Assembly: GCA_963804645.1 (NCBI GenBank)
Contig: CAWDRG010000011.1
Span: 183,466-247,465 of the forward strand
DNA: 64,000 bases
From: an uncultured Bacillota bacterium
GTDB lineage: Bacteria > Sysuimicrobiota > Sysuimicrobiia > Sysuimicrobiales > Segetimicrobiaceae
Direction of reading: 5' to 3'
In this document: positions 1-64,000 of the stretch, in pieces
How positions within the stretch are numbered: position 1 is the first letter of the stretch
How the letters are laid out: the number at the start of each line of letters is the position of its first letter
Program-made: the position numbers and the translations under genes
The notes under the pieces: generated by a model
The model's database searches: none
What the model saw: only the letters and a program-made list of their open reading frames with translations
Told to the model about the DNA's origin: nothing

Positions 1-561
1 CACCGGACCGATCAGCCACGCCACCATGTCGACGAGGTGGATCGCCGTGTCGTACATGAAGCCCCCGCAGACCGCCACATTCGTGTACCAGCTCGGGGTC
101 AGCATGTCGCCGTCGTTCATCTTCACGTTCGCCGACATGGGGACGAACCCCGCGTCGATCTGCCGCTTGAGAAACCGGTACGCGGGCGACCATCGTCGAT
201 TGAACCCCATCTGGTAGACGCGTCCGCTGCCCTTCGCGCGCGCCGCGACCCTCCGGGCGTCTGCGAGGGTGATCGCCATCGGCTTCTCGGAAAAAACGTG
301 CAGCCCCCGGTCGAACGCCTCACACACCAGCGCCGCGTGATACACGTTCGGCAGCGTGATAAACACGGCGTCGATGCCCAGCTCCGCCAATGCTGCGAGC
401 GTGGCACACGGGCGCGCCCCGACCGACTCGGCGGCCTCCCGGGCCACCGCAGCGGCCCCATCGGCGACGCCCGCGATCGTGACGCGCGGATCGGCCGCGA
501 GCACGCTGAGGTGCCGTCTGCCCATCGTGCCCGCGCCGACCAGCCCCACCCGGATCACCAC
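1..561 (-). CDS. Gfo/Idh/MocA family oxidoreductase (3' part runs off window)
   Basis: Translated by hand (not in ORF track): VIRVGLVGAGTMG Rossmann motif, EKP motif, GGFMYDTAIHLVD; GTG start with GGAAGGGAG RBS. Confidence 0.85.
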   Translation of the reverse strand, partial: MVIRVGLVGAGTMGRRHLSVLAADPRVTIAGVADGAAAVAREAAESVGARPCATLAALAELGIDAVFITLPNVYHAALVCEAFDRGLHVFSEKPMAITLADARRVAARAKGSGRVYQMGFNRRWSPAYRFLKRQIDAGFVPMSANVKMNDGDMLTPSWYTNVAVCGGFMYDTAIHLVDMVAWLIGPV

Positions 562-641
562 AGACCGATCACTCCCTTCCTGCACGCCGCCGCGGTGATC
601 CGAACGCCCCGCGTGTCTCGTGCCGTCGCACGCACGGACGG

Positions 642-1799
642 CTACCGTCCCGGCGCGACCGGCAAGGGATCGACGCCGGACCCGACGGAGACCCGCCGTC
701 CGGTCTCGGCCGCGAGCAGGAGCGCGTCGCAGACCCGCGCGCTTGCCGCTCCATCCTCGAACGTGGCGCCGACCTGCTCGCCGCCGGCCTCGACGGCTCG
801 GCGGACGAATTCGTCAAATTGGTGGACGAAGGTGTGCTCCCACCCGATGATATGGCCCGGCGGCCACCAGCGCCCGCCGAACGGGTGGTCCCGTTCGGTC
901 ACGAGCACGTCGGCGAGCCCGCGCGCGGGACCGTCGCCGTGGTAGACGCGCAGCTCGTTGAGGCGCTCCAGATCGAATACCAGCGTGCCGCGCTCCCCGT
1001 TGATCTCGAACCACAGGTGATTCTTGCGGCCCGGACACATCCCGCTCGCCTCCAGCGTCCCCACGGCGCCGGCGTGAAACTCCAGCGTCGCGACGACGGC
1101 GTCGTCCACGGTGACCGGCCGATCGGCCCCCCCGTCCGGTCGCTGCGCCGTATACGTGCGCGTGGACGCCGTGACGGCCGCGATCGGGCCGGCGAGGAAA
1201 TGCGCGACATCGATCGCGTGCGATGCGAGATCTCCGATGACACCGCTGCCTGCCGCGTCGCGGTCGTGACGCCAGGTGAACGGCGCGGTCGGATCGAGCA
1301 GGGAGTCGTCGCTGTACCGGCTCCGAAAGTGGTACAGGCGTCCGAGGCTCCCGTCAAGGAGCAGGCGACGGGCGAGCAGGACGGCGGGGACAAACCGGTA
1401 GTTGAAGCCGGTCATCGCCGCACGCCCCGACTCACGGGCCGCCCGCGTCATCGCGGCGGCCTCTCCGCCCGTGCGGGCCAGCGGCTTCTCGCACAGGACG
1501 GCCTTGCCGGCCCGCAGGGCGGCGATGCTCGGTTCGGCGTGAAGGCTGGTGGGCCCGACATTGATCACCGCGTCGATCGCCGGGTCGTCGATGGTCGCAT
1601 GCCAGTCCGTCGTCCCGCGCTCGGCGCCGAGACGCGCCGCCGCGGCCGCGGCACTCGCCGCGGTCCGACCCACGACGGCGACGATCCGGCCGGTCGCGGG
1701 CGCTTCGGGAAAGGCGTCGGCGTGCCGGCGGACCGCCGACACGTGCGCACGTGCGATGCCGCCGTGGCCGAGCACGGCGATCCCGAGGATGCGCGTCAT
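642..1799 (-). CDS. Gfo/Idh/MocA family oxidoreductase
   Basis: GIAVLGHGGIA, CEKPLA, GFNYRF, GVIGDLASHAID; start trimmed to MTRIL. Confidence 0.9.
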   Translation of the reverse strand: MTRILGIAVLGHGGIARAHVSAVRRHADAFPEAPATGRIVAVVGRTAASAAAAAARLGAERGTTDWHATIDDPAIDAVINVGPTSLHAEPSIAALRAGKAVLCEKPLARTGGEAAAMTRAARESGRAAMTGFNYRFVPAVLLARRLLLDGSLGRLYHFRSRYSDDSLLDPTAPFTWRHDRDAAGSGVIGDLASHAIDVAHFLAGPIAAVTASTRTYTAQRPDGGADRPVTVDDAVVATLEFHAGAVGTLEASGMCPGRKNHLWFEINGERGTLVFDLERLNELRVYHGDGPARGLADVLVTERDHPFGGRWWPPGHIIGWEHTFVHQFDEFVRRAVEAGGEQVGATFEDGAASARVCDALLLAAETGRRVSVGSGVDPLPVAPGR

Positions 1800-1985
1800 C
1801 GACCGCATCCCGGCCGCGGCCGATCGACCGCGCCGGGCCGCGCCGAGTCGATGGCAGCGGCGGACGGACGCGCGGTGCGCCGCGCCCGTGCGGTCTCTCG
1901 CATGCCCCATGCCTGGTTCACACGCTCACCTCCAACGAGATCCCCGTGTGCCGAAGCGTTGCCTCTCGCGTCGCACGCGCGATCG

Positions 1986-2393
1986 TCATCGACGAGTGGG
2001 AGAGTCGGGACGGACGGCGAACCTGCTCGCCCGAACGCCCGCGCCGCACCATGCCGCCAGGGCCCCGTGAAAGACCACCGCGGGCCACAGCGCCCACCCG
2101 CGCAGGCCCACGAGACCGGCGTAGATGAGCAGGACAGCGACAGCCGCGTTGTAGATCCACATCGCCGCCAACAAGCCGGTGGCGGCATGACTCCCCGCGT
2201 CGTTGCGCACCAGCCAGCAGGCCGCGCCCAACGAGCAGAGCGCGATCCCGGCGAGACGGGCCACGACCAGCGCGAGCGGCGTGTCGAGCGGTGCGCCGAG
2301 CAGGACCATGCTCACGACAGACGGGACCACGAGCAGCGCCAGCCCGGCCAGCATCTCGGCCACCGCCATCACGACGAGCAGCGTTCTCGTCAC
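1986..2393 (-). CDS. Small integral membrane protein (about 4 TM), unknown function
   Basis: 135 aa with four hydrophobic segments; GGGGAGGG RBS upstream. Confidence 0.7.
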   Translation of the reverse strand: MTRTLLVVMAVAEMLAGLALLVVPSVVSMVLLGAPLDTPLALVVARLAGIALCSLGAACWLVRNDAGSHAATGLLAAMWIYNAAVAVLLIYAGLVGLRGWALWPAVVFHGALAAWCGAGVRASRFAVRPDSPTRR

Positions 2394-2795
2394 TGTGCCC
2401 TCCCCGCTTCGTTGGACGACGTGCCCGTCTGCGCCGACCCGGCAGCGCGCGTGCCCCCCGGGATCGAACGTACCTGGCTCCAGTTCGGCGGCGGCGGGGT
2501 CTCACCCCGTTTCCGCCGAACGCCGCGTGCCCCGCCCCGGTCGATTCCGAACCTGGCCGCAGTGAGGATTCAGCCCGGTCGACGTGATTCCATTTCGCGA
2601 TGGGCACGAATGAGGGCGCCCCGGGCTTGCCCCCGCCGTGACACCGTCACGATGTCTTCCTTAAGAAGAAGCTGCGGAGGCGGTCCGCTCGGCGCCGTAG
2701 ACCCGCGGCACGAGTGCGGCGCCGCGCCGCCAACTCCGGGCGCACCGGGCACCTCCGTGTTCGTGCGTGGCTGGGAGGACCCCGAACGAGGCGCC

Positions 2796-4160
2796 ATGAA
2801 CTCGTCATCACCGCCGCGGGCGCCGCGTCCTCGCCCGCCATCTCGGTCAGGGACCTCCGACACGACTCGCACAACCGAGATCCGCCTGGTGTACCTCGCC
2901 GGCCTCATCCAAGGGCTGGCCTTGGTGACATTTCCGGCCGCGAGTTCCATCCTCACCAGCCCGCGGGTGTACGGCCTCAGTGAGACCCAGTACGGGGCGA
3001 TGTTCCTCCCGCAGGTTGCCCTGGCCATCGTGGCATCGGCCGCAGCCCCGGCGCTGGCGCGCCGGTGGGGGCTCAAGCGGGTGTTTCTATTGGGACTCGG
3101 CGCCAACCTGGCGTCGATGATGCTCTTGGCGGGAAGCCGACTGCTCGTGTCCTCGCCGGCCGTGGCGTACGGCGCGCTGCTGGTGGCCACCGGGGTGCTT
3201 GGAGGAGGGTTCGGCGTCACCGTCATGACGCTGAACACCTTCGCGCAGGAGTACTTTCCCGCCGCAGCCGACCGCGCGGTGCTGGCGATGAACGTCCTGC
3301 TCGGAGTTGGCACGACGCTCGGTCCGGCCCTCGTCGCCGTGTTTCTCGCGTTGGGCGCCTGGTGGCTGCTGCCGATTCTCACGGCGGCCGCGCTGCTCTG
3401 CCTCTTGGACATCAGCCTGCAGGCGTCGCTCACGCCCCACCCGCGGCCGACCGCCGACGCCGGAGGCCCCGCGCGATCTCCGGAGCGGCGTGCCGGCCGT
3501 CTCCCACGGCGGTTCTGGCTCTACGCCGGCGCCGTCCTGCTCTACGGCGTGATCGAGACGCTCTGCGGCAATTGGTCCACGCTGTACCTGATCCGTGAGC
3601 GACACGTGCCGACGCCGTCGGCATCACTCGCGCTAACGATCTTTTGGGCGATGATGACCCTGGGACGGGTCGGCGCCGCGTTCCTGTCGACCAGAATCGC
3701 CGCACGGTGGATCTATCTCGTCCATCCCGTCGTGATGCTGGTCGCGCTCCTGGTCGTGTCCCGCGCCACGACGACGGCCGGCGGCATCGCGGCGTTCGGT
3801 CTGGCGGGGCTCGCGTGCTCGGCCTTTCTCCCGTTGAGCATCAGCCTCGGAGGACAAGCGTTCTCGGATCTGACGGCGGTCGTATCGGGACAGCTGATCG
3901 CGTTCTATCAGATCGGCTACGGGATCGCGGCGTTCGGCGTGGGACCGCTGCGGATGGCGACCGGCGCCTCCCTCTCGACGATCTATGCCGGCGCCGCGGC
4001 GGCGGCCGCCGCGCTGGCCGTGCTCGCCGTGCGCATCACCGTTCGGCCGCCAGACGGCCGCTGGCGACGGCGGCCGTCGCCGATCGTCCGACACCCCCAA
4101 ACATCTGACCGTCGCGACGCAGCGTCCAACGCGCCCGACCCGCCTCGACGTCCCGCGTAA
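2796..4160 (+). CDS. MFS transporter
   Basis: About 12 hydrophobic segments, motif-A-like ALARRWGLKRV; start trimmed from the 819..4160 ORF. Confidence 0.85.
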   Translation: MNSSSPPRAPRPRPPSRSGTSDTTRTTEIRLVYLAGLIQGLALVTFPAASSILTSPRVYGLSETQYGAMFLPQVALAIVASAAAPALARRWGLKRVFLLGLGANLASMMLLAGSRLLVSSPAVAYGALLVATGVLGGGFGVTVMTLNTFAQEYFPAAADRAVLAMNVLLGVGTTLGPALVAVFLALGAWWLLPILTAAALLCLLDISLQASLTPHPRPTADAGGPARSPERRAGRLPRRFWLYAGAVLLYGVIETLCGNWSTLYLIRERHVPTPSASLALTIFWAMMTLGRVGAAFLSTRIAARWIYLVHPVVMLVALLVVSRATTTAGGIAAFGLAGLACSAFLPLSISLGGQAFSDLTAVVSGQLIAFYQIGYGIAAFGVGPLRMATGASLSTIYAGAAAAAAALAVLAVRITVRPPDGRWRRRPSPIVRHPQTSDRRDAASNAPDPPRRPA

Positions 4161-4274
4161 GAATCGCCCCCGGCACCGGGTTCCTCCCCGGCATCCCAAA
4201 TTACTATCCCGACCCTATAGGCATGCCAGGCCCGGATGGGTACGCTGATTGGAAATCGACACGCCGGAGACTGC

Positions 4275-4928
4275 ATGCCCACAGTTCAGAACTGCATGAT
4301 TGCCCGGGCCGTGGTGTTGCCCGCCGACGCCACCGTGGGCGACGCGGTCGCGCACATGCGCGCTGAGGCGGTCGGGCGTCTCTGCGTCGTCGATCACGAC
4401 CGGCTGGTCGGGATTGTGACGCGGTCGGATCTGATGGGTGTCCTGCCGAGCGCGCCGACGGCCGATGCCGCGGAGGCGCAGGCGTTCTGGATGACCCCGG
4501 TGACGGCTGTGATGACGCCTCGTCCGATCGTCGTGGGGCCGGCCACCTCGGTCGCCACGGCCGCCAGACTCCTGCAGCGGCACCGCATCCAGGCGCTGCC
4601 CGTCGTGGATCGTGGCGCGCTGGTGGGCATCATCACCACGCAGGACATCGTCGACGCCCTCGGTCACCATGTCGGCAGCGATATCCGCGGGGCGCAGATG
4701 TCGGTGGCACTCCCCAACGACCTGGCGGACCTGCATCGGCTCACGGACGCCCTGGTCGCCTTGAAGGACGTGCTGTTCCCGCTGGCGCTGACGGTGCGGC
4801 TCAGCAAACACGAACGGCTCGCCCGGCTGATCGTCGGGACTGCCGAACCGCTCCGGGTCGCGGAGGAGCTCGCCGCGGCGGGCTTCAAGGTGTCCGGGCT
4901 CCGCGCCGACCCGGGGGCCTCCGCCTAG
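4275..4928 (+). CDS. CBS-pair protein with C-terminal ACT-like region (AcuB-like)
   Basis: Two CBS repeats (LVGIVTRSDL, LPVVD..LVGIITTQDI); GGAGA RBS. Confidence 0.8.
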   Translation: MPTVQNCMIARAVVLPADATVGDAVAHMRAEAVGRLCVVDHDRLVGIVTRSDLMGVLPSAPTADAAEAQAFWMTPVTAVMTPRPIVVGPATSVATAARLLQRHRIQALPVVDRGALVGIITTQDIVDALGHHVGSDIRGAQMSVALPNDLADLHRLTDALVALKDVLFPLALTVRLSKHERLARLIVGTAEPLRVAEELAAAGFKVSGLRADPGASA

Positions 4929-5008
4929 CGACTCCGACGACGGCGAACGGCCGCGCGTCGACGGTCCCCCAAGGAATCCCGGCGCGGCCGCTCGAACCGA
5001 TCAGGATC

Positions 5009-5686
5009 ATGACGCCCCCCGCGACTCGCAAGCCGGCCAAAATCTCGGTCCTGCTCGCCGACGATCACGCGATCGTGCGCCAGGGAGTCAAGATGATCCT
5101 CACCGCGGAGCCGGACATCGAGGTCGTCGGAGAAGCCGAGGACGGCCTCCAGGCGATCGAAATGGCCCGAGAGTTAAAGCCGAACGTCGCGGTCCTCGAC
5201 GTCAGCATGCCCCGGCTCAACGGCATCGAAGCCATGCGGCAGATCCGCGCGGCGCTGCCCCAGACGCAGGTCCTCGCGCTCACGATGCACGCGGACGATA
5301 CGTACGTGTTCCAGTGCCTGAAGGCCGGCGCCTCGGGGTACGTGCTCAAGCGCGCCGCGGCGACCGATCTCGTCCAGGCTATCCGGGCCGCCCGCCGCGG
5401 CGAAGCGTTCCTCTATCCGGCCGTCGCGACGGCGGTCGTGGCCGACTATCTGAAGCGGCTGGAATCGGGCGAGGGACGGGAAGCCTACGACGGGCTCACC
5501 GAGCGGGAACGTGAGATCCTGACGCTCGTCGCCGAGGGCGTGACCAATCAGGACATCGCGCAGAAGCTGTACATCAGCATCAAGACGGTGCAGACGCACC
5601 GGGCGCACATCATGGAAAAACTCGGCCTCCACGACCGCACCCAGCTCGTCCGCTACGCGATCCGCAAGGGGCTCATCGAAGCCTGA
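5009..5686 (+). CDS. NarL/LuxR-family response regulator (NreC-like)
   Basis: REC motifs LADDH, VLDVSMP, LTMH, YVLK; HTH LTEREREIL...ISIKTVQTHRAHIMEKL. Confidence 0.95.
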   Translation: MTPPATRKPAKISVLLADDHAIVRQGVKMILTAEPDIEVVGEAEDGLQAIEMARELKPNVAVLDVSMPRLNGIEAMRQIRAALPQTQVLALTMHADDTYVFQCLKAGASGYVLKRAAATDLVQAIRAARRGEAFLYPAVATAVVADYLKRLESGEGREAYDGLTEREREILTLVAEGVTNQDIAQKLYISIKTVQTHRAHIMEKLGLHDRTQLVRYAIRKGLIEA

Positions 5687-5766
5687 CCCGTACACGCGCG
5701 CGCGCCGTGCCGCCGGGCTCCCCCAGCCCGACGGCACGGACGTCGTCGTCGATCCGCCTGCGTGCG

Positions 5767-8250
5767 CTACGCCCCGGTGATCGGCGCCCAGTCGTTGGGG
5801 CCGGCGCCGCCGATGTACTTCTCGATCTGCACCAATCCGGTGTGGCAGACCGGCCCCTGCGCCAGCTGCGACGTGCCGCGCTGGGCGGTGAGGTTATTGG
5901 CGCAGCCGCCCCGGTCCAGGCTGCCGATCGCCCCGGGCGTCTCCGGACGGTACCAGGCGCCTTCGTGGAGGATCACCACCTGCGGCCGCAGCCGCGGGGT
6001 CACCACCGCGCCGGCCAGCGCCTGCCCGCGGTCGTTGAACACGCGCACCACGTCGCCGGTCTGAATCGCGCGCGCAGCCGCGTCGGCCGGATTGATCCAC
6101 ACCGGCTCGTATCCGTTGACCTTGCTGAACTGATGCAGGGTGTCCACGTTGTCGTAGGACGAGTGCCGGCGAAACTGCGGGTGCTTGGTGATCAGGGCCA
6201 GCGGATACTGCTTCGCCTTCGCGCTGCCGAGCCACTCGAACGGCTCCATCCACTGGGGCGTCGGCGGGCAGTCCGCGTAGCCGTACTTGGCGATCGCTTC
6301 GGAGTAGATCTCGATCTTCCCGGACGGCGTGTTGAGCGGGTTCGCGCCCGGATCCTTCCGGAACGCCGCGAATGCCACGTACGCCGCGCCTTCCTCGTCC
6401 ACCGGCAGCTTGTAGTAGCCCACCTGCTTGAACCGGTCGTAGCTCATCGGGACCTTCCCGGCCGCGTAGAGCTTGCGCAGCCACGCGTCCTCGGTGTCCA
6501 TCCCCAACGTGAACTTGTCCTTGAACCCGAGGCGCGCGGATAGCTCGGTGAACACCTCGAAGTCCGACTTCGACTCCCCGAGCGACGCGATGATCTGGTG
6601 CTGGTAGACGACGTACCGCCAGAACTGCGTGATGTCGTTGCGTTCGAACACGGTGTTGATCGGCAGCACGATATCGGCCATGCGCGCCGTCGGAGTCCAC
6701 CAGCTGTCCTGGACAATGATCGTGTCGACCGTCTGGAGCGCGCGCAGGTTTTCGTTGATCTGATCGTGCTGATTCAGCACCGCGCCGCCCACCCAGTAGG
6801 CCAGCTTGACCGTCGACTTCCCGGGCATCGGATACGGATACGTGCTGCCGTTGTGATGCACGGTGACCGGCGCGTTGAGCAGCGAGTATGCGAACTGCTG
6901 GTCCAAGAGCACCTGCTTGACCGGGTTCGCAACCCCCGGGAACAGGCCCGGCCCGGGCAGCGTCACGTGCGCGTCGCCCGCGCCGGCAAAGCCGGGGATC
7001 TCGAACGACAGCCCGCCGCCGGGCAGGCCGAACTCTCCCTTCATCGCCGCCAGCGTGATCAGCATCCGGACCTGCTGCTCCCCGTGATCGTTGCGCTGGA
7101 TCCCGCGCGCGCAGGAGATCTTGACGCGCGGCGTCTGCGCGTACTCGCGCGCGAACGCGCGGATCCGGTCCGCCGGGATGTCCGTCAGCCCCGCGGCCCA
7201 CTCCGGCGTCTTCGGCTGCTTGTCCGTCTCTCCCATCACGTACTGCCGGAACGGTTCAAACCCGTACGTGTACGTGTCGATGAACGACTTGCTGTAGAGG
7301 TTCTCGGTGATCATCACGTAGGCCATCGCGGCCATGAGCGCGCTGTCGCCGCCCGGGCGGATCGGCATCCAGACGTCGGCCATCTCGGCGGTCTGCGTGA
7401 ACAGCGGATCGATCACGATCATCTTGATGCCCCGCTGCTTCATCGCCGCGAGCCAGTTCCGCACGCGCATGTACGACGGCCCGCGCACCTTCCAGTTGTC
7501 CACCGGGTCGGAGGCCCAGAAGATGAACGTCTTGGTGTTCTCGAGCGTGTCGGCCATCGAGTCGTCGGGATACATCTGCCCCCACGAGTACGGCGCCGCC
7601 CACTGCCAGCACGCGTAGCTCTTGTTGCCGATCAGGGTGGTGCAGCCCCCGTAGAGGTTGAGAAACCGCCCGACCTGTCCGAGTTTGGTGTTGAGGTTTC
7701 CGGCGGACTGCCAGCCGCCGATCACGCTGCCGAGGATCGCCTCGTTCCCGTACCGCGTCTTGACGCGCTTGAGCTCCCCGGCGACCAGGTCGTAGGCCTC
7801 GTTCCAGGTGACGCGCCGGTACTTCGGCACGCCCCGCGTCGCCCGGTTGCCGCCGCCGCCCGGCTTCCAGTCCGCCCGCACCATCGGATAGAGGATGCGG
7901 TCCGAGGCGTAGACCCGATGGTGCCAGTTGAGCCCCATCGGCGACGCCTCGTTGTCGGGATAGTCGAGGCTGCCGAGCCGGACGATCCGCCCGTCCTTCA
8001 CGTACACGTTCAGCAGCCCTTCGCTGTCGGCCGTCGTGAGCACCCGCTCCGTGCGGGCCGTCGGATCGAGCGGCGCATCGGGCATCGCCGCCGCGGGGGC
8101 CGAGGCCGCCGCCGCCCGCATGATCTCGGGTCCGGTCAGCAGCGCGGTTCCCGCCGTCGCCGCCCCCAGACCGAGGTGCTGCAAAAATCGCCGGCGGCTC
8201 ACACCCGCCGGTCCGGCTGCCGTACGATCCACGTCACTCGTCCCGCTCAT
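5767..8250 (-). CDS. Tat-exported DMSO-reductase-family molybdoenzyme #1 (TorA/BisC-like, no Fe-S motif)
   Basis: SRRRFL Tat motif, RILYPMVR, PIRPGGD, KTPEWAA, TPSGKIEIYS, C-terminal dinucleotide-binding domain. Confidence 0.93.
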   Translation of the reverse strand: MSGTSDVDRTAAGPAGVSRRRFLQHLGLGAATAGTALLTGPEIMRAAAASAPAAAMPDAPLDPTARTERVLTTADSEGLLNVYVKDGRIVRLGSLDYPDNEASPMGLNWHHRVYASDRILYPMVRADWKPGGGGNRATRGVPKYRRVTWNEAYDLVAGELKRVKTRYGNEAILGSVIGGWQSAGNLNTKLGQVGRFLNLYGGCTTLIGNKSYACWQWAAPYSWGQMYPDDSMADTLENTKTFIFWASDPVDNWKVRGPSYMRVRNWLAAMKQRGIKMIVIDPLFTQTAEMADVWMPIRPGGDSALMAAMAYVMITENLYSKSFIDTYTYGFEPFRQYVMGETDKQPKTPEWAAGLTDIPADRIRAFAREYAQTPRVKISCARGIQRNDHGEQQVRMLITLAAMKGEFGLPGGGLSFEIPGFAGAGDAHVTLPGPGLFPGVANPVKQVLLDQQFAYSLLNAPVTVHHNGSTYPYPMPGKSTVKLAYWVGGAVLNQHDQINENLRALQTVDTIIVQDSWWTPTARMADIVLPINTVFERNDITQFWRYVVYQHQIIASLGESKSDFEVFTELSARLGFKDKFTLGMDTEDAWLRKLYAAGKVPMSYDRFKQVGYYKLPVDEEGAAYVAFAAFRKDPGANPLNTPSGKIEIYSEAIAKYGYADCPPTPQWMEPFEWLGSAKAKQYPLALITKHPQFRRHSSYDNVDTLHQFSKVNGYEPVWINPADAAARAIQTGDVVRVFNDRGQALAGAVVTPRLRPQVVILHEGAWYRPETPGAIGSLDRGGCANNLTAQRGTSQLAQGPVCHTGLVQIEKYIGGAGPNDWAPITGA

Positions 8251-8369
8251 CCACGCACCCCCTGGCGCATCCGCCGGTCAGCGGCATGCACACACCAATC
8301 GCCTCGGGGTACCACCCGCACCCAATTCGGCCCACGCGTGCCGCGCCGTCGCCCTGGTTCATCACTTCG

Positions 8370-8415
8370 ACGATAGCAACGGCGCCGCGCTCCGCCTATC
8401 CGTCCGCGGCCCGAT
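8370..8415 (-). promoter_or_regulatory. Regulon box ATCCG-N8-CCGAT (8398-8415) plus extended -10 TGcTATCGT for enzyme #1
   Basis: Box to -10 spacer is 22 bp. Confidence 0.75.
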
Positions 8416-8481
8416 TCCTCGCCGGGACGCAATGCCCCGGACCCGCGCGGGCGCGCGGGTCCGGGGAGACATCGCACGGCG

Positions 8482-9198
8482 TCAGAACGCGGCGCGCCGG
8501 GGGACGTGCATGGCGTGCCGCAGCCAGGCCTCGTCCCGCTGCAGGTACTCGTCCAAGAGACTCGCGGCTTCGCGATAGAACGCGGTCGCGGCTCCCGCCC
8601 GCACGTCCACGACCCATTCGGGCACCCAGCGGCGCAGATGCCGGTCGAGAAACTTCAGGCGCTTGGCGAGCGCCTCGGGGGCGTCGCCCGCCGCGAGCTG
8701 CTCGGCGGATTCCAGCGCCAAGTGCTGCATGATCGCCAGTTCGACCGCGATGTGATCGGCCGGCGCATGAAACTCGTCGCCGACCCGGACGCCCTCTGTG
8801 CGCAGCCACGTCGTGACGTCCCCGAGCGCCTCCCCGTAGAACCGCCGCTCCGGACTCGTGTACACCGATTCGTACGGCGGCGCGAGCCCGGGGCCCGGCC
8901 CGATAAACAACCGTGCGTAGTCCACGGCCATCTCCTCGACCGTCGTCCCGGGATCGAGGTCCCGGGACGACGTGAGGCACTGCAGGAGGGGCCCGGCTTC
9001 ATCCCCGACGCCGCACGCCACGGCCAGTTCCACGAGCGACGCCCGCGTCTCGTCGCTGCACAGGCGCACCCACGCGTCCTGGGTCAGTTCACGCGCGAAC
9101 GCGCCCGACAGCAGCCCGTACAGTTCTGCGCGGGCCGCCTGGGCCGCCGCCTGGCGGCCCCCCGGCGACTCTAAGACGTCCTGGCCGTTGGCAACCAT
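8482..9198 (-). CDS. TorD/DmsD-family redox enzyme maturation chaperone
   Basis: YARLFIGP, PPYESVY, PADHIAVEL, FLDRHL..W; starts right after the stop of enzyme #2. Confidence 0.92.
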   Translation of the reverse strand: MVANGQDVLESPGGRQAAAQAARAELYGLLSGAFARELTQDAWVRLCSDETRASLVELAVACGVGDEAGPLLQCLTSSRDLDPGTTVEEMAVDYARLFIGPGPGLAPPYESVYTSPERRFYGEALGDVTTWLRTEGVRVGDEFHAPADHIAVELAIMQHLALESAEQLAAGDAPEALAKRLKFLDRHLRRWVPEWVVDVRAGAATAFYREAASLLDEYLQRDEAWLRHAMHVPRRAAF

Positions 9199-9199
9199 G

Positions 9200-11599
9200 T
9201 CAGGCTCCCGCCGGCGCCGTGAACGCCAGGACGGCCGGCGGCGTCCCCACATACTTCTCGATCTGCACGAGCGACGTGTGCGACGGGTTGCCGTCGGACA
9301 GCTTCGAGTTCGGTGCGTCGGTCGTCACGTTATTGACGCTCCCGTGGCGGTCGAGCGTCCCGGCCGCCCCGGCGTTCAGCGGATCGTACCAGCCGCCCTC
9401 GTGCATCGCGACCACGCCGCGCCGCGTGCGCGCAGTCACGATCGCGCCCGCGAGCGTCTGTCCACGCCCGTTGTACACCCGCACGATATCGCCGTTGGCG
9501 ATGCCCCGGGCGGACGCGTCCGCGGGATTGATCCAGATCGGCTCGCGTGCGCCGACCTCATACTGCTGCCGCAGCCGCGTCTCGTCGATCTGCGAGTGCA
9601 GCCGATCCGGCGGGTGCGGGGTGAGCAGATGCAGCGGGAACTGCGCGGTCAGGGGGCTGCCCAGCCACTCGCTCGGCGCGAGCCACGTCGGGTGCGGCGG
9701 GCAGTCGTCGTACTTGAACGACGCGATGGTCTCGGAGTAGATCTCGATCTTGCCGGACGGCGTCCCGAGCGGGTGGCTCTGGGGGTCGGCGCGGAAATCG
9801 CCGTACCCGACCAGCTGCTCGGCGGCCGCGGTCACCGGGAACTCCATGTAGCCCTGCTTCCAGAACGTGTCGAAGTCGGGGAACGCGAGCCCGCGCTCCT
9901 GCGCCTGCTGCGCAGCGACCCCGTAGAACTGCCGGAGCCACGCCATCTCGTCCTTGCCCTCGGTGTACTGCGGGCCGAACCCGAGCCGCGCGGCCAGCGC
10001 GGCGCAGATGTCGAAGTCGTTGCGGGACTCGAACAGCGGCGGCACGACCTGCTGCATCGCCGCGATAAACGTGCTCGTGGCCACGAGGTCGTTGCGCTCG
10101 AGCGTCGTGGTGGCAGGCAGCACGATGTCCGCGTGCTTCGCGGTCGCGGTCCAAGCGTACTCGTGCACGATCGTGACCTCGGGCCGCTGCCAGGCGCGCA
10201 CGACGCGGTTGACGTCCTGCGCGTGGTGGAAGTTGTTGCCGCCGGCCACGTACACCATCTTAATGTCAGGGTACGTGATCCGCTGGCCGTCGTAGTCGAT
10301 CGTCTTGCCGGGGTTCAGCAGCAGATCGGTCCACATGTTGATCGGCACGAAATCCTTCACAGGGTTCGTGCCCGTGGTCAGCCCCGGAACGGTGGGCGCA
10401 GTGCCCACCGGGGCGCCGATCCGCGCGGGGAAGTCGATCTGGATGCCGCCGCCGGGCAGCCCGAACTGGCCGAGCATCGCGGACAGCGTGATCATCATCC
10501 AGACAGGCTGCTCGCCGTGCGACGCGCGCTGCAGCGGGTAGCCGCCCATGAACACGGTCCTCGACTTCGCCATGCGGCGCGCGAGCGTGCGCATCGTATC
10601 GGCGGAGACTTCCGTGATCGAGGCGGCCCACTCGGGCGTCTTCGGCTGCCCGTCGGTCTTGCCGGTCAGATAATCGGCGAACTGGGCGAACCCGACGGTG
10701 TACTTATCGAGGAACGCCTGGTCGTGGAGCTTCTCCGTGTACAGCACATACGCCATACCGAGCATCATCGCCGTGTCGGTGTTCGGGCGGATCACGATAT
10801 GCTCGGCCTTCAGGAACTGGTCGGTGTCCGTGACGAGCGGGTTCACGGACACGACGGGGATCTTCGAGTCCCGGAGCTGCGTCACGTAGTTCATGATCAA
10901 GTGGCCGCCGTCGCCGGACAGCACCTTCGCGTTGACGAGCGGATCGTACCCGAACGTGACGACGAGGGTGCTGTTCTTGAGCAGGCTCGGCCACGCCGAT
11001 CCGCGCGGCGCCGCGTCCCCGACGACGTGCGGGCTGATCACCGGCAGCGTCGGCGCGCTGTACGAGTTCACGTAGTAGACGAACCCGCCGTACTGGTTGA
11101 ACATCCGCTGGATCGCTCCGACAGCCCCGTGGAACTTCCCAGGGCTCTGCCAGCCGTAGCTGCCGGCGTAGATCGCGCGGTTGCCGTACTGCGTCTTCAC
11201 GCGCTTCATCTCGCCCGCCACGATGTCCAGGGCCTCGTCCCACGACACCCGCACGAACGGCTCGCTGCCGCGCCCGGCCGTATCGCTGGCGGACCGGTTC
11301 TTGTAGAACCCCTGGCGGATCATCGGGTACTTCACGCGGGCGGACCCGTACAGCAGGTCCGGCATGACGGTCACCATCGCGTTCGGATGCGGATCCTTCA
11401 CGAACGGCATCGTGCGCACTACGCGGCCGCTCACGACCTCGGATGTGAACAAACCCCAGTGCGCGTTATTCAGCTTGGTCACGACCATCGTGTCCGTTTG
11501 GCCGCTCACCGGGAGCGCCCCGAGCAACGGCGCCGCGGCCAGGCCTCCTACCACTGCGCCCCCCTGCCACAGAAACGTTCGCCGTGTAATCGGTTTCAT
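9200..11599 (-). CDS. Tat-exported S/N-oxide reductase #2 (TorA/BisC/DorA family)
   Basis: TRRTFL, AHWG, GSYGWQSPG, SYS Mo-ligand region, QRASHGEQ, RLHSQ. Confidence 0.95.
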   Translation of the reverse strand: MKPITRRTFLWQGGAVVGGLAAAPLLGALPVSGQTDTMVVTKLNNAHWGLFTSEVVSGRVVRTMPFVKDPHPNAMVTVMPDLLYGSARVKYPMIRQGFYKNRSASDTAGRGSEPFVRVSWDEALDIVAGEMKRVKTQYGNRAIYAGSYGWQSPGKFHGAVGAIQRMFNQYGGFVYYVNSYSAPTLPVISPHVVGDAAPRGSAWPSLLKNSTLVVTFGYDPLVNAKVLSGDGGHLIMNYVTQLRDSKIPVVSVNPLVTDTDQFLKAEHIVIRPNTDTAMMLGMAYVLYTEKLHDQAFLDKYTVGFAQFADYLTGKTDGQPKTPEWAASITEVSADTMRTLARRMAKSRTVFMGGYPLQRASHGEQPVWMMITLSAMLGQFGLPGGGIQIDFPARIGAPVGTAPTVPGLTTGTNPVKDFVPINMWTDLLLNPGKTIDYDGQRITYPDIKMVYVAGGNNFHHAQDVNRVVRAWQRPEVTIVHEYAWTATAKHADIVLPATTTLERNDLVATSTFIAAMQQVVPPLFESRNDFDICAALAARLGFGPQYTEGKDEMAWLRQFYGVAAQQAQERGLAFPDFDTFWKQGYMEFPVTAAAEQLVGYGDFRADPQSHPLGTPSGKIEIYSETIASFKYDDCPPHPTWLAPSEWLGSPLTAQFPLHLLTPHPPDRLHSQIDETRLRQQYEVGAREPIWINPADASARGIANGDIVRVYNGRGQTLAGAIVTARTRRGVVAMHEGGWYDPLNAGAAGTLDRHGSVNNVTTDAPNSKLSDGNPSHTSLVQIEKYVGTPPAVLAFTAPAGA

Positions 11600-11668
11600 C
11601 GTCCGACCTCCCTCTCATGTCACGCCCATGTGGGCGTGTCGCCCTTGAGATATGCGTCCGTCATCCTC

Positions 11669-11714
11669 AGCCTACAGGGCCCGAGCGAAACGAGACATCC
11701 GTCCGAGGCCCGAT
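11669..11714 (-). promoter_or_regulatory. Regulon box ATCCG-N8-CCGAT (11697-11714) plus -10 TAGGCT for enzyme #2-torD
   Basis: 22-bp spacer. Confidence 0.75.
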
Positions 11715-11832
11715 TTCGCGCGCATCACCGCCCGACCGCGCCCCGCGCCGGCGCAGGCCCCGGCGCGAGGCACACCGAACCACACGGGAGCACGCACCGA
11801 GCCACACACGCTTCCACGAGGGGGACACGTCG

Positions 11833-12156
11833 ATGGCACTTCCAACCGCGTACGAGGACTTTCAGAAGAAGTACCCTGGAATCTGGCAGGCCTACGATCG
11901 CCTCGGCGCCGCGGCGCACGCGGCCGGACCGCTCGATGAGAAGACACGCGCGCTGGTGAAGCTCGGCATGGCGGTCGGACGCCAGGCGGAGGGGGCCACC
12001 CACGCGCATGTCCGGCAGGCGGTGCGGGCCGGAGCGACGCCGGACGAGATCCGCCACGTCGTCCTCCTGGCGATCACCACCCTGGGGTTCCCCGCGATGA
12101 TGACCGCCCGCACCTGGGTCGAGGAATCCCTGTCAGGCCGGAACGCCACTCCCTAG
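11833..12156 (+). CDS. Carboxymuconolactone decarboxylase (CMD/AhpD-like) family protein
   Basis: GPLDEKTRALVKLG, HAHVRQA..AGATPDEI, TTLGFP; GAGGGG RBS. Confidence 0.88.
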   Translation: MALPTAYEDFQKKYPGIWQAYDRLGAAAHAAGPLDEKTRALVKLGMAVGRQAEGATHAHVRQAVRAGATPDEIRHVVLLAITTLGFPAMMTARTWVEESLSGRNATP

Positions 12157-12185
12157 GACGACCGCCTCACGAACGCGCGAGCGCA

Positions 12186-12223
12186 CGGCGGCCCTCCCGG
12201 ATCCGATCGCGGGAGGGCCGCCG
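12186..12223. terminator. 14-bp perfect stem-loop between convergent genes
   Basis: CGGCGGCCCTCCCG / CGGGAGGGCCGCCG with 10-nt loop; no U-tract. Confidence 0.6.
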
Positions 12224-12236
12224 CACGCCGGGACGG

Positions 12237-12962
12237 CTACTGCGGCTTCGCGTGTGTCTGCAGGTACTTGAGCACCAGCGCCAGATCTTCCCCGGCGAGC
12301 CCTCCGTTCGAGGCCATGGCCTGCAGGTTGCCCGGCCACTGGTTCGCCGTAAACTGGTCCGGCGCGTACAGCGAGTGACACGTGCTGCAGTGCGCCTCGT
12401 ACACCTGGCGGCCGTGCGTCCAGACGGCCTGGACGTCGGACGTGAGCGCGCTGGTGGCGACCCAGCCGCTGAGCGTGACCTGCGTCCACACCGTGCCGTA
12501 ACTGTCCTTCGTCTGCGCGCCGAGCTGCCGCTGCGCCTGGTCGGGCTGGGTCACGTTCGCGAGGATGATCCGCTCCCCGACCGCCGTCACGACCGCGTTG
12601 CTCCCGGCGGACGAGTAGCCGGTGATGCTCACCTGCGCGTCCGCCCCCTGCGTCGTCGTCACGGTCACGGGCGTGCCCGGGGTCACCGTCCCCACCGCCG
12701 CGCCACCCGGGGCCTTCAACAGCTGCGCGGTCCCGGTCGTGTACGAGGTGCCCGGCCCCGCGGCTGCCAGCGCCGGCTCGAGCGCGGACGCCGCCAGCAA
12801 TGACGCGGCGGTCCCGCCCACCGCACGGGACAGGCCCGGAGTCTCCGGCGCCGGCCGCTGCTGGTCGGTCCCGAGTCGGCCCGCACCGCTCCAGCCCATC
12901 GCGATGATCGCGGCCGCGGCCGCCGCGATCACCCATGAGTTCACACGTCGCATTCGCCACAA
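12237..12962 (-). CDS. Monoheme cytochrome c resembling the TorC/DorC C-terminal domain
   Basis: Single CSTCH followed by FTANQW...M and LKYLQ; hydrophobic N-terminus; start uncertain. Confidence 0.85.
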   Translation of the reverse strand: MWRMRRVNSWVIAAAAAAIIAMGWSGAGRLGTDQQRPAPETPGLSRAVGGTAASLLAASALEPALAAAGPGTSYTTGTAQLLKAPGGAAVGTVTPGTPVTVTTTQGADAQVSITGYSSAGSNAVVTAVGERIILANVTQPDQAQRQLGAQTKDSYGTVWTQVTLSGWVATSALTSDVQAVWTHGRQVYEAHCSTCHSLYAPDQFTANQWPGNLQAMASNGGLAGEDLALVLKYLQTHAKPQ

Positions 12963-13045
12963 CTCCCTTCACTACGCACTGCCACGGACATCTCACGCGC
13001 GCCCTGATGGGAGCATACCCCACCGCGCCGCTCGGCGGTACCCCA

Positions 13046-15451
13046 TCAGGCGCCGGGCGGCGGGGTGAATGCCGTCACCGGCGGCGGGGTGCCCACGTAC
13101 TTCTCGACCTCGACGAGCGCCGTGTGCGACGGATTCCCATCGGCGAGCCGCGAGCTCGGCGTATCCATGGTTACCATATTGACGTTGCCGTGGCGGTCCA
13201 GGGACCCGGCCTGCCCGGGGTTCAGCGGGTCGTACCAGGACCCTTCCCGCAGGACCGCAACGCCGCGGCGGGTCCGGGCCGTCACGACGGCGCCGGCCAG
13301 CGTTTGTCCGCGGTCGTTGAAGACACGCACGATATCCCCGTTCGCGATCCCACGGGCGGAGGCGTCCGCGGGATTGAGCCAGATCGGCTCCCGCTGTCCG
13401 ATCTCGTAGTCCGCCCGCAGCGGAGTCTCGTTCAGCTGCGAGTGCAGCCGTTCCTTGGGATGCGGCGACAGCAGGTGCAGCGGGAACCGCGACGCGATGG
13501 GGCTGCCGAGCCACTCGGCCGGCGGCACCCACGCGGGGTGCGGCGGCACGTCGTCGTACTTGAACGAGGCGATCTTCGCCGAGTAGATCTCGATCTTCCC
13601 CGACGGGGTGGACAGCGGGGCGTTGTCGGGATCCGCCCGGAACCCGGCGTACGCGACCGCCTGGTTGGCGCTCTCCGGAATCGGAAACTGCAGAAATCCC
13701 TGCTGCCAGAACGCGTCAAACTCGGGCAGGTCGAGCCCGCGGGTCTTTCCCTGCTGCTGCGCGGCGGCGTAGAACTGCCGGAGCCACGCCATCTCGTCCT
13801 TCCCCTCCGTAAACTGAGGGCCGATCCCGAGCCGCGTCGACAGCGCCGCAAAAATGTCGAAATCGCTTCTGGCCTCGAACACCGGCGGCACCACCTGCTG
13901 CATCGCGATGATGAACTTGTCGGTCGCGAGCAGGTCGTTTCGCTCGAGCGTCGTGGTGGCGGGCAGCACGATATCGGCGTGCTTCGCGCTCGCCGTCCAC
14001 ACGTAGTCCTGGACGATGGTCACCTCGGGGCGGCGCCAGGCATCCAGCACGCGGTTCGTGTTCTGCGCATGATGGAACGGATTGCCGCCGGCCCAGTAGA
14101 CCAGCTTGATCTCGGGATAGGTGATGCGCTGCCCGTCGTAGTCGATCGTCTGCCCTGGATTCAGCAGCAGGTCGACCCACATGTTGACCGGCACAAAATC
14201 CTTCACCGGGTTGGCCCCCGCCGCGAAGCCCGGCATGCCCGGCGCGCTGCCCACCGGCACGCCGAGTCCGCCCGGGAAGTTGATGTTGGCGCCCCCGCCG
14301 GGGAGCCCGAATTTGCCCAGCATCGCCGAGAGGGTGATCATCGCCCACACGGGCTGCTCACCGTGCGACGCACGCTGCAGCGAGAAGCCCCCGATCAGCT
14401 GGGTGTGCGAGCTCGCCATCCGCCGCGCGAGGGTGCGGATCGTGGCCGCCGGGATGTCGGTGATCGCCGCGGCCCACTCCGGCGTCTTCGGCTGGCCGTC
14501 CGCCTTCCCCGTCAGATAGTCGGTGAACGCGTCAAATCCCACCGTGTATTTGGCGAGAAACGCGGTGTCGTGGAGGTGCTCGGTGTACAGCACGTGCGCG
14601 AGCGCGACGATCAGCGCGGTGTCGGTGTTCGGCCGGATCGCGATCCGCTCCGTGCGCAGATACTGGTCCGTGTCGCTCTCGATCGGGTTCACCGACACGA
14701 CCGGGGTCCCCTTGGCCCGCAGCTGGGCGAGATAGCCGGCGTCGTAGTGCCCGCCGTCACCGCCCGACAGCACCTCGGCGTTCACGAGCGGGTCGTATCC
14801 GAAGAGCACGACGAGGGTGGCATTCTGGATGATCGTCGGCCACGCGGACGCGAGCGGCCGGGGATCGCCCAGGACGTGGGGGGTGATCACCGGCAGCACG
14901 GGCGCGCTGTACGTGTTCACGTAGGAGACGTACCCGCCGTACAAGCCGAGCATCCGCTGGAGCCCTTGCACCGCCCCGTGGAACTTGCCGGCGCTCTGCC
15001 AGCCGTAGCTCCCGCCGTAGATCGCGCGGTTCCCGTACTGGGTCTTCACCCGCTTGATCTCACCCGCGACGATGTCGAGCGCCTCGTCCCACGAGACACG
15101 CACAAACGGCTCGGTCCCGCGTCCCATCGTGTCGCTGCTCGACCGGTTCGTGTAGAACCCGCGACGGATCATCGGATACTTGATCCGGTTCGGCGCGTAC
15201 AGCACCTGCGGCATCGCCGCGACCATCCGGTTGGGGTTCGGGTCGTGCGGGAACGGCATCGTGCGCGTGCACCGATCCCCCGTGATCTCCGCGGTAAACG
15301 CCCCCCAGTGGGCGGCGTTGAGCCGCGCCGCCGGGATAATGTCCGCGGCGGCCGCCCGTCCGGACAACTCCGGGATCAGCGGAACGGCCACCAGCCCACC
15401 GACCGCTGCGCCGCTCTGCCACAGGAACGCTCGTCTCGTCAGTCTCCCCAC
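13046..15451 (-). CDS. Tat-exported S/N-oxide reductase #3 (TorA/BisC/DorA family)
   Basis: TRRAFL, AHWG, GSYGWQSAG, TYS, RLHSQ. Confidence 0.95.
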   Translation of the reverse strand: MGRLTRRAFLWQSGAAVGGLVAVPLIPELSGRAAAADIIPAARLNAAHWGAFTAEITGDRCTRTMPFPHDPNPNRMVAAMPQVLYAPNRIKYPMIRRGFYTNRSSSDTMGRGTEPFVRVSWDEALDIVAGEIKRVKTQYGNRAIYGGSYGWQSAGKFHGAVQGLQRMLGLYGGYVSYVNTYSAPVLPVITPHVLGDPRPLASAWPTIIQNATLVVLFGYDPLVNAEVLSGGDGGHYDAGYLAQLRAKGTPVVSVNPIESDTDQYLRTERIAIRPNTDTALIVALAHVLYTEHLHDTAFLAKYTVGFDAFTDYLTGKADGQPKTPEWAAAITDIPAATIRTLARRMASSHTQLIGGFSLQRASHGEQPVWAMITLSAMLGKFGLPGGGANINFPGGLGVPVGSAPGMPGFAAGANPVKDFVPVNMWVDLLLNPGQTIDYDGQRITYPEIKLVYWAGGNPFHHAQNTNRVLDAWRRPEVTIVQDYVWTASAKHADIVLPATTTLERNDLLATDKFIIAMQQVVPPVFEARSDFDIFAALSTRLGIGPQFTEGKDEMAWLRQFYAAAQQQGKTRGLDLPEFDAFWQQGFLQFPIPESANQAVAYAGFRADPDNAPLSTPSGKIEIYSAKIASFKYDDVPPHPAWVPPAEWLGSPIASRFPLHLLSPHPKERLHSQLNETPLRADYEIGQREPIWLNPADASARGIANGDIVRVFNDRGQTLAGAVVTARTRRGVAVLREGSWYDPLNPGQAGSLDRHGNVNMVTMDTPSSRLADGNPSHTALVEVEKYVGTPPPVTAFTPPPGA

Positions 15452-15617
15452 TGCGACCCCTCCTCCCGATCACTCGCCCCGCGGGACCGCCGCCGGCGAG
15501 CCTCGGCCCAGATCTGCCTCACTGATCCGCCCCGCGCCGCCGCCCCCAAGGGCGCCGGACCGTCCCCGGGCGCAGGACCGCGGCGTAACCGCGCCCCTGC
15601 GCCCGCCCACGATGCTC

Positions 15618-18023
15618 CTACGCGCTCTGAGGCGGGGTAAACGCCGTCAGCGCGGGCGGCGTCCCCACGTACTTCTCGACCTGCACCAGCACGGAGTTCG
15701 TCGGGTTCCCGCCGGACAGCTGCGAGCTCGGCCCGTCCCACGTCAGGTTGTTCGCGCTGCCGTTCTTGTCGAGCGTCCCCACCGCGCCGGGCCTGAGCGG
15801 GTCGTACCACCCGCCCTGCCGGAACACCACGACCCCGGGCCGCGTCCGCGCCGTGATGATCGCCCCCGCCAGCGCCTGGCCCCGCCCATTGAAGACGCGC
15901 ACGACGTCCCCGTTGGCGATCCCGCGCGCGGCCGCATCGGAGGGGCTGATCCAGATCGGCTCCCGTCCGCCGACCTGGTACTCCTGCCGCAGCCGCGTCT
16001 GGTCGAGCTGCGAGTGCAGCCGGTCCAGGGGATGCGGAGACAGCATGTGCAGCGGGTACTGCGCCGCCAGCGGGCTGCCGAGCCACTCCGAGGGCGGGAT
16101 CCACGTTGCGTGGGGCGGCGTGTCGTCGTACTTGAACGAGGCGATCTTCTGGGAGTAGAGCTCGATCTTCCCCGACGCGGTGCCGAGCGGGTTCGCGCCC
16201 GGATCGGCCAAAAAGTCCGCGTACGCCACCACCTGATTGGCGCTGTCGGGAACCGGGAATTCGAGATACCCCTGCCGCCAGAATGTGTCGAAATCGGGCA
16301 TGCTCATGTTGCGCTGCGCGGCCAGCTGCTGGGCGGCGCCGTACAGCTGGCGCAGCCAGGCGTTCTCGTCTTTCCCCTCGGTGTACTGCGGCCCGAATCC
16401 GAGGCGATCGGCCAGCCCGGCGCAGATGTCGAAATCGTGGCGCGCCTCGAACACCGGCGGGACCGACTGCTGCATCGCCACGATGTACCGGTCGGTGCCC
16501 AGGAGGTCGTTGCGCTCGAGCAGCGAGGTCGCGGGCAGCACGATGTCCGCGTGCTTGGCGGTCGGCGTCCAAGAGTACTCGTTGACGATGATCACTTCGG
16601 GGTGCTGAATCGCCTGGATCACCCGGTTGGTGTACTGCGCCTGGTTGAAGTTGTTCATGCCGGCCCAATAGATCATCTTGATGTCGGGATAGGTGAGCTT
16701 CTGGCCGTTGTAGTCGACGGTCTTGCCCGGGCTGGAGACCAGGTCGGTCCACAGGTTCAGCGGCACGAAGTCCTTGACCGGGTTCGTCCCCGCGGACAGC
16801 CCCGGCAGCCTCGGCGCACTGCCCAGCGGCACGCCCAGACCGCCCGGAAAGTCGTTCTGCACCCCTCCGCCCGGCAGCCCGATCTGTCCGAGCATCGCGG
16901 CGAGCGTGATCATCGCCCAGATCGGCTGCTCCCCGTGCGACGCGCGCTGCAGCGAGTACGCGCCGATCATCACCGTGCGCGACGCGGCCATCCGGTGCGC
17001 GAGGGCGCGAATCGTGCCCGCCGGAATCTCCGTGATCGGAGCCGCCCACTCCGGCGACTTCTCCTGCCCGTCCGCCTTGCCGCTGAGATAGTCCGCGAAC
17101 TGCGCGAAGCCGACCGTGTACTTGTCGAGGTAGGCCTGATTGTACAGGTGCTCCGTATACAGCACGTGCGCGAGCGCCAGGAGCAGCGCCGTGTCGGTGT
17201 TCGGACGGATCGCGAGGCGCGACGTGCGGAGATACTCGTCGGTGTACCCTTCGATCGGGTTGATCGACACGATCGGGATCTTCGAGTCGCGCAGCTGCGC
17301 GAGCCACCCCATGTCCAGGTGCAGGAAGCTCGCCCCGGCCTGAATCTTGGTGTTGACCAACGGATCGTAGCCGAGCAGCACCACGAGCGTGCTGTTCTTG
17401 AGAATCACCGGCCACGCCGACTGCCTCGGCGCCGGGTCGCCGATGATGTACGGCGCGATCACCGGCAGCACCGGGGCGCTGTACGAGTTGATGCGGTACA
17501 CGCTGCCCCCGTACAGGTTGAACATCCGCTGCAGCGCCGCGCCGGCCCCGTGGAAGTTCCCGGGGTTCTGCCAGCCTGAGGCCGCGGAATAGATGGCACG
17601 GTTGCCGTACTGGGTCTTCACGCGCTTGATCTCGCCGGCGGTGATGTCGAGCGCTTCGTCCCAGGACACGCGCACAAACGGCTCCGTGCCGCGCTTTGTC
17701 GTATCGCTGCGCGACCGGTCGCGGTAGAATCCCTGGCGCACCATCGGGTACTTGACCCGGCTCGACCCGTACAAGAGATCGGGCAGCACGGTCACCATCG
17801 AGTTCGGATTCGGATCCTTGTCAAACGGCAGCGTCTGGACGAGGCGGCCGTTCATGACGTGCCCGACAAACGGCCCCCAGTGCGCCACGCTGAGGTTCGT
17901 CGTCATCGCGGTCTGCGCGACGGCGGTCTCGCTGAGCGTCAATCCCACCAACGGCGCCGCCGCCAGCGCCCCCGCTGTCAGGCCGGCCTGCTTGAGGAAC
18001 GTCCGTCTCGTAGTCGAGTTCAT
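15618..18023 (-). CDS. Tat-exported S/N-oxide reductase #4 (TorA-like active-site loop)
   Basis: TRRTFL, AHWG, AASGWQNPG, SYS, RLHSQ. Confidence 0.95.
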   Translation of the reverse strand: MNSTTRRTFLKQAGLTAGALAAAPLVGLTLSETAVAQTAMTTNLSVAHWGPFVGHVMNGRLVQTLPFDKDPNPNSMVTVLPDLLYGSSRVKYPMVRQGFYRDRSRSDTTKRGTEPFVRVSWDEALDITAGEIKRVKTQYGNRAIYSAASGWQNPGNFHGAGAALQRMFNLYGGSVYRINSYSAPVLPVIAPYIIGDPAPRQSAWPVILKNSTLVVLLGYDPLVNTKIQAGASFLHLDMGWLAQLRDSKIPIVSINPIEGYTDEYLRTSRLAIRPNTDTALLLALAHVLYTEHLYNQAYLDKYTVGFAQFADYLSGKADGQEKSPEWAAPITEIPAGTIRALAHRMAASRTVMIGAYSLQRASHGEQPIWAMITLAAMLGQIGLPGGGVQNDFPGGLGVPLGSAPRLPGLSAGTNPVKDFVPLNLWTDLVSSPGKTVDYNGQKLTYPDIKMIYWAGMNNFNQAQYTNRVIQAIQHPEVIIVNEYSWTPTAKHADIVLPATSLLERNDLLGTDRYIVAMQQSVPPVFEARHDFDICAGLADRLGFGPQYTEGKDENAWLRQLYGAAQQLAAQRNMSMPDFDTFWRQGYLEFPVPDSANQVVAYADFLADPGANPLGTASGKIELYSQKIASFKYDDTPPHATWIPPSEWLGSPLAAQYPLHMLSPHPLDRLHSQLDQTRLRQEYQVGGREPIWISPSDAAARGIANGDVVRVFNGRGQALAGAIITARTRPGVVVFRQGGWYDPLRPGAVGTLDKNGSANNLTWDGPSSQLSGGNPTNSVLVQVEKYVGTPPALTAFTPPQSA

Positions 18024-18097
18024 CCGTTCATCTCCCTTCCAGGGGCGTGCGCATGCTCCTCATCATTCTGCCGCGTGTGTGCGCACCACCATGTTCC

Positions 18098-18143
18098 AGC
18101 CTATCGACAGCCCCGGACACTGTGTATCCGGTCGCTAGCCGAT
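18098..18143 (-). promoter_or_regulatory. Regulon box ATCCG-N8-CCGAT (18126-18143) plus -10 TAGGCT for enzyme #4 (and probably #3 and the cytochrome)
   Basis: 22-bp spacer. Confidence 0.75.
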
Positions 18144-18190
18144 TTTGCGGCCAGCGCCCGCGCGACGGCCCGCGGGAGGCGGTCCGGCAA

Positions 18191-18236
18191 ATACGTTCGG
18201 GACCCGATGGCACGCCGCGCGCGCGGGCCCTATCAT
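18191..18236 (+). promoter_or_regulatory. Regulon box ATACG-N8-CCGAT plus -10 TATCAT, rightward
   Basis: 22-bp spacer; target transcript unclear. Confidence 0.6.
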
Positions 18237-18641
18237 GTTGATGGAGCGCACGCGGCAACGTGCCGAGTCAAACGCCGCGATCGGGGAGACCGAAAGTCGG
18301 TTACGCGCACATCGGACAAGCCGCCCCCACGGAGACGTGGTGGGGTCCGGAGAGCGCCAGCCGACGGTAGGCCCTGCGGTCGCGACCGAAGACGGCACCG
18401 GCTGCACGACAAGTGCGCTCCTCAATATTTGTGGCGGGCGCGGCGGGAGGCGCATCGCCGCGGGGACCACCCTCCGTCTGGACCGTCCCTCCGGCGCAGT
18501 CTGCGTGCGGAGCCGAAGCGAGCACCGGGGCCCGTCGGTCGGCGCCGCAGACGAAGATAGAGTGGATTCGCGGCCGAAAGCAGGCTACACTGGGACAGCA
18601 CTGCGTACCGACGTCGATCGCAGATCAGAGGGGGCGTGTCT

Positions 18642-18767
18642 GTGAACCGGGTCCGACGGGTCAAGAGAAAGAAACATACCGGCAAGGCGCGCCGCAGGAA
18701 GCTGCTGACGGAACGTCGTCGCGCCGCGGCACTCTCCGCCATTCTCAAGCCGAGTGCCGCCAAGTAG
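18642..18767 (+). CDS. Small Lys/Arg-rich protein (41 aa)
   Basis: MNRVRRVKRKKHTGKARRRKLLTERRRAAALSAILKPSAAK; AGAGGGGG RBS; TGGATT-N17-TACACT at 18563-18591. Confidence 0.55.
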   Translation: MNRVRRVKRKKHTGKARRRKLLTERRRAAALSAILKPSAAK

Positions 18768-18886
18768 GACTCCCGGGAATCGCGCGTTCCAGCCAGCCAG
18801 GGGATAGCGGGCCAGCGGGGTGACCGGGAGTACTCAACGCGCCGCCCGGCGGTCAGCCTGGCGGACGCCGGAACGCGTGAGGACGA

Positions 18887-19825
18887 ATGGGCGTGTCATT
18901 CGTACTCCAACACGACGAAACGATTCCACAAGGCGTTCGGCGGATCGTCCGCGGGTGCATCGACGACGCCTTGGAGCGGCTCACCGGCAACGGGGGCGTG
19001 GTGAGCGATGCCGCCGTGCACGAGGCGCGAAAGCGGTTTAAAGAGATCCGTGGGGTATTGCGCCTCGTCCGCGGCGAGTTGGGGCGTCCAGTATTTCGGC
19101 GGGAAAACCGTGTCGTTCGGGATGCAGCCCGTCCGCTGTCGGCGGTGCGGGACGCGGCGGTCCTGGTGGACAGCCTCGATCGCCTGATTGAGCAGTCCGC
19201 TGGACGCGTGACGCCAGACCAACTCGCGCCGCTCAGACAGATGCTCGTCGAACGTCAGCGCGCCGTACGCGAGCAGGTGATGGCAGGCGATCGGCCGGTG
19301 TCCGAGGTCGTCCGGCGCCTCGAACAGGCCAAGACGCGTGTCGCCCGCTGGCCGCTCCGCCGGCGCGGCTGGAGTGCGATCAAAGACGGACTGCGCACCG
19401 TCTATGCGCAGGGCCGACGGGCCATGCGCGACGCTCGGGCCGGGATCTCCGACGAGGCGCTGCACGAATGGCGCAAGCGCGCCAAGGACCTGCGGTACGC
19501 CCTCGAACTGCTTCAGTCCATGGGGCCCGAGACGGTCGCACGCCTGGCCGGGCGCGCCCACCGGCTCACGGACCTGCTCGGGGACGATCACGACCTGGCC
19601 GTCCTGCAGACGATCGCGCGGGACGCTTCCGCGGGCGGCGCGGGTGACGAATACGCCCTGCTCGCGCCGCTCATCGCGGAGCGGAGAGAGACGCTGCAGC
19701 GCGACGCGATCGCGCTCGGAGACACGCTGTACGAAGAACGCCCGCGGGACTTTGTCCGCCGGTTGCAAGGCTATTGGAAGCTCACGCGACAGGCGCACGA
19801 GCCGGCGGCACCGGCTCGCGCGTAA
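18887..19825 (+). CDS. CHAD domain protein
   Basis: VHEARKRFKEIR, LHEWRKRAKDLRY, LGDDHDL. Confidence 0.92.
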   Translation: MGVSFVLQHDETIPQGVRRIVRGCIDDALERLTGNGGVVSDAAVHEARKRFKEIRGVLRLVRGELGRPVFRRENRVVRDAARPLSAVRDAAVLVDSLDRLIEQSAGRVTPDQLAPLRQMLVERQRAVREQVMAGDRPVSEVVRRLEQAKTRVARWPLRRRGWSAIKDGLRTVYAQGRRAMRDARAGISDEALHEWRKRAKDLRYALELLQSMGPETVARLAGRAHRLTDLLGDDHDLAVLQTIARDASAGGAGDEYALLAPLIAERRETLQRDAIALGDTLYEERPRDFVRRLQGYWKLTRQAHEPAAPARA

Positions 19826-19886
19826 CCGTTGAATTCCGGCCGCGTCCGACGGCGGGTCGGCGCCCGCGCCGCGGCCCGACGGCCGG

Positions 19887-20324
19887 CTACCGGACGACCA
19901 GCACCGGGACCCCGGCACCGTGCAGCACGCGTTCGCTCACGCTGCCGAGGATCAGTCCCCCGAGCTGCCCCAGCCCGCGGCAGCCGATCACGATCATGTC
20001 GGCCGGCATCTCCGCGGCCGTCTTCACGATAAGCGCCGATGGATCCCCGTTGCGATAGAGACGCGTGATCGGGACGTCCACGCCGGCGAACTCCTGGGCC
20101 GTGGTGTCGAGGATCATCTGCCCGGCACGCGCGAGCCCTTCCTCGAGAGTGTTGAAGTCGACCATCGTTTCGGGCCCGGCCCCACCGTAGGCGATCGCCG
20201 GGACGTGGCCGACGTTGATTAGGGTGATCTCGACTGGGCGCAGTTCCCGGGCGAGTCGGGCCGCGAGAGCCGCGGCGCGAAGCGCGTGCGGAGAGCCGTC
20301 AGTCGCGACGAGTAGACGCATCAC
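19887..20324 (-). CDS. Universal stress protein
   Basis: LLVATDGS, IVIGCRG, LGSVSERVL. Confidence 0.95.
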   Translation of the reverse strand: MMRLLVATDGSPHALRAAALAARLARELRPVEITLINVGHVPAIAYGGAGPETMVDFNTLEEGLARAGQMILDTTAQEFAGVDVPITRLYRNGDPSALIVKTAAEMPADMIVIGCRGLGQLGGLILGSVSERVLHGAGVPVLVVR

Positions 20325-20411
20325 CCACCTCCTTTCACACCGCCGAACCGGACACGGTCAGTACGTCCGGAAAGGTCCCACCTGCCGCCGAGCCACTTCG
20401 CTTCCACCTCT

Positions 20412-20529
20412 AAGGTACCATCGGGCGCCTCGGCGAGGCATCGGTCGCGCAGATGATTTGTCCCGCGCCGCCGCCGTCCAGGATCGGCCCTGGGCCCGAT
20501 GGCGCGCGGCGGCGGCCCCGCAGTATCCT
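20412..20529. promoter_or_regulatory. Back-to-back regulon promoters: ATCGG-N8-ATGAT (20440-20457, leftward, TGgTACCTT) and ATCGG-N8-CCGAT (20483-20500, rightward, TATCCT)
   Basis: Spacers of 22 and 23 bp. Confidence 0.7.
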
Positions 20530-20574
20530 AGAGTTAGTGCACGAGCAGGCACGTGGATTCGAGGAGGCGCGCCC

Positions 20575-21243
20575 ATGCATGCGCGAGAGATGATGAGTAC
20601 GCCGGTCATCACCGTCCGCCCAGAAGCCCCGCTCAAGGAGGTCGCCGCGCTGATGATCGCGCGGGGAGTCAGCGGCGTTCCGGTCGTCGACCGGGACGGA
20701 CGTCCCCTCGGCATGATCTCCGAATCGGACTTCCTCGCGCGCGAGGAAGTCGGACAGTACACCGGCGTCTTCACCCGCCTCGCCGAGACCTTCGGGGCGG
20801 GCGCAAAGGTCCACGGGCGCACGGCGGCGGACCTGATGACCAGTCCGATGATCACGGCGGGCCCCGACACGACGGCGCGCGAGTTGGGACACCTGATGGC
20901 CGCCAACGCCATCAACCGCGTGCCCATTGTCGAGGACGGACGCATCGTCGGTATCGTCACCCGGGCCGACGTGCTCCGGACGCTGATCCGTCCGGACGAG
21001 GCGATCACCGCCGAGATCCGGTGGCGGTTCGAGCACGAGCTGTGGATCAACCCGGATGACCTCCGCGTCGAGACGCGGAGTGGGGTCGTCACGCTGGCCG
21101 GCACCGTCGAGACGCGCGCGGACGCGGAGCTCTCAAAGCGCTGGGCGCGCGCCGTCGACGGGGTGGTGGACGTCGACGCGCAGGGCCTCCGGTACGAAGT
21201 CGACGATCGTCGGATCCGGGCCACCACCGACCACGCTCGCTAG
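20575..21243 (+). CDS. CBS-pair + BON domain protein
   Basis: VSGVPVVD, IVGIVTRADV, GVVTLAGTV...VDGVVDV; GAGGAGG RBS. Confidence 0.92.
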   Translation: MHAREMMSTPVITVRPEAPLKEVAALMIARGVSGVPVVDRDGRPLGMISESDFLAREEVGQYTGVFTRLAETFGAGAKVHGRTAADLMTSPMITAGPDTTARELGHLMAANAINRVPIVEDGRIVGIVTRADVLRTLIRPDEAITAEIRWRFEHELWINPDDLRVETRSGVVTLAGTVETRADAELSKRWARAVDGVVDVDAQGLRYEVDDRRIRATTDHAR

Positions 21244-21393
21244 GGTCTGGCACGAACGCCGCGCTCACGGGGCACGCGCAGCCCGTGAGCGCGCTGATCC
21301 CGGGAGATGTCAGCGCACCGTCCGCGCGTCCCGGTCGTCGCCCAGGGGGACGCCAGGCCCGTCATGGCGGCAGCCCCGCCGGGCGAGCGATGA

Positions 21394-22524
21394 TTAGTCG
21401 ACGCGCTTCTGGAAGCGGCTGATCGCCGCGGCAAAGACCACGATGCCGATGACCATCATCGGCACGATCTGACGCCACAGGTCCGGGAACCCGACTCCCT
21501 TGATCATAATGCCGCGGATGATCGTCACAAAGTACGTGAGCGGCATGATGCTGCCGAGAATCTGCAGCGCCCGAGGCAGCGACTCACGCGGGAAGATGAA
21601 TCCCGACAGCAGGATGCCGGGCAGGAGAATCAGCTGCGTCATCTGCGCGGCCTGCTGAAACGTCTTCGACACCGTGGAGACCAGCGCGCCGATCCCCAGC
21701 GTGCTGAAGAAGAACACCAGCGACATGGCGTACAACAACAAGAGGCTCCCCTTGATCGGCACGTGAAACCACGCGCTCGCCAGAAACAGCGTCAGGGTGA
21801 TCTGCACGTATCCGAGGCCGACGAGCGGGATCACCTTGCCGAGCATCAGCTCCAGCGCGGTGATCGGGGTCACCACCAACTGCTCCATCGTCCCCAGCTC
21901 GCGCTCACGCACGATCACGATGATCGCCTGGAACGTCGTGACAAACATCAGCACAATCGCGATCGTGCCCGGCACGAGAAAATTGACGTTCTCGAGGGTC
22001 GGGTTATACCAGGCGCGCGCCCGCACGTCGATCGGCAGCGCACTCGGCGCCCCTCCCGTCAGCCGCTGCGTCTGCTGGATCACGAGCTGCGTCGACAGCT
22101 CCTGGCCGATCTCGGACGCGATGCCGAGCACCGTGCGCGCCGACGTCGGCTCGGACGCGTCGACGATCACCTCCACCTGCGCGGTACGCCCGCTGCGGAG
22201 GCGCGACGCGTAGTCCGGCGGGATCCAGATCCCGATCTTCGCCTGGCCGCCGTCGATCAGCCGACGCACTTGGTCGAACGTGCTCGTGTAGTAGTCGAGG
22301 TCGACGTAGGTGGTGTTCGTGAACGCGTTGAGCAGTGTCCGGCTCTCCAGGGTGTGGGACTCGTCGAAGACCGCGGTGGCGATGTGGGTGATGTCGTTGC
22401 TCAGATACCCGTACAGCATCAACTGGACGATCGGCAGCGTGATGACCGAGATCAGCGTCCGCCGATCCCGCAGAATCTGGATGACCTCCTTGCGGATGAC
22501 CGCAAACAGGCGACGACGATTCAC
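21394..22524 (-). CDS. ABC-2 exporter permease (YbhR/YbhS-like)
   Basis: KEVIQILRD, WYNP, RERELGTMEQL..TP, LLSGFIFP. Confidence 0.93.
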   Translation of the reverse strand: MNRRRLFAVIRKEVIQILRDRRTLISVITLPIVQLMLYGYLSNDITHIATAVFDESHTLESRTLLNAFTNTTYVDLDYYTSTFDQVRRLIDGGQAKIGIWIPPDYASRLRSGRTAQVEVIVDASEPTSARTVLGIASEIGQELSTQLVIQQTQRLTGGAPSALPIDVRARAWYNPTLENVNFLVPGTIAIVLMFVTTFQAIIVIVRERELGTMEQLVVTPITALELMLGKVIPLVGLGYVQITLTLFLASAWFHVPIKGSLLLLYAMSLVFFFSTLGIGALVSTVSKTFQQAAQMTQLILLPGILLSGFIFPRESLPRALQILGSIMPLTYFVTIIRGIMIKGVGFPDLWRQIVPMMVIGIVVFAAAISRFQKRVD

Positions 22525-23492
22525 GGACGACCCTCCGCGGGCGCCTGCGGCGTCCCGGCGCCGGGCCGCTCGACAAGGGACACGAACGCGTCCTCAAGGG
22601 ACGGGGCCACCGGGCGGACCGTGTCGACCAGCACGCCCCGGTCCGCCAAGGCCTTCCGGATCGCCGGGATCGCCGTGTCCGGGTCCTGCACCGTGACGTG
22701 AATGGCCCGCCCGAAGAGGGCCGCCTCATGCACCTCCGGGACCTGCGACAGCGCGTCGAGCGCCATCCCGTACTGCGCGGTCATGATCTCGAACAGCGCG
22801 CCCGACATCTCGCGACGCTCGATCTCGTCCGGCGTGCCCATGGCGATGATCCGACCGCCGAAGATGAACGCGAGCGTATCGCAGTGTTCTGCTTCATCCA
22901 TATAGTGCGTCGTGACCATCACCGTCACCCCGTCCTCGGCGAACTGGCCAATGAGGTCCCAAAACTCCCTCCGGCTGACCGGGTCGACGCCGCTGGTGGG
23001 CTCATCGAGAAAGACCATGCGCGGGCGGTGCAGCACGGCGCACCCCAGCGCCAGGCGCTGCTTCCATCCGCCCGACAGCGTCCCGGCCAGCGCGCGCTCG
23101 CGGCCCCGCAGATCGGCTCGGGCGATCCACTCGGCCGACCGGTCGCGCGCCTCGGGTCGCGATAGTCCGTACACCCCCGCGAAAAACGCCAGATTCTCTT
23201 CGACCGTCAGGTCGTCGTACAGGCTGAACCGCTGGGACATGTAGCCGATCCGCGCTTTGATCGCCTCCGGATCGCGCGCCACGTCGTAGCCGAGGACGTC
23301 CGCGCCGCCCGCAGTCGGGCTGAGGATGCCGCACAGCATCCGAATTGTGGTCGACTTGCCCGCCCCGTTCGGCCCGAGGAAGCCCCATACCGCACCGGAG
23401 GGGATCTCGAAGTTGAGATGGTCGACCGCCACGAACGCCCCGAAGGTCCGCGTCAGGTCGCGGGCCCGGACCGCGGCCGGCCGGTCAGACAC
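22521..23492 (-). CDS. ABC exporter ATP-binding subunit (YbhF-like)
   Basis: GPNGAGKS, LSGGWKQR, FLDEPT, TTHYMDEAE. Confidence 0.93.
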   Translation of the reverse strand: MSDRPAAVRARDLTRTFGAFVAVDHLNFEIPSGAVWGFLGPNGAGKSTTIRMLCGILSPTAGGADVLGYDVARDPEAIKARIGYMSQRFSLYDDLTVEENLAFFAGVYGLSRPEARDRSAEWIARADLRGRERALAGTLSGGWKQRLALGCAVLHRPRMVFLDEPTSGVDPVSRREFWDLIGQFAEDGVTVMVTTHYMDEAEHCDTLAFIFGGRIIAMGTPDEIERREMSGALFEIMTAQYGMALDALSQVPEVHEAALFGRAIHVTVQDPDTAIPAIRKALADRGVLVDTVRPVAPSLEDAFVSLVERPGAGTPQAPAEGRP

Positions 23493-24444
23493 GGGGGGTG
23501 CCTCCGGACGCGGTGCGCCGCTCCACAATCTCGGAGACAAAGACATCTTCGAGGGACGGCGCAATCTGCACGGCGTCCCGCACCGTGACGCCGCCCGCGG
23601 ACAGCCTCGCGGTGAGCGCGGCGATCGCCGCCTGCGCGTCCCCGACGACAATGTGGAAGCGATCGCCGATCACGGTCTCCGAGAGGATCTCGGGGGAGCG
23701 CTGGATGATTCGGCGCGCGGCCGCCCTCGGCTCGGCCACGAACTCGACGACATCGCCGCGCATGCGCTGCTTCATGACGGCCGGATCTGCGACGGAAATC
23801 AACTCGCCGGTGTGCAGCAGCCCCACGGTGGTGCACCGATCCGCCTCGTCCATGTACGTCGTGCTGGCCAGGATCGTCACGCCGCCGCGGTTCAGGTCGT
23901 AGAGAATGCGCCAGAACTCGCGCCGCGACACCGGGTCGACCCCGGCGGTGGGCTCGTCGAGGAGCAGCACGCTCGGTTCGTGGATCAGCGTGCACGTGAG
24001 CGCCAGCTTCTGCTTCATGCCGCCCGAGAGCTGCGCGCCGAGCCGGTCTCGAAACGCAGCCAGCCCGCTGAACTCGAACAGCCGCCGGCTCCGTTCCTCG
24101 CGCACGTCCGGGGGCACGCCGAAGAGGTCCGCATAGAAGTTCAGGTTCTCCTGCACCGTCAGATCGCCGTACAGGCTGAACCGCTGGGGCATGTACCCCA
24201 GGCGCTCGCGCACGCGGTCCGGCTGTCGCCCGAGGTCGATCCCCTCGATCGTCACGGCACCCGCGTCGGCCGCGATCGCGCCGCAGAGCAGTCGCAGCGT
24301 CGTGGTCTTGCCCGCCCCGTCCGGCCCCAGCAGCGCGAAGATCTCGCCCCGCGGAACCTGAAACGACAGATGCTTTACGGCGACCGTCGCGCCGAATCGG
24401 CGGGTCAGCCCCTCGACGATGATCGCGGGCCGCTCCTGCGCCAT
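23485..24444 (-). CDS. ABC exporter ATP-binding subunit (YbhF-like)
   Basis: GPDGAGKT, LSGGMKQK, LLDEPT; start trimmed to MAQERP. Confidence 0.92.
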   Translation of the reverse strand: MAQERPAIIVEGLTRRFGATVAVKHLSFQVPRGEIFALLGPDGAGKTTTLRLLCGAIAADAGAVTIEGIDLGRQPDRVRERLGYMPQRFSLYGDLTVQENLNFYADLFGVPPDVREERSRRLFEFSGLAAFRDRLGAQLSGGMKQKLALTCTLIHEPSVLLLDEPTAGVDPVSRREFWRILYDLNRGGVTILASTTYMDEADRCTTVGLLHTGELISVADPAVMKQRMRGDVVEFVAEPRAAARRIIQRSPEILSETVIGDRFHIVVGDAQAAIAALTARLSAGGVTVRDAVQIAPSLEDVFVSEIVERRTASGGTPRV

Positions 24445-25754
24445 CACCGCGGCGTCCGATCGTGTTCCGTCCCGACCAAGATCTCCGCGTCGGCCGGCAT
24501 ACCGGGTTTCAGGCTCAACTCGTCGTTGGTGAGCTGGATCTTGACCGAAAACACGAGTTTGACGCGGTCGCCGACCGTCTGAACGTTGACGGGCGTGAAC
24601 TCGCCCTTGCTGCTGATCTCGACGACGCGCCCCTCGAAGATCCGGTTCGGGAAGCTGTCGATGCTGACCCGCGCACCCTGCCCCACCTTGACCTCCGCGA
24701 TCTGATCCTCCGGGACATACGCCCGCAGCCAGATATCGTGCAGGTCGACCAGCGTGAAGAGGGGCGTCCCGGCCGCCACCACCTCGCCCACCTCGACGTA
24801 CTTCGTCTGGACCACCGCCGCGCGCGGCGAGACAACAACGTTGTGGCCCGCGATCACCTGCAGGTAGGTCAGATTGGCTCGGGCCTGTGCGAGCGCGGCC
24901 TGGGCGGCGGCCAGATCCTGCCGCCGCTGCGCGATGACCGTGTAGCCCGCCTGCGCGTTTGCGAGGCCCGCGTGCGCCGCCGCTACCCCCGCGTGCGCCG
25001 CCGTCACCGCCTGCGTCTGGATCTCCACCTGCCGCAGATTCGTCCGCGCCGACGCGACGTTCGCCTGTGCCTGTGTCACCGCGTCCCCCGCGCTCCGCCG
25101 CTGCGCCACCGCCGCGTCGTATGCCGCCTGAACCGCGTCCACCTCGTCCGCCGAGACCGCGCCCTGCGCAAACAGCATCTTCTCCCGCCCCAGGTTGTTC
25201 CGCGCCGTCACGAGCGCCGACTCCGCGCCCCCCACCTGCGCCTCCGCCGACGCCGCCTGCGCCGTGGCCGACGCCACCGCGTCCCGCAGCGTCCGCTCCG
25301 CAATCGCCAGCTGCGTCTCCGTCTGCGGCACGCCCGTCCCGGCCGTCGTCACCTGCGCCTGCGCCGCCCCCACCTGCGCCCCCGTCACCTGCTCCTGCGC
25401 CGCCACCGCCCGCTCCGCGTCCCCCACCTGCGCCGCCGCCTGCTGCACCGCCGCCTGGGCCGCCGCCACCTGCGCCGCCGCTTCCTGGGGCTCCAGCTCC
25501 GCCACGACCTCCCCCGCCTTCACCGTGTCCCCCTCGTCGACGGTCAAGCGGATGATCTGGCCGGCGACCTTGGGGCTCACGTCGACCTCGGTGGCCTGGA
25601 TCGACCCGGACGCGAACAGACGACCGGCTTCCGCACGCTGCTCGTACAGCCGCCATCCCGCCCAGGCCAGAAGACCCAGTGCCAACGCGACCAACGCGAT
25701 CGTGAGGAGGATCCGGCCCCGTGGTGCGCGGCGCGCGGGCGCGTCGGCGGCCAT
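24444..25754 (-). CDS. HlyD-family periplasmic adaptor (YbhG-like)
   Basis: N-terminal TM, EGDTVKAGEVVAEL, long Ala/Gln coiled coil, EFTPVNVQT, LKPGMPA. Confidence 0.92.
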   Translation of the reverse strand: MAADAPARRAPRGRILLTIALVALALGLLAWAGWRLYEQRAEAGRLFASGSIQATEVDVSPKVAGQIIRLTVDEGDTVKAGEVVAELEPQEAAAQVAAAQAAVQQAAAQVGDAERAVAAQEQVTGAQVGAAQAQVTTAGTGVPQTETQLAIAERTLRDAVASATAQAASAEAQVGGAESALVTARNNLGREKMLFAQGAVSADEVDAVQAAYDAAVAQRRSAGDAVTQAQANVASARTNLRQVEIQTQAVTAAHAGVAAAHAGLANAQAGYTVIAQRRQDLAAAQAALAQARANLTYLQVIAGHNVVVSPRAAVVQTKYVEVGEVVAAGTPLFTLVDLHDIWLRAYVPEDQIAEVKVGQGARVSIDSFPNRIFEGRVVEISSKGEFTPVNVQTVGDRVKLVFSVKIQLTNDELSLKPGMPADAEILVGTEHDRTPR

Positions 25755-26845
25755 CAGCGCGCCACCCCGGCCCGTGTCGCATCGGCGAGGAGCACGACGT
25801 GCGCCTGCGTGCCCGGCCGAAGGAGCTGGTCGGGCGTGTCGATGCGAATTTTCACGCCGAACATCAGCTTCACACGATCCTCTTTGGTCTGCACGCTGAC
25901 GCTCGTGAACTCCGGCTGATCGTTGATCTGCACGATGCGGCCCGCAAACGTCCGCGAGGGCTGCGCATCGAGCGTGACCCGCGCGCGCTGTCCGAGCGTC
26001 ACGCGCCCGATCTCGTTCTCGCTCAGATAGATGCGGATCCAGATGTCCGACGTGTTCAGCATCGTGTAGAGGGCCAGCCCCGCGGGGACCACTTCACCCA
26101 CTTCGACGTTCTGCGTTTGAATCACACCGTCGCGGGGCGCCAACACGTCGTCGTGGCCCGCGATCAGCTCAGCGTAGCGAAGGGAGCTTCCCGCGCGCGC
26201 CAGCGCGGCTTGGGCGGCGGCCAGCTCCTGCCGCCGCTGCGCGATCAGCGTGTAGCCCGCCTGCGCGTTCGCGAGGCCCGCGTGCGCCGCCGCCACCCCC
26301 GCGTGCGCCGCCTCTACCGCCTTCTCCTGGATCTGCACCTGCATCAAGTTCGCCCGCGCCGACGCCAGGGCCGCCTCCGCCTGCGTCACCGCGTCCCCCG
26401 CGCTCCGCCGCCGCGCCACCGCCGCGTCGTATGCCGCCTGAACCGCGTCCACCTCGTCCGCCGAGACCGCGCCCTGCGCAAACAGCATCTTCTCCCGCCC
26501 CAGGTTGTTCCGCGCCGTCACGAGCGCCGACTCCGCGCCCCCCACCTGCGCCTCCGCCGACGCCGCCTGCGCCGTGGCCGACGCCACCGCGTCCCGCAGC
26601 GTCCGCTCCGCAATCGCCAGCTGCGTCTCCGTCTGCGGCACGCCCGTCCCGGCCGTCGTCACCTGCGCCTGCGCCGCCCCCACCTGCGCCCCCGTCACCT
26701 GCTCCTGCGCCGCCACCGCCCGCTCCGCGTCCCCCACCTGCGCCGCCGCCTGCTGCACCGCCGCCTGGGCCGCCGCCACCTGCGCCGCCGCTTCCTGGGG
26801 CTCCAGCTCCGCCACGACCTCCCCCGCCTTCACCGTGTCCCCCTC
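25103..26845. repeat. 433-bp direct repeat (25103-25535 = 26413-26845) inside the two HlyD genes
   Basis: No mismatch found by eye at offset 1310; the two translations are identical over this stretch. Confidence 0.85.
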
Positions 26846-27040
26846 ACGCGCCAGCAACCGCAGCACACGGCCCGGCAGGTAGGCCGTCAGACCGACGGGC
26901 GTCGCTTCAATAGTGCCCGCGCCGCCGATCGGACCGGGGGGCGCAGATTGCGCGTACACCCACCATCCGACGGCCGCGACGACGACGAGCGCGGCCGCGA
27001 TGCGCGCACCCACCCCAGGGCGGCGTGGTGCTGACCCCAT
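25754..27040 (-). CDS. HlyD-family periplasmic adaptor, second paralogue
   Basis: Same architecture; EFTSVSVQT, LRPGTQA; GGAGG RBS before MGSAP. Confidence 0.92.
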   Translation of the reverse strand: MGSAPRRPGVGARIAAALVVVAAVGWWVYAQSAPPGPIGGAGTIEATPVGLTAYLPGRVLRLLAREGDTVKAGEVVAELEPQEAAAQVAAAQAAVQQAAAQVGDAERAVAAQEQVTGAQVGAAQAQVTTAGTGVPQTETQLAIAERTLRDAVASATAQAASAEAQVGGAESALVTARNNLGREKMLFAQGAVSADEVDAVQAAYDAAVARRRSAGDAVTQAEAALASARANLMQVQIQEKAVEAAHAGVAAAHAGLANAQAGYTLIAQRRQELAAAQAALARAGSSLRYAELIAGHDDVLAPRDGVIQTQNVEVGEVVPAGLALYTMLNTSDIWIRIYLSENEIGRVTLGQRARVTLDAQPSRTFAGRIVQINDQPEFTSVSVQTKEDRVKLMFGVKIRIDTPDQLLRPGTQAHVVLLADATRAGVAR

Positions 27041-27079
27041 CGAACAACGCCTCCGTTTCCGCGGCTCACCGCCGGTGCT

Positions 27080-27125
27080 ACCGTACCAAGCCCGACGCGC
27101 CCGAGCCATCGGGCCGACAGCCGAT
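27080..27125 (-). promoter_or_regulatory. Regulon box ATCGG-N8-CCGAT (27108-27125) plus TGgTACGGT for the ABC exporter operon
   Basis: 22-bp spacer. Confidence 0.75.
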
Positions 27126-27246
27126 CCCGACCTCCAGGGGAGCGCGGACTCATGCCGTATTTGCCGCGCTTTGGGTACTTCTGCGCTGGCGGTACAAGTA
27201 CCGTCTCGGGAGGCCCCGCATGCCGGCGGACGCCGGCTCGATGAAA

Positions 27247-27292
27247 GTCATGCCTCCGCCCGATGGCTCCCGCGGCCGATCGATGCCACACT
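27247..27292 (+). promoter_or_regulatory. Degenerate regulon box GTCAT-N8-CCGAT plus TGcCACACT for the CBS-BON/GNAT-ligase operon
   Basis: 22-bp spacer. Confidence 0.55.
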
Positions 27293-27323
27293 GGACAGGG
27301 ATAGACGTTCAGGAGGTCGGGCA

Positions 27324-28013
27324 ATGAAGTACGTCACCGCGCGAGAGATCATGACTACGCCGGTCATCACCGTGCGACCCACGACCCCGATTCGCGACAT
27401 CGCCGCGCTGATGCTCCACTCCGAAGTCAGCGGGCTGCCGGTCGTGGACAACGAGATGCACCTGCTCGGCCTCGTCACCGAGGACGACCTGCTGAGACGG
27501 GAGGAGGCACCGCTCGCGCAGCGCTCGGTCCTCTCCGAGCGCGCGCGCCCGCTGTGGCTCGAGCGGCTCCTGGAGCAGTATCAGGCGGCCGAGGCGGCGA
27601 CGGCCCAGCAGCTGATGACGGCGTACGTCGAGACCGCCGACGAGGACACCCCGGCGCGCGACCTGGCGCGTCTCATGCTCAACCGGAAGCTGAACCGGGT
27701 GCTCATCCTTCGAAACGGCCGGCTCGTCGGCATCGTCACACGGGCCGACGTGCTCAAGGTGTTCGTGCGCAGCGATCAGGCGCTGGTCGATGCCGTGCGC
27801 GACACGCTGCGCCACGACCTCGATCTGGACCCGACGCTCCTGACGATCACCTGCAAGAACGGCGTCGTCACGCTCGCGGGTGAGGTCGCCCGGCACTCGC
27901 AGCGCGCGCTCGCGATCAAGTGGCTGCGCACGATCGACGGGGTCGTCGGCGTCGACGCGGACGCGCTCACGTACCGCGTCGACGACCTGGCCCTCGGGCA
28001 GGTCGTCCGCTAG
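27324..28013 (+). CDS. CBS-pair + BON domain protein
   Basis: VSGLPVVD, LVGIVTRADV, GVVTLAGEV; AGGAGGT RBS. Confidence 0.92.
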   Translation: MKYVTAREIMTTPVITVRPTTPIRDIAALMLHSEVSGLPVVDNEMHLLGLVTEDDLLRREEAPLAQRSVLSERARPLWLERLLEQYQAAEAATAQQLMTAYVETADEDTPARDLARLMLNRKLNRVLILRNGRLVGIVTRADVLKVFVRSDQALVDAVRDTLRHDLDLDPTLLTITCKNGVVTLAGEVARHSQRALAIKWLRTIDGVVGVDADALTYRVDDLALGQVVR

Positions 28014-28032
28014 GCCCGGACCGTCCGATCCC

Positions 28033-30798
28033 ATGACCGAGATCCGAGGAACGGCACCCCCCGGGGCGAAATCCAGCGGCATGACCGCCGCAGCCGCTCC
28101 GTATCCGTCGGGGCGTGAAACCGATGTCGTGCTCCGGGACGGCAGCACCGTCCACGTCCGCCCGATCAGGCCGGACGACGAGGCGCGCCTCCTGGAGTTG
28201 CTCCGCGGCCTCTCCGAAGAGGCGCGCGCGCAGCGGTTCTTCGGCACCACCTCCGACTCCGCGCTCGCGGCGTACGCCGCCCGGGCGGTGGTGGTGGACT
28301 ACGTGCGCCGGTTCGGGCTGATCGCGATCGCGGGCGCCGCGGAACGCATCGTCGGGCACGGCTGCTACGACGCGAGCGCGGACGGCCAGGCCGAGGTCGC
28401 GTTCACCGTGGCCGATGAGTACCAGGGACACGGGCTCGGCACGATCCTGCTCGGCCATCTCGCGGAGATCGCCGCGCTCCACGGCATCCGGGTGTTCGAG
28501 GCGTTCGTCCTGCCGGACAACCGCCAGATGGCCGATGTGTTCGCCAGCGCCGGGTTCCCGGTGCACACCGAGTTCACGGGGTATGAGCTGCGGGTCTCGT
28601 TTCCAACGTCGCTGACCGACGAGGCGCTCGACCGCTTCAACCGGCGGGATCAGATCGCCGCGGTCAACGCGCTCACGGCGTTCTTCGCCCCGCGCGGGGT
28701 CGCCGTGATCGGGGCCTCGCGGCGCCGGGGCACGATCGGCGGGGAGTTGTTCCACAACCTCCTCACGTACGGCTTCGCGGGCCCGGTCTATCCGGTGAAC
28801 CCCGAGGCGGCCGTCGTCCAGAGCGTGGTCGCCTACCGGACGGTCGAGGAGATCCCAGGACCGGTGGACCTCGCGGTCATCGCGGTCCCGGCGTCCGCCG
28901 TCAGCGCCGCCGCGGAGGCGTGCGCCCGCAAACAGGTCCGGGCGCTCGTCGTCATCTCGTCCGGTTTCGCCGAGGTGGGGGAAGAAGGCCGCGCGCGGCA
29001 GGCCGAGTTGGTCCGCATCTGCGAGGAGACCGGGATGCGGCTGATCGGCCCGAACTGCATGGGCATCGTCAATACCGATCCGGCGGTGCGGCTCAACGCG
29101 ACGTTCGCGCAGCGGACGCCGCCGACCGGCCGGGTGGGATTTTCCTCCCAGAGCGGCGGACTCGGCCTCGCGATCATCGAGTACGCTCAGGCGCTGAATC
29201 TCGGCATCTCCACGTTCGTCTCCGCCGGCAACAAAGCGGACATCTCGGGCAACGACCTGCTCAACTACTGGGAATCCGACTCCAACACGGACGTGATCCT
29301 GCTCTACCTGGAATCGTTCGGCAACCCGCGCCGCTTCTCGCGGATCGCCCGCCGGGTCGCCCGCACGAAGCCGATCGTCGCGGTCAAGAGCGGCCGGTCG
29401 TCCGCGGGGGCCCGCGCGACCTCGTCCCACACCGGCGCGCTGCTGGCGGCCTCGGACACGACCGTCGACGCCCTGTTCCGGCAGGCCGGGGTGATCCGCA
29501 CCGACACGCTGGAAGAGATGTTTGACGTCGCGACCCTGCTCGTGCACCAGCCGCCGCCGCCCGGCCGCCGCGTGGCGATCGTGACCAACGGCGGCGGCCC
29601 CGGGATCCTGTGCGCGGACGCCTGCGAGGCGCAGGGACTCACCGTGCCGGCGCTGGCCGCCGCGACGCAGGCGCGGCTCCGGGCGCTCCTGCCGCCGAAC
29701 GCCAGCGTCCAGAATCCCGTCGACGTGATCGCGTCGGCCTCGGCCCAAAACTACCAGGACGCGCTCGAGGTGATTGTCGAGGACCCGGGCGTGGACGCGG
29801 TGATCGTCATCTTTATCCCGCCGCTCGTGACGCGCGCGGAAGACGTGGCGCAGGCGATCATCGCGGGCACGCGGGCCGTGCGCGGACGCAAGCCGGTGCT
29901 CACGGTGTTCATGTCGGCGCGCGGCGTCCCCGACGCGCTCACCGCGGCCGACGTCCGCATCCCCTCCTACACCTTTCCCGAGTCTGCGGCGATCGCGCTG
30001 GCCCGCGTCGCCCAGTACGGCGAGTGGCGCAACCGCCCGCTGGGCACCCCGCCGACCTTCGACGGCATCCGGCGGGAGGACGCCGCCGCGCTCGTCTCGG
30101 CGGCGCTCGGCCGGGGCGGTGGCTGGCTCACGCCCGAGGAATCGTACACGCTCCTCACCTGCTACGGGATTCCCGCCGCCGCGCAGCGTACCGCCGCGAC
30201 GCCCGACGACGCTGCCCGCGCGGCGGACGAGATCGGCGGCGCGGTGGCGCTCAAGGCCGTGGGCGCGCAGATCCTCCACAAGAGCGAGTTGGGGGCCGTC
30301 CGTCTGGGCCTGCGCGGCGCCGCGGAGGTGCGCGCGGCCGCCGAGATGATGACCGCCTCGCTCACCGCCTCGGGCCATCCGCCGGACGGATTCCTGGTGC
30401 AGGCGATGACCGCGAGCGGCACAGAGATGATCGTCGGCGTGGTGCAGGACCCCCAGTTCGGAGCGGTCGTCGCCTGCGGAGCCGGCGGCACCCTCGTCGA
30501 GCTGATGCGCGACATGTCCGTGTGGCTCGCGCCGCTCGCGCGCGAGGACGCGGCGGACATGATCCGGTCCCTCCGCACGTATCCGCTGCTCACCGGGTTC
30601 CGGGGGCGCCCCGCGGCCGACGTCGCCGCGCTGGAAGACGTGCTCCTCCGGGTGAGCACCATGGCCGAGGATCTGCCCCAGATCATCGAGCTCGACTGCA
30701 ACCCCGTGATCGTCCATCCGCACGGCGCCTCGGTCGTCGACGCGCGCATCCGGGTCGCGGCGACGGAACCGGCCTCGCTGCTGAAGCGCCGGGCGTAA
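28033..30798 (+). CDS. N-terminal GNAT fused to ADP-forming acyl-CoA ligase-like domains (Pat/PatA-type protein acetyltransferase)
   Basis: VADEYQGHGLGT (GNAT), GPNCMG, SQSG, GNKAD, SHTG, HKSELG, ELDCNP; start 28033 or 28081. Confidence 0.9.
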   Translation: MTEIRGTAPPGAKSSGMTAAAAPYPSGRETDVVLRDGSTVHVRPIRPDDEARLLELLRGLSEEARAQRFFGTTSDSALAAYAARAVVVDYVRRFGLIAIAGAAERIVGHGCYDASADGQAEVAFTVADEYQGHGLGTILLGHLAEIAALHGIRVFEAFVLPDNRQMADVFASAGFPVHTEFTGYELRVSFPTSLTDEALDRFNRRDQIAAVNALTAFFAPRGVAVIGASRRRGTIGGELFHNLLTYGFAGPVYPVNPEAAVVQSVVAYRTVEEIPGPVDLAVIAVPASAVSAAAEACARKQVRALVVISSGFAEVGEEGRARQAELVRICEETGMRLIGPNCMGIVNTDPAVRLNATFAQRTPPTGRVGFSSQSGGLGLAIIEYAQALNLGISTFVSAGNKADISGNDLLNYWESDSNTDVILLYLESFGNPRRFSRIARRVARTKPIVAVKSGRSSAGARATSSHTGALLAASDTTVDALFRQAGVIRTDTLEEMFDVATLLVHQPPPPGRRVAIVTNGGGPGILCADACEAQGLTVPALAAATQARLRALLPPNASVQNPVDVIASASAQNYQDALEVIVEDPGVDAVIVIFIPPLVTRAEDVAQAIIAGTRAVRGRKPVLTVFMSARGVPDALTAADVRIPSYTFPESAAIALARVAQYGEWRNRPLGTPPTFDGIRREDAAALVSAALGRGGGWLTPEESYTLLTCYGIPAAAQRTAATPDDAARAADEIGGAVALKAVGAQILHKSELGAVRLGLRGAAEVRAAAEMMTASLTASGHPPDGFLVQAMTASGTEMIVGVVQDPQFGAVVACGAGGTLVELMRDMSVWLAPLAREDAADMIRSLRTYPLLTGFRGRPAADVAALEDVLLRVSTMAEDLPQIIELDCNPVIVHPHGASVVDARIRVAATEPASLLKRRA

Positions 30799-30854
30799 CC
30801 TCGGCCGGACCGGGCGCCACCGACAGCGCGCCAGCGCGGGCATCGCCCTCCGTG

Positions 30855-30863
30855 TGGTATATT
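30855..30863 (+). promoter_or_regulatory. Extended -10 promoter TGgTATATT for the kinase (no regulon box)
   Basis: Near-consensus TGnTATAAT 28 bp upstream of the ATG. Confidence 0.55.
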
Positions 30864-30890
30864 GATGCGGACGGAAGAAGGTTGTGTCGC

Positions 30891-32075
30891 ATGCCGCTCG
30901 GAAACAAAACCGGGGTCTTTCGAAGCCTTTCCCACGTCCTCAACCGGTCGTTCACGCTGCGGGAGGCTCTCGACGGCGCGCTGCCGCGCATCGTCGAGCT
31001 CGCGGAGGCCGACGCGGGCTGGATCTTCCTGCGCAACGCCGAGACCGAGGCGTTTACCCTGGCCGCCGATGTCAATCTGCCGCCCTCCCTCCTCGTCGCC
31101 GGACGGCGGCGCATGGCGGGCGAATGCCGGTGCATCCAGATGCTCCGGGACGGGATGCTGACGCAGCCGGTGAACCTGGTCGAGTGCCTCCGGCTGGAGC
31201 AGGCGCTGCCGAACTCGCCGGACCGGCACCAGCACGCGACGATCCCGCTCTTGTCACAGAACGAAACTACGGTGGGGATCTTGAACCTGCTGCTGCCTCC
31301 CGAACGAACGCTGAGCGAAGCCGACCTCAACGTCCTCGAGGCGCTTGGGCACGAGGTCGCGGTCGCCGTGCAGCGCGCCCACCTGTTCGAAACGGTGCGC
31401 GACCGCGAGGCGACGACGCGGGAGTTGATGCAGCGCCTCATGACGTCCCAGGAGGAAGAGCGCAGGCGGATCGCGCAGGACCTGCACGACCACGCCGGGC
31501 AGATCATGACGGCGCTGATCATGCAGCTCACCCACCTGATCGGACATCTGAGCACCACGGACACGCAGAAGCTCACCGGCGAACTGGAGCGCTTTCGGGG
31601 CATCGCCGAACAGGGTCTCGACGAGGTCCACAAGCTCGTGTACGACCTGCGGCCGCTCATCCTCGACGATCACGGGCTCGGCCCGGCGGTCACGTCCTAC
31701 GTGGAAACGCACATCCGTCCCGCGGGGCTGGAGGTCGATTTCAGGACCGTGGGACTGGAGGGCCGGCTGCCCCAGGAAACTGAGATCGCGGCCTACCGGA
31801 TCATCCAGGAGGCCGTCACGAACACCCTGCGCCACGCGGAGGCGAAACGGCTCGAGATTCGGCTCGATCGACGCAAGGACTGGCTGATCGTCATGGTGCG
31901 GGATGACGGCAAGGGATTTGACGTCGAGGACACGCCGCGCGCTTCAAAGAGCCTCGGCCTTCACGGGATGCGTGAGCGGGCCGAACTGCTGGGCGGGACG
32001 CTGCAGGTGCTGTCGGTGCCGGGCGCCGGGACCACGATCCTTACGCGGCTCCCGTTCCTCACGCGTTCCGCCTGA
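30891..32075 (+). CDS. Soluble GAF-HisKA_3 histidine kinase with CxC...C motif (YhcY/AirS-like)
   Basis: GAF with ECRC...VNLVECLRL; ERRRIAQDLHD H-box; QEAVTNTLRHA, DDGKGF, LGLHGMRER; no TM segment. Confidence 0.92.
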   Translation: MPLGNKTGVFRSLSHVLNRSFTLREALDGALPRIVELAEADAGWIFLRNAETEAFTLAADVNLPPSLLVAGRRRMAGECRCIQMLRDGMLTQPVNLVECLRLEQALPNSPDRHQHATIPLLSQNETTVGILNLLLPPERTLSEADLNVLEALGHEVAVAVQRAHLFETVRDREATTRELMQRLMTSQEEERRRIAQDLHDHAGQIMTALIMQLTHLIGHLSTTDTQKLTGELERFRGIAEQGLDEVHKLVYDLRPLILDDHGLGPAVTSYVETHIRPAGLEVDFRTVGLEGRLPQETEIAAYRIIQEAVTNTLRHAEAKRLEIRLDRRKDWLIVMVRDDGKGFDVEDTPRASKSLGLHGMRERAELLGGTLQVLSVPGAGTTILTRLPFLTRSA

Positions 32076-32151
32076 GCCCCAGGCAACCCGGCCAGTCCCG
32101 CGTAGGAACGCGGGACCCCCCCGTAGGCCCGGGCGCTGTCTTCGCGTGGCC

Positions 32152-32337
32152 TCAGCTCGCCGGCCGCTCCGCGCCGGGCATTCTGGCCTCGGGCTTCGAC
32201 ACCGTCGCGGGGGGCGCTTCCTCGCCCGCCTCGCCGTAATAGCACTCCTCGCAGAACCGCATCACGATCCCGTCCCGTTCCAGTTCCTTGCGCACGGTGC
32301 GAAGGCCGCACTTCTCGCACGGCGATTGTGTCGTCAT
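32152..32337 (-). CDS. Small CxxC-x18-CxxC metal-binding (zinc-ribbon-like) protein
   Basis: CEKC...CEEC; AGGGAGGT RBS; own boxed promoter. Confidence 0.75.
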   Translation of the reverse strand: MTTQSPCEKCGLRTVRKELERDGIVMRFCEECYYGEAGEEAPPATVSKPEARMPGAERPAS

Positions 32338-32371
32338 GGCCGGACCTCCCTGTGCTCGCGACTCTCACTTG

Positions 32372-32547
32372 ACCCTACCATGGGACCCCGCCGACCGGCA
32401 TCGGGCCGACAGCCGATCTTCACCGCGATGGAACCCCGCCGACCGGGACGCAGGGCAGCGCGCCGTCCCGCGCGGTCTATCGTCTCAAGATCGGACCCGC
32501 AAATCGGCTAGGCAACCGATGCGAACCCGTCGGCCATCGTCTACCGT
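32372..32547. promoter_or_regulatory. Back-to-back regulon promoters: box 32400-32417 (leftward, TGgTAGGGT) and box 32503-32520 (rightward, TACCGT)
   Basis: Both are perfect ATCGG-N8-CCGAT; spacers of 22 and 21 bp. Confidence 0.75.
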
Positions 32548-32585
32548 AAAGGGGACGTGATGCGGATTCGCTGGAGGTCACGGCA

Positions 32586-32819
32586 ATGAACTCATCCGCG
32601 CCGGTACCGGCGCCACGAATCATCGGGACCGTCACCTGGTACAACAAGGTGACTGGCTTCGGCTTTATCCGAGTCGAGGGCATGAGCGACGTGTTCGTGA
32701 ACGAAGCCGCCATCGACGTCCCCGGCCGCCGGGTCCTGCGAGAAGGAGAAACCGTGGAGCTTGAGATCGTGAACCGCGACGGCCGGCGGGAGGCGACGCA
32801 CGTCGTCCCGGTGAACTGA
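32586..32819 (+). CDS. Cold-shock domain protein
   Basis: GTVTWYN...GFGFI...DVFV, LREGETV; GGAGGT RBS. Confidence 0.88.
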   Translation: MNSSAPVPAPRIIGTVTWYNKVTGFGFIRVEGMSDVFVNEAAIDVPGRRVLREGETVELEIVNRDGRREATHVVPVN

Positions 32820-32908
32820 AGGCACACCGGCGGGCCCAGGCGGCTACGCCGATGCGGCACAATACAGCGCGCCCCGAGATTGGGGCGCGCTGTGTTGTAC
32901 CGCGGGCC

Positions 32909-33328
32909 TCAGTGGACGATCAGCACCGGAACGCTCGCCCCGTGCAGCACCTGCTCGCTCACGCTGCCGAGAATCAGCCCTTGCACCCGGCCGCGGCCGC
33001 GACAGCCGACCACGATCAGGTCGGCGTGGACGCGCTTCGCCGTCTCGAGGATCGCCTGCGCCGGCTCGCCCTCCCGGGACACCGTGGTGACCCGGACGTG
33101 CGCGGTCGTGAACTGCTGCACGGCCTGGTCGAGATACCGGCGGCCCGCCTCCTCCAGCGACGCGTCGAGCGCGCCAAATTCCGCGCCGGCGCCGTACGCG
33201 AGGACCGGAATGTGCACGACGTGCACGACAACCACCTCGGCGTTCGGCATGCCCGCGGTCAATCGGACCGCGAGCGCGACGGCGTGCTGCGCATGCGGAG
33301 ATCCGTCAGTCGCGATGAGCAGACGCAT
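32909..33328 (-). CDS. Universal stress protein
   Basis: LLIATDGS, IVVGCRG, LGSVSEQVL. Confidence 0.95.
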   Translation of the reverse strand: MRLLIATDGSPHAQHAVALAVRLTAGMPNAEVVVVHVVHIPVLAYGAGAEFGALDASLEEAGRRYLDQAVQQFTTAHVRVTTVSREGEPAQAILETAKRVHADLIVVGCRGRGRVQGLILGSVSEQVLHGASVPVLIVH

Positions 33329-33373
33329 CCATCACCCCCGCACCCCGCGTGTCGTCCCCGGCCTGCCGCGGCG

Positions 33374-33757
33374 TCACCGTCCGGCGCCCACCGGCGCGCG
33401 CTCGTGGAGGTTCAGGAACAACTGAATGATGTCGGCCGCGCTCACGATCCCGAGCACCCGTCCGGCCTCGACGACCGGCACGCGCCTGACCATCTGGTCC
33501 AGCATCAGCGCGGCGACCTCTTCGACGGGCGCGTCGGGAGCGACGGTCACCGGATCGGCGGTCATCACGTCACGGACGCGCTGGCCCAGTTTCGCCGAGA
33601 GATCGACGAAGCTCACCATGCCCACCATCTGCTGCCGATCGTCCACGACCGGAGCGCCGTGGATGCGGTAGTGGAGCAGAGCGTCCCGCGCCTCGATCAC
33701 GGACGTCTCGGGCGCGAGGGTGACGACGTCACTGGTCATGATCTCCCGTACTTCCAT
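33374..33757 (-). CDS. Stand-alone CBS-pair protein
   Basis: MEVREIMT, GAPVVD, VRRVPVVE..VLGIVS. Confidence 0.9.
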   Translation of the reverse strand: MEVREIMTSDVVTLAPETSVIEARDALLHYRIHGAPVVDDRQQMVGMVSFVDLSAKLGQRVRDVMTADPVTVAPDAPVEEVAALMLDQMVRRVPVVEAGRVLGIVSAADIIQLFLNLHERAPVGAGR

Positions 33758-33797
33758 GGCCACCACCCCTTCCGGTGCACTCCCGACCTGCGGCTTT

Positions 33798-33843
33798 ACC
33801 CTAGCATCCGCGCGCGAGCCGGGGCATCGGGTGTGGACCGGAT
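33798..33843 (-). promoter_or_regulatory. Regulon box ATCGG-N8-CGGAT (33826-33843) plus TGcTAGGGT for CBS-USP
   Basis: 22-bp spacer. Confidence 0.75.
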
Positions 33844-33861
33844 TTCTCGGGGCGGGTCGGT

Positions 33862-34821
33862 CTAGACTCCAAATGTCCCTTCCAGCTCGAACAGCGCCGT
33901 GTCGAGCGCCCGCGTGCCCGCGAGCGCCTCTTCGATCGCCATGAGGGTCACCCGCCCGTTCTGCAGACCTGCGACGACCCCCGACCGCCCGTCGAGCAGC
34001 GCCTGGGTCGCCGTCGCCGCCGACCGGCTCGCGAGAATCCGGTCGAACGCCGTGGGCGCGCCGCCGCGCTGAACGTGCCCAAGTACGGTCGCTCTGGTCT
34101 CGGCGCCCGTGCGCTCGGTCAACTGGCGCGCGAGCGAGGTTCCGCTGCCCGCGCCCTCCGCAATGACGATGATCGTGTGGGTCTTCTGCGCGCGCTGGCG
34201 CGCCTCGATCCGGGCGGCGACCGCGGCCAGCTCCCACGGTGCCTCGGGCACGAGCACGATGTCCGCCCCCGTCGCCAGCGCGGCGTGCAGCGCCAGCCAT
34301 CCGCACCCGCGGCCCATCGTCTCGACGATAAAGGTTCGTTCGTGCGACGACGCCGTGTCGCGAATCCGGTCGATCGCCTCGACGATCGTGTTCAGGGCCG
34401 TATCGGCGCCGATCGTGATGTCGAACGCGGCAAAGTCGTTGTCGATCGTCGACGCGACGCCGACGGCGTGCACGCCCCGCCCGTGCAGGGCCAGCACACC
34501 GGCCTGGCTCCCGTTGCCGCCGATCACCACGAGGCCGTCCACCCCGGCGCGCTGCAGCGCCGCGGCGCCCTCGGCCTGACCCGCCTCGGTCCGGAACGCG
34601 GGGCACCGCGCGGTATGCAGAACCGTCCCGCCCTCTTCGATGATCCCCCCGACGGAGTTGGAGCCCAGCGAGATCACATCGCCCTGGATCAACCCGATGT
34701 AGCCGCGCTGGATCCCGCACACTTCCACGCCGCGCGAGATCGCCACACGCACGGCCGCCCGGATCGCAGCGTTCATGCCCGGCGCGTCTCCGCCGCTGGT
34801 GAGCACCGCCATGCGCTTCAT
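33862..34821 (-). CDS. pfkA: ATP-dependent 6-phosphofructokinase
   Basis: LTSGGDAPGMN, IGGNGS, TIDND, VETMGR, LGHVQRGG. Confidence 0.95.
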   Translation of the reverse strand: MKRMAVLTSGGDAPGMNAAIRAAVRVAISRGVEVCGIQRGYIGLIQGDVISLGSNSVGGIIEEGGTVLHTARCPAFRTEAGQAEGAAALQRAGVDGLVVIGGNGSQAGVLALHGRGVHAVGVASTIDNDFAAFDITIGADTALNTIVEAIDRIRDTASSHERTFIVETMGRGCGWLALHAALATGADIVLVPEAPWELAAVAARIEARQRAQKTHTIIVIAEGAGSGTSLARQLTERTGAETRATVLGHVQRGGAPTAFDRILASRSAATATQALLDGRSGVVAGLQNGRVTLMAIEEALAGTRALDTALFELEGTFGV

Positions 34822-34854
34822 CGACCGGACCTCTCGGGCGCGCGCGGACGCCGG

Positions 34855-35487
34855 TTACGCAACGCGGCCCGCGCGGGCGCGTGCGTGCCGCGGCACGGAT
34901 CCCTGGGCGCCCCGCAGGACGCCGCGGAGGTGTGTCCAGATGGCGCGCGCGACGGCCGAAGCGGCGGGCGCCGCTGGAACATCGATGACGCGCGCCTGCC
35001 GCCGCAGAAACCGGAGCATCGGGCCGGTCTCGCGGCGAAACCGGCGCAGGCGGCGCCGGACCACGACGGGGGTATCATCGGCACGGCCGCGGCCGAGCAG
35101 CCGCGGCACGAACACGCGGTCCGCGCCCCGAAGGTTGACGACGATGAGCGGGTTTGCGAGGCGCGCGGCCTGCAGCAGCCGGAGCAGCTCCTTGGCCTGC
35201 CCCAACGTCCGGGGATAGCCATCGAGGATCGCTCCGCGCTCGGCGATGGGCCGTCGCTCCTTCCGGAGCGCTGCCGCGACCTCCTCGCGCACCAAGCCGT
35301 TCGGCACGAGCCGCCCGGCCGCGACGTACCGCGCCACCTGCCGCCCGAGCCGCGAGTGATGGCGGATCTCGCTACGGAGCTGTTCGCCGAGCGCGATATA
35401 CACGAAGTGATGCCGCGCGGAGAGCAGCGCCGCCTGTGTCCCCTTGCCGGAGCCCGGCGCGCCGATCACCAGCACGATCGGGGACAC
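34855..35487 (-). CDS. Adenylate kinase-like nucleoside monophosphate kinase (short LID)
   Basis: GAPGSGKGTQ, LDGYPRT, GRGRADD. Confidence 0.85.
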   Translation of the reverse strand: MSPIVLVIGAPGSGKGTQAALLSARHHFVYIALGEQLRSEIRHHSRLGRQVARYVAAGRLVPNGLVREEVAAALRKERRPIAERGAILDGYPRTLGQAKELLRLLQAARLANPLIVVNLRGADRVFVPRLLGRGRADDTPVVVRRRLRRFRRETGPMLRFLRRQARVIDVPAAPAASAVARAIWTHLRGVLRGAQGSVPRHARARAGRVA

Positions 35488-35744
35488 CGGGCGCCCCTCG
35501 GGCCAACGCGCGGCGCGCACCGCGCCGCGCGCGATTCGCGCGGGCGGCGTCGACGACCTTGCCACAGAGACCCCCTCCTCCCGTCTCGCTCGGCCGCGTG
35601 TCCCGGCGACACCGGATCGGGGGATCGACCCTCCCACCGGGTTCCCGGCCGATGGCATGCGCAATACGCCGGTCGCGATGCGGCCGGCGCGCGGACGGCG
35701 AACGCCGCCGCCCGTGCGCGGCACCGGCACCGTCGGATGCCCGC

Positions 35745-36233
35745 CTAGTCGGCCTCGCCGGTCACGGCCACGACGACCTTGCGCCGCTCCACCGCCGGCC
35801 TCTTGGGCATCACGATCTCCAGGACGCCGTGGGACAGCGTCGCGCGCACCTGCTCGGCCATGACATCGCCCGGCAGGGCGATCGTGCGCGCGAAACGTCC
35901 GGCGACGCGCTCATTCAGCAGCACCGCGCCCTCGCCGGCGACGGCGCGGGAGCCGCGGACCGACAGGATGGTGCCCTCGAGCGAGATCTCGACGTCCGAT
36001 TCGCGCACGCCGGGAAGGTCCGCGGTCACGACGAAGGCGGTCTCCGTCTCGCAGACGTTCAGCGCCGCACCGTAGGACACGGCCTCGTCGACGAGCTGCG
36101 CGTCGCCGCGCAGTTGCTCGTCCATCCGCTGCACGCGGTCCCGCAGCGCCTCGAAATCCCGCCAGGGGTCCCAGCGGCCGGGATGCCACCACTGCATGCC
36201 AGGCTGCGCCGTCCGGATGTGAAGAAGCGCCAT
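35745..36233 (-). CDS. Hsp20/alpha-crystallin small heat-shock protein
   Basis: ADLPGV, ER..GRFARTIALP, ATLSHGVLEI. Confidence 0.92.
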   Translation of the reverse strand: MALLHIRTAQPGMQWWHPGRWDPWRDFEALRDRVQRMDEQLRGDAQLVDEAVSYGAALNVCETETAFVVTADLPGVRESDVEISLEGTILSVRGSRAVAGEGAVLLNERVAGRFARTIALPGDVMAEQVRATLSHGVLEIVMPKRPAVERRKVVVAVTGEAD

Positions 36234-36276
36234 CGGATCCCTCCCGCCTCACCAATGATCTCGCGAGTTCACCACA

Positions 36277-36322
36277 CTCATACCATGCCGCCGCGGTCGC
36301 GGGCATCGGACGTCCACCCGAT
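36277..36322 (-). promoter_or_regulatory. Regulon box ATCGG-N8-CCGAT (36305-36322) plus TGgTATGAG for hsp20 (possibly adk-pfkA)
   Basis: 22-bp spacer. Confidence 0.7.
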
Positions 36323-36783
36323 CTCGGCGCTACGAGGACCCGAGCCGCCGCCGAGCCCCCCCGGCGCGATCGGGCGTCCGCTCCGGGCGCTCTGCGCGGC
36401 TCCCCCCGCAGTCCGGATACCAGTTCCCGGTACACCTGGCGCGTGCCGGTGATCTTCGATAGTATCTAAGGCAGTGCCTTGTGAGCGCTGGGACGGCCCG
36501 GGCGGCGGATCGCGGCGCGGACACCGTCGAGTCGGAGGAAACGGCCGGCGGCCGCGCGAAACGTTTCGCCAGTGACAGTGACGCTCCGGCTCGTCGATAG
36601 TTTTTGACGGCCGCGCCATGTGCGCGCATGTCCGCCATCACGCGACCCGGCCGCATCGCCTCCAGCAACGCGTGCGGGTCCCCACGGTGAGGCGCCGCGA
36701 GGGTCGGACCCATCGACGCGGACCGTCAACGAGCACCGTCGGCGTGACGCGGGACGCGCGCCCCGGATAAAGGAGGGGAACGT

Positions 36784-39477
<2,694 letters not shown>

Positions 39478-39507
39478 GCCGCAGGCCGTCGAGCGCCTCA
39501 GGGATCC

Positions 39508-42027
39508 TTGCTGACCGGTCCAGTGCAACCACGCGAGTTACCCGACGGCCTCGGCGTGCTCGCCGAGCTGGCCGCGGACATGCGCTGGACGTGGAGCCAC
39601 GAGGCCGACGCGCTCTGGCGGGCCGTGGACGAGACGACCTGGCAGCGCACCGAAAACCCCTGGGAAGTCCTGCAGGAGGTCCCCCAGGCCCGCCTCGCGG
39701 AGCTGGCGAACGACCCGGCGTTCATGGCCGAACTGCAACGCGTCGCGGACGCGCGCCGGGCCTATCTCGAGTCGCCCGGGTGGTACGGCCGCACGTATAC
39801 GACGCCGCCGCTCCGAGGCGCTGCGTATTTCAGCATGGAGTTCGGGCTGGGAGCCGCGCTGCCGCTCTACGCCGGCGGGCTCGGCGTGCTCGCCGGCGAC
39901 TTCCTCAAGACGGCCAGCGATCTCGGCCTGCCCGCGGTCGGGGTCGGCCTCTTGTACCAGCAGGGATATTTCCGTCAGCTGGTGGACCCGACGGGCGCGC
40001 AGCAAGAGGCATACCCGTACAACGACCCCGCCGGACTGCCGATCCGGCCGGTCGTCGCGCCCACCGGCGCGCGGCTGCGCATTCCACTCGAGCTGCCCGG
40101 GCGCACGCTCCGGGTCCGGGTGTGGCAGGCGCAGGTCGGCCGCGTCCCCCTGTACCTGCTCGACACGAACGACCCCCTGAACCGGCCGACCGACCGGGGC
40201 ATCACGGGGGCGCTGTACGGGGGCGGACCGGAGACCCGGCTGGCGCAGGAAATCGTGCTCGGCATCGGCGGCTGGCGCGCGCTCACCGCGCTCGGCGTGC
40301 CGGTGGACGTGTGCCACCTCAACGAGGGACACGCGGCGTTTGCGCTTGTGGAGCGGGCGCGGCAGTGCATGGTCCGCACCGGCATGACGTTCTGGGAGGC
40401 CCTGTGGGCGACGCGGGCCGGCAATGTGTTCACGACCCACACCGCGGTCGCGGCCGGGTTCGATCTGTTCGCGCCCGCGGTGATCGAGCAGTACTTCGAG
40501 CAGTATCTCGCGGAGTGCGGCATCGCCGTCTCCGACCTGCTCGCGCTCGGGCGCACCCGTCCGGACAGGGACGAGGAGCCGTTCAACATGGCCTACCTCG
40601 CGCTCCGCGGCTGCGCGGCGGCCAACGGGGTCAGCCGGCTCCATGAGGTCGTCAGCCGCCGCCTGTTTCAGCCGCTGTATCCGCGCTGGGTCGAACAGGA
40701 AGTGCCGGTCACCCACGTCACCAACGGCGTGCACATGCCCACGTGGGACTCCGCGGAAGCGGACCGGCTGTGGACGCGCGCCTGCGGCAAAGAGCGCTGG
40801 CTCGGCCGGACCGACGAGCTGAGCGGCGGCATCCGGACGCTCGACGACGAGGCGCTGTGGGACCTGCGGGTCACGCGGAGCCGGCACCTGATCGCGTATG
40901 CGCGCGCCCGTTTGAGTCTGACAGCTCCGCCAGCGCGGCGCCCACGTCGAGGCGCTCGGCGCCGTCGACCGCGTGCTCGACCCCGACGCGCTCACCCTCG
41001 GGTTTGCGCGGCGGTTTACCGACTACAAGCGCCCGACGCTGCTGCTGCACGACCCGGAGCGGTTCCGGGCCATCCTGACGAACGAGACGCGCCCGGTCCA
41101 GATCCTCGTCGCCGGCAAAGCGCACCCGGCGGACGAGACCGGCAAGCGTCTGGTGCAGGAATGGATGCGCTTCATCCAGCAACCGGAGATCCGGAGGCAC
41201 GCCGTCTTCCTCGAGGACTACGATCATGCGCGCTGGCCCAACAGCTGGTGCAGGGCGTGGACGTGTGGATCAACAACCCGCGCCGCCCGTGGGAAGCGTC
41301 GGGGACCAGCGGCATGAAGATCCTCGTCAACGGCGGCCTGAACGTCTCGGAGATCGACGGATGGTGGGACGAAGCCTACACGCCCGAGGTCGGGTGGGCG
41401 CTCGGCGACGGCGAGATCCACGCCGGACCGGAGTGGGACCGGATCGAAGCGGAGCAGCTCTACCACCTCCTGGAGCACGAGATCGTCCCCGCATTCTACT
41501 CGCGCGACGCGCGCGGCATCCCGGAGGCGTGGGTGGCGCGCATGCGGGCGAGCATGGCGACGCTGACGCCGGTCTTCAACAGCAACCGCATGGTGCTGGA
41601 GTACCTCGAGCGGCTCTATCTCCCCGCCGCGCGCCGGTTTCAGGAGCGCAGCGCGGACGGCGGCGCGCTGGCGCGGGCGCTGCGGGCGTGGGAACTCCGA
41701 GTCACCCAGCACTGGGACGACGTGCGGTTCGGGCATCTGGACGTCCAGCAGGACGGCGACACCTGGGCCTTTCACGTGCCGGTGTTCCTCGGCGAGCTCG
41801 ACGCGGACGACGTCCGGGTGGAGCTCTACGCCGAGGCGATCGGGGGCGAACCGGCCCGCGTCGAGATGCGCCGCTCGGAGCCGCTGCCCGAGGCCGCGAA
41901 TGCGTTTGTCTACCGCGCCCATGTGTCCACCGCGAGTCCGGCCGCGCTGTTCACGGCCCGCGCGATCCCCCAGCATGCCACCGTCCAGCCGCCGTCGGAG
42001 CTGACGCTGATTCGCTGGCAGCGATAG
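39508..42027 (+). CDS. glgP: Alpha-glucan (glycogen) phosphorylase with two compensating frameshifts (~40920 and ~41225)
   Basis: YFSMEFG, GGLGVLAGD, HLNEGH, EASGTSGMK; the conserved GFARRFTDYKR...AGKAHP...FLEDYD block lies in another frame (40973..41317 ORF). Confidence 0.9.
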   Translation: MLTGPVQPRELPDGLGVLAELAADMRWTWSHEADALWRAVDETTWQRTENPWEVLQEVPQARLAELANDPAFMAELQRVADARRAYLESPGWYGRTYTTPPLRGAAYFSMEFGLGAALPLYAGGLGVLAGDFLKTASDLGLPAVGVGLLYQQGYFRQLVDPTGAQQEAYPYNDPAGLPIRPVVAPTGARLRIPLELPGRTLRVRVWQAQVGRVPLYLLDTNDPLNRPTDRGITGALYGGGPETRLAQEIVLGIGGWRALTALGVPVDVCHLNEGHAAFALVERARQCMVRTGMTFWEALWATRAGNVFTTHTAVAAGFDLFAPAVIEQYFEQYLAECGIAVSDLLALGRTRPDRDEEPFNMAYLALRGCAAANGVSRLHEVVSRRLFQPLYPRWVEQEVPVTHVTNGVHMPTWDSAEADRLWTRACGKERWLGRTDELSGGIRTLDDEALWDLRVTRSRHLIAYARARLSLTAPPARRPRRGARRRRPRARPRRAHPRVCAAVYRLQAPDAAAARPGAVPGHPDERDAPGPDPRRRQSAPGGRDRQASGAGMDALHPATGDPEARRLPRGLRSCALAQQLVQGVDVWINNPRRPWEASGTSGMKILVNGGLNVSEIDGWWDEAYTPEVGWALGDGEIHAGPEWDRIEAEQLYHLLEHEIVPAFYSRDARGIPEAWVARMRASMATLTPVFNSNRMVLEYLERLYLPAARRFQERSADGGALARALRAWELRVTQHWDDVRFGHLDVQQDGDTWAFHVPVFLGELDADDVRVELYAEAIGGEPARVEMRRSEPLPEAANAFVYRAHVSTASPAALFTARAIPQHATVQPPSELTLIRWQR

Positions 42028-42133
42028 CGCGCCGCCGCACGCCGGACGGCGCCCGGCCCTCCACGAAGGGGATGGGTCGCCGCCCGGGAAGACTTCCCGC
42101 CCAAGGCCCACGCGCGCGAGGAGGTGGCCGCTC

Positions 42134-43722
42134 GTGACCGTCCCGGTGACACGCGGAATGGTGGCAACGCGGCACCCGGCCGCGTCGCGGGCGGGCCTCG
42201 AGGCGCTGCGCGCGGGCGGCACTGCGGTCGATGCCGCCGTGGCCGCCGCGTTCACGCTGGGCGTCGTGGCCCCGTCGAGCACGGGCGTCGCCGGCTACGG
42301 CGGCTGCGCGCTGGTCCATCTCGCGGCGGAAGGCCGCACGATCGCGGTCGACTTCAACTGCCGGGCGCCGGCCGCGGCGCGGGAGGACATGTTCCCGGTC
42401 TCGGACGACGGGGCCGGCACCGTGACCGTGGCCGGGCAGCTGAACGGCGTCGGCGGGCTCGGCGTGGCGGTGCCCGGCATCGTCGCGGGCCTGACGTACA
42501 TTCAGGAGCGGTTCGGCATCCTGCCGCTCCCGACGGTGCTCCAGCCCGCGATCACCGCAGCGCGGGAGGGGTTTGCGGTCGACAACACCACGGCCCTGAT
42601 GGCCCGGACGATGCTGCTGCCGCACGCCGACCGCTACCCCGACGCCCTTCGCCTCTTCTCGATACACGGGCGTCTCCCCGAGCCCGGCGACACGCTCACG
42701 AACCCGGACCTCGCGTCGACCCTCGAGCGCATCGGACGGGACGGCCCCGGCGTGTTCTACCGCGGGGATCTGGCCGGCGCGATCGTCGAGGCCGTGCAGC
42801 GGGCCGGCGGCATTCTGACGCGCGGCGACTTGGCAGCATACCAGCCGACCGAATCGGCGCCGGTGCGGACGGTCTACCACAGCGCGACGGTCCTGACCCC
42901 GGGGCTCCCCGCCGCCGGGCTGACAATTCTTCAGATGCTCCGCGTGCTGGAGGAGCTCGGGTGTGAGGACCGGTCCGGGGACGCCGACCTGGCCCACCGC
43001 CTGATCGAGGTCGCCAAGGTGTGCTGGCGGGAGCGGCTGACCCGCTACGGCGACCCGGACGTCGTGCCGCAGGATCCCGACGCGGAACTCGGCGGCGCGC
43101 GTGTGCGCGCCCTCCGAGACCGGGCGGCCGCCGGCGTGGCGTCACCCGATCCGGGCGTCATCATCGCTCCCGATCCTCTGACCGGCACCGCGCACCTCTG
43201 CGCCGCGGATCGCCGGGGAACGTGGTGTCGCTCACCCATACGCACGGGGGAAGCTTCGGCAGTCTCGTGTCCGTCCCCGGCACCGGGCTCGTGCTCGGGC
43301 ACGGGATGTCCCGGTTCGAGCCGCGCGCCGGGTGGCCGAACTCGATCGGCCCGGGAAAGCGTCCCCTGTTCAACATGGCACCGCTGGTCGTCCTGCGCGA
43401 GGGGAGGCCCATCCTCGCGATCGGGGCCGCGGGCGGCAGGACGATTCTCAGCAACCTCGCGCACGCGCTCGCGCGGGTGCTCGGTCGGCAGGAGACGATC
43501 GACCACGCCGTGGCCGGCGTCCGCTTCCATGTGGAAACTGCGGAACCGGTCCAGGTCGAGCGCGCGGGCGGGGCGCTCGCCGATGCGCTGGTGCGGCTCG
43601 GACACCGGGTCGAGATGCGGGAGCGGTTCGGCTCGATGCAGGCCATCGCCGTCGGTGCGGAGCCGGGGCGGCTCGCGGGCGTGGCCGACCCTGGCCTGGC
43701 CGGCACGGTCGCATGGGAATAA
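42134..43722 (+). pseudogene. Gamma-glutamyltransferase family protein, frameshifted at the G-run 43215-43218 (probably a sequencing error)
   Basis: GGTAVDAAVA, VAVPG, nucleophile GTAHL; continues in another frame as GNVVSLTHT..GSFGS, PGKRP, GAAGG. Confidence 0.85.
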
Positions 43723-43762
43723 GGGCCCGGTGCCGGTCGGCGCGTCCGGCCGGCGGCGCGCG

Positions 43763-44455
43763 GTGACGGGACCCCGCGAGTCCCGCTCCCGCCCGGCTCA
43801 CGCCGAACACCCGGTCAGGATTCCGGCGGCGGCCGTGACCCTCGACGGGGATCTCGTGGTCCCCGACGGAGCGCGGGCGATCGTCCTGTTCGCCCACGGC
43901 AGCGGCAGCAGCCGCCTCAGCCCCCGCAACCGCTTGGTCGCCGCCGTGCTCCAGGACGCGGGCTTCGCCACCCTGCTGATGGATCTCTTGACGCGTGAGG
44001 AAGAAGCCGCGGACGAGGCGACAGGCGCCCTGCGCTTCGACATTCCGCTCCTGGCTGCGCGGCTCGTCGCCGCCACCGACTGGATCAGCGCGCGGGCAGA
44101 CACGACGGGCCTCCGCATCGGCTACTTCGGCGCCAGCACCGGGGCGGCGGCCGCGCTGACCGCGGCCGCCGAACGGCCGAGGCTCGTCGGCGCGGTCGTG
44201 TCTCGGGGAGGTCGTCCGGATTTAGCCGAGCCCGTGCTCGCCCGAGTGCGGGCTCCCACCCTGCTCATCGTCGGCCAGCGGGACCAGACGGTCATCGCCA
44301 TGAACGAGGCAGCCCGCCGCGAGCTGGCCGCCGAAGCGCAGTTGATCATCGTCCCCCGCGCCACGCACCTGTTCGAAGAGCCAGGCGCCCTTGAGGAAGT
44401 GGCGCGGCTGGCCTGCGCCTGGTTCACGCGCCATCTCGCCTCCGGCGGCGCCTGA
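43763..44455 (+). CDS. Dienelactone-hydrolase-like alpha/beta hydrolase
   Basis: FAHGSGSSR.SPRN, GYFGASTG, SRGGRPDL, ATHLFEEPGAL. Confidence 0.88.
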   Translation: MTGPRESRSRPAHAEHPVRIPAAAVTLDGDLVVPDGARAIVLFAHGSGSSRLSPRNRLVAAVLQDAGFATLLMDLLTREEEAADEATGALRFDIPLLAARLVAATDWISARADTTGLRIGYFGASTGAAAALTAAAERPRLVGAVVSRGGRPDLAEPVLARVRAPTLLIVGQRDQTVIAMNEAARRELAAEAQLIIVPRATHLFEEPGALEEVARLACAWFTRHLASGGA

Positions 44456-44492
44456 CGCCCGGCCCCACCTCGCCCCGCGCTCGACCGAACGA

Positions 44493-44538
44493 ATCCATGC
44501 TCCGCCTGATACCGCCGGAGGCCGCCCCGTCGCACAAT
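44493..44538 (+). promoter_or_regulatory. Degenerate regulon box ATCCA-N8-CTGAT plus -10 CACAAT for USP
   Basis: 22-bp spacer. Confidence 0.55.
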
Positions 44539-44648
44539 AAGGTGGGACGCGCGGGTCATGGGTGCGATACGGCACCGAATCGGTGGCACGCAGTTGCGTA
44601 TCGCGGCCGCGGATGGGACGCAAGGCACAGTGCGGGAGGCGTACGATC

Positions 44649-45110
44649 ATGGACACGAGTCGACACATGATTCTGGCTCCGACGGATATGTCCGAGGCAT
44701 CGGGACGCGCGGTGGCCCACGCGGTTGAGCTGGGGCACCGTCTGGGCGTCGGGGTGCTGCTGTGTCACGTGCTGTCCCAGCAGCAGGTCGATCAGCGCCT
44801 GGACGCCGGCGAGTTCATCGACGTCCAGCTCGACCAGGGCGCGCGATGAGCTCGAACGGTGGTACCGGACGCTGCTGCCCCGCGCGGTGCGCGAGCCCGT
44901 GCGGGTCGAACTCCACGTCGCATCGGCGCGCCGGTCGAAGAGATCCTCGAGCTCGCGGAGGACCGCCACGTCGAGATGATCGTCATGGCCACCCACGGCC
45001 GCGCCGGACTGCCCCGGGTGCTGTTCGGTAGTGTGGCGGAGGGTGTGCTCCGGCATGCGCCGTGCCCCGTCGTGACCCTGCGCATGAACCCCCAGCTCGC
45101 GCACGCGTGA
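44649..45110 (+). pseudogene. Universal stress protein split over three frames (indels ~44843 and ~44925)
   Basis: ILAPTDMSEAS; ARDELERWY; IVMATHGRAGL..FGSVAEGVLRHAPCPV. Confidence 0.8.
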
Positions 45111-45317
45111 CGGCGGGCGCGTCATCGCATCGCGTTGGAGGAACTCCTAGGCGCGCCGCGAGCGCGCGCGGCGGTTGACCGACGCACCTAAGCGGAACAC
45201 GTGTTGGGCGTGTTCTGAGTACGTTGAGCGGGCGCGGCCTGCGCCGGACGCATCAGATGGAACGACCGCGCGGGGTGCCGGCGGCCGGACCGGCCCCCGG
45301 CACCCGCGGCTCGCAGG

Positions 45318-45759
45318 CTACGCGGTTCGAATCAGCAGGACAGGGCACCGACGTCGCGCGCACGACCCCTTCGGCTACGCTCCCCAGGAAGAGGTGGCCG
45401 ATCCCGTGGCGGCCGTGGGTGCCGATGACGATCAGGTCCGCCCCCCACCGCTGGCTTTCCGCCACGATCACCGCCCCGATCCGATCGCCGAGCGCTTCGA
45501 TCGGCGCGACCGAGACCGCGGCGATACCCGCCGCGCGCGCTTCCGCCGCGGCGCGGTCGACAATCTCCTGTCCCGCCTGCCGCGCCGCCTCGACGATGGG
45601 GCCGATGTCGAAGCCTTCAGACGTGTAGAACACCCGCGTGTCGAGCACGTGCACGATCCGCACCTCGGCGCCCTGTTCCTTGGCCAGACTCAGCCCGTGA
45701 TGGAGTGCCGTGGTGCTGCACGCACTGTCGTCGACCGCGATGAGGATGTGCTGATACAT
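45318..45759 (-). CDS. Universal stress protein (probable extra base near 45344)
   Basis: MYQHILIAVDDS, IGTHGRHG, LGSVAEGVV; removing one C restores the usual SVPVLLIR ending with a stop at 45318. Confidence 0.88.
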
Positions 45760-45786
45760 CTCGGTCCCTCCCTTCCGGCAGCCGGC

Positions 45787-48234
45787 TCAGACGCTGGCGA
45801 TCGGCACGTAGTCGTTCGGGCGCTCACCCCCAACATACAGTTCGATCTCGACCAGATTGGTGTAGGCGACCGGCCCCTGCGCAAGCTGGGACGTCCCCCG
45901 CTGAGACGTCAGGACGTTGGTGCAGCCGCCGCGATCGAGACTGCCGATGCGTCCCGGTTCGGCCGGCGTGTACCACGACCCTTCGTGCAGCAGCGCCACC
46001 CGCGGGCGGATGCGCGTCGAGACGACCGCGGCGGCGAGCACCTGTCCGCGATCGTTGAAGACCCGCACGACGTCGCCGGTCGCGATCCCGCGGGCCGCGG
46101 CGTCCGCGGGGTTAATGAGGATCGGCTCGTACCCATTGACCTTGCTGAACTGGTGGAGCTCCAGGACGTTGTCGTACGACGAATGACGGCGGTAGATCGG
46201 ATGCTTGGTGATCAGATGGAACGGGTACGTCGCCGCCTTGGGGCTGCCGAGCCATTCAAAGGGCTCCATCCACTGCGGGGTCGGCGGGCAGTCGGTGTAC
46301 CCGAGTTTCGCGATGGCCGCCGAGTAGATCTCGATCTTTCCCGACGGGGTGTTGAGCGGATTGGCCGCCGGGTCCTTGCGGAACGCCGCGAAGGCCACGT
46401 ACGGCGTCTCGTCGATCGGGAGCTCGTAGTAGCCGACCTCCTTGAACTGTTCGTAACTCATGGGGATCTTGGCGGTGGCGTAGATCTTTTGGAGCCACTG
46501 GTCGCCCGTCAGCCCCATCGTGAACTTGTCCTGGAACCCGAGCCGTGCCGACAGCTGCGTGAAGACCTCGAAGTCGCTCTTGGATTCGCCCAGCGAATCG
46601 ATCACCTTATGCTGGTACACGACGTACCGCCACGTCTGACTGATGTCGTCGCGCTCGAGCAGCGTGTTGATCGGCAGCACGATGTCCGCGTGCCGCGCCG
46701 ACGGGGTCCACCAACTGTCCTGAATGATGATCGTCTCCATCTTGCGGAAGACCTGCAGGTTCTTGTTCACCTCATCGTGCTGGTTGAGCGTGGAGCCGCC
46801 GACCCAGTAGATGAGCTTGATCTCCGACTTCCCGGGCTGCGGGTACTGATACGTAGTGCCGTTCTGGTGCATCGTGAAGGGCGCGTTCAGGACCGCGTCG
46901 GCAAACTGCTGGTCCAGGATCAGCTGGGTCACCGGGTTGGGGGCTCCCGGAAACCCGGTGGGACCGGTCCCCGTGACGCGGGCGTCCCCGGCAGAGCCGA
47001 ATCCTGGGATCGACGCCGTCAGCCCGCCGCCGGGCAGCCCAAACTCACCCTTCATCGCCGCCAGCGTGATCAGCATCCTCACCTGCTGCTCGCCGTGATC
47101 CTGCCGCTGAATGCCGAAGCCCGTCGTAATTTTGACGCGCGGGGTCTGCGCGAATTCGCGGGCGAGCGCCCGGATGCTATCCGCCGAGATGTCGGTCAGC
47201 CCGGCCGCCCACTCGGGGGTCTTCGGCTGGTGGTCGGTCTCCCCCATGACGTACTGCCGGAACGGTTCGAATCCCACCGTGTACGTGTCGACAAACGCCT
47301 TGTTGTACAGGTTCTCGGTGATCATGACGTATGCGATCGCCGCGGCCAACGCCGAGTCGGTGCCCGGGCGGATCGGAATCCACTCCTGAGACACTTCAGC
47401 GGTGTCCGAGTAGAGCGGGTCGATCGTGATCAGCTTCCCACCCCGCTGCTTGAAGGCGGCGATCCAGTCGTTCGTGCGTCCCTGCAGCGGCCCGACCACC
47501 TTCTGGACGTTCATGGGGTCGCTGCCCCAGGCGATCAGAAGATTGGTGTTGGCGACGGTATCGGCCCACGAGTCGTCGGGGAAGATCACTCCCCAGGAGT
47601 ACGGCGCGGCCCACTGCCACGCAGCGTAGCTCTTGTTGCCGATGCGGCTCGTGTACCCGCCGTAGAGGCTGAGAAAGCGGGCCAGCTGCCCCGTCTTGGT
47701 GTTCAGCAGACCCGTGGTCGACCACCCGCCGATCATGCCTCCGAAGATCCCCTCGTTGCCGTACTGCGTCTTGACGCGTTTGAGCTCCCCTGCCACGAGG
47801 TTGAGCGCCTCGTTCCAACTCACCCGCCGGTAGCGCGGGACGCCTCGAGTCTCACGGTTGCCGCCGCCGGGCTTCCAGTCGACCCGGACCATCGGGTACA
47901 GAATCCGGTCGGCTGCGTACGTCCGGTGGTGCCAGTTCAGCGCCATCGGCGAGGCCAGGTTGTTTGGATAATCGAGACTGCTGACGCGGATGATGCGTCC
48001 GTCCACGACGTGGACGTTGATCAATCCCTCGTTGTCGGCGCTGGCAAACACCCGCTCTGCCCCCGCCGTCGGCTCCAAGGACGTGGCGGCGTACGCCGCC
48101 TCCGGGCCCCGCGTCAGCACCTCCCCGAAGATCGAGGTCGCGGCCGCGGCAGCCCCTACGCCCTTCAGGAACTCCCGACGACGCACGCGTCCGTCCGGTC
48201 CCCCCGCATGCGTCCGTGCTGATGAATCAGTCAT
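45787..48234 (-). CDS. Tat-exported DMSO-reductase-family molybdoenzyme #5 (close paralogue of #1)
   Basis: RRREFL; GNKSYAAWQWAAPYSWG and RRHSSYDN shared with #1; GGAGG RBS before MTDSS. Confidence 0.93.
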   Translation of the reverse strand: MTDSSARTHAGGPDGRVRRREFLKGVGAAAAATSIFGEVLTRGPEAAYAATSLEPTAGAERVFASADNEGLINVHVVDGRIIRVSSLDYPNNLASPMALNWHHRTYAADRILYPMVRVDWKPGGGNRETRGVPRYRRVSWNEALNLVAGELKRVKTQYGNEGIFGGMIGGWSTTGLLNTKTGQLARFLSLYGGYTSRIGNKSYAAWQWAAPYSWGVIFPDDSWADTVANTNLLIAWGSDPMNVQKVVGPLQGRTNDWIAAFKQRGGKLITIDPLYSDTAEVSQEWIPIRPGTDSALAAAIAYVMITENLYNKAFVDTYTVGFEPFRQYVMGETDHQPKTPEWAAGLTDISADSIRALAREFAQTPRVKITTGFGIQRQDHGEQQVRMLITLAAMKGEFGLPGGGLTASIPGFGSAGDARVTGTGPTGFPGAPNPVTQLILDQQFADAVLNAPFTMHQNGTTYQYPQPGKSEIKLIYWVGGSTLNQHDEVNKNLQVFRKMETIIIQDSWWTPSARHADIVLPINTLLERDDISQTWRYVVYQHKVIDSLGESKSDFEVFTQLSARLGFQDKFTMGLTGDQWLQKIYATAKIPMSYEQFKEVGYYELPIDETPYVAFAAFRKDPAANPLNTPSGKIEIYSAAIAKLGYTDCPPTPQWMEPFEWLGSPKAATYPFHLITKHPIYRRHSSYDNVLELHQFSKVNGYEPILINPADAAARGIATGDVVRVFNDRGQVLAAAVVSTRIRPRVALLHEGSWYTPAEPGRIGSLDRGGCTNVLTSQRGTSQLAQGPVAYTNLVEIELYVGGERPNDYVPIASV

Positions 48235-48352
48235 GACACGCCTCCCTGGTCCCGTGCCGGCGATCCCCGACCGTCGCACTCATGCGTGCCCCTCGACGCG
48301 CTTGCCGCCTCTTCCCACGGGACGCTCTCGCTTCGCGACCTTCACCGCTTCC

Positions 48353-48398
48353 ACGCTAACAAGCGCCCCCCGAACGGAGTATCCGTCGTGCGCCCGAT
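48353..48398 (-). promoter_or_regulatory. Regulon box ATCCG-N8-CCGAT (48381-48398) plus TGtTAGCGT for enzyme #5-USP
   Basis: 22-bp spacer. Confidence 0.75.
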
Positions 48399-48564
48399 TT
48401 CCTGGTCCGTGCCCGGGATGGACAATACGAGTGGCAGCGCACCGCCCCGCGGCACGCATGGCCGACGCATCAGAGCGCTGCGGCCGACCGAGCGTGGACC
48501 GCACGGACCGTCCGGGCCCGGCTAGCGGAACCCGAGTGGGAACCCTCCCGGGGGGAGACGCGCG

Positions 48565-49724
48565 ATGACTCGAGGGACCAACACCAGCGCGCCAGCCATC
48601 ACGGACGCCGTCCTGCAGGCGCAGATCGAACGGGCCCGCACCCGCACGCTGGCCTGGTTGGACGCGATGCAGGCGCCGGGCCTGCCGGACGGCGTGACGC
48701 GCATCAGCGCCGCACACGATCCGGTCCGCTGGCCGGGGATGCTGCTGCCGGGCACCTATAACGGCGTGATGTGCCGGTACCTGCTGGACGGTCTGCCGGG
48801 CGTCACGGCCGACGCACGCATGCGGCCTCGTCGACTGGCTGCATGCGACACCGCCGCCGCGACGGTATCTTCCGGGTGCCTGGCATGACCGACGCGGACG
48901 TCTACAAGAAGGCGGACCTGGATGAAACGTGGCGCTACATCGACTTCCACGTCACGAACTATGCCCTCGGGGCCGTCGAGGCGCTGGATCCCGGCCGCGC
49001 TCCGCTCCTGACGTTCGCGCGCCCCTGGCTCGACCCGCTCACGCTCAAGGCCTGGCTCTCCGACCGCGACCTGCGCGACCCGTGGCAGGAGGGCAACAAC
49101 ATCGTCAACCTCGGCAGCTTCCTGCTGCTGATGCGCCGCTTCGACCTCGCGGCGCCGGCGCAGATCGAGCGCGCCATCGCCATCCTGTTCGACTGGCACG
49201 ACCGCCTCCAGGAGCCGGCCACCGGGTTCTGGGGGGTCGGGCAACTCTCCGACGCACGCGCCGGGCTGGAGGCGATGGCCGGGTCGATGCACTGCTATCA
49301 TCTCTGGTACGCGACCGGCCGGCCGCTTCGGTATCAGGACCACGCGGTGGACTACGCGCTGGCGCGTCCAGCCGAGATCGACACGGCGTGCATCGACGTC
49401 GATCTGGTGGATCTCCTCGTCCACGCGTCCATGCTGATCGACCACCGCCGTGGAGACACCGTCGACTGGCTGCGACGCAAGCTCGCGGCGCTGCTGGCGT
49501 TCCAGGCCGACGACGGCGGATTCCCTGACGAGCTCACGGGCATCCGCCGGGAGGACGGCTGGGTGCGCGGCTACGAAGAACCGCAGGGGATCTCCAACAC
49601 GTTCTCCACGTGGTTCCGCTGGGTCGCCATCGCGATGATCGCCGACGCCCTGTGGCCGGGCTGGCACGCGTGGCGGTTCCGCCGCATGATCGGCATCGGC
49701 TACCGCCTGGAGTGCGCGCGATGA
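48565..49724 (+). CDS. Hypothetical protein, possible (alpha/alpha)-barrel; frame disrupted ~48820-48841
   Basis: Two overlapping protein-like ORFs; QEPATGFW and QADDGGF motifs; stop overlaps the GH2 start (ATGA). Confidence 0.65.
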
Positions 49725-51490
49725 CGGCGGCGCGCGACCCGTTCGCCCACCTCCACGACGAAGCCTACGCCGACGCCTACGCGACGCGGGTCGGCCCGCT
49801 GGACGCGGTCGCGATGGGCGGCCGGCGCCGCGTCCCGCTCGCCGGGGACTGGCGGTTCACGCCGGATCTGTTCGACGAGGGGCTGCGCCAGCGGTGGTTC
49901 GAGCAGGAGCCCCTGCCGCCGCGCGTGTGGACGACGCCGAGGGACTACGACCCGGATGGGGCAGACCTGGTGGCGGTGCCCTCCTGCTGGACGTGCGTGA
50001 AGCCCGAGTGGCGCTTCTTCGAGGGAGCCGGCTGGTACGCGCGGACGATCGACTGGACGCCGGCCCCGGCCGAGCGGGTCGTCCTGCGCGTGGGCGCGGC
50101 GAACTACGAGGCGCGGGTCTTTCTCAACGGCCGGTACCTCGCCTCGCACCGGGGCGGCTCCACCCCGTTCTTCGTGGAGCTCACGGCGCACCTCCACGCC
50201 GGCGCCAACCGGCTGCTGATCCAGGTGGACAACCGACGCCGCCCGGACCGCGTGCCGATGCAGCATTTCGACTGGTTCAACCACGGCGGACTGTACCGCG
50301 AGGTGGACCTGCTCGTGCTTCCCGCGGTGTTCATCCGCGCGTTCAGGGTATCGCACTGCCAGGGCGGCATCGCGGCGGAGCTCGTCGTCTCCGACCCGGT
50401 CTCGGGCACGGCGCACGTCGCCGTCCCCGAGCTCGGCGTGGAGTGCGCCGTGCCGGTGGTCGCGGGGCGCGGGGCCGCGACGATCCCGGCCGCGCCGGCG
50501 CTCTGGTCGCCGGCGGCCCCGCGCCTGTACGAGGTCGAGGCGCGCTTCGGCGACGACCGCGTCGCGGAGCGCGTCGGCTTCCGCGACATCACGGTGCGGG
50601 GCGAGGAGATCCTGCTCAACGGCCAGCCGCTCTTTCTCCGCGGCGTCTGCGTCCATGAGGACGATGTCGAGCTCGGCAAGGTCGCGACCGAGGCCGACCT
50701 CCAGCGCCGGTTCGCGCACGCGCGCGAACTCGGCTGCAACTTCCTCCGCCTCGCCCACTACCCCCACCACGAGCGCGTCGCCGAGATCGCCGACGCGGCA
50801 GGGGTGCTGCTCTGGTCGGAGATCCCGGTCTATTGGGCGATCGATTTTGCCAACCCCGACACCTACGCGGACGCGGAGAACCAGCTCCTCGAGCTGATCG
50901 CGCGCGACGGCAATCGGGCCTCGGTCATCGTCTGGGGCGTCGGCAACGAGAACGCCGATACCGACGCCCGCTACGACTTCATGTCGCGCCTCGCCGCGGC
51001 GGCACGCCGGGCCGACCCGACGCGGCTGGTCAGCGCGGCCTGCCTGATCAACCGCCAAACCTTTCGGATCGAGGACCGCCTGGCGGCGCGCCTCGATCTC
51101 GTGGGCATCAACGAGTACTTCGGCTGGTACGAGCCGGATTTTTCGGGCCTGGAGCGCCTGCTGGAGCACTCCCGCCCGGGCAAGCCGGTCGTCATCACCG
51201 AGACCGGCGCGGACGCGGTGGCGGGCCTCCACGGGGACGCGCACGAGCTGTTCACCGAGGAGTGCCAGGCCGAGGTCTACCGCCGCCAACTCGACTGCCT
51301 GGAGCGCGCGGCCTATGTCCGCGGGATCTGCCCGTGGATTCTGTACGACTTCCGGTCCGAACGGCGGCAGACCCGGTTCCAGCGAGGCGTCAACCGCAAA
51401 GGCCTGATCGCGGAGGACAAGGCGACGAAAAAGCTGGCCTTCCACATCCTCGCCGAGCGGTACGCCAGGATGGCCGGGCGCCGCACGTAG
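49721..51490 (+). CDS. GH2 beta-hexuronidase (beta-glucuronidase/galacturonidase-like)
   Basis: RLAHYPH, WGVGNE (acid/base), ITETG (nucleophile), NRKG (N-x-K uronate motif). Confidence 0.88.
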   Translation: MTAARDPFAHLHDEAYADAYATRVGPLDAVAMGGRRRVPLAGDWRFTPDLFDEGLRQRWFEQEPLPPRVWTTPRDYDPDGADLVAVPSCWTCVKPEWRFFEGAGWYARTIDWTPAPAERVVLRVGAANYEARVFLNGRYLASHRGGSTPFFVELTAHLHAGANRLLIQVDNRRRPDRVPMQHFDWFNHGGLYREVDLLVLPAVFIRAFRVSHCQGGIAAELVVSDPVSGTAHVAVPELGVECAVPVVAGRGAATIPAAPALWSPAAPRLYEVEARFGDDRVAERVGFRDITVRGEEILLNGQPLFLRGVCVHEDDVELGKVATEADLQRRFAHARELGCNFLRLAHYPHHERVAEIADAAGVLLWSEIPVYWAIDFANPDTYADAENQLLELIARDGNRASVIVWGVGNENADTDARYDFMSRLAAAARRADPTRLVSAACLINRQTFRIEDRLAARLDLVGINEYFGWYEPDFSGLERLLEHSRPGKPVVITETGADAVAGLHGDAHELFTEECQAEVYRRQLDCLERAAYVRGICPWILYDFRSERRQTRFQRGVNRKGLIAEDKATKKLAFHILAERYARMAGRRT

Positions 51491-51530
51491 GGAGAAGGAA
51501 CCGCCGCGCCGCGCCTGGAACCCCGACGCG

Positions 51531-52469
51531 ATGGCTCCCCCCGGTACTGAAGCACCCGCCCGACGCCCCCCGTCCTCGCCCGCGGGGGGCGTCGGCGCGT
51601 GGTCCGACCGCAACGCCGCCTACATCCTCATCGCGCCGACGCTGCTTGGCGTCGTGCTGGTGGATCTCTATCCCCTGTTCTTCAACACGCTGATCAGCCT
51701 CGAGGAATGGAAGATCAGCAGCCCGCACCCGACCTACATCGGGCTGGCGAACTACGCCGCGGTGCTGCGCGATCCCGAGGCGCTCCACTCGCTGTGGGTC
51801 TCCGTGGTGTTCACGGTCGCGTCGGTGGCCGGGTCGTACGCGATCGGGCTCGGGCTCGCGCTGCTGCTCAGCCGGCCGATGTGGGGGCGCGGCGTGCTGC
51901 GCGCGGTGTTCATCGTCCCGTGGGCGATGCCGGCGTTCGTCGCGGCGCTCGTGTGGGGCTGGATGTACAACGACCAGTTCGGGATCCTCACCGCGATGGC
52001 CCACGACGTGGGTCTCCGTCATCCGCCGATCTTCCTCTCCGCGCCCCACGCCCTGCAGTCCCTCATCGCCGTGATGATCTGGAAGAGCTTCCCCTTCCAG
52101 TTCGTCGTGCTGCTCGCGGGGCTGTCCGGGATCGACAACGAGATCCTGCGCGCCGCGGAGGTGGACGGCGCCACGACGTGGCAGCGGTTCTGGCTGGTGA
52201 CCTTTCCCCTCCTTCGACCGATCTCGATGATCGCGGTGCTGCTTGCCGCGATCAACGCGTTCCAGTACTTCCCGATCCCGTGGATTTTGACGCAGGGCGG
52301 CCCCGCGAACGCGACCAACGTGGTCCCGATCGCCGTGTACAACACCGCGTTCCTCGCGGGAGACTTCGGCTCGGCGGCGGCGATCGCCACGCTCATGTTT
52401 CTCTTCATCCTAGCGATGGGCGCGGTGTACCTTTGGCAGTACATCCGCGAGGTCCAGTCAATTGGGTAG
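51531..52469 (+). CDS. Carbohydrate ABC transporter permease
   Basis: RAAEVDGATTWQRF..VTFPLL, LTQGGP. Confidence 0.93.
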   Translation: MAPPGTEAPARRPPSSPAGGVGAWSDRNAAYILIAPTLLGVVLVDLYPLFFNTLISLEEWKISSPHPTYIGLANYAAVLRDPEALHSLWVSVVFTVASVAGSYAIGLGLALLLSRPMWGRGVLRAVFIVPWAMPAFVAALVWGWMYNDQFGILTAMAHDVGLRHPPIFLSAPHALQSLIAVMIWKSFPFQFVVLLAGLSGIDNEILRAAEVDGATTWQRFWLVTFPLLRPISMIAVLLAAINAFQYFPIPWILTQGGPANATNVVPIAVYNTAFLAGDFGSAAAIATLMFLFILAMGAVYLWQYIREVQSIG

Positions 52470-53307
52470 CGCCCGCGCGCGACGGACGGCCGCCGACACC
52501 GCAGCGTTCCTCGCCGTGGCGGCCCTCGCGGTGGTCGCGCTGTTCCCGTTCTACTGGATGCTGCGCACGGCGTTCACGCCGCAGGCGGACGCCTACTCGC
52601 TGCACCCGACGGTGTGGCCGGGGGCCGTCACCTGGATCAACTTCGTCCGGGTCGTCACCTCCCCCAACATCCCGTTCGTGCAGTACTTCAAGAACAGCCT
52701 GATCGTCTCGGCGGCGACGACCCTTCTCGTGATCCTCGCCGGCTCCTGGGGCGCGTACGCGCTGGCGCGGATGGACTTCCGGGGAAAGAACACCTTCGGG
52801 ATCACGCTGCTCATCATCCAGATGTTCCCCCCCGTCGTGCTGCTGATCCCGCTGTTCCTGGTGATGGCGCGCCTGCATCTCGTCGATACCTACCTCGGGC
52901 TGATCCTCGCGCTCGTCACGTTCAATCTGCCGTTCGTGACGTGGCTGCTGCGCGGCTACTTTCTTGGCCTGCCGAAGGAGCTCGAGGATGCGGCCCGGAT
53001 CGACGGCTGCGGGCGGTTCGGGGTGCTGTTCCGAATCGCGCTCCCGCTCGCGGCGCCTGGCGTCGCGGCGGTCGCCACGCTGTCCATGGTGAACTCGTGG
53101 AACGACTTCCTGTTTGCGTTTGTGTTGATCAACAATGATGCCCGCAAGGTGCTCGCGACCGGACTCGCCTCGTATGGAGCCTCGAACAACGACTACACCG
53201 CGCTGTTCGCGATGGCGACGCTGACCACGGTGCCGATCGTGGCGCTGTTCGTGCTGTTCCAGCGGTATCTGGTCGGCGGGCTCGCCGCCGGCTCGGTCAA
53301 GGCCTGA
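52462..53307 (+). CDS. Carbohydrate ABC transporter permease
   Basis: PKELEDAARIDG, WNDFLFA, FQRYLVGGL..GSVK. Confidence 0.93.
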   Translation: MGSARARRTAADTAAFLAVAALAVVALFPFYWMLRTAFTPQADAYSLHPTVWPGAVTWINFVRVVTSPNIPFVQYFKNSLIVSAATTLLVILAGSWGAYALARMDFRGKNTFGITLLIIQMFPPVVLLIPLFLVMARLHLVDTYLGLILALVTFNLPFVTWLLRGYFLGLPKELEDAARIDGCGRFGVLFRIALPLAAPGVAAVATLSMVNSWNDFLFAFVLINNDARKVLATGLASYGASNNDYTALFAMATLTTVPIVALFVLFQRYLVGGLAAGSVKA

Positions 53308-53497
53308 CGCGGGGTGCGGGTGACGGACGGCGTACTGGGGGAGCCCGTCCGGCTATCGGATCGCCGCCCGATGGCAGCCGCCGGGGGACGTTTCGTACCA
53401 TGTGTGGGGGTGGGTCCCTAGGCAGGCGCTCAGCGTCGGGCGGTCGGGCATGCGTGCATCTAGAAACGATCCGATCGGCACAACGGGAGGGGATGCG

Positions 53498-54817
53498 ATG
53501 TCGACACGCGCTCGTTCACGGAGAAAATTCCTCAAGGACTCGATCGCATTGGGACTGTTGGCTCCGGCGGCCGCGGGCCTCGCGGGTGCGGCCGCGCCCT
53601 GGCGCGCGGACGCCGCGGGAACCACACCGCTCGGCTTTTGGAGCCGGGAGAACTTCAACAACGGCGCCCGCGAACCGCTGCTCAAGGACCACTGCGCGGC
53701 GTTTGACCGGAGCCACGGAACGTCCACGGACATCGAGTTCATGGTCTTCCAGGAGTCGATCGCCAAGATGCTCGCCGCCATCACGGCCGGCAATCCTCCG
53801 GAGGTCGGGGAGCAGGGACCGGACGTCGGCACGCAGTTCGCCGCCTCCGGCGCTCTGATGGACCTCACGCAGGCCGCGCGCGACCTGGCGCCGACCTTCC
53901 TGCCCCTGCAGCGGGATGCGTACGTGACCTACCAGGGCAAAGTGTACGGCCTCCCGTGGTACAACGAGACCCGCGTGCTCTTCTATCACCGCGACCTGCT
54001 CGACCGAGCGGGCGTCCGCCCTCCCACGACGTGGGCCGAGTGGACGGCCGCGGCGCAGAAGCTGACGACCGCCGACCAGTTCGGGTGTGGGATCGCGGTG
54101 GAAGGCACGTGGCCCGGCCAGATGTGGATCCCGCTCGGGATCTCGAACGGCGGCCGCGTCATCGACAAGACCGGCAAGATCGCCTCCGACAGCCCGGCGA
54201 TGCGGGAGGCCCTGCAGTTCGTGACGGACCTCTACCTCAAGTACAAGGTGGCGCCGCCCGCGACCCCGACGTACAAGAACAACGACGTGGTGCAGCTGTT
54301 CCTCTTGAAGAAAATCGCGATGTTCTGGTACAACGGCGACCTGCTCCAGACGATCGAAGCACAGAACCCGAACCTGCTGCAGAACGTCGGCGCGGTGGTG
54401 ACCCCGGTGAACCATGCGGGGCAGACGAGCCGCTCGTTCCTCGGCGGGTTCGACCTATTCGTGTTCCAGAAGTCCGCGCACCCGCAGCTCGGGTTGCAGC
54501 TGCTGCAGTGGATGTACGATCCGGGGTGGTACACCCAGTTCGTCGTCTCGACCGCGGCGTCTGCCCTCCCGGTCGTCAAGTTGACCGCGAGCGCCGACTT
54601 CTACCAGCAGAACGATGCGCGGAAGGCGCTCGTGACCCAGCTCGCGACCGCCGTGCGCTACGGAGGCCCGGACTGGGGGAACACGCCGTGGACCGGTGAG
54701 GCCGAGGGCAAGTTCCTGTTCAGCCAGCCGATGGTGGACGTGATGAACGGGAAAGGCACGGTCGATCAGGCGATCACCAACATGACGTCGGCGCTTCGGA
54801 CCCTCGCGAAGCAGTAG
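53498..54817 (+). CDS. Tat-exported sugar ABC substrate-binding protein
   Basis: SRRKFLK, GKVYGLPW, LFYHRDLL...PPTTWAE; GGGAGG RBS. Confidence 0.9.
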   Translation: MSTRARSRRKFLKDSIALGLLAPAAAGLAGAAAPWRADAAGTTPLGFWSRENFNNGAREPLLKDHCAAFDRSHGTSTDIEFMVFQESIAKMLAAITAGNPPEVGEQGPDVGTQFAASGALMDLTQAARDLAPTFLPLQRDAYVTYQGKVYGLPWYNETRVLFYHRDLLDRAGVRPPTTWAEWTAAAQKLTTADQFGCGIAVEGTWPGQMWIPLGISNGGRVIDKTGKIASDSPAMREALQFVTDLYLKYKVAPPATPTYKNNDVVQLFLLKKIAMFWYNGDLLQTIEAQNPNLLQNVGAVVTPVNHAGQTSRSFLGGFDLFVFQKSAHPQLGLQLLQWMYDPGWYTQFVVSTAASALPVVKLTASADFYQQNDARKALVTQLATAVRYGGPDWGNTPWTGEAEGKFLFSQPMVDVMNGKGTVDQAITNMTSALRTLAKQ

Positions 54818-54890
54818 CCGTCAACCGCGCGGGCGGCGCGGTGAACGAAACGGCAGGCCGACGTGCGGACGATGCGGCGGTCACGAGGTG

Positions 54891-54928
54891 AGACCGGCCG
54901 GCGTTTGCCACCGCGCCGGCCGGTCTTT
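54891..54928 (+). terminator. 13-bp stem-loop after the sugar operon
   Basis: AGACCGGCCGGCG / CGCCGGCCGGTCT followed by TT. Confidence 0.55.
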
Positions 54929-55056
54929 CGGCGACACCCGTCCGCGGTCGCTTGGGGCGAGCGGGAACAGGTCGCGATAGTGCTGCACGGTGATGCTCGA
55001 GCCATGATGACCCCCTCCTTCCCCGATGCGCGGGAGATCCGGACCGGAGCGCCCTG

Positions 55057-55807
55057 ATGCCGAACACTCTACACTCAGCCCTTCCGGGTCCGATTCGACG
55101 AGTGCGGGCCTGACGGGACTGCGCGAAGCGCGACCATCCTCCGCTACGCCGCCGAGACCGCCTTCGCGCATTCGGCCGCGGTCGGCTTTCCGCTGTCGTG
55201 GTACCTGACACACGGGCTCTTCTGGCTCGTGCGGGACGCGCGCGTGGACCTCGCGGTCCCGGTGGAGCACGCGGCGACGCTCGAGGTCACCACGCAGGTC
55301 GTCGGCGTGCGCCGGGTCTGGGCCCGTCGCGTGAACGCGGTCCGCGATGCCGCGGGCGGCCGCGTCGGCACCGTCACCATGGATTGGATTCTCACCGATA
55401 CCAACGGCCGCCCGGCGCGCATTCCGCCGTCGATGCTCGCCGCGTTTCCCATCCCCCCCGGCGACCTTCACCGTATCCAGGAGGAGGCCACGCCGATCCC
55501 CCCGATCGGCGCCCTCACCGGGCGGCATAGGGTGTTCGCCCACGAATGCGATCCCCGCGGACACATGAACAACGCCGTCTACCTCGACTTGTTCGACGAC
55601 GCGCTGGCTGCGCTCGGGATCGATCCGCAAGCACGTCCCGTCAGCTACACCCTCGAATATCTGAGGTCGGCCCGATCGGGAGAGACCGTGGAGTACGCGG
55701 CGTGGAACACCGAGGCGGGCGCACGCCTGGTTGCGCAGATCCCGGACGGACCCGTCGTGTGGCGAGCGCACCGCCGGTCGACCGCGTGTCCCCCATGCCC
55801 CCGCTAG
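55057..55807 (+). CDS. Acyl-ACP/acyl-CoA thioesterase (double hot-dog); extra base near the start
   Basis: FRVRFDECGPDG in frame upstream of the 55229 ORF; ECDPRGHMNNAVY; ATG 55057 with GGAG is one base out of frame. Confidence 0.8.
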
Positions 55808-56058
55808 CGAGCAGGCGCGCGTACGGCGATTGGCGGAGCGCCGAGTCGCCGCGCAGACCGTGGTGTTCGCCGTCGTTGGCGTGGGCGCAGCCCCGACCGT
55901 GCCGTCCCTTAGCGGTGCGGCGTTCATGCGCCTGTCGGGCCTGACCAGTTTCGCCGACTGGGTCGCCTCGCGTGGACGCGGTGGCGCCGGCGGCAATGGT
56001 CGCACGCGCCGCCGGCACCGAGGCCCGATCTCCAGAGCGGCCCCCGCCGCTCCGCCGC

Positions 56059-57075
56059 TCAGAACGGGATGTCCATCTTCAACTCCAGGACGTCCTGGCC
56101 GAGCTGCACGTTTGGCATCGACAGCGTCGCGGCGGTGGTGAGCGGCGGCCGAGGCACCGGCGCAAAGACCAGGATCCCGTGGACGCTGCCGTGCGCGGGC
56201 ACGCGATCCGGGAGCGTCGTCTTCAAATCCTGGAGCGCGTAGGAGTTCCCGGAGGCATCCCGCAGGACGGTCGCGGGCTTCGCGAAAAAGAGATTGGCCT
56301 CCACATCCGAGTTGTTTTCGACAGTCACGTCTGCAGACGTCGAGTCTGCGGCGAATTCCACCCGCGTCAGGGTCATGGCCAAGGGGCCCGACGCGGTACG
56401 CAGGGCCGTGGCATAGGTTCGGACCGTCGTCGTCGGCGGCGCGGTCTTGGCGGACGCGTCCTTCACGAGCCCACAACCCACGTGGATCGCCGGCAACGCC
56501 CCCGAATCATCGGACAGGCCGTCCACCGTCAGCATGAACTGATCGGTCTTCGGATCGGGCGGCTTGAAGTACACCGAACCTGTCCGCGCCGCGCCCGGTG
56601 GAATCTCGGTCACCGTCCAGATGGTGTCGTCGATGTGCTTCACCAGTGCGGCCCGCGCTTCCGTGGTCGCCAGGTAGCCGGTTAGCCCGAACGCGAGGGT
56701 TCCCACGATGACTTGTGCGGTATTGGAGAACATATTCTTCGCCTGTGCGGCCGTGAGCGGAACCGCTTGCTCACCCTGGTCGGTGATGAGCGTGATCTGG
56801 TTGGGGTCGTCGTGAATCGTTCCGTCGGCGGTGCTCCGGAGTACGAGCTCAATCTCGAGCACAACCTGGGGCACATGGGGAACGAGCGACAAGGTCAATG
56901 GACCCGAGTGTCCCACGCACCCCCTCGGCGGGGCACTCGCGGGCTGGGCCATCGCGGACGCCGGGATCATGAGGAGCACGACCGCAAGGGCGGTCGCCGC
57001 GCGGCGCCGTCCTCCCCGCCAGGCCGCGGCGGCCTTCCCGAGATCCACCCCGGTGCGCGTTCGAGGACGTCGCAT
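56059..57075 (-). CDS. Hypothetical secreted protein with two beta-sandwich-like repeats
   Basis: Signal-like hydrophobic stretch; repeated EIPPGAARTGSVYF / RVPAHGSVHGILVF. Confidence 0.7.
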   Translation of the reverse strand: MRRPRTRTGVDLGKAAAAWRGGRRRAATALAVVLLMIPASAMAQPASAPPRGCVGHSGPLTLSLVPHVPQVVLEIELVLRSTADGTIHDDPNQITLITDQGEQAVPLTAAQAKNMFSNTAQVIVGTLAFGLTGYLATTEARAALVKHIDDTIWTVTEIPPGAARTGSVYFKPPDPKTDQFMLTVDGLSDDSGALPAIHVGCGLVKDASAKTAPPTTTVRTYATALRTASGPLAMTLTRVEFAADSTSADVTVENNSDVEANLFFAKPATVLRDASGNSYALQDLKTTLPDRVPAHGSVHGILVFAPVPRPPLTTAATLSMPNVQLGQDVLELKMDIPF

Positions 57076-57197
57076 GACGGGGGGTATCCCCCTTCCGGCC
57101 GGCGAAGGTTCCGCGCGTGAACCGTCCGATCCGGCGGACCCGCCGTGGCTGCTGACCGACCCTTGGCGCCCTCGTAGGGGTAGCGTGCGACTCCGAC

Positions 57198-57213
57198 TGT
57201 GATGTGCATCACA
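57198..57213. promoter_or_regulatory. CRP-consensus palindrome TGTGA-N6-TCACA
   Basis: TGTGATGTGCATCACA in a divergent intergenic region. Confidence 0.5.
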
Positions 57214-57424
57214 CTGCGCCTTCGGGGTCGAGCCGCCGGCCGCTTGGAGGGTTCGACGGCCGACCCGGATATCCTAGGCTGTCTTGAGGGGGCCCAAGGC
57301 GTCCAAATCAACAGCGAAGCGCTCGAGGGCAGTTGTGTGATCGAGATCGTAGACGGTCTTTCCGAGTACGACGAGGATGTGAGAAAGATCGCAACTGGAG
57401 CTTGATCCGGAGGAGACTAATACT

Positions 57425-58540
57425 GTGAGCAGGGGGGCCTCGATGTTCATTTGGCGGCTTCGTCGCTTCAAGGCCAACCGGAGGGAAGGACTGTTCCGTA
57501 GCCACTCACGACCCGCAGGCGGAGTGATCTTCCGCCTCACGCGTGCCCGCCTTCTCGGTTGGGCGGTCGTGGTGCTTCTGACGGTCCATGCGGGCGCGCT
57601 CGGCGGGTCTGCGCAAACGCCTCCGGCCCCGCCACCCGGGGCGGCGTCCGCCTCCGGGCCCCAAATCTACGTCACGGACTTCGACAATAACCGGATCGTG
57701 CGCATCGATGATATGACCGGCTCGGGTTGGGTCGCGTTGGGCAGTCTGGGTCCGGGGACGAACCAGTTCCATGAGCCGACCGGGATCTCCGCCGATCCTT
57801 CAGGGCGGATCGTCGTGGCGGACAGCTGGAACGACCGGGTGGTCCGCGTCGATGATATGACGGGGCATGGATGGAAGGTCCTGGGGACACACGGCAGCTT
57901 CTTGACCGGTGGTATGTTTCTTAGCCCGCAGGGCATCGGCACGGATCCGGATGGGAACATCTATATGGCCGATGCGCACTGCGTGTGGCGGATTAACGCG
58001 GCGATGAGCGGGGGGCTGCTCGCGGGCAAGTGTTTCCCGATCAAACAGTACTATCTCGTGCCTCAGAGAAGTCCGTACCCTGTCACGGCGGGAGGGCTGG
58101 CCCTCGACGAAAAGGGTCGCATCTACCTGACAGACAAAGACCAGGGTCGCGTCGCCCGCATCGACAACAGCAACGGCGGAGGCTGGATCGCCGTGGGAGC
58201 GCAGGGGACCGGTGCGCTGCAATTGAACGGCCCCCGCGGCGTCGCAGTCAATTCGCTCCGCATCTACGTGGCCGACTCCGGCAACAACCGGATCGTGCGA
58301 ATGGATGACATGGCGGGCAATGCGTGGACGACGTTCGGCACCCAAGGCAGCGGCGTCAACCAGTTCAGCACGCCAACTGGCGTTGCCGTGGATGCACGCG
58401 GCAGAATCTATGTGGCCGACTCCGGCAACAACCGCGTCGTCCGCATCGACGACATGACCGGGGCCGGATGGACGACGCTCGGCACACAGGGGACCGGCGT
58501 CAATCAGTTTGGCAGACCGTTTGGGGTCTCCGTTCGCTGA
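57425..58540 (+). CDS. Secreted NHL-repeat beta-propeller protein
   Basis: Repeated NQF..P.G...D..GRIYVADSGNNRIVRIDDM. Confidence 0.88.
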   Translation: MSRGASMFIWRLRRFKANRREGLFRSHSRPAGGVIFRLTRARLLGWAVVVLLTVHAGALGGSAQTPPAPPPGAASASGPQIYVTDFDNNRIVRIDDMTGSGWVALGSLGPGTNQFHEPTGISADPSGRIVVADSWNDRVVRVDDMTGHGWKVLGTHGSFLTGGMFLSPQGIGTDPDGNIYMADAHCVWRINAAMSGGLLAGKCFPIKQYYLVPQRSPYPVTAGGLALDEKGRIYLTDKDQGRVARIDNSNGGGWIAVGAQGTGALQLNGPRGVAVNSLRIYVADSGNNRIVRMDDMAGNAWTTFGTQGSGVNQFSTPTGVAVDARGRIYVADSGNNRVVRIDDMTGAGWTTLGTQGTGVNQFGRPFGVSVR

Positions 58541-58744
58541 GCCGCCCGTTGCGTCTCGAGATCAGCGCGTTCCGCGCCAGGGCGTGCCAGCGCCAACGCG
58601 GCTGCTAGGTCAGGCGTAGGTTCGGGTTGCCGCCGCTGCGTGGATCTCGAGTTCTTGGAAAGTCGGCCGCGCGGCTCCGGCGGCACGCCGCACTGATTTA
58701 AATTTAGGAGATCCGCGTCACCACGCGATCCTGGAAGCGAATCG

Positions 58745-59200
58745 AGGGATAGGCGCGGTCTCGAAGCGCTCGGTGCCCCGTGGATCGGACTGCGTGGGAC
58801 GCAGATGGCTCCCGAGGCGATAGAAGGCCGCGGCGGAGCCGCGGTACCCGCGCGCCCAAATCTCGTTCAGGATCCGACTACCGATGCGATGCTGCTCCGT
58901 CGTCATCTGTTGGATCAGCGCGACGAACGGCGCGAGTTGTTGATTTTCTGTTGGTTTACGCTGGTAGCGCGGAGGCTCAGGACTACCCAGGGCGGGACGG
59001 TCTGACGAGAGAGGCCCAGTTCACGCGAAATGCGGCGGACGGAATGTCCTTGCGCATGCAACTGACGAACGGCGGCCCACGCTTCCATTGACAGCATCTC
59101 CTCCCCCCTTCACCCCAGTCTTGGAATGAGGGATTCGATGCCTCAGGAGGTGGTCAACTTTTGCAGAGAAACCCGGGCAAGCTTTCAACGAGAAACTACA
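58745..59200 (-). mobile_element. IS21-family remnant (left end plus broken istA N-terminus)
   Basis: Minus strand begins TGTAGTTTCTC with repeated GTTTCTC..AAAG..TG.CC units; HTH QGHSVRRISRELGLSRQTV; RGYRGS and RFETAP, then truncated. Confidence 0.7.
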
Positions 59201-59279
59201 GCGGTTGCGGAAGGGTGCCGAGAAGGTTACCTATCAGATTGTACTCGGATATTGTAAGAGGCCAACTACGTCGCGGAGT

Positions 59280-59620
59280 TCAGTCCTGCTCAGGGAAGTT
59301 GACTTGAAAACGCTCACACACCACAGACATTTCAGAAGTGGGTGCTCGTCCGAGAGAACGACATTCTTGTGAGTAATACTCCCACATGTCCTTACGCCAC
59401 CAATTCATTGAGCGGTCGCCCTCGCCATAATCGTACACGAACCCCTTATCGACCGCTTTGAAGGGCACCGTCCTCACTTCGATCGTCTCAATGACACAAA
59501 GGGGTGCTCCGTTCCAATTGGTGACGATGCTCAGGTCCCCCACCTGTACAAGAGGCTTTCCCTTAACGTCGTACTCCCACAGCAGTGCTGAGGTTGCCGT
59601 CTTGATGCGCCTCACAACTA
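59280..59620 (-). pseudogene. ASCH domain protein, N-terminus cut off by IS insertion
   Basis: LVVRRIKTATS, GEGDRS..WW, VVCERF; no start before the CTAG junction. Confidence 0.85.
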
Positions 59621-60786
59621 GTGTCCTGAGTTAGAAATATCTTCCATTGGACATGGGATGGTGCTATGGTGAGAGAAACTCCCGCCGGAGGATCTCCCAT
59701 GCCCCGTGGCCGTGCCTTGGCACCCCTGACCCTGACGGTGGAGGAGCGAGACACCCTCGAGCAATGGCTGCGTCGCCGGAAGACCGCGCAAGCCTTGGCG
59801 CGACGGGCTGCGGCAGTCCTGGCCGCAGCCAACGGGGTGTCCAACCAAGACGTGGCCGCGAAGCTGCACCTGACCCCGTGGACGGTGGGCAAGTGGCGGC
59901 GACGCTTTCTGGCGCACCGGTTGGACGGGTTGTTGGATGAACCCCGTCCCGGCGCGCCCCGCACGATCCAGGACGCGGATGTGGAGCGCGTCGTGGCGCT
60001 GACATTGGAGAGCGCCCCACCAGATGCGACGCACTGGAGCACCCGGGGCATGGCGCGGCGGACGGGCATGAGCCAGAGTGCCGTCAGCCGGATTTGGCGG
60101 GCGTTTGTGCTGCAGCCGCACCGGAGCGACACCTTTAAGCTTTCGCGCGATCCGTTGTTCATCGAAAAGGTGCGCGACATCGTGGGCTTGTATTTGAACC
60201 CCCCGGATCAGGCTTTGGTCGTGTGCGTCGATGAGAAGAGCCAGATCCAAGCCTTGGACCGGACGCAGCCGTTGTTGCCGATGCGGCCGGGGCAAATTGA
60301 ACGGCGAACACATGACTACATGCGCCATGGGACCACGTCTCTGTTCGCTGCCCTGGAGGTCAAGAGCGGGAAACTGCTGGGTCAGTGTCGGCAGCGTCAC
60401 CGCTCCACAGAGTTCCGCGCGTTCCTTCGGCAGATCGAGACGGCGGTCCCGGACGGCCTGGAGGTGCATCTCATCATGGATAACTACGGGACCCACAAGA
60501 CGCCGCTCATCCACCGCTGGATGGTACGGCATCCACGCTTTCATGTGCACTTCACTCCTACCGGCGCCACCTGGCTCAATTTGGTGGAGCGATTTTTCGC
60601 CGCGCTCACTGAAAAGCAACTCCGCCGGGGCGTCCACCGTAGCACCCGTGAGCTTGAAACCGCCATCTACCATTACATCGATCATCAGAACCAAGCTCCC
60701 AAGCCCTTTATCTGGACCAAAACCGCCGATCAAATCCTGGCGAGCGTCGCCAGATTTTGTGAGCGAACTTTTGACTCAGGACACTA
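59619..60786 (+). mobile_element. Complete IS630-family element
   Basis: IR TAGTGTCCTGAGT / ACTCAGGACACTA, CTAG at both ends, intact transposase. Confidence 0.95.
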
Positions 60787-60787
60787 G
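59699..60787 (+). CDS. IS630-family DDE transposase
   Basis: [28 protein letters not shown]; stop codon lies in the right end. Confidence 0.95.
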
Positions 60788-62254
60788 TATTACAAAGTCA
60801 CATTACCAGCAGGACTTTGGCTACGCCTGTGGAATGGAGATAGCGAGCTCAGCATATATCGCACCTCTCGTCGCAGCAGACGTCGTTGCCGCGGGTGTCG
60901 CCGATGGTCACTTCGCCGCCCTTCACCGATCCCGCCCTGCGCCAGCGTTTCGTCGAGTACGTGACAGCCGTCCTCCCGGACCTGGGCCGCAAGGATCGCC
61001 AGCCGTGGGCGGAGGCCTATGTGCGCGGGTTGCTGCTCGAAGGCGAGCGCAAGTCCATCGAGCCCATGGCCAAGCGGTTGCCCGACGGGAATGTCCAAGC
61101 CTTGCAGCACTTTATTGGAAAGAGCCCGTGGCCCTATGCGCCGGTCCGCCAACGGGTGGCGGGCGTGCTGTGTCCGGACATGGGCCCGGGGCTGTGGATC
61201 GTGGATGAGACCGGCTTCCCCAAGCAAGGCACGCAGTCCGTCGGCGTGGCGCGGCAATACTCGGGGACGTTGGGCAAAGTCGCCAACTGCCAGGTGGCGG
61301 TCAGCCTGCATCACGCCACCGCGACGGCGAGTCTGCCTGTGGATTGGGCGCTGTTTCTGCCGGAGGAGTGGACGCAGGATCCGGATCGCTGTGCGGCCGC
61401 GGGCGTCCCCGGGCCCGTCCACCACCAGCCCAAGTGGCGCCTGGCCCTCGACCTGATTGATCATGCCCGCACCTGGGGCCTGGCCGATCAACGGGTGATT
61501 GCCGACGCTGGCTACGGCACGATCGCGGAATTCCGGGCCGGGTTGCGGGCGCGGCACTTGCCTTATGCTGTGGGCGTCGAATCGGGCACCGGCGTGTGGA
61601 CACGCCGACCCCGACGGCGCCGACGGCCCAACCCCGGACGCGGACGACCACCCACGCGCTGGGACTACGGCGGCCAACGGCCGCCCAGTGTGGGGGACGT
61701 GGCCCGCGCGCTGCCGGCCGCCGCGTACCACACCGTGACGTGGCGGGAAGGGAGCAAAGGGAAACTCACGTCGCGCTTCGCCCGGGTCCGAGTGTGGCCC
61801 TCCCACGGGTACCACGCAGGCAAGCCGCCGGAAGACGAGCAATGGCTGCTCATTGCATGGCCCGCGGACGCCGCCCAACCGACGAAGTACTGGCTCGCCA
61901 CCGCCCCACAGCGCATCTCGTTGGTTCAACTGGTCCGCTGGGCCAAGGCGCGCTGGCGGGTCGAGCAAGATTACGCGCAACTCAAGGATGACCTCGGGCT
62001 CGATCACTTCGAAGGCCGCCGCTGGCTGGGCTGGCACCATCACGTCACCATGACGACGATGGCCTACGGGTTCTTGATCCGGGAGCAACTCCGGCACCGC
62101 GTCGGAAGGGGAAAAAAACGGCGCGCGTCCCCACGATCCCCCAGGTCCGCGCGGAACTCCAGTACCTCCTGAAAACGTGGACAGGATACTGCATCGTGTG
62201 CGGCCAACTCGTCCCCGGCGCGATCAAAGATGACTCATCCTAGACATGACATAG
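60784..62254 (+). mobile_element. IS701-family element; right IR interrupted by the group II intron
   Basis: Left end CTAGTATTACAAAGTCA; right inner end TGACATAG abuts the intron 3' end. Confidence 0.8.
60904..62172 (+). CDS. IS701-family DDE transposase
   Basis: VDETGFPKQG..SVGVARQYSG.LGKVANCQ, ADAGYG, RWRVEQDY, GLDHFEGR.W.GWHHH. Confidence 0.95.
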   Translation: MVTSPPFTDPALRQRFVEYVTAVLPDLGRKDRQPWAEAYVRGLLLEGERKSIEPMAKRLPDGNVQALQHFIGKSPWPYAPVRQRVAGVLCPDMGPGLWIVDETGFPKQGTQSVGVARQYSGTLGKVANCQVAVSLHHATATASLPVDWALFLPEEWTQDPDRCAAAGVPGPVHHQPKWRLALDLIDHARTWGLADQRVIADAGYGTIAEFRAGLRARHLPYAVGVESGTGVWTRRPRRRRRPNPGRGRPPTRWDYGGQRPPSVGDVARALPAAAYHTVTWREGSKGKLTSRFARVRVWPSHGYHAGKPPEDEQWLLIAWPADAAQPTKYWLATAPQRISLVQLVRWAKARWRVEQDYAQLKDDLGLDHFEGRRWLGWHHHVTMTTMAYGFLIREQLRHRVGRGKKRRASPRSPRSARNSSTS

Positions 62255-64000
62255 GTCGAGTAGGACCAGCGATCGCTCGCTGGGACCCCTCTGCCGAACG
62301 GCTCGTACGGATCTCCCGTAAGCCGCTCTACCCCATGCCGACTCGTGAGTCATCAGGAATATATCCGAAGAGAGTGGAGCCCCAGACGGCGGTAGAAGAA
62401 TGTTTCAGAGTATCGCCGCCAGTTCGCCGTGCGCCAGCGTTTGGCCATGAAGGCCCGCAGCCTCCGAAGGATCCAGCGGTCCAGCGGCCTCCCGATCCGT
62501 CGCAAGTCGCCAATCCGGAAGAATCGTCCCCAACCGCGGAGCACTGGATTTAGCAGCGCCACGATCTCGTCCGCCCGACGCGGTTGGTTACGCCGCGTAA
62601 GATGACGGACCTTGTCCCGGAGCCGCTGTATTGCTCGCGCCCGTGGCTGTAGGTGCAGTCCCTCCTCATCGCGCCAGAAGCGGAATCCAAGGAACTCAAA
62701 TCCTTCCGTAATGTGAACGACCCGCGTCTTCGCAGGATGCAGTCGCAGTCCCAACTGCCCCTCCAGAATCTGGTGGACCTGCTCCAAGGCCGCCTCGGCG
62801 TCCTCGCGCGTTCGGCACACGATGACACTGTCATCAGCATACCGGACCGCGCGATGTCCTGCCGCGAGCATCTGATGATCGAAGGTGTTCAGAAACGCAT
62901 TACTGAGCAGCGGCGAAACTACACCCCCTTGCGGGGTGCCCGCTACCAGGGTACGCTTCTTGCCCTCCTCCATCACCCCGGCCTGGAGAAACGCCTGCAC
63001 GAGCCGGAGAATCCGCCCATCCGCCACCACCTCGGCGACTGCGGCCAGCAGCCGCGCATGGGACGCGGTGTCGAAAAACTGTTCAATATCGATTTCGACA
63101 ATCCACTCGCCCCCGTGATGCAGGCTCGCCATCACATCGCCAATGGCCTGATGCGCTGACCGTCCTGGACGAAACCCGTAACTGGTCTCCGCAAACCGCG
63201 GCTCAAAGTGCGGTTCCAGCCGCAGACGCATCGCCTGCGCCACTACGCGATCTCGTACAGCAGGGATCGCGAGGCCGCGACGACGTCCATCGGGTTTGGG
63301 AATGTAGACGCGACGCCCGGGCTGGGGCACATAGGCATCGTCCTTGAGGGCCGCCTGGAGTCCTTGCAACTCCTCATCCAAGTGTGCCTCAAATGCCTCA
63401 AGGCTCTGACCATCCACGCCCCACGTCCCGTGGTTCGCCTTGACCAGCGTCCAGGCCCGCCGCAGATTCGGCAGGTACCAGACCTTGTCGATGAGCGAGC
63501 CGACCTTGATCGGATGCACGTCCTCCGCCACTCCTCCTCCATCCTGACCAGAGTCCTGTTGGTCGGGGTCTGCACCGGTCGCGGCTCGGGAGCTGCTCAT
63601 GACAGAGATCCCTTACCCCGCGCTCGTCAAGCCGATCCCGCCTTCAGGCCACCAAGCATGGAGCGGGTCCCTTCGCTCTGCCAGGTTTCCCTGACCTCAT
63701 CGCTACGTCTGGACCCGTCCGACTCCTGAACGTGCATCGGGTTGGCTTTTCCCCTTCCGGGTTATACCGTCCCTACCTGTCCGCGCAGGACCGAACCCTA
63801 CTCGCGACAGGACACGCTCAGGCCTCCCCGGGTCATGCTGCTCTCTGTCCCACCATGCTGCCCGCACCCACGACTGATCCCCCCTGGTCTTCTCTGGATG
63901 CCCCTTCCTCCAGTACTAGCAGAGTCGGGCCTCCAGGGGTTCGCGCCGACCGGTTCGCCTGGCTTCGACAGCCTCGGCTGCGGCCTGGTGGTTTGCCTCA
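62255..64000 (-). mobile_element. Group II intron (IIB-like, AGC triad); 5' end beyond window
   Basis: Domain V GAGCGGCUUACGGGAGAUCCGUACGAGCCGUUC (62296-62328), domain VI hairpin, terminal ...CUACUCGAC; DI-DIII-like sequence upstream of the ORF. Confidence 0.92.
62353..63600 (-). CDS. ltrA: Group II intron reverse transcriptase/maturase, no endonuclease domain
   Basis: GVDG, IPKPDG.R.L.IP..RDR, SYGFRPGR, GTPQGG..SPLL, YADD, LNPVLRGW; start uncertain. Confidence 0.95.
   Translation of the reverse strand: MSSSRAATGADPDQQDSGQDGGGVAEDVHPIKVGSLIDKVWYLPNLRRAWTLVKANHGTWGVDGQSLEAFEAHLDEELQGLQAALKDDAYVPQPGRRVYIPKPDGRRRGLAIPAVRDRVVAQAMRLRLEPHFEPRFAETSYGFRPGRSAHQAIGDVMASLHHGGEWIVEIDIEQFFDTASHARLLAAVAEVVADGRILRLVQAFLQAGVMEEGKKRTLVAGTPQGGVVSPLLSNAFLNTFDHQMLAAGHRAVRYADDSVIVCRTREDAEAALEQVHQILEGQLGLRLHPAKTRVVHITEGFEFLGFRFWRDEEGLHLQPRARAIQRLRDKVRHLTRRNQPRRADEIVALLNPVLRGWGRFFRIGDLRRIGRPLDRWILRRLRAFMAKRWRTANWRRYSETFFYRRLGLHSLRIYS

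Follow-up and report, generated by a model that had tools for sequence, protein, structure and literature searches.

An 18-base box at a fixed distance from the -10 hexamer of stress, anaerobic-respiration and energy genes in an uncultured bacterium: a predicted two-component regulon

Genes and boxes in the window

The window is a stretch of 64,000 nucleotides (64 kb) from the genome (G000) of an uncultured high-GC soil/peat bacterium, in which stress, anaerobic-respiration and energy genes appear to be placed under one 18-base box that keeps a constant spacing to the -10 hexamer. Annotation of its genes with Pfam and NCBIfam, together with the positions of the boxes, gives the following features.

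4201..4246, +, degenerate box ..GACCCTAT with TACGCT at 22 bp, preceding the CBS and regulator genes
4275..4928, +, CBS-pair protein gene (Pfam PF00571, E 2e-28)
5009..5686, +, NarL/LuxR-type response regulator gene (receiver and GerE HTH, Pfam)
5767..8202, -, TorA/BisC-family molybdoenzyme 1
8370..8415, -, box 8398-8415 with TATCGT 8370-8375, 22 bp
8482..11599, -, TorD/NarJ-like chaperone gene (8482-9198) and TorA/BisC-family molybdoenzyme 2 (9200-11599)
11669..11714, -, box 11697-11714 with TAGGCT 11669-11674, 22 bp
12237..18023, -, TorC-like cytochrome c gene (12237-12953), molybdoenzymes 3 (13046-15451) and 4 (15618-18023)
18098..18143, -, box 18126-18143 with TAGGCT 18098-18103, 22 bp
18191..18236, +, box 18191-18208 (ATACG variant) with TATCAT 18231-18236, 22 bp
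19887..20324, -, USP gene, covered by RNA contigs
20412..20457, -, box 20440-20457 (degenerate distal half) with TACCTT 20412-20417, 22 bp
20483..20529, +, box 20483-20500 with TATCCT 20524-20529, 23 bp
20575..21243, +, CBS-BON protein gene
21394..27013, -, HlyD-HlyD-ABC-ABC-ABC2 exporter operon
27080..27125, -, box 27108-27125 with TACGGT 27080-27085, 22 bp
27247..27292, +, box 27247-27264 (degenerate distal half) with CACACT 27287-27292, 22 bp
27324..30798, +, CBS-BON gene (27324-28013) and Pat-like, GNAT-fused ADP-forming acyl-CoA synthetase gene (28129-30798)
30891..32075, +, soluble GAF-HisKA_3-HATPase histidine kinase gene, last of the operon behind box 27247
32152..32337, -, 61-codon ORF without a family match, covered by RNA contigs
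32372..32417, -, box 32400-32417 with TAGGGT 32372-32377, 22 bp
32503..32547, +, box 32503-32520 with TACCGT 32542-32547, 21 bp
32586..32819, +, cold-shock-domain protein gene; RNA contigs begin at 32564
32909..33766, -, USP gene (32909-33328) and CBS gene (33374-33766); RNA contigs end at 33779 and 33788
33798..33843, -, box 33826-33843 with TAGGGT 33798-33803, 22 bp
35745..36233, -, Hsp20/alpha-crystallin gene; RNA contigs end at 36252-36260
36277..36322, -, box 36305-36322 with TATGAG 36277-36282, 22 bp
44493..44538, +, degenerate box 44493-44510 (..CCTGAT) with CACAAT 44533-44538, 22 bp
44649-44849, 66-codon USP-like ORF behind box 44493-44510
45253..48186, -, USP gene (45253-45759) and molybdoenzyme 5 (45787-48186)
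48353..48398, -, box 48381-48398 with TAGCGT 48353-48358, 22 bp
53355..53401, +, box 53355-53372 with TACCAT 53396-53401, 23 bp
53549-54817, solute-binding protein gene behind box 53355

An earlier note had placed 14 boxes in this region, each before a -10-like hexamer, and its positions are all correct, with 14/14 intergenic by independent codon-based gene calls. Every hexamer that it named is present, the spacing is 22 bp at 12 of the 14, 21 bp at 32503 and 23 bp at 20483, and the extended TG that it ascribed to many promoters takes the form of a TGn extended -10 at eight. Its consensus held less widely: ten boxes (8398, 11697, 18126, 20483, 27108, 32400, 32503, 33826, 36305 and 48381) fit a strict ATCSG-N8-CCGAT and four are degenerate, namely 18191 (ATACG...), 20440 (ATCAT... 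on the reading strand), 27247 (GTCAT...) and 44493 (ATCCA...CCTGAT). The half-site CCTAT of the site at 4201-4218 does have TACGCT 22 bp downstream, as had been proposed; its distal half AATTACT resembles variants found outside the window, and the site is a candidate weak autoregulatory promoter. All four molybdoenzyme promoters for which a variant pentamer had been claimed carry the CGGAT form, in the promoter-proximal half, and this pentamer occurs also at 33826, there in the distal half. The box at 53355-53372, which had been overlooked, is likewise intergenic. Each promoter has a single box, with each gene of a divergent pair possessing its own, and the flanks and spacers of different sites cannot be aligned with one another. 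The next called gene after box 18191 is CHAD at 18887, 650 bp away.

A pattern scan of the window gave 18 strand matches to ATCSG-N8-CCGAT at 12 sites against an expectation of 0.94 (sd 1.18, maximum 4; none of 100 dinucleotide shuffles reached 18), an enrichment of ~19-fold, and these 12 sites are among 68 exact sites in the whole genome. One of the matches, at 57935, falls within a coding region and is probably due to chance. No -35-like hexamer follows the box at these promoters.

Conservation of the motif and its spacing

A 21-column matrix was built from the 14 boxes of the earlier note, with the -10 left out, and found 41 oriented intergenic matches outside the window (score at least 15). 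TANNNT started at offset 22 in 12 of these, at 23 in six and at 21 in two, with 0 or 1 for each remaining offset between 10 and 35, whereas among 46 coding matches outside the window (score at least 13) the numbers at offsets 21, 22 and 23 were 1, 0 and 0. The spacing of 22 (21-23) bp recurs beyond the window at intergenic matches. At scores of at least 17, 42/48 matches were intergenic, a figure that includes the 14 training sites and is partly circular because the matrix was trained on them; no such circularity affects the tests of spacing and of the composite pattern. ATCGG-N8-CCGAT ranked fourth in intergenic bias among all 5-mer palindromes with spacers of 4-12 (20 intergenic vs 14 coding, in a genome of which 16% is intergenic). 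The composite of box, N21-23 and TANNNT was found 18 times in G000, against none for the reversed pattern, and was present in 60 of 73 genomes examined from the phylum (controls 0-1).

The two halves of the box are unequally conserved. In the proximal half C14, G16, A17 and T18 each occur in 40/40 sites, although the matrix partly selects for these bases, while the distal half is loose, with ATC in 28/40 and ATA in 12/40, so that binding by a symmetric dimer is an assumption. A box-like palindrome also lies inside two identical ISL3 copies.

Regulon content and RNA coverage

Within the window the box precedes genes for TorA/BisC-type S-/N-oxide reductases with their TorC/TorD-like partners, USP, CBS, CBS-BON, Hsp20 and cold-shock-like proteins, the ABC exporter and the ADP-forming acyl-CoA synthetase; among paralogues, 4/5 USP and 4/5 CBS genes are box-driven. 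Elsewhere in the genome it precedes genes for an N-ATPase, PntAB, GAPDH, 2-oxoacid:ferredoxin oxidoreductase, Nramp, glutamate dehydrogenase and a release-factor-fold protein that is weakly Rv2629-like. The proposed target classes of respiration, stress and export fit this content, but that of carbon genes does so only in part, since neither the aconitase nor the glycogen phosphorylase gene has its own box promoter. Two distant relatives carry the composite promoter ahead of genes for ACS, CBS, HisKA_3 kinases and receivers, and ahead of the regulator gene itself.

RNA contigs from four metatranscriptome runs, all of one study, have edges 3-18 nt inside the predicted starts of four promoters (36252-36260 vs 36270, 33779/33788 vs 33791, 32352 vs 32365 and 32564 vs 32554), and none of the contig pieces listed extends into a box. 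As contigs cannot show starts, these edges are a weak hint as to where transcription begins.

The candidate regulator

Judged from sequence, the likeliest reader of the box is a two-component regulator belonging to a branch not described so far. The boxes are probably binding sites of the NarL/LuxR-family regulator at 5009-5686, of its paralogue at C22:29299-29991 (82% identity) or of both, a reading given a probability of about 0.7. Both paralogues are located in the two box-rich regions, the second has a box 59 bp upstream, and among ~11 NarL-type regulators found in the genome by BLAST only these two have the recognition helix KTVQ(T/S)HRAHIM. Regulator orthologues lie directly behind a box in five genomes, with the composite promoter immediately upstream at G001:C83, G010:C70, G021:C7 and G040:C12.

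The distribution of sites follows that of the regulator. Across 72 related genomes of at least 85% completeness, which are not independent samples, at least three composite sites were found in 45/55 genomes with an orthologue (E<=1e-75) vs 2/17 without, nine of the 17 having none. These counts include the unpublished G034 (no regulator or kinase orthologue, 0 sites), without which the regulator-less figures are 2/16 and 8/16. In six of seven genera of mixed state, genomes lacking the regulator had fewer sites than every congener that bears it. The exceptions are G005 and G003, metagenome-assembled genomes 86% and 94% complete in which 15 and 4 sites but no regulator orthologue were found, and genus g10, where seven genomes have the regulator yet 0-1 strict sites. 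A matrix match of at least 15 within 6 kb accompanied 18/22 public regulator-homologue loci of at least 57% identity vs 6/57 below 55%; the former keep the helix KTVQTHRAHI(M/L)EKL, with single substitutions in six loci.

The comparative evidence fits the proposal of a NarL-type activator at a class II position, though with two paralogous regulators rather than one. The label NreC-like did not survive, as the closest solved relatives are VraR/LiaR and not NreC or DosR. Against the PDB the whole protein scored E 3e-49 with VraR and E 8e-38 with DevR, and its DNA-binding domain E 7e-17 with VraR/LiaR vs E 1e-10 with DevR; orthology to DosR was rejected as VraR/LiaR score above DevR in both comparisons. 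The motif is, as had been stated, neither the FNR nor the DosR consensus, although its half-site is similar to GGGCC of OsdR/DevR. Among NCBIfam equivalogs none scored above its cut-off, the best being MctR (192 vs 300 bits).

The candidate sensor

The GAF kinase at 30891-32075 is the candidate cognate sensor. Its gene closes a box-driven operon in G000, and in 16 relatives the orthologues of kinase and regulator lie side by side on the same strand. Comparison with DevS/DosT gave a match to the ATPase domain only. Residues C79, C81, C99 and H115 do not vary among 23 sequences, which reach down to 34% identity, and lie within a GAF domain whose fold was modelled at pLDDT 86.8; to our knowledge there is no Fe-S GAF structure with which to compare it. 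AirS is described as binding [2Fe-2S] via Cys-X7-Cys-X-Cys-X17-Cys (PMC4601167), and the position of the first cysteine of that motif is Gly71 in this kinase, where the invariant His115 may take its place. The signal would then be redox or oxygen, perceived via a metal or Fe-S site of CxC-X17-C...H.

Proposed mechanism and alternatives

The soluble GAF histidine kinase would phosphorylate the regulator, a dimer of which would occupy the box, an imperfect palindrome of 18 bp written RR-ATCGGGYC-NN-GRCCSGAT-R. A TANNNT -10, often TGnTANNNT, follows 22 (21-23) bp after the last base of the box. The predicted box centre is ~31.5 bp ahead of this hexamer, near -43.5 for a transcription start 7 nt beyond it. 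With no -35 hexamer at these promoters, the bound dimer would bring in RNA polymerase, acting as a class II activator. The regulon would comprise about 40 promoters, some 15-16 of them in the window, and would be autoregulated, with boxes ahead of the kinase operon, of the paralogous regulator and probably also of the CBS-regulator operon.

It is unlikely that another factor binds the box, such as one of the Crp/Fnr family, with the NarL-type regulators merely members of the regulon. Proteins of that family classically act on palindromes from about -41.5, at most 2 bp from the position predicted here, 4-5 genes of G000 exceed the HTH_Crp_2 cut-off, and G005 and G003 retain sites though no regulator orthologue was found. 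None of those genes, however, lies in the window or the C22 cluster or is directly box-driven, and the 5-N8-5 box is longer than the 5-N4/N6-5 layouts of the family. The regulatory genes found downstream of boxes in G000, G029 and G040 are confined to those for HisKA_3 kinases, receivers and the NarL-type regulator, and across the 72 genomes sites follow the presence of the last.

Also improbable is repression or anti-activation by this regulator, bound to the box at promoters that are constitutive after its release. Sequence cannot tell the direction of control, and some NarL-family proteins are repressors, but repressor operators do not normally keep a single constant distance directly ahead of the -35 position, and here 40 promoters keep the 21-23 bp spacing without a -35 hexamer and are therefore unlikely to fire unaided. 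There is very little to recommend the proximal CSGAT as a -35-like element used by an alternative sigma factor: conservation is much higher in the proximal half than in the distal, but the 22-bp spacer exceeds the 16-18 bp of known sigma-70-family promoters, the -10 is of the ordinary TANNNT/TGn type and the element is palindromic, with a conserved distal AAT(C/A) 13 bp away. Hardly credible, finally, are duplicated promoter copies or a dispersed repeat without a dedicated regulator since, for all that the five molybdoenzyme genes are paralogous, two of their boxes differ at 1/18 bases and ISL3 copies hold a similar palindrome, the flanks and spacers do not align and unrelated genes follow the box in 60/73 genomes.

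Activation by the NarL-type regulators remains the preferred reading, and the regulon may be read as a low-oxygen or low-energy survival programme, a functional analogue of the DosR/OsdR regulons.

Comparison with known systems

The system shares a receiver plus GerE HTH regulator and a kinase of the HisKA_3 class with NreBC of staphylococci, NarXL of E. coli and VraSR/LiaSR, VraR being the closest solved structure. NarL and NreC control anaerobic respiration genes. In NreB the sensor is a PAS Fe-S domain, NarX detects nitrate and is located in the membrane, and VraS/LiaS respond to envelope stress, whereas the kinase here is soluble and has a GAF domain.

AirSR (YhcSR) of Staphylococcus aureus also pairs a HisKA_3-type kinase with a NarL-type regulator. 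The Cys-X7-Cys-X-Cys-X17-Cys of the AirS N-terminal sensor is described as holding a redox-active [2Fe-2S] (PMC4601167, PMC8774646); compared by published motif only, the CxC-X17-C here has identical spacing, differing in the glycine at the first position. The regulon content differs, and a literature search found no consensus site for AirR.

The OsdR-OsdK regulon of Streptomyces coelicolor was likewise an in silico prediction, based on a palindrome that lies ahead of the regulator's own gene and of USP and stress genes in clusters. Its half-site is given as GGGCC, with consensus AGGGCCGATCGGCCCT (PMC5069765). Binding of OsdR was demonstrated by EMSA, whereas binding here is predicted from sequence. 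OsdR sites have GGG-N8-CCC and lie at varied distances from start codons, in contrast to GGG-N6-CCC with a conserved outer AT/AT and a constant spacing to the -10; the half-sites here are thus 2 bp closer together than those of OsdR/DevR.

In DevR/DosR-DevS/DosT of Mycobacterium tuberculosis the hallmark is described as at least two tandem boxes, with the promoter-proximal box centred at -42.5 at tgs1 (PMC3177182). The box here is single, and the kinase has one GAF domain bearing the Cys3His motif, unlike DevS/DosT. The likenesses are a NarL-family regulator with one or more GAF-HisKA_3 kinases, G-rich half-sites (G4G5G6A7C8T9 in DevR, GGGYC here), a promoter-proximal box overlapping the -35 region (predicted centre here ~-43.5) and an autoregulated regulon of USP, alpha-crystallin/Hsp20, CBS, Rv2629-type and anaerobic respiration genes.

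Box and spacing in the window

The boxes considered here most likely belong to a two-component, class II-activated regulon for stress and anaerobiosis, which is of a known kind and not surprising in principle; its new features are the branch of the regulator, the box itself, the use of one box per promoter and, as sensor, what is probably a GAF domain with Fe-S or metal. An earlier note had described 14 intergenic boxes of 18 bp (ATCSG-N8-CCGAT) set 22 bp from a -10 hexamer and had assigned them to class II activation by a NarL/NreC-like protein. All 14 were found, the strict pattern fitting 10 of them and the remaining four (named by their start, 18191, 20440, 27247 and 44493) being degenerate, mostly within one half. 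Gene calls from a codon log-odds model, trained on 568 long high-GC3 open reading frames and applied to all contigs, placed 14/14 between genes. With each box oriented toward the gene it faces before the spacing was measured, the 22 bp from box end to the hexamers originally proposed was exact in 12/14, with 21 bp at 32503 and 23 bp at 20483, and an extended TGn preceded the hexamer at eight of the 14. A degenerate half-site at 4201-4218 with TACGCT 22 bp downstream was likewise confirmed, and an additional strict site, absent from the original list, was found at 53355 with TACCAT 23 bp away. Four divergent gene pairs carry one box per promoter (18126/18191, 20440/20483, 27108/27247 and 32400/32503). 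At the four molybdoenzyme promoters of the window the proximal half was CGGAT in 4/4, though the spacers could not be aligned.

The source assembly comprises 5.31 Mb in 22 contigs with 69% G+C. The strict pattern occurred at 12 sites of the window (18 strand matches), and dinucleotide shuffles of the window gave a mean of 0.94 matches (sd 1.18, maximum 4), with 0/100 reaching 18. The window, 1.2% of the genome, holds 12 of the 68 strict sites found genome-wide. The observation of the boxes is confirmed, and it holds across the entire genome and throughout the lineage examined.

Genome-wide enrichment and promoter geometry

All 5-mer palindromes with spacers between 4 and 12 bp were counted across the genome and ranked by intergenic bias. 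ATCGG-N8-CCGAT came fourth: 20 of its copies were intergenic and 14 coding, and intergenic DNA makes up 16% of the genome. The top palindrome, GTACT-N4-AGTAC, was rejected as a regulator site, as ranks 1 and 2 are due to one 10-bp tandem repeat, an intergenic array of about 24 copies of the unit GTACTGGGTA that lies outside the window (contig C19, 220410-220660). Rank 3, CGAAC-N4-GTTCG, was strongly intergenic across the genome (13 vs 3) and resembles a Gram-positive-type LexA (Cheo) box.

A matrix of 21 columns was built from the 14 boxes with the -10 excluded. At a score of at least 17 it returned 48 sites, 42 of them intergenic, the 14 training sites being counted among the 42. The decisive control for the box-promoter geometry was the spacing at sites that had not gone into the matrix. 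Outside the window, 41 oriented intergenic matches scored at least 15; of these, 12 had a TANNNT hexamer at offset 22, six at 23 and two at 21, which puts 20/41 at one of the three, and every other offset between 10 and 35 was taken by 0 or 1. In the control, 46 coding matches, offsets 21/22/23 were occupied in 1/0/0. The composite pattern ATCGG-N8-CSGAT-N21-23-TANNNT was found 18 times in the source genome, vs 0 for the control read backwards. The plain pattern RATCSG-N8-CSGATR, lacking a -10, was rejected as a discriminator; it was present in 41/41 relatives, regulator-less genomes included, because many of its matches are coding background.

Forty sites with a -10 at 21-23 bp gave the consensus RR-AT(C/A)-SG-(G/C)-Y-S-NN-S-R-M-C-S-GAT-R. 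The promoter-proximal half, R-M-C-S-G-A-T, is almost invariant, the distal half being looser, with ATC in 28 and ATA in 12; a distal ATACT(C/G)T form recurs, including in front of the operon that encodes the regulator. The sequence downstream of the box (T-G/A-S-C...) contained no -35-like hexamer, and only one of the 40 promoters had a second box in the same orientation within 60 bp upstream. If transcription starts 7 nt past the hexamer, the box would span -52 to -35 with its centre at -43.5. Class II geometry is seen in that the site abuts or overlaps the -35 position, 21-23 bp from the -10, in 14/14 sites of the window.

Two further observations concern where sites are found. A perfect box-like palindrome, ATCGGGCCGCCGCCCGAT, lies close to the transposase gene in two identical ISL3-family copies of the source genome (C8:113231 and C17:14678), and TATCTT stands 22 bp from it. 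The match could be fortuitous, or the insertion sequence may carry a regulon promoter along. One relative has a nearly closed chromosome; of its 18 composite sites, 14 fell within about 130 kb (G041:C1:680000-807000), and physical clustering of the regulon is therefore conserved, as in the window.

The candidate regulator and its link to the box

The proteins discussed below are encoded at the following positions.

5009-5686, NarL/LuxR-type response regulator (receiver-GerE), window
30891-32075, GAF-HisKA_3-HATPase histidine kinase, window
C22:29299-29991, paralogue of the regulator, contig C22 of the source assembly

The regulator is the only transcription factor of suitable fold encoded in the window. 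Its receiver matches PF00072 over profile positions 1-111 of 111 (E 2.5e-29) and aligns to VraR throughout, including the Asp of ..vavlDvsMP.., which we take to be the phosphoacceptor; the C-terminal helix-turn-helix matches PF00196, GerE (E 2.4e-22), and the DNA-binding domain matches the structures of VraR, LiaR, SsrB, DosR, GerE and NarL. By its domains the protein is assigned to the NarL/FixJ family. The nearest solved relatives are VraR/LiaR, followed by NarL and DevR. DevR was rejected as the closest characterised relative, since the whole-protein PDB search gave 2.7e-49 for VraR vs 8.2e-38 for DevR (NarL 5.7e-38), and the DNA-binding domain alone gave 7e-17 for VraR and 9e-11 for DosR. 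No NCBIfam equivalog scored above its own cut-off. About 11 NarL-type regulators were detected in the source genome by BLAST, and only this one and the paralogue, 82% identical and situated inside a second cluster of boxes with a box 59 bp upstream, share the recognition helix KTVQ(T/S)HRAHIM. An orthologue directly behind a composite promoter was found in four related genomes (G001:C83, G010:C70, G021:C7 and G040:C12, the last confirmed by Pfam).

Footprinting of orthologous promoters was not feasible: when Hsp20 orthologues were sought among 40 relatives (E<=1e-30), nothing but the source genome's own gene was recovered, and matches to the composite pattern were used instead. The phyletic set consisted of 73 genomes of the phylum, at least 85% complete and all of one order. 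The composite pattern occurred in 60/73 (controls 0-1) and a regulator orthologue (E<=1e-75) in 56/73. Excluding the source genome, 45 of the 55 genomes with the regulator had at least three composite sites; this was so for 2/17 genomes without it, nine of the 17 having no site. The 17 include one unpublished genome, G034, without which the figures become 2/16 and 8/16. The two regulator-less exceptions were G003, with four sites (94% complete), and G005, with 15 (86% complete), and the opposite exceptions were 10 regulator-bearing genomes with fewer than three strict sites, seven of them from one genus. Seven genera hold both states, and in six of these the regulator-less genomes fell below every regulator-bearing congener in site count. 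No P value is attached to these counts because the genomes are kin.

The same association was seen around public homologues of the regulator (n=79), where matrix matches scoring at least 15 were sought within 6 kb. At 57% identity or more a match was present at 18/22 loci, and at 11/22 it had a -10-like hexamer at 21-23 bp; below 55% identity the figures were 6/57 and 3/57. The helix KTVQTHRAHI(M/L)EKL is kept in the closer group, with single substitutions in six loci. This group includes metagenome-assembled genomes (MAGs) labelled Chloroflexota, where the adjoining kinases have other sensor domains, and the closest loci of all come from MAGs labelled Bacillota, Armatimonadota or 'bacterium'. 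The three hexamer-bearing loci of the distant group are labelled Acidobacteriota and have the helix TVETHRAHIMEKL together with a box variant, ATACTGTC...CSGAT. The earlier prediction of a NarL-type activator of a stress and respiration regulon is supported in its main line.

The kinase and its sensor domain

The kinase is soluble, with a single GAF domain followed by HisKA_3 and HATPase domains. Its orthologue is the same-strand neighbour of the regulator orthologue in 16/40 relatives, and the two are therefore probably a cognate pair that has become separated in the source genome. An alignment of 23 GAF sequences, down to 34% identity, showed C79, C81, C99 and H115 to be invariant. Sequence searches of the PDB matched DevS/DosT in the ATPase domain only and returned nothing for the GAF part. 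AlphaFold modelled the fold with high confidence (pLDDT 86.8), and a Foldseek search of the PDB and a search of the ESM Atlas gave generic GAF domains only, with no clue to a ligand. NreB-type kinases sense through a four-Cys Fe-S site in a PAS domain, whereas here the sensor is a GAF by Pfam (GAF_2) and by fold search, with no PAS found by Pfam.

A parallel in spacing is seen with AirS, whose [2Fe-2S] motif is given in two papers as Cys-X7-Cys-X-Cys-X17-Cys (PMC4601167, PMC8774646). Judged by this published motif, its last three Cys are spaced as in the CxC-X17-C found here, but residue 71, at the place of the first Cys, is Gly, Ser or Ala, and H115 does not vary. A precedent for Fe-S in a GAF domain is CSK/Hik2 (PMC6949291). 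The invariant Cys/His motif, the AirS-like spacing and this precedent together make a redox, oxygen or NO signal plausible for the kinase. The sensor is probably an Fe-S or metal GAF, and the conserved CxC-X17-C...H domain may be a GAF sensor of a new kind, binding Fe-S or metal.

Content of the predicted regulon

Gene families were assigned by Pfam and NCBIfam. In the window four boxed promoters serve five paralogous genes for TorA/BisC-family molybdoenzymes, accompanied by a TorD/NarJ-like chaperone and a TorC-like cytochrome. Also included are three USP genes and one USP fragment, CBS, CBS-BON, Hsp20 and cold-shock-domain proteins and a 61-codon ORF, and boxes precede an HlyD/ABC-2 exporter operon and an operon that joins CBS-BON and a GNAT-fused ADP-forming acyl-CoA synthetase to the GAF histidine kinase. 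Outside the window, boxes precede PntAB, a second cold-shock-like gene, the paralogous regulator, CBS, USP, GAPDH, an N-ATPase operon, 2-oxoacid:ferredoxin oxidoreductase, Nramp, two further molybdoenzymes, glutamate dehydrogenase and a paa operon. Box-driven copies make up 4/5 of the genome's USP and 4/5 of its CBS paralogues. Aconitase and glycogen phosphorylase had no box promoter of their own, nor had PFK and adenylate kinase, which lie downstream of Hsp20.

Several loci merit separate mention.

5767-18023 and 45787-48186, five TorA/BisC paralogues within 43 kb
C5:262195-264597 and C13:4441-6840, box-driven molybdoenzyme copies
18191-18236, + strand, box 18191 with TATCAT
18244-18886, about 650 bp behind that box; a CHAD gene follows at 18887
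44649-44849, 66-codon ORF behind the degenerate box 44493
L001:11996-13132 (C22:30996-32132), box-driven baeRF-family-10 protein
L002:8379-12528 (C22:47379-51528), complete box-driven N-type F-ATPase operon (AtpR/ATPase_gene1)

With at least two molybdoenzyme copies beyond the five, the expansion of S-/N-oxide reductases is unusual for a single genome. In the stretch 18244-18886 the codon model called no ORF and the two longest frames had no Pfam match, and Rfam found no family anywhere in the window; the stretch may form a long leader, hold a small gene that escaped annotation or encode a non-coding RNA. The match of the 66-codon ORF to the USP profile is confined to the profile's first third, and the ORF may be a truncated USP gene. 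Rv2629 is a gene of the DosR regulon, and the baeRF-family-10 protein matches its ribosome-hibernation family in NCBIfam weakly (39 bits vs a cut-off of 320). A divergent box beside the N-ATPase operon drives a 213-residue protein without a family match.

RNA contigs

Four metatranscriptome runs from one study provided assembled contigs for parts of the region. They cover the USP, CBS-BON, small-ORF, cold-shock-like, USP/CBS and Hsp20 genes.

Ends of RNA contigs and predicted starts (promoter; contig ends; predicted start)
Hsp20; contigs end 36252-36260; 36270
CBS; contigs end 33779 and 33788; 33791
Small ORF; contigs end 32352 (two runs); 32365
Cold-shock-like; contig starts 32564; 32554

At these four promoters the ends lay 3-18 nt inside the predicted starts, and among the pieces listed none ran into a box. 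The agreement is a weak hint, as contigs cannot prove starts. Uncovered stretches of 18001-38000, and USP contigs stopping at 20219-20223 inside the gene, are uninformative either way.

Significance

The most far-reaching reading of these data is that the soluble Cys3His Fe-S or metal GAF kinase and a NarL-type clade not previously described (helix KTVQTHRAHIMEKL) would form the master redox or oxygen switch for a DosR-like survival programme. The switch would be found across an uncultured high-GC lineage of soil and peat and would have evolved independently of DosRST, with GGGYC half-sites 2 bp closer together and a single class II box. The pair of regulator and box, coupled to other sensor domains, would extend to MAGs labelled Chloroflexota and, as a variant, to ones labelled Acidobacteriota. 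This reading is tentative, and its probability is put at roughly one in three. If true, it would mean that soil bacteria widely share a regulon for hypoxia or energy stress that has gone unrecognised. The finding itself provides a testable regulatory code for a lineage without a cultured or genetically tractable member, made up of the 18-bp box, the rule of 22-bp spacing, and the regulator and kinase named above. By this code, metatranscriptomes from peat and soil could be read for the state of one defined switch for stress and anaerobiosis. The finding is useful and well defined.

Comparison with known systems

A description of this box was sought in full-text literature, including that on DosR-like regulons outside Actinobacteria, and none was found, supplements and subscription-only papers being outside the scope of the search; nor was a consensus site for AirR found in the literature. 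A natural comparison is with DosR/OsdR; gene content and promoter geometry are alike. PMC5069765 gives the OsdR consensus as AGGGCCGATCGGCCCT, i.e. GGG-N8-CCC, and PMC3177182 gives the DevR half-site and a proximal DevR box centred at -42.5 at tgs1. Box position and regulon content in the DevR system parallel those found here, and the GGGCC/GGGAC half-sites of OsdR/DevR resemble the present half-site. The arrangement is GGG-N8-CCC in DevR/OsdR, whereas it is GGG-N6-CCC within the 18-bp box here. DevR uses at least two tandem, helically phased boxes, unlike the promoters here with their near-universal single box, and DevS/DosT have haem-binding tandem GAF domains in contrast to the single GAF with its invariant Cys3His.

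The likeness to the DosR regulon is one of function only and takes in USP, Hsp20 and CBS proteins, anaerobic respiration and autoregulation, the Rv2629-type match being weak. The regulon appears to work like DosR but is not a DosR, differing in regulator branch, half-site spacing, box number and sensor chemistry, and the contrast bears on the repeated evolutionary assembly of dormancy-type regulons.

Follow-up and report, generated by a model that had tools for sequence, protein, structure and literature searches.

A group II intron lacking an endonuclease domain whose guides match the terminal inverted repeats of an IS701-family element

Results

The IS701-family element and its neighbours

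The far end of the window (the whole 64,000-nt stretch of DNA that was analysed) is occupied by an IS701-family element, whose left end is joined to an IS630-family element and whose right end is joined to a group II intron (Table 1). The IS701 assignment is based on the transposase, which scores 431.8 bits against NF033540 (cutoff 150), on the terminal inverted repeats (IRs) and on a candidate direct repeat, CTAG. The left end (60784-60801) reads CTAGTATTACAAAGTCAC; the IRs form an exact 18-bp repeat in the copy on contig C5 and agree, by eye, at 15 of 17 positions in the subtype present in the window. CTAG flanks every IS701 copy on both sides. It may be a 4-bp target duplication, which fits the IS701 direct repeats of 4-5 bp cited in PMC8024623, or it may be part of the IR. 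At the IS701 left end, the TA within the terminal CTAG is the insertion site of the IS630-family element, whose transposase (59666-60787) is confirmed by profile searches (Pfam, NCBIfam); IS630-type elements are found in the terminal CTAG of both full-length IS701 copies in the genome. A frameshift in the IS701 transposase at an A7 run was considered and rejected; the A7 run and the reading frame are the same in three close copies, and the profile match is complete before the run.

Table 1. Features at the end of the window (a slash marks the intron insertion point; nt numbers refer to the intron)
Feature	Position	Strand	Evidence or detail
IS630-family element	59618..60787	+	IRs 59617-59636 and 60769-60788
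IS701 left IR, CTAGTATTA/CAAAGTCAC, unoccupied target	60784..60801	+	insertion point 60792/60793
IS701-family transposase, 428 aa	60886..62172	+	DDE_5 4.7e-85, NF033540
3' exon, inner IS701 right IR, CTATGTCATGTCTAGG on minus strand	62239..62254	-	
Group II intron, nt 113-1858	62255..64000	-	comparison with other copies
Domain VI, GCGA loop, bulged A at 62261	62258..62291	-	consensus fold
Domain V, 33 nt, AGC triad, 2-nt bulge	62296..62328	-	consensus fold
Reverse transcriptase/maturase, 415 aa	62353..63600	-	RVT_1 and GIIM (Pfam), TIGR04416 (NCBIfam)
EBS3, G, nt 245, domain I internal loop	63868	-	covariation, fold
EBS1, UAGUACU, nt 195-201, hairpin terminal loop	63912..63918	-	covariation, fold

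The intron and its protein

The contig end (64000) falls within the 1858-nt intron, the 5' part of which is absent from the window. Nucleotides 1-111 were located on another contig, C22, at 2662-2552, on the far side of an IS21-family insertion that breaks the window's copy; beyond the intron on C22 lies CTAGTATTA, the outer tip of the window's right IR. The probable link between C22 and the window's own contig, C11, is drawn from their matching break points. The 3' end of the intron reads ...GTCCTACTCGAC at 62255 on the minus strand, and the bulged A of domain VI lies 7 nt ahead of the 3' splice site. Compensatory changes support the consensus fold of domains V and VI, built from 14 distinct 3' ends, and are also present in the domain I fold. 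Rfam matched no intron family at the gathering score between 50000 and 64000 of the window, nor at an E-value threshold between 62000 and 64000, where domain V was unmatched; a full intron copy matched only group-II-D1D4-4, below threshold (28.8 bits; gathering score 49), and gave no domain V/VI match.

The intron had been described from the first as lacking an endonuclease, and Pfam agrees: the protein contains RVT_1 (1.3e-40) and GIIM, the maturase or X domain (3.4e-17), with no further domain and hence no DNA-binding or endonuclease domain, and it scores 391.5 bits against TIGR04416 (cutoff 300). Its reading frame is open in all three genomic intron copies; the corresponding protein of the relatives is mostly annotated from a start 23 codons downstream (392 aa). 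Scores against solved structures (7uim 259.6 bits, GsI-IIC 233.4, TeI4h 159.7, LtrA 138.6) place it nearest to the reverse transcriptases of IIC introns. The C-terminus reads ...FFYRRLGLHSLRIYS, in which the class D motif LX3AX3PXLF[V/A]HW was not found by eye, no profile being used.

A single reverse transcriptase query found no relative among the genome contigs and an alignment query found only relatives at 36-53% together with one 43-residue fragment at 63%; the close intron clade came from metagenome contigs.

Insertion junctions lie at one point in the IS701 inverted repeats

The preliminary description had predicted that the 5' junction missing from the window would read GTAYTA/GTGYG. 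Recovered from other contigs and copies, this junction is CTAGTAYTA/GTGTG. All three genomic copies begin with GTGTG, as group II introns do (GUGYG), and are preceded by CTAGTATTA on C2 and C22 and by CTAGTACTA on C5; the prediction also holds in two metagenome copies, L024 and L025, the intron of the latter beginning GTTTG, and in three junctions from two related genomes (one in G010, two in G014), all of which end (C)TAGTAYTA, the G014 intron being assembled only to nt 102. On the other side the 3' exon consists of inner IR sequence, CTATGTCA.. or CAAAGTCAC.., and, as had been pointed out from the window, the CTATGTCA that adjoins the 3' end at 62255 agrees with CAAAGTCA (left IR, 60793-60800) at 6/8. 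The IS701-type IR is split at CTAGTAYTA/C(A/T)A(A/T)GTCA in 3/3 genomic copies, and likewise in the metagenome copies and the two related genomes. When the intron is taken out of the C5 end, what is left is an 18-bp repeat that agrees exactly with the left end on C5.

Copies carrying the same EBS1, UAGUAC(U), were found only in IS701-type IRs, a left IR among them. L024 lies in a right IR with a new flank. In L025 the left IR is occupied and the same IS copy retains an intact right IR in the form CTAGTATTA+CTATGTCA; it is possible that L025 is a chimeric metagenome assembly through the repeat. The left IR of the window, which had been proposed as an empty target, is indeed unoccupied, and a contig from a public DNA sequencing run (X1) runs from the intron 5' end through the tip into the IS630 end that flanks this very IR, and represents its filled form. 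Four sequencing runs yielded no spliced or empty-site joint, parts of the locus being without RNA-library cover; RNA-library contigs that match the intron are not proof of transcription.

The intron copies are 99.94-99.95% identical to each other, while their IS hosts are 98% identical between C11 and C2 and about 78-82% identical where C5 is concerned, and the outside flanks differ among all copies. This pattern shows repeated independent insertion at one point in differing IS copies. For the C5 element, a reading as one IS interrupted by 8 kb was rejected: the genes in between are unrelated (another intron reverse transcriptase, an ISL3 transposase and a PEP-CTERM protein), and the piece that carries the intron is more aptly seen as a remnant of the right end, about 190 nt long. 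In each of the three copies the intron is on the strand of its contig that is richer in G (plus-strand GC skew -0.016 to -0.039), which fits the lagging-strand-template insertion described for endonuclease-less introns in PMC4615759, for 3/3 copies and with the sign of the skew assumed.

Covariation of the guides with their exons

The hairpin CUCUG-C-UAGUAC-UGGAG is present on the minus strand at 63924-63908, and its loop, put forward in the preliminary description as EBS1, covaries with the 5' exon among relatives. The 21 distinct combinations of EBS1 and exon cover 11 EBS1 hexamers; pairing is complete (6/6) in 18 and reaches 5/6, 3/6 and 2/6 in one each, the poor fits being L028 (3/6) and L050/L054 (2/6); when guides and exons were cross-paired as a control, the mean fell to 2.35 of 6 and 3% were fully paired. 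A 7th pair holds in 19/21 combinations. Thus the pairing role assigned to UAGUAC stands, while its length of 6 nt does not; the guide is effectively the 7-nt UAGUACU, complementary to AGTAYTA at the IS701 IR tip. The 3' exon is recognised through EBS3 at nt 245, which is Watson-Crick complementary to exon position +1 in 17/18 loci with four different bases; here G245 pairs with the C that opens the 3' exon. An EBS2 sought by covariation was not found, the best 5-nt window fitting 4/19 sequences.

Further out, the clade shows a preference for T at -8 and for a pyrimidine at -9. These positions face invariant G's in the intron, so that pairing there is indistinguishable from protein recognition or from a terminator T-run. 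The resulting clade-wide target rule (Y-9, T-8, 7-nt IBS1 and IBS3, here YTAGTAYTAC) is matched by seven sites in the genome, all of them IS701-type ends, three occupied and four unoccupied. The 9-mer CTAGTAYTA occurs eight times in the 5.3-Mb genome, always at IS701-type ends, one occurrence being the reverse reading of a palindromic end; the core GTAYTAC occurs at 500 sites. The match goes far beyond chance.

Discussion

A model for insertion at the tip of the inverted repeat

It is very probable that this is a mobile intron without an endonuclease, whose guides match the tip of an IS701-family IS and which homes into the IRs of that element. The anatomy is established, as are the pairings of the guides, through natural covariation, and the recurrent, independent insertion at one point in differing IS copies; present-day mobility, the mechanism of priming and the inactivation of the IS we infer from them. 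In the model, EBS1 UAGUACU pairs with AGTAYTA and EBS3 G245 with the C that follows; with T-8 and Y-9 the target is YTAGTAYTA/C, which coincides with the outermost part of the IS701 IR together with its flanking or terminal CTAG. The ribonucleoprotein would reverse-splice at the IR tip, and, for want of an endonuclease domain in the protein, nascent lagging-strand DNA probably serves as the primer for cDNA synthesis. The site is present in the two IRs, oppositely oriented, and each IS copy thus offers two targets. Insertion places 1.86 kb between the 9 outermost bp of the IR and the remainder, and the IS copy would then most likely be incapable of transposition because RNA splicing cannot reverse a split at the DNA level.

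The same distribution could have arisen by a single entry into one IS701 copy, the composite then having spread by transposition, duplication or recombination with no ongoing homing. The unusual right-IR variant CTATGTCA shared by C11, C2 and L024 is in keeping with this, as is L025, where the C2 flank is joined to a different IS end, either by recombination between intron copies or as an assembly chimera. Such a history is nevertheless highly improbable: divergence is about 0.05% between intron copies but 2% and about 20% between IS copies, the intron on C5 sits in another kind of IS701-type end, a left IR is among those occupied, the related genomes have the same junction with other flanks, and an element with a split IR should not serve as a substrate for transposition.

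Alternatively, the intron might insert broadly wherever short EBS1 and EBS3 matches occur, with the apparent specificity for IRs reflecting survivorship in harmless sites. The 500 core sites would allow this; furthermore, relatives with other EBS1 sequences lie at unrelated sites that have only about 8-10 bases in common (L031 compared with L032; L041, L046 and L051), and IIC-type introns are described in PMC3753933 as having low specificity. However, the 7th EBS1 pair and the preference for T-8 and Y-9 narrow the sites to the seven IS701 ends; selection is therefore not needed to account for the IR pattern, and we regard survivorship as quite unlikely. Homing into the IRs directed by the guides is thus the reading that is adopted here. 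A further step, that this lineage, with no EBS2 and an IIC-like reverse transcriptase, has evolved the 10-position rule (Y-9, T-8, 7-nt IBS1, IBS3) and acts as a DNA-level brake on the IS which splicing could not undo, and that three mobile elements of unrelated kinds have the IS701 tip as a common landing site, is offered as a tentative suggestion, and we hold it to be rather doubtful.

Relation to known introns

EBS-directed targeting of IS ends had seemed to be without precedent in the preliminary description, but this is not the case: RmInt2 of Sinorhizobium meliloti was reported in 2014 to home into the IRs of ISRm17, with mobility shown by assay (PMC4615759), and was proposed thereby to guarantee a lagging-strand-template site and to restrain the IS (PMC4615759, PMC5894124). 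The likeness extends, on the published description, to the missing endonuclease, to the presence of all copies in the IRs of one IS, to the use of both IRs in opposite orientation and to EBS/IBS pairing. There are also differences. RmInt2 belongs to class D (IIB) and has a functional EBS2 and the class D C-terminal motif, neither of which was detected here, and the present intron is not assigned to class D. Its host is of the IS701 family, whereas ISRm17 is placed in the ISDol1 group of the ISNCY family (PMC10194956); its insertion point lies only 9 bp from the outer IS boundary; and its mobility is deduced from sequence where that of RmInt2 was assayed.

The second intron of S. meliloti to be compared, RmInt1, has its site inside a transposase gene, whose mRNA could be restored by splicing. 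It too is endonuclease-less and has a multicopy IS, ISRm2011-2 of the IS630 family, as its natural homing site, and it is said to block spread of the IS and to use the lagging-strand template (PMC4615759, PMC5894124). In the passages of the reviews that deal with RmInt1, ISRm2011-2 is named as the target and is not called an IR, whereas the target described here is an IR, which splicing could not restore at the DNA level.

With IIC introns the present one shares the nearest reverse transcriptases among solved structures, the lack of a detectable EBS2 and EBS3-type recognition, and its relatives often carry T-runs, and in some cases inverted repeats, immediately 5' of the insertion point. A CGC triad in domain V is typical of IIC introns; here the triad is AGC, with CGC in L040 only. 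IIC introns insert after terminators or attC hairpins; upstream of the insertion point in the IRs no hairpin was found (fold z-scores +0.6 to +1.7). Part of EBS1 is said to be missing from IIC introns (PMC3753933), whereas EBS1 here has its full 7 nt.

Within the library searched, no report of targeting of IS701 IRs by group II introns was found. The present intron adds a second, independent case in which a group II intron homes into the terminal IRs of an IS; the strategy itself is not new. The intron lineage, the IS family and the bacterial group all differ from those of the earlier case, which suggests recurrent origins of the strategy, not limited to Sinorhizobium. The 11 EBS1 and four EBS3 variants form a ready-made retargeting table for a small intron with neither EBS2 nor endonuclease and, since the split in the IR is a DNA-level one, it can be tested directly here whether introns restrain the spread of insertion sequences.

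Nested mobile elements at the end of the window

Three mobile elements (IS630-family, IS701-family and group II intron) are nested in the final 4.4 kb of the window, which is the end of contig C11 in an assembly of 22 contigs (5.3 Mb, 68.6% G+C), with no sequence beyond. The intron ends, on the minus strand, in ...GTCCTACTCGAC and is followed by CTATGTCATGTCTAGG; this 3′ end, the bases after it and the hairpin near the window end were all read correctly in the preliminary description.

Features at the end of the window and on contig C22
Feature	Position	Strand	Evidence
IS630-family element	59618-60787		IRs 59617-59636 and 60769-60788
IS630-family transposase	59666-60787		NF033545, 265 bits
IS701-family element, left end	start 60784		begins CTAGTATTACAAAGTCAC
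IS701-family transposase	60886-62172		DDE_5 4.7e-85; NF033540 431.8 bits, cutoff 150
Group II intron	3′ end 62255	minus	
Intron RT/maturase	62353-63600	minus	RVT_1 + GIIM, without further domain; TIGR04416, 391.5 bits
EBS1 hairpin	63924-63908	minus	CUCUG-C-UAGUAC-UGGAG
IS21-family element	C22 1-2551 (L106), joining window 64000		IstA NF033546 246.5 bits; IstB NF038214 263.7 bits

The insertion point of the IS630-family element is precisely the TA within the CTAG that terminates the IS701 left end; with the element taken out, the pre-insertion sequence is ..CACAACTAGTATTA. A 111-nt MITE with IS630-type IRs occupies the terminal CTAG at the right end of the IS701 copy on contig C2 (216305-216415, in L105); together these indicate that the IS701 tip attracts IS630-type elements besides the intron. 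The IS701 transposase gene has an A7 run close to its 3′ end (62114-62120), downstream of which DNA conservation goes on in another frame. The run is common to all three close IS701 copies and is A8 in the remnant on C5; the transposase tail may perhaps be read by slippage here.

Intron copies and their junctions

The intron is 1858 nt long. A blastn search of the genome with it found two further full copies, on C2 and C5, and the first 111 nt of another on C22. On the intron strand their 5′ junctions, marked by a slash, are ..GGGACACTAGTATTA/GTGTGCCC (C2), ..AAACCCTAGTACTA/GTGTGCCC (C5) and ..GCGGACCTAGTATTA/GTGTGCCC (C22). The window itself stops inside the intron, and the junction that had been predicted for it, GTAYTA/GTGYG, is found in all three of these copies; the central proposal, an intron in an IS701 IR with a 5′ exon ending in GTAYTA, is thereby confirmed by other copies and contigs. 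On C22 an IS21-family element takes over after intron nt 111, and C11 begins at intron nt 113. These matching break points make it most likely that the window's copy is one intron broken by IS21 at nt 111/112, which would probably account for the assembly break at window position 64000.

There are 12 RT matches in the genome, three from the IS701-IR intron and nine, 36-43% identical, on C5, C10, C15 and C20; the genome thus carries a heavy group II intron load. One contig of the DNA run X5 (depth 3.4) skips 325 nt within intron domain I (L107 2844-3170); it could derive from the intron by internal deletion or represent a relative.

The target in the IS701 inverted repeat

The IS701 left end is CTAGTATTACAAAGTCAC in both C11 and C2, and that of C5 is CTAGTACTACAAAGTCAC. 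Without the intron, the right ends read on the minus strand CTAGTATTA+CTATGTCATGTCTAGG in C11 and C2 and CTAGTACTA+CAAAGTCACATCTAAG in C5, where the left and right ends are then identical over 18 bp. The metagenome locus L025 retains an intact right IR of the subtype found in the window (plus strand ...CATATCTAG..; reverse complement CTAGTATTACTATGTCA), from which it follows that intron insertion is exact. The outer IR boundary is 9 bp from the intron; alternatively, if CTAG is a 4-bp target duplication, the distance is 5 bp, and PMC8024623 cites IS701 members as producing 4- or 5-bp repeats.

The insertions are independent: among the three copies the intron itself is 99.94-99.95% identical; their host IS copies are 98% identical between C11 and C2 and about 78-82% for the C5 remnant, and the outside flanks differ at all intron-bearing IS copies of the genome. 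Metagenome contigs supply three loci: L024, with the right IR occupied and yet another flank; L026, the same locus as C5; and L025, where the 3′ exon is an IS left end (CAAAGTCACATTACCAGCAGG...). The L025 intron has the same 5′ flank as that of C2, so that this contig may be a chimera formed through the repeat, and it starts with GTTTG; the 3′ junction of L025 nonetheless shows left-IR insertion. The left IR of the window had been described as an empty target. It is indeed unoccupied in the window, but its filled form is present in public DNA run X1, where a contig leads out of the 5′ part of the intron, across the IR tip, and into a sequence that equals window 60736-60765 in reverse complement, letter for letter; that stretch is the IS630 end flanking this IR. 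Among related genomes, G010 (same genus) has the junction ..GCTACTAGTACTA/GTGTG, and G014 (another genus of the family) has two, ..GCGTTAGTATTA/ and ..GTACTAGTATTA/, with an intron 82% identical over 102 nt; G011 has four intact TAGTACTACAAAGTCA sites and the intron only as a 151-nt fragment.

Within L104 (C5 300800-313000) the order is as follows: a diverged left part of IS701 type (C5 301322-302612); the RT of a second group II intron, unrelated to the first (L104:2077-3447, minus; TIGR04416, 331 bits); an ISL3 transposase; a PEP-CTERM protein; and then the 190-nt right-end remnant in which the intron lies. Both C5 and C17 have solo right-end remnants, which end at one shared A/T run. A further repeat of ~1.34 kb adjoins the intact right tip in L025 (3880-5221), and copies 91-99.9% identical to it occur on C1, C21, C15, C17, C19, C13 and C9.

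Guide sequences and specificity

The RT belongs to a tight clade (79-96% identity; next relatives ≤54%), and 33 metagenome loci from it, whose intron DNA shares 80-100% identity, were compared for their guides. The assignment of the hairpin loop UAGUAC as EBS1 is borne out by covariation: the six aligned loop bases covary with the last six 5′ exon bases, pairing at 6/6 positions in 18 of 21 distinct combinations (11 different hexamers), with misfits in L029 (5/6), L028 (3/6) and L050/L054 (2/6). When each EBS1 was instead paired with exons of other types, the mean was 2.35/6 and 3% were fully paired. Furthermore, intron nt 201 pairs with exon -7 in 19/21 combinations using four different bases, extending EBS1 to 7 nt, UAGUACU. 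A scan of every alignment column identified nt 245 as EBS3, the Watson-Crick partner of the first 3′ exon base in 17/18 loci, with all four bases represented. In the consensus fold both lie in domain I, EBS1 in a terminal loop and EBS3 in an internal loop. For EBS2, 5-nt windows throughout the first 560 nt were tested against exon -7 to -17; none covaries, and the best fits 4/19 sequences. Exon -8 is T in 19/21 combinations and -9 a pyrimidine in 18/21, facing the invariant G202 and G203; this preference could reflect base pairing (G-U or G-C), recognition by the protein, or a T-run like that of a terminator.

Genome-wide, the core GTAYTAC is found at 500 sites. The full rule, YTAGTAYTA/C, has four unoccupied matches (three left IRs and a solo IR at C5:29849) and, with the three occupied sites, seven in total, every one an IS701-type end; no extra determinant is therefore needed for the insertion pattern.

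Relatives with EBS1 AUCCCAA (L035, L036, L037) occupy one or the other arm of a single palindromic locus, ATCCCAAAAC..33 nt..GTTTTGGGAT/AGGTTTT, the L035 5′ exon being the reverse complement of that of L036. In several relatives the bases from -7 to -10 form a T-run; these observations also cover L029, L041 and L046. Such palindrome and T-run sites could represent terminators or REP-like repeats, or the termini of some other element.

Intron class

Compensatory changes among 14 distinct sequences support the folds of domains V and VI; the domain V triad is AGC and the bulged A is 7 nt from the intron 3′ end. None of the Rfam models searched recognised the intron, which is thus atypical in sequence. 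A CGC domain V triad, the variant typical of IIC introns, replaces AGC in L040. Against solved structures the RT scores best with IIC enzymes (7uim 259.6 bits, GsI-IIC 233.4), ahead of TeI4h (159.7) and LtrA (138.6). The intron resembles group IIC in its RT, in having no detected EBS2 and in the T-runs upstream of its relatives' sites; it differs in its full-length EBS1, its AGC triad and the absence of a hairpin upstream of its IR sites. PMC1702495 describes IIC introns as located downstream of terminator motifs or of other inverted repeats. Inspection of the RT C-terminus by eye did not reveal the class D motif quoted in PMC4615759.

Comparison with published systems and proposed mechanism

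Targeting of IS701 IRs by the intron is well supported. EBS-directed targeting of IS701 ends had been described as unfamiliar; for IS ends as such the strategy is already published: in S. meliloti GR4 all seven RmInt2 copies are in IRs of ISRm17, both IRs being targets (PMC4615759; review PMC5894124). ISRm17 is assigned to the ISNCY family in PMC10194956. RmInt2 is a class D intron with a working EBS2, whereas the present intron, without a detectable EBS2, is of another lineage and targets another IS family. A literature search judged by title and abstract returned no link between group II introns and IS701 ends. The IS-IR homing strategy is known, and its use on IS701 by another intron lineage is a further, moderately novel example.

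It is proposed that the RNP would recognise the IR tip by pairing through EBS1 and EBS3, then reverse-splice between TA and C; since the RT has no endonuclease domain, cDNA would presumably be primed at replication forks. RmInt1 and RmInt2 are reported, in PMC4615759, to insert into the lagging-strand template, and its authors argue that two IR targets double the sites and guarantee one on that template. Here the G-rich strand of its own contig carries the intron in 3/3 copies, which, assuming the sign of the skew, is weakly consistent with lagging-strand-template insertion; this would account for one IR being filled and the other not in each IS copy of the genome. An IS copy whose IR has been split should be disabled, since the substrate of transposition is DNA, which splicing would be unable to repair.
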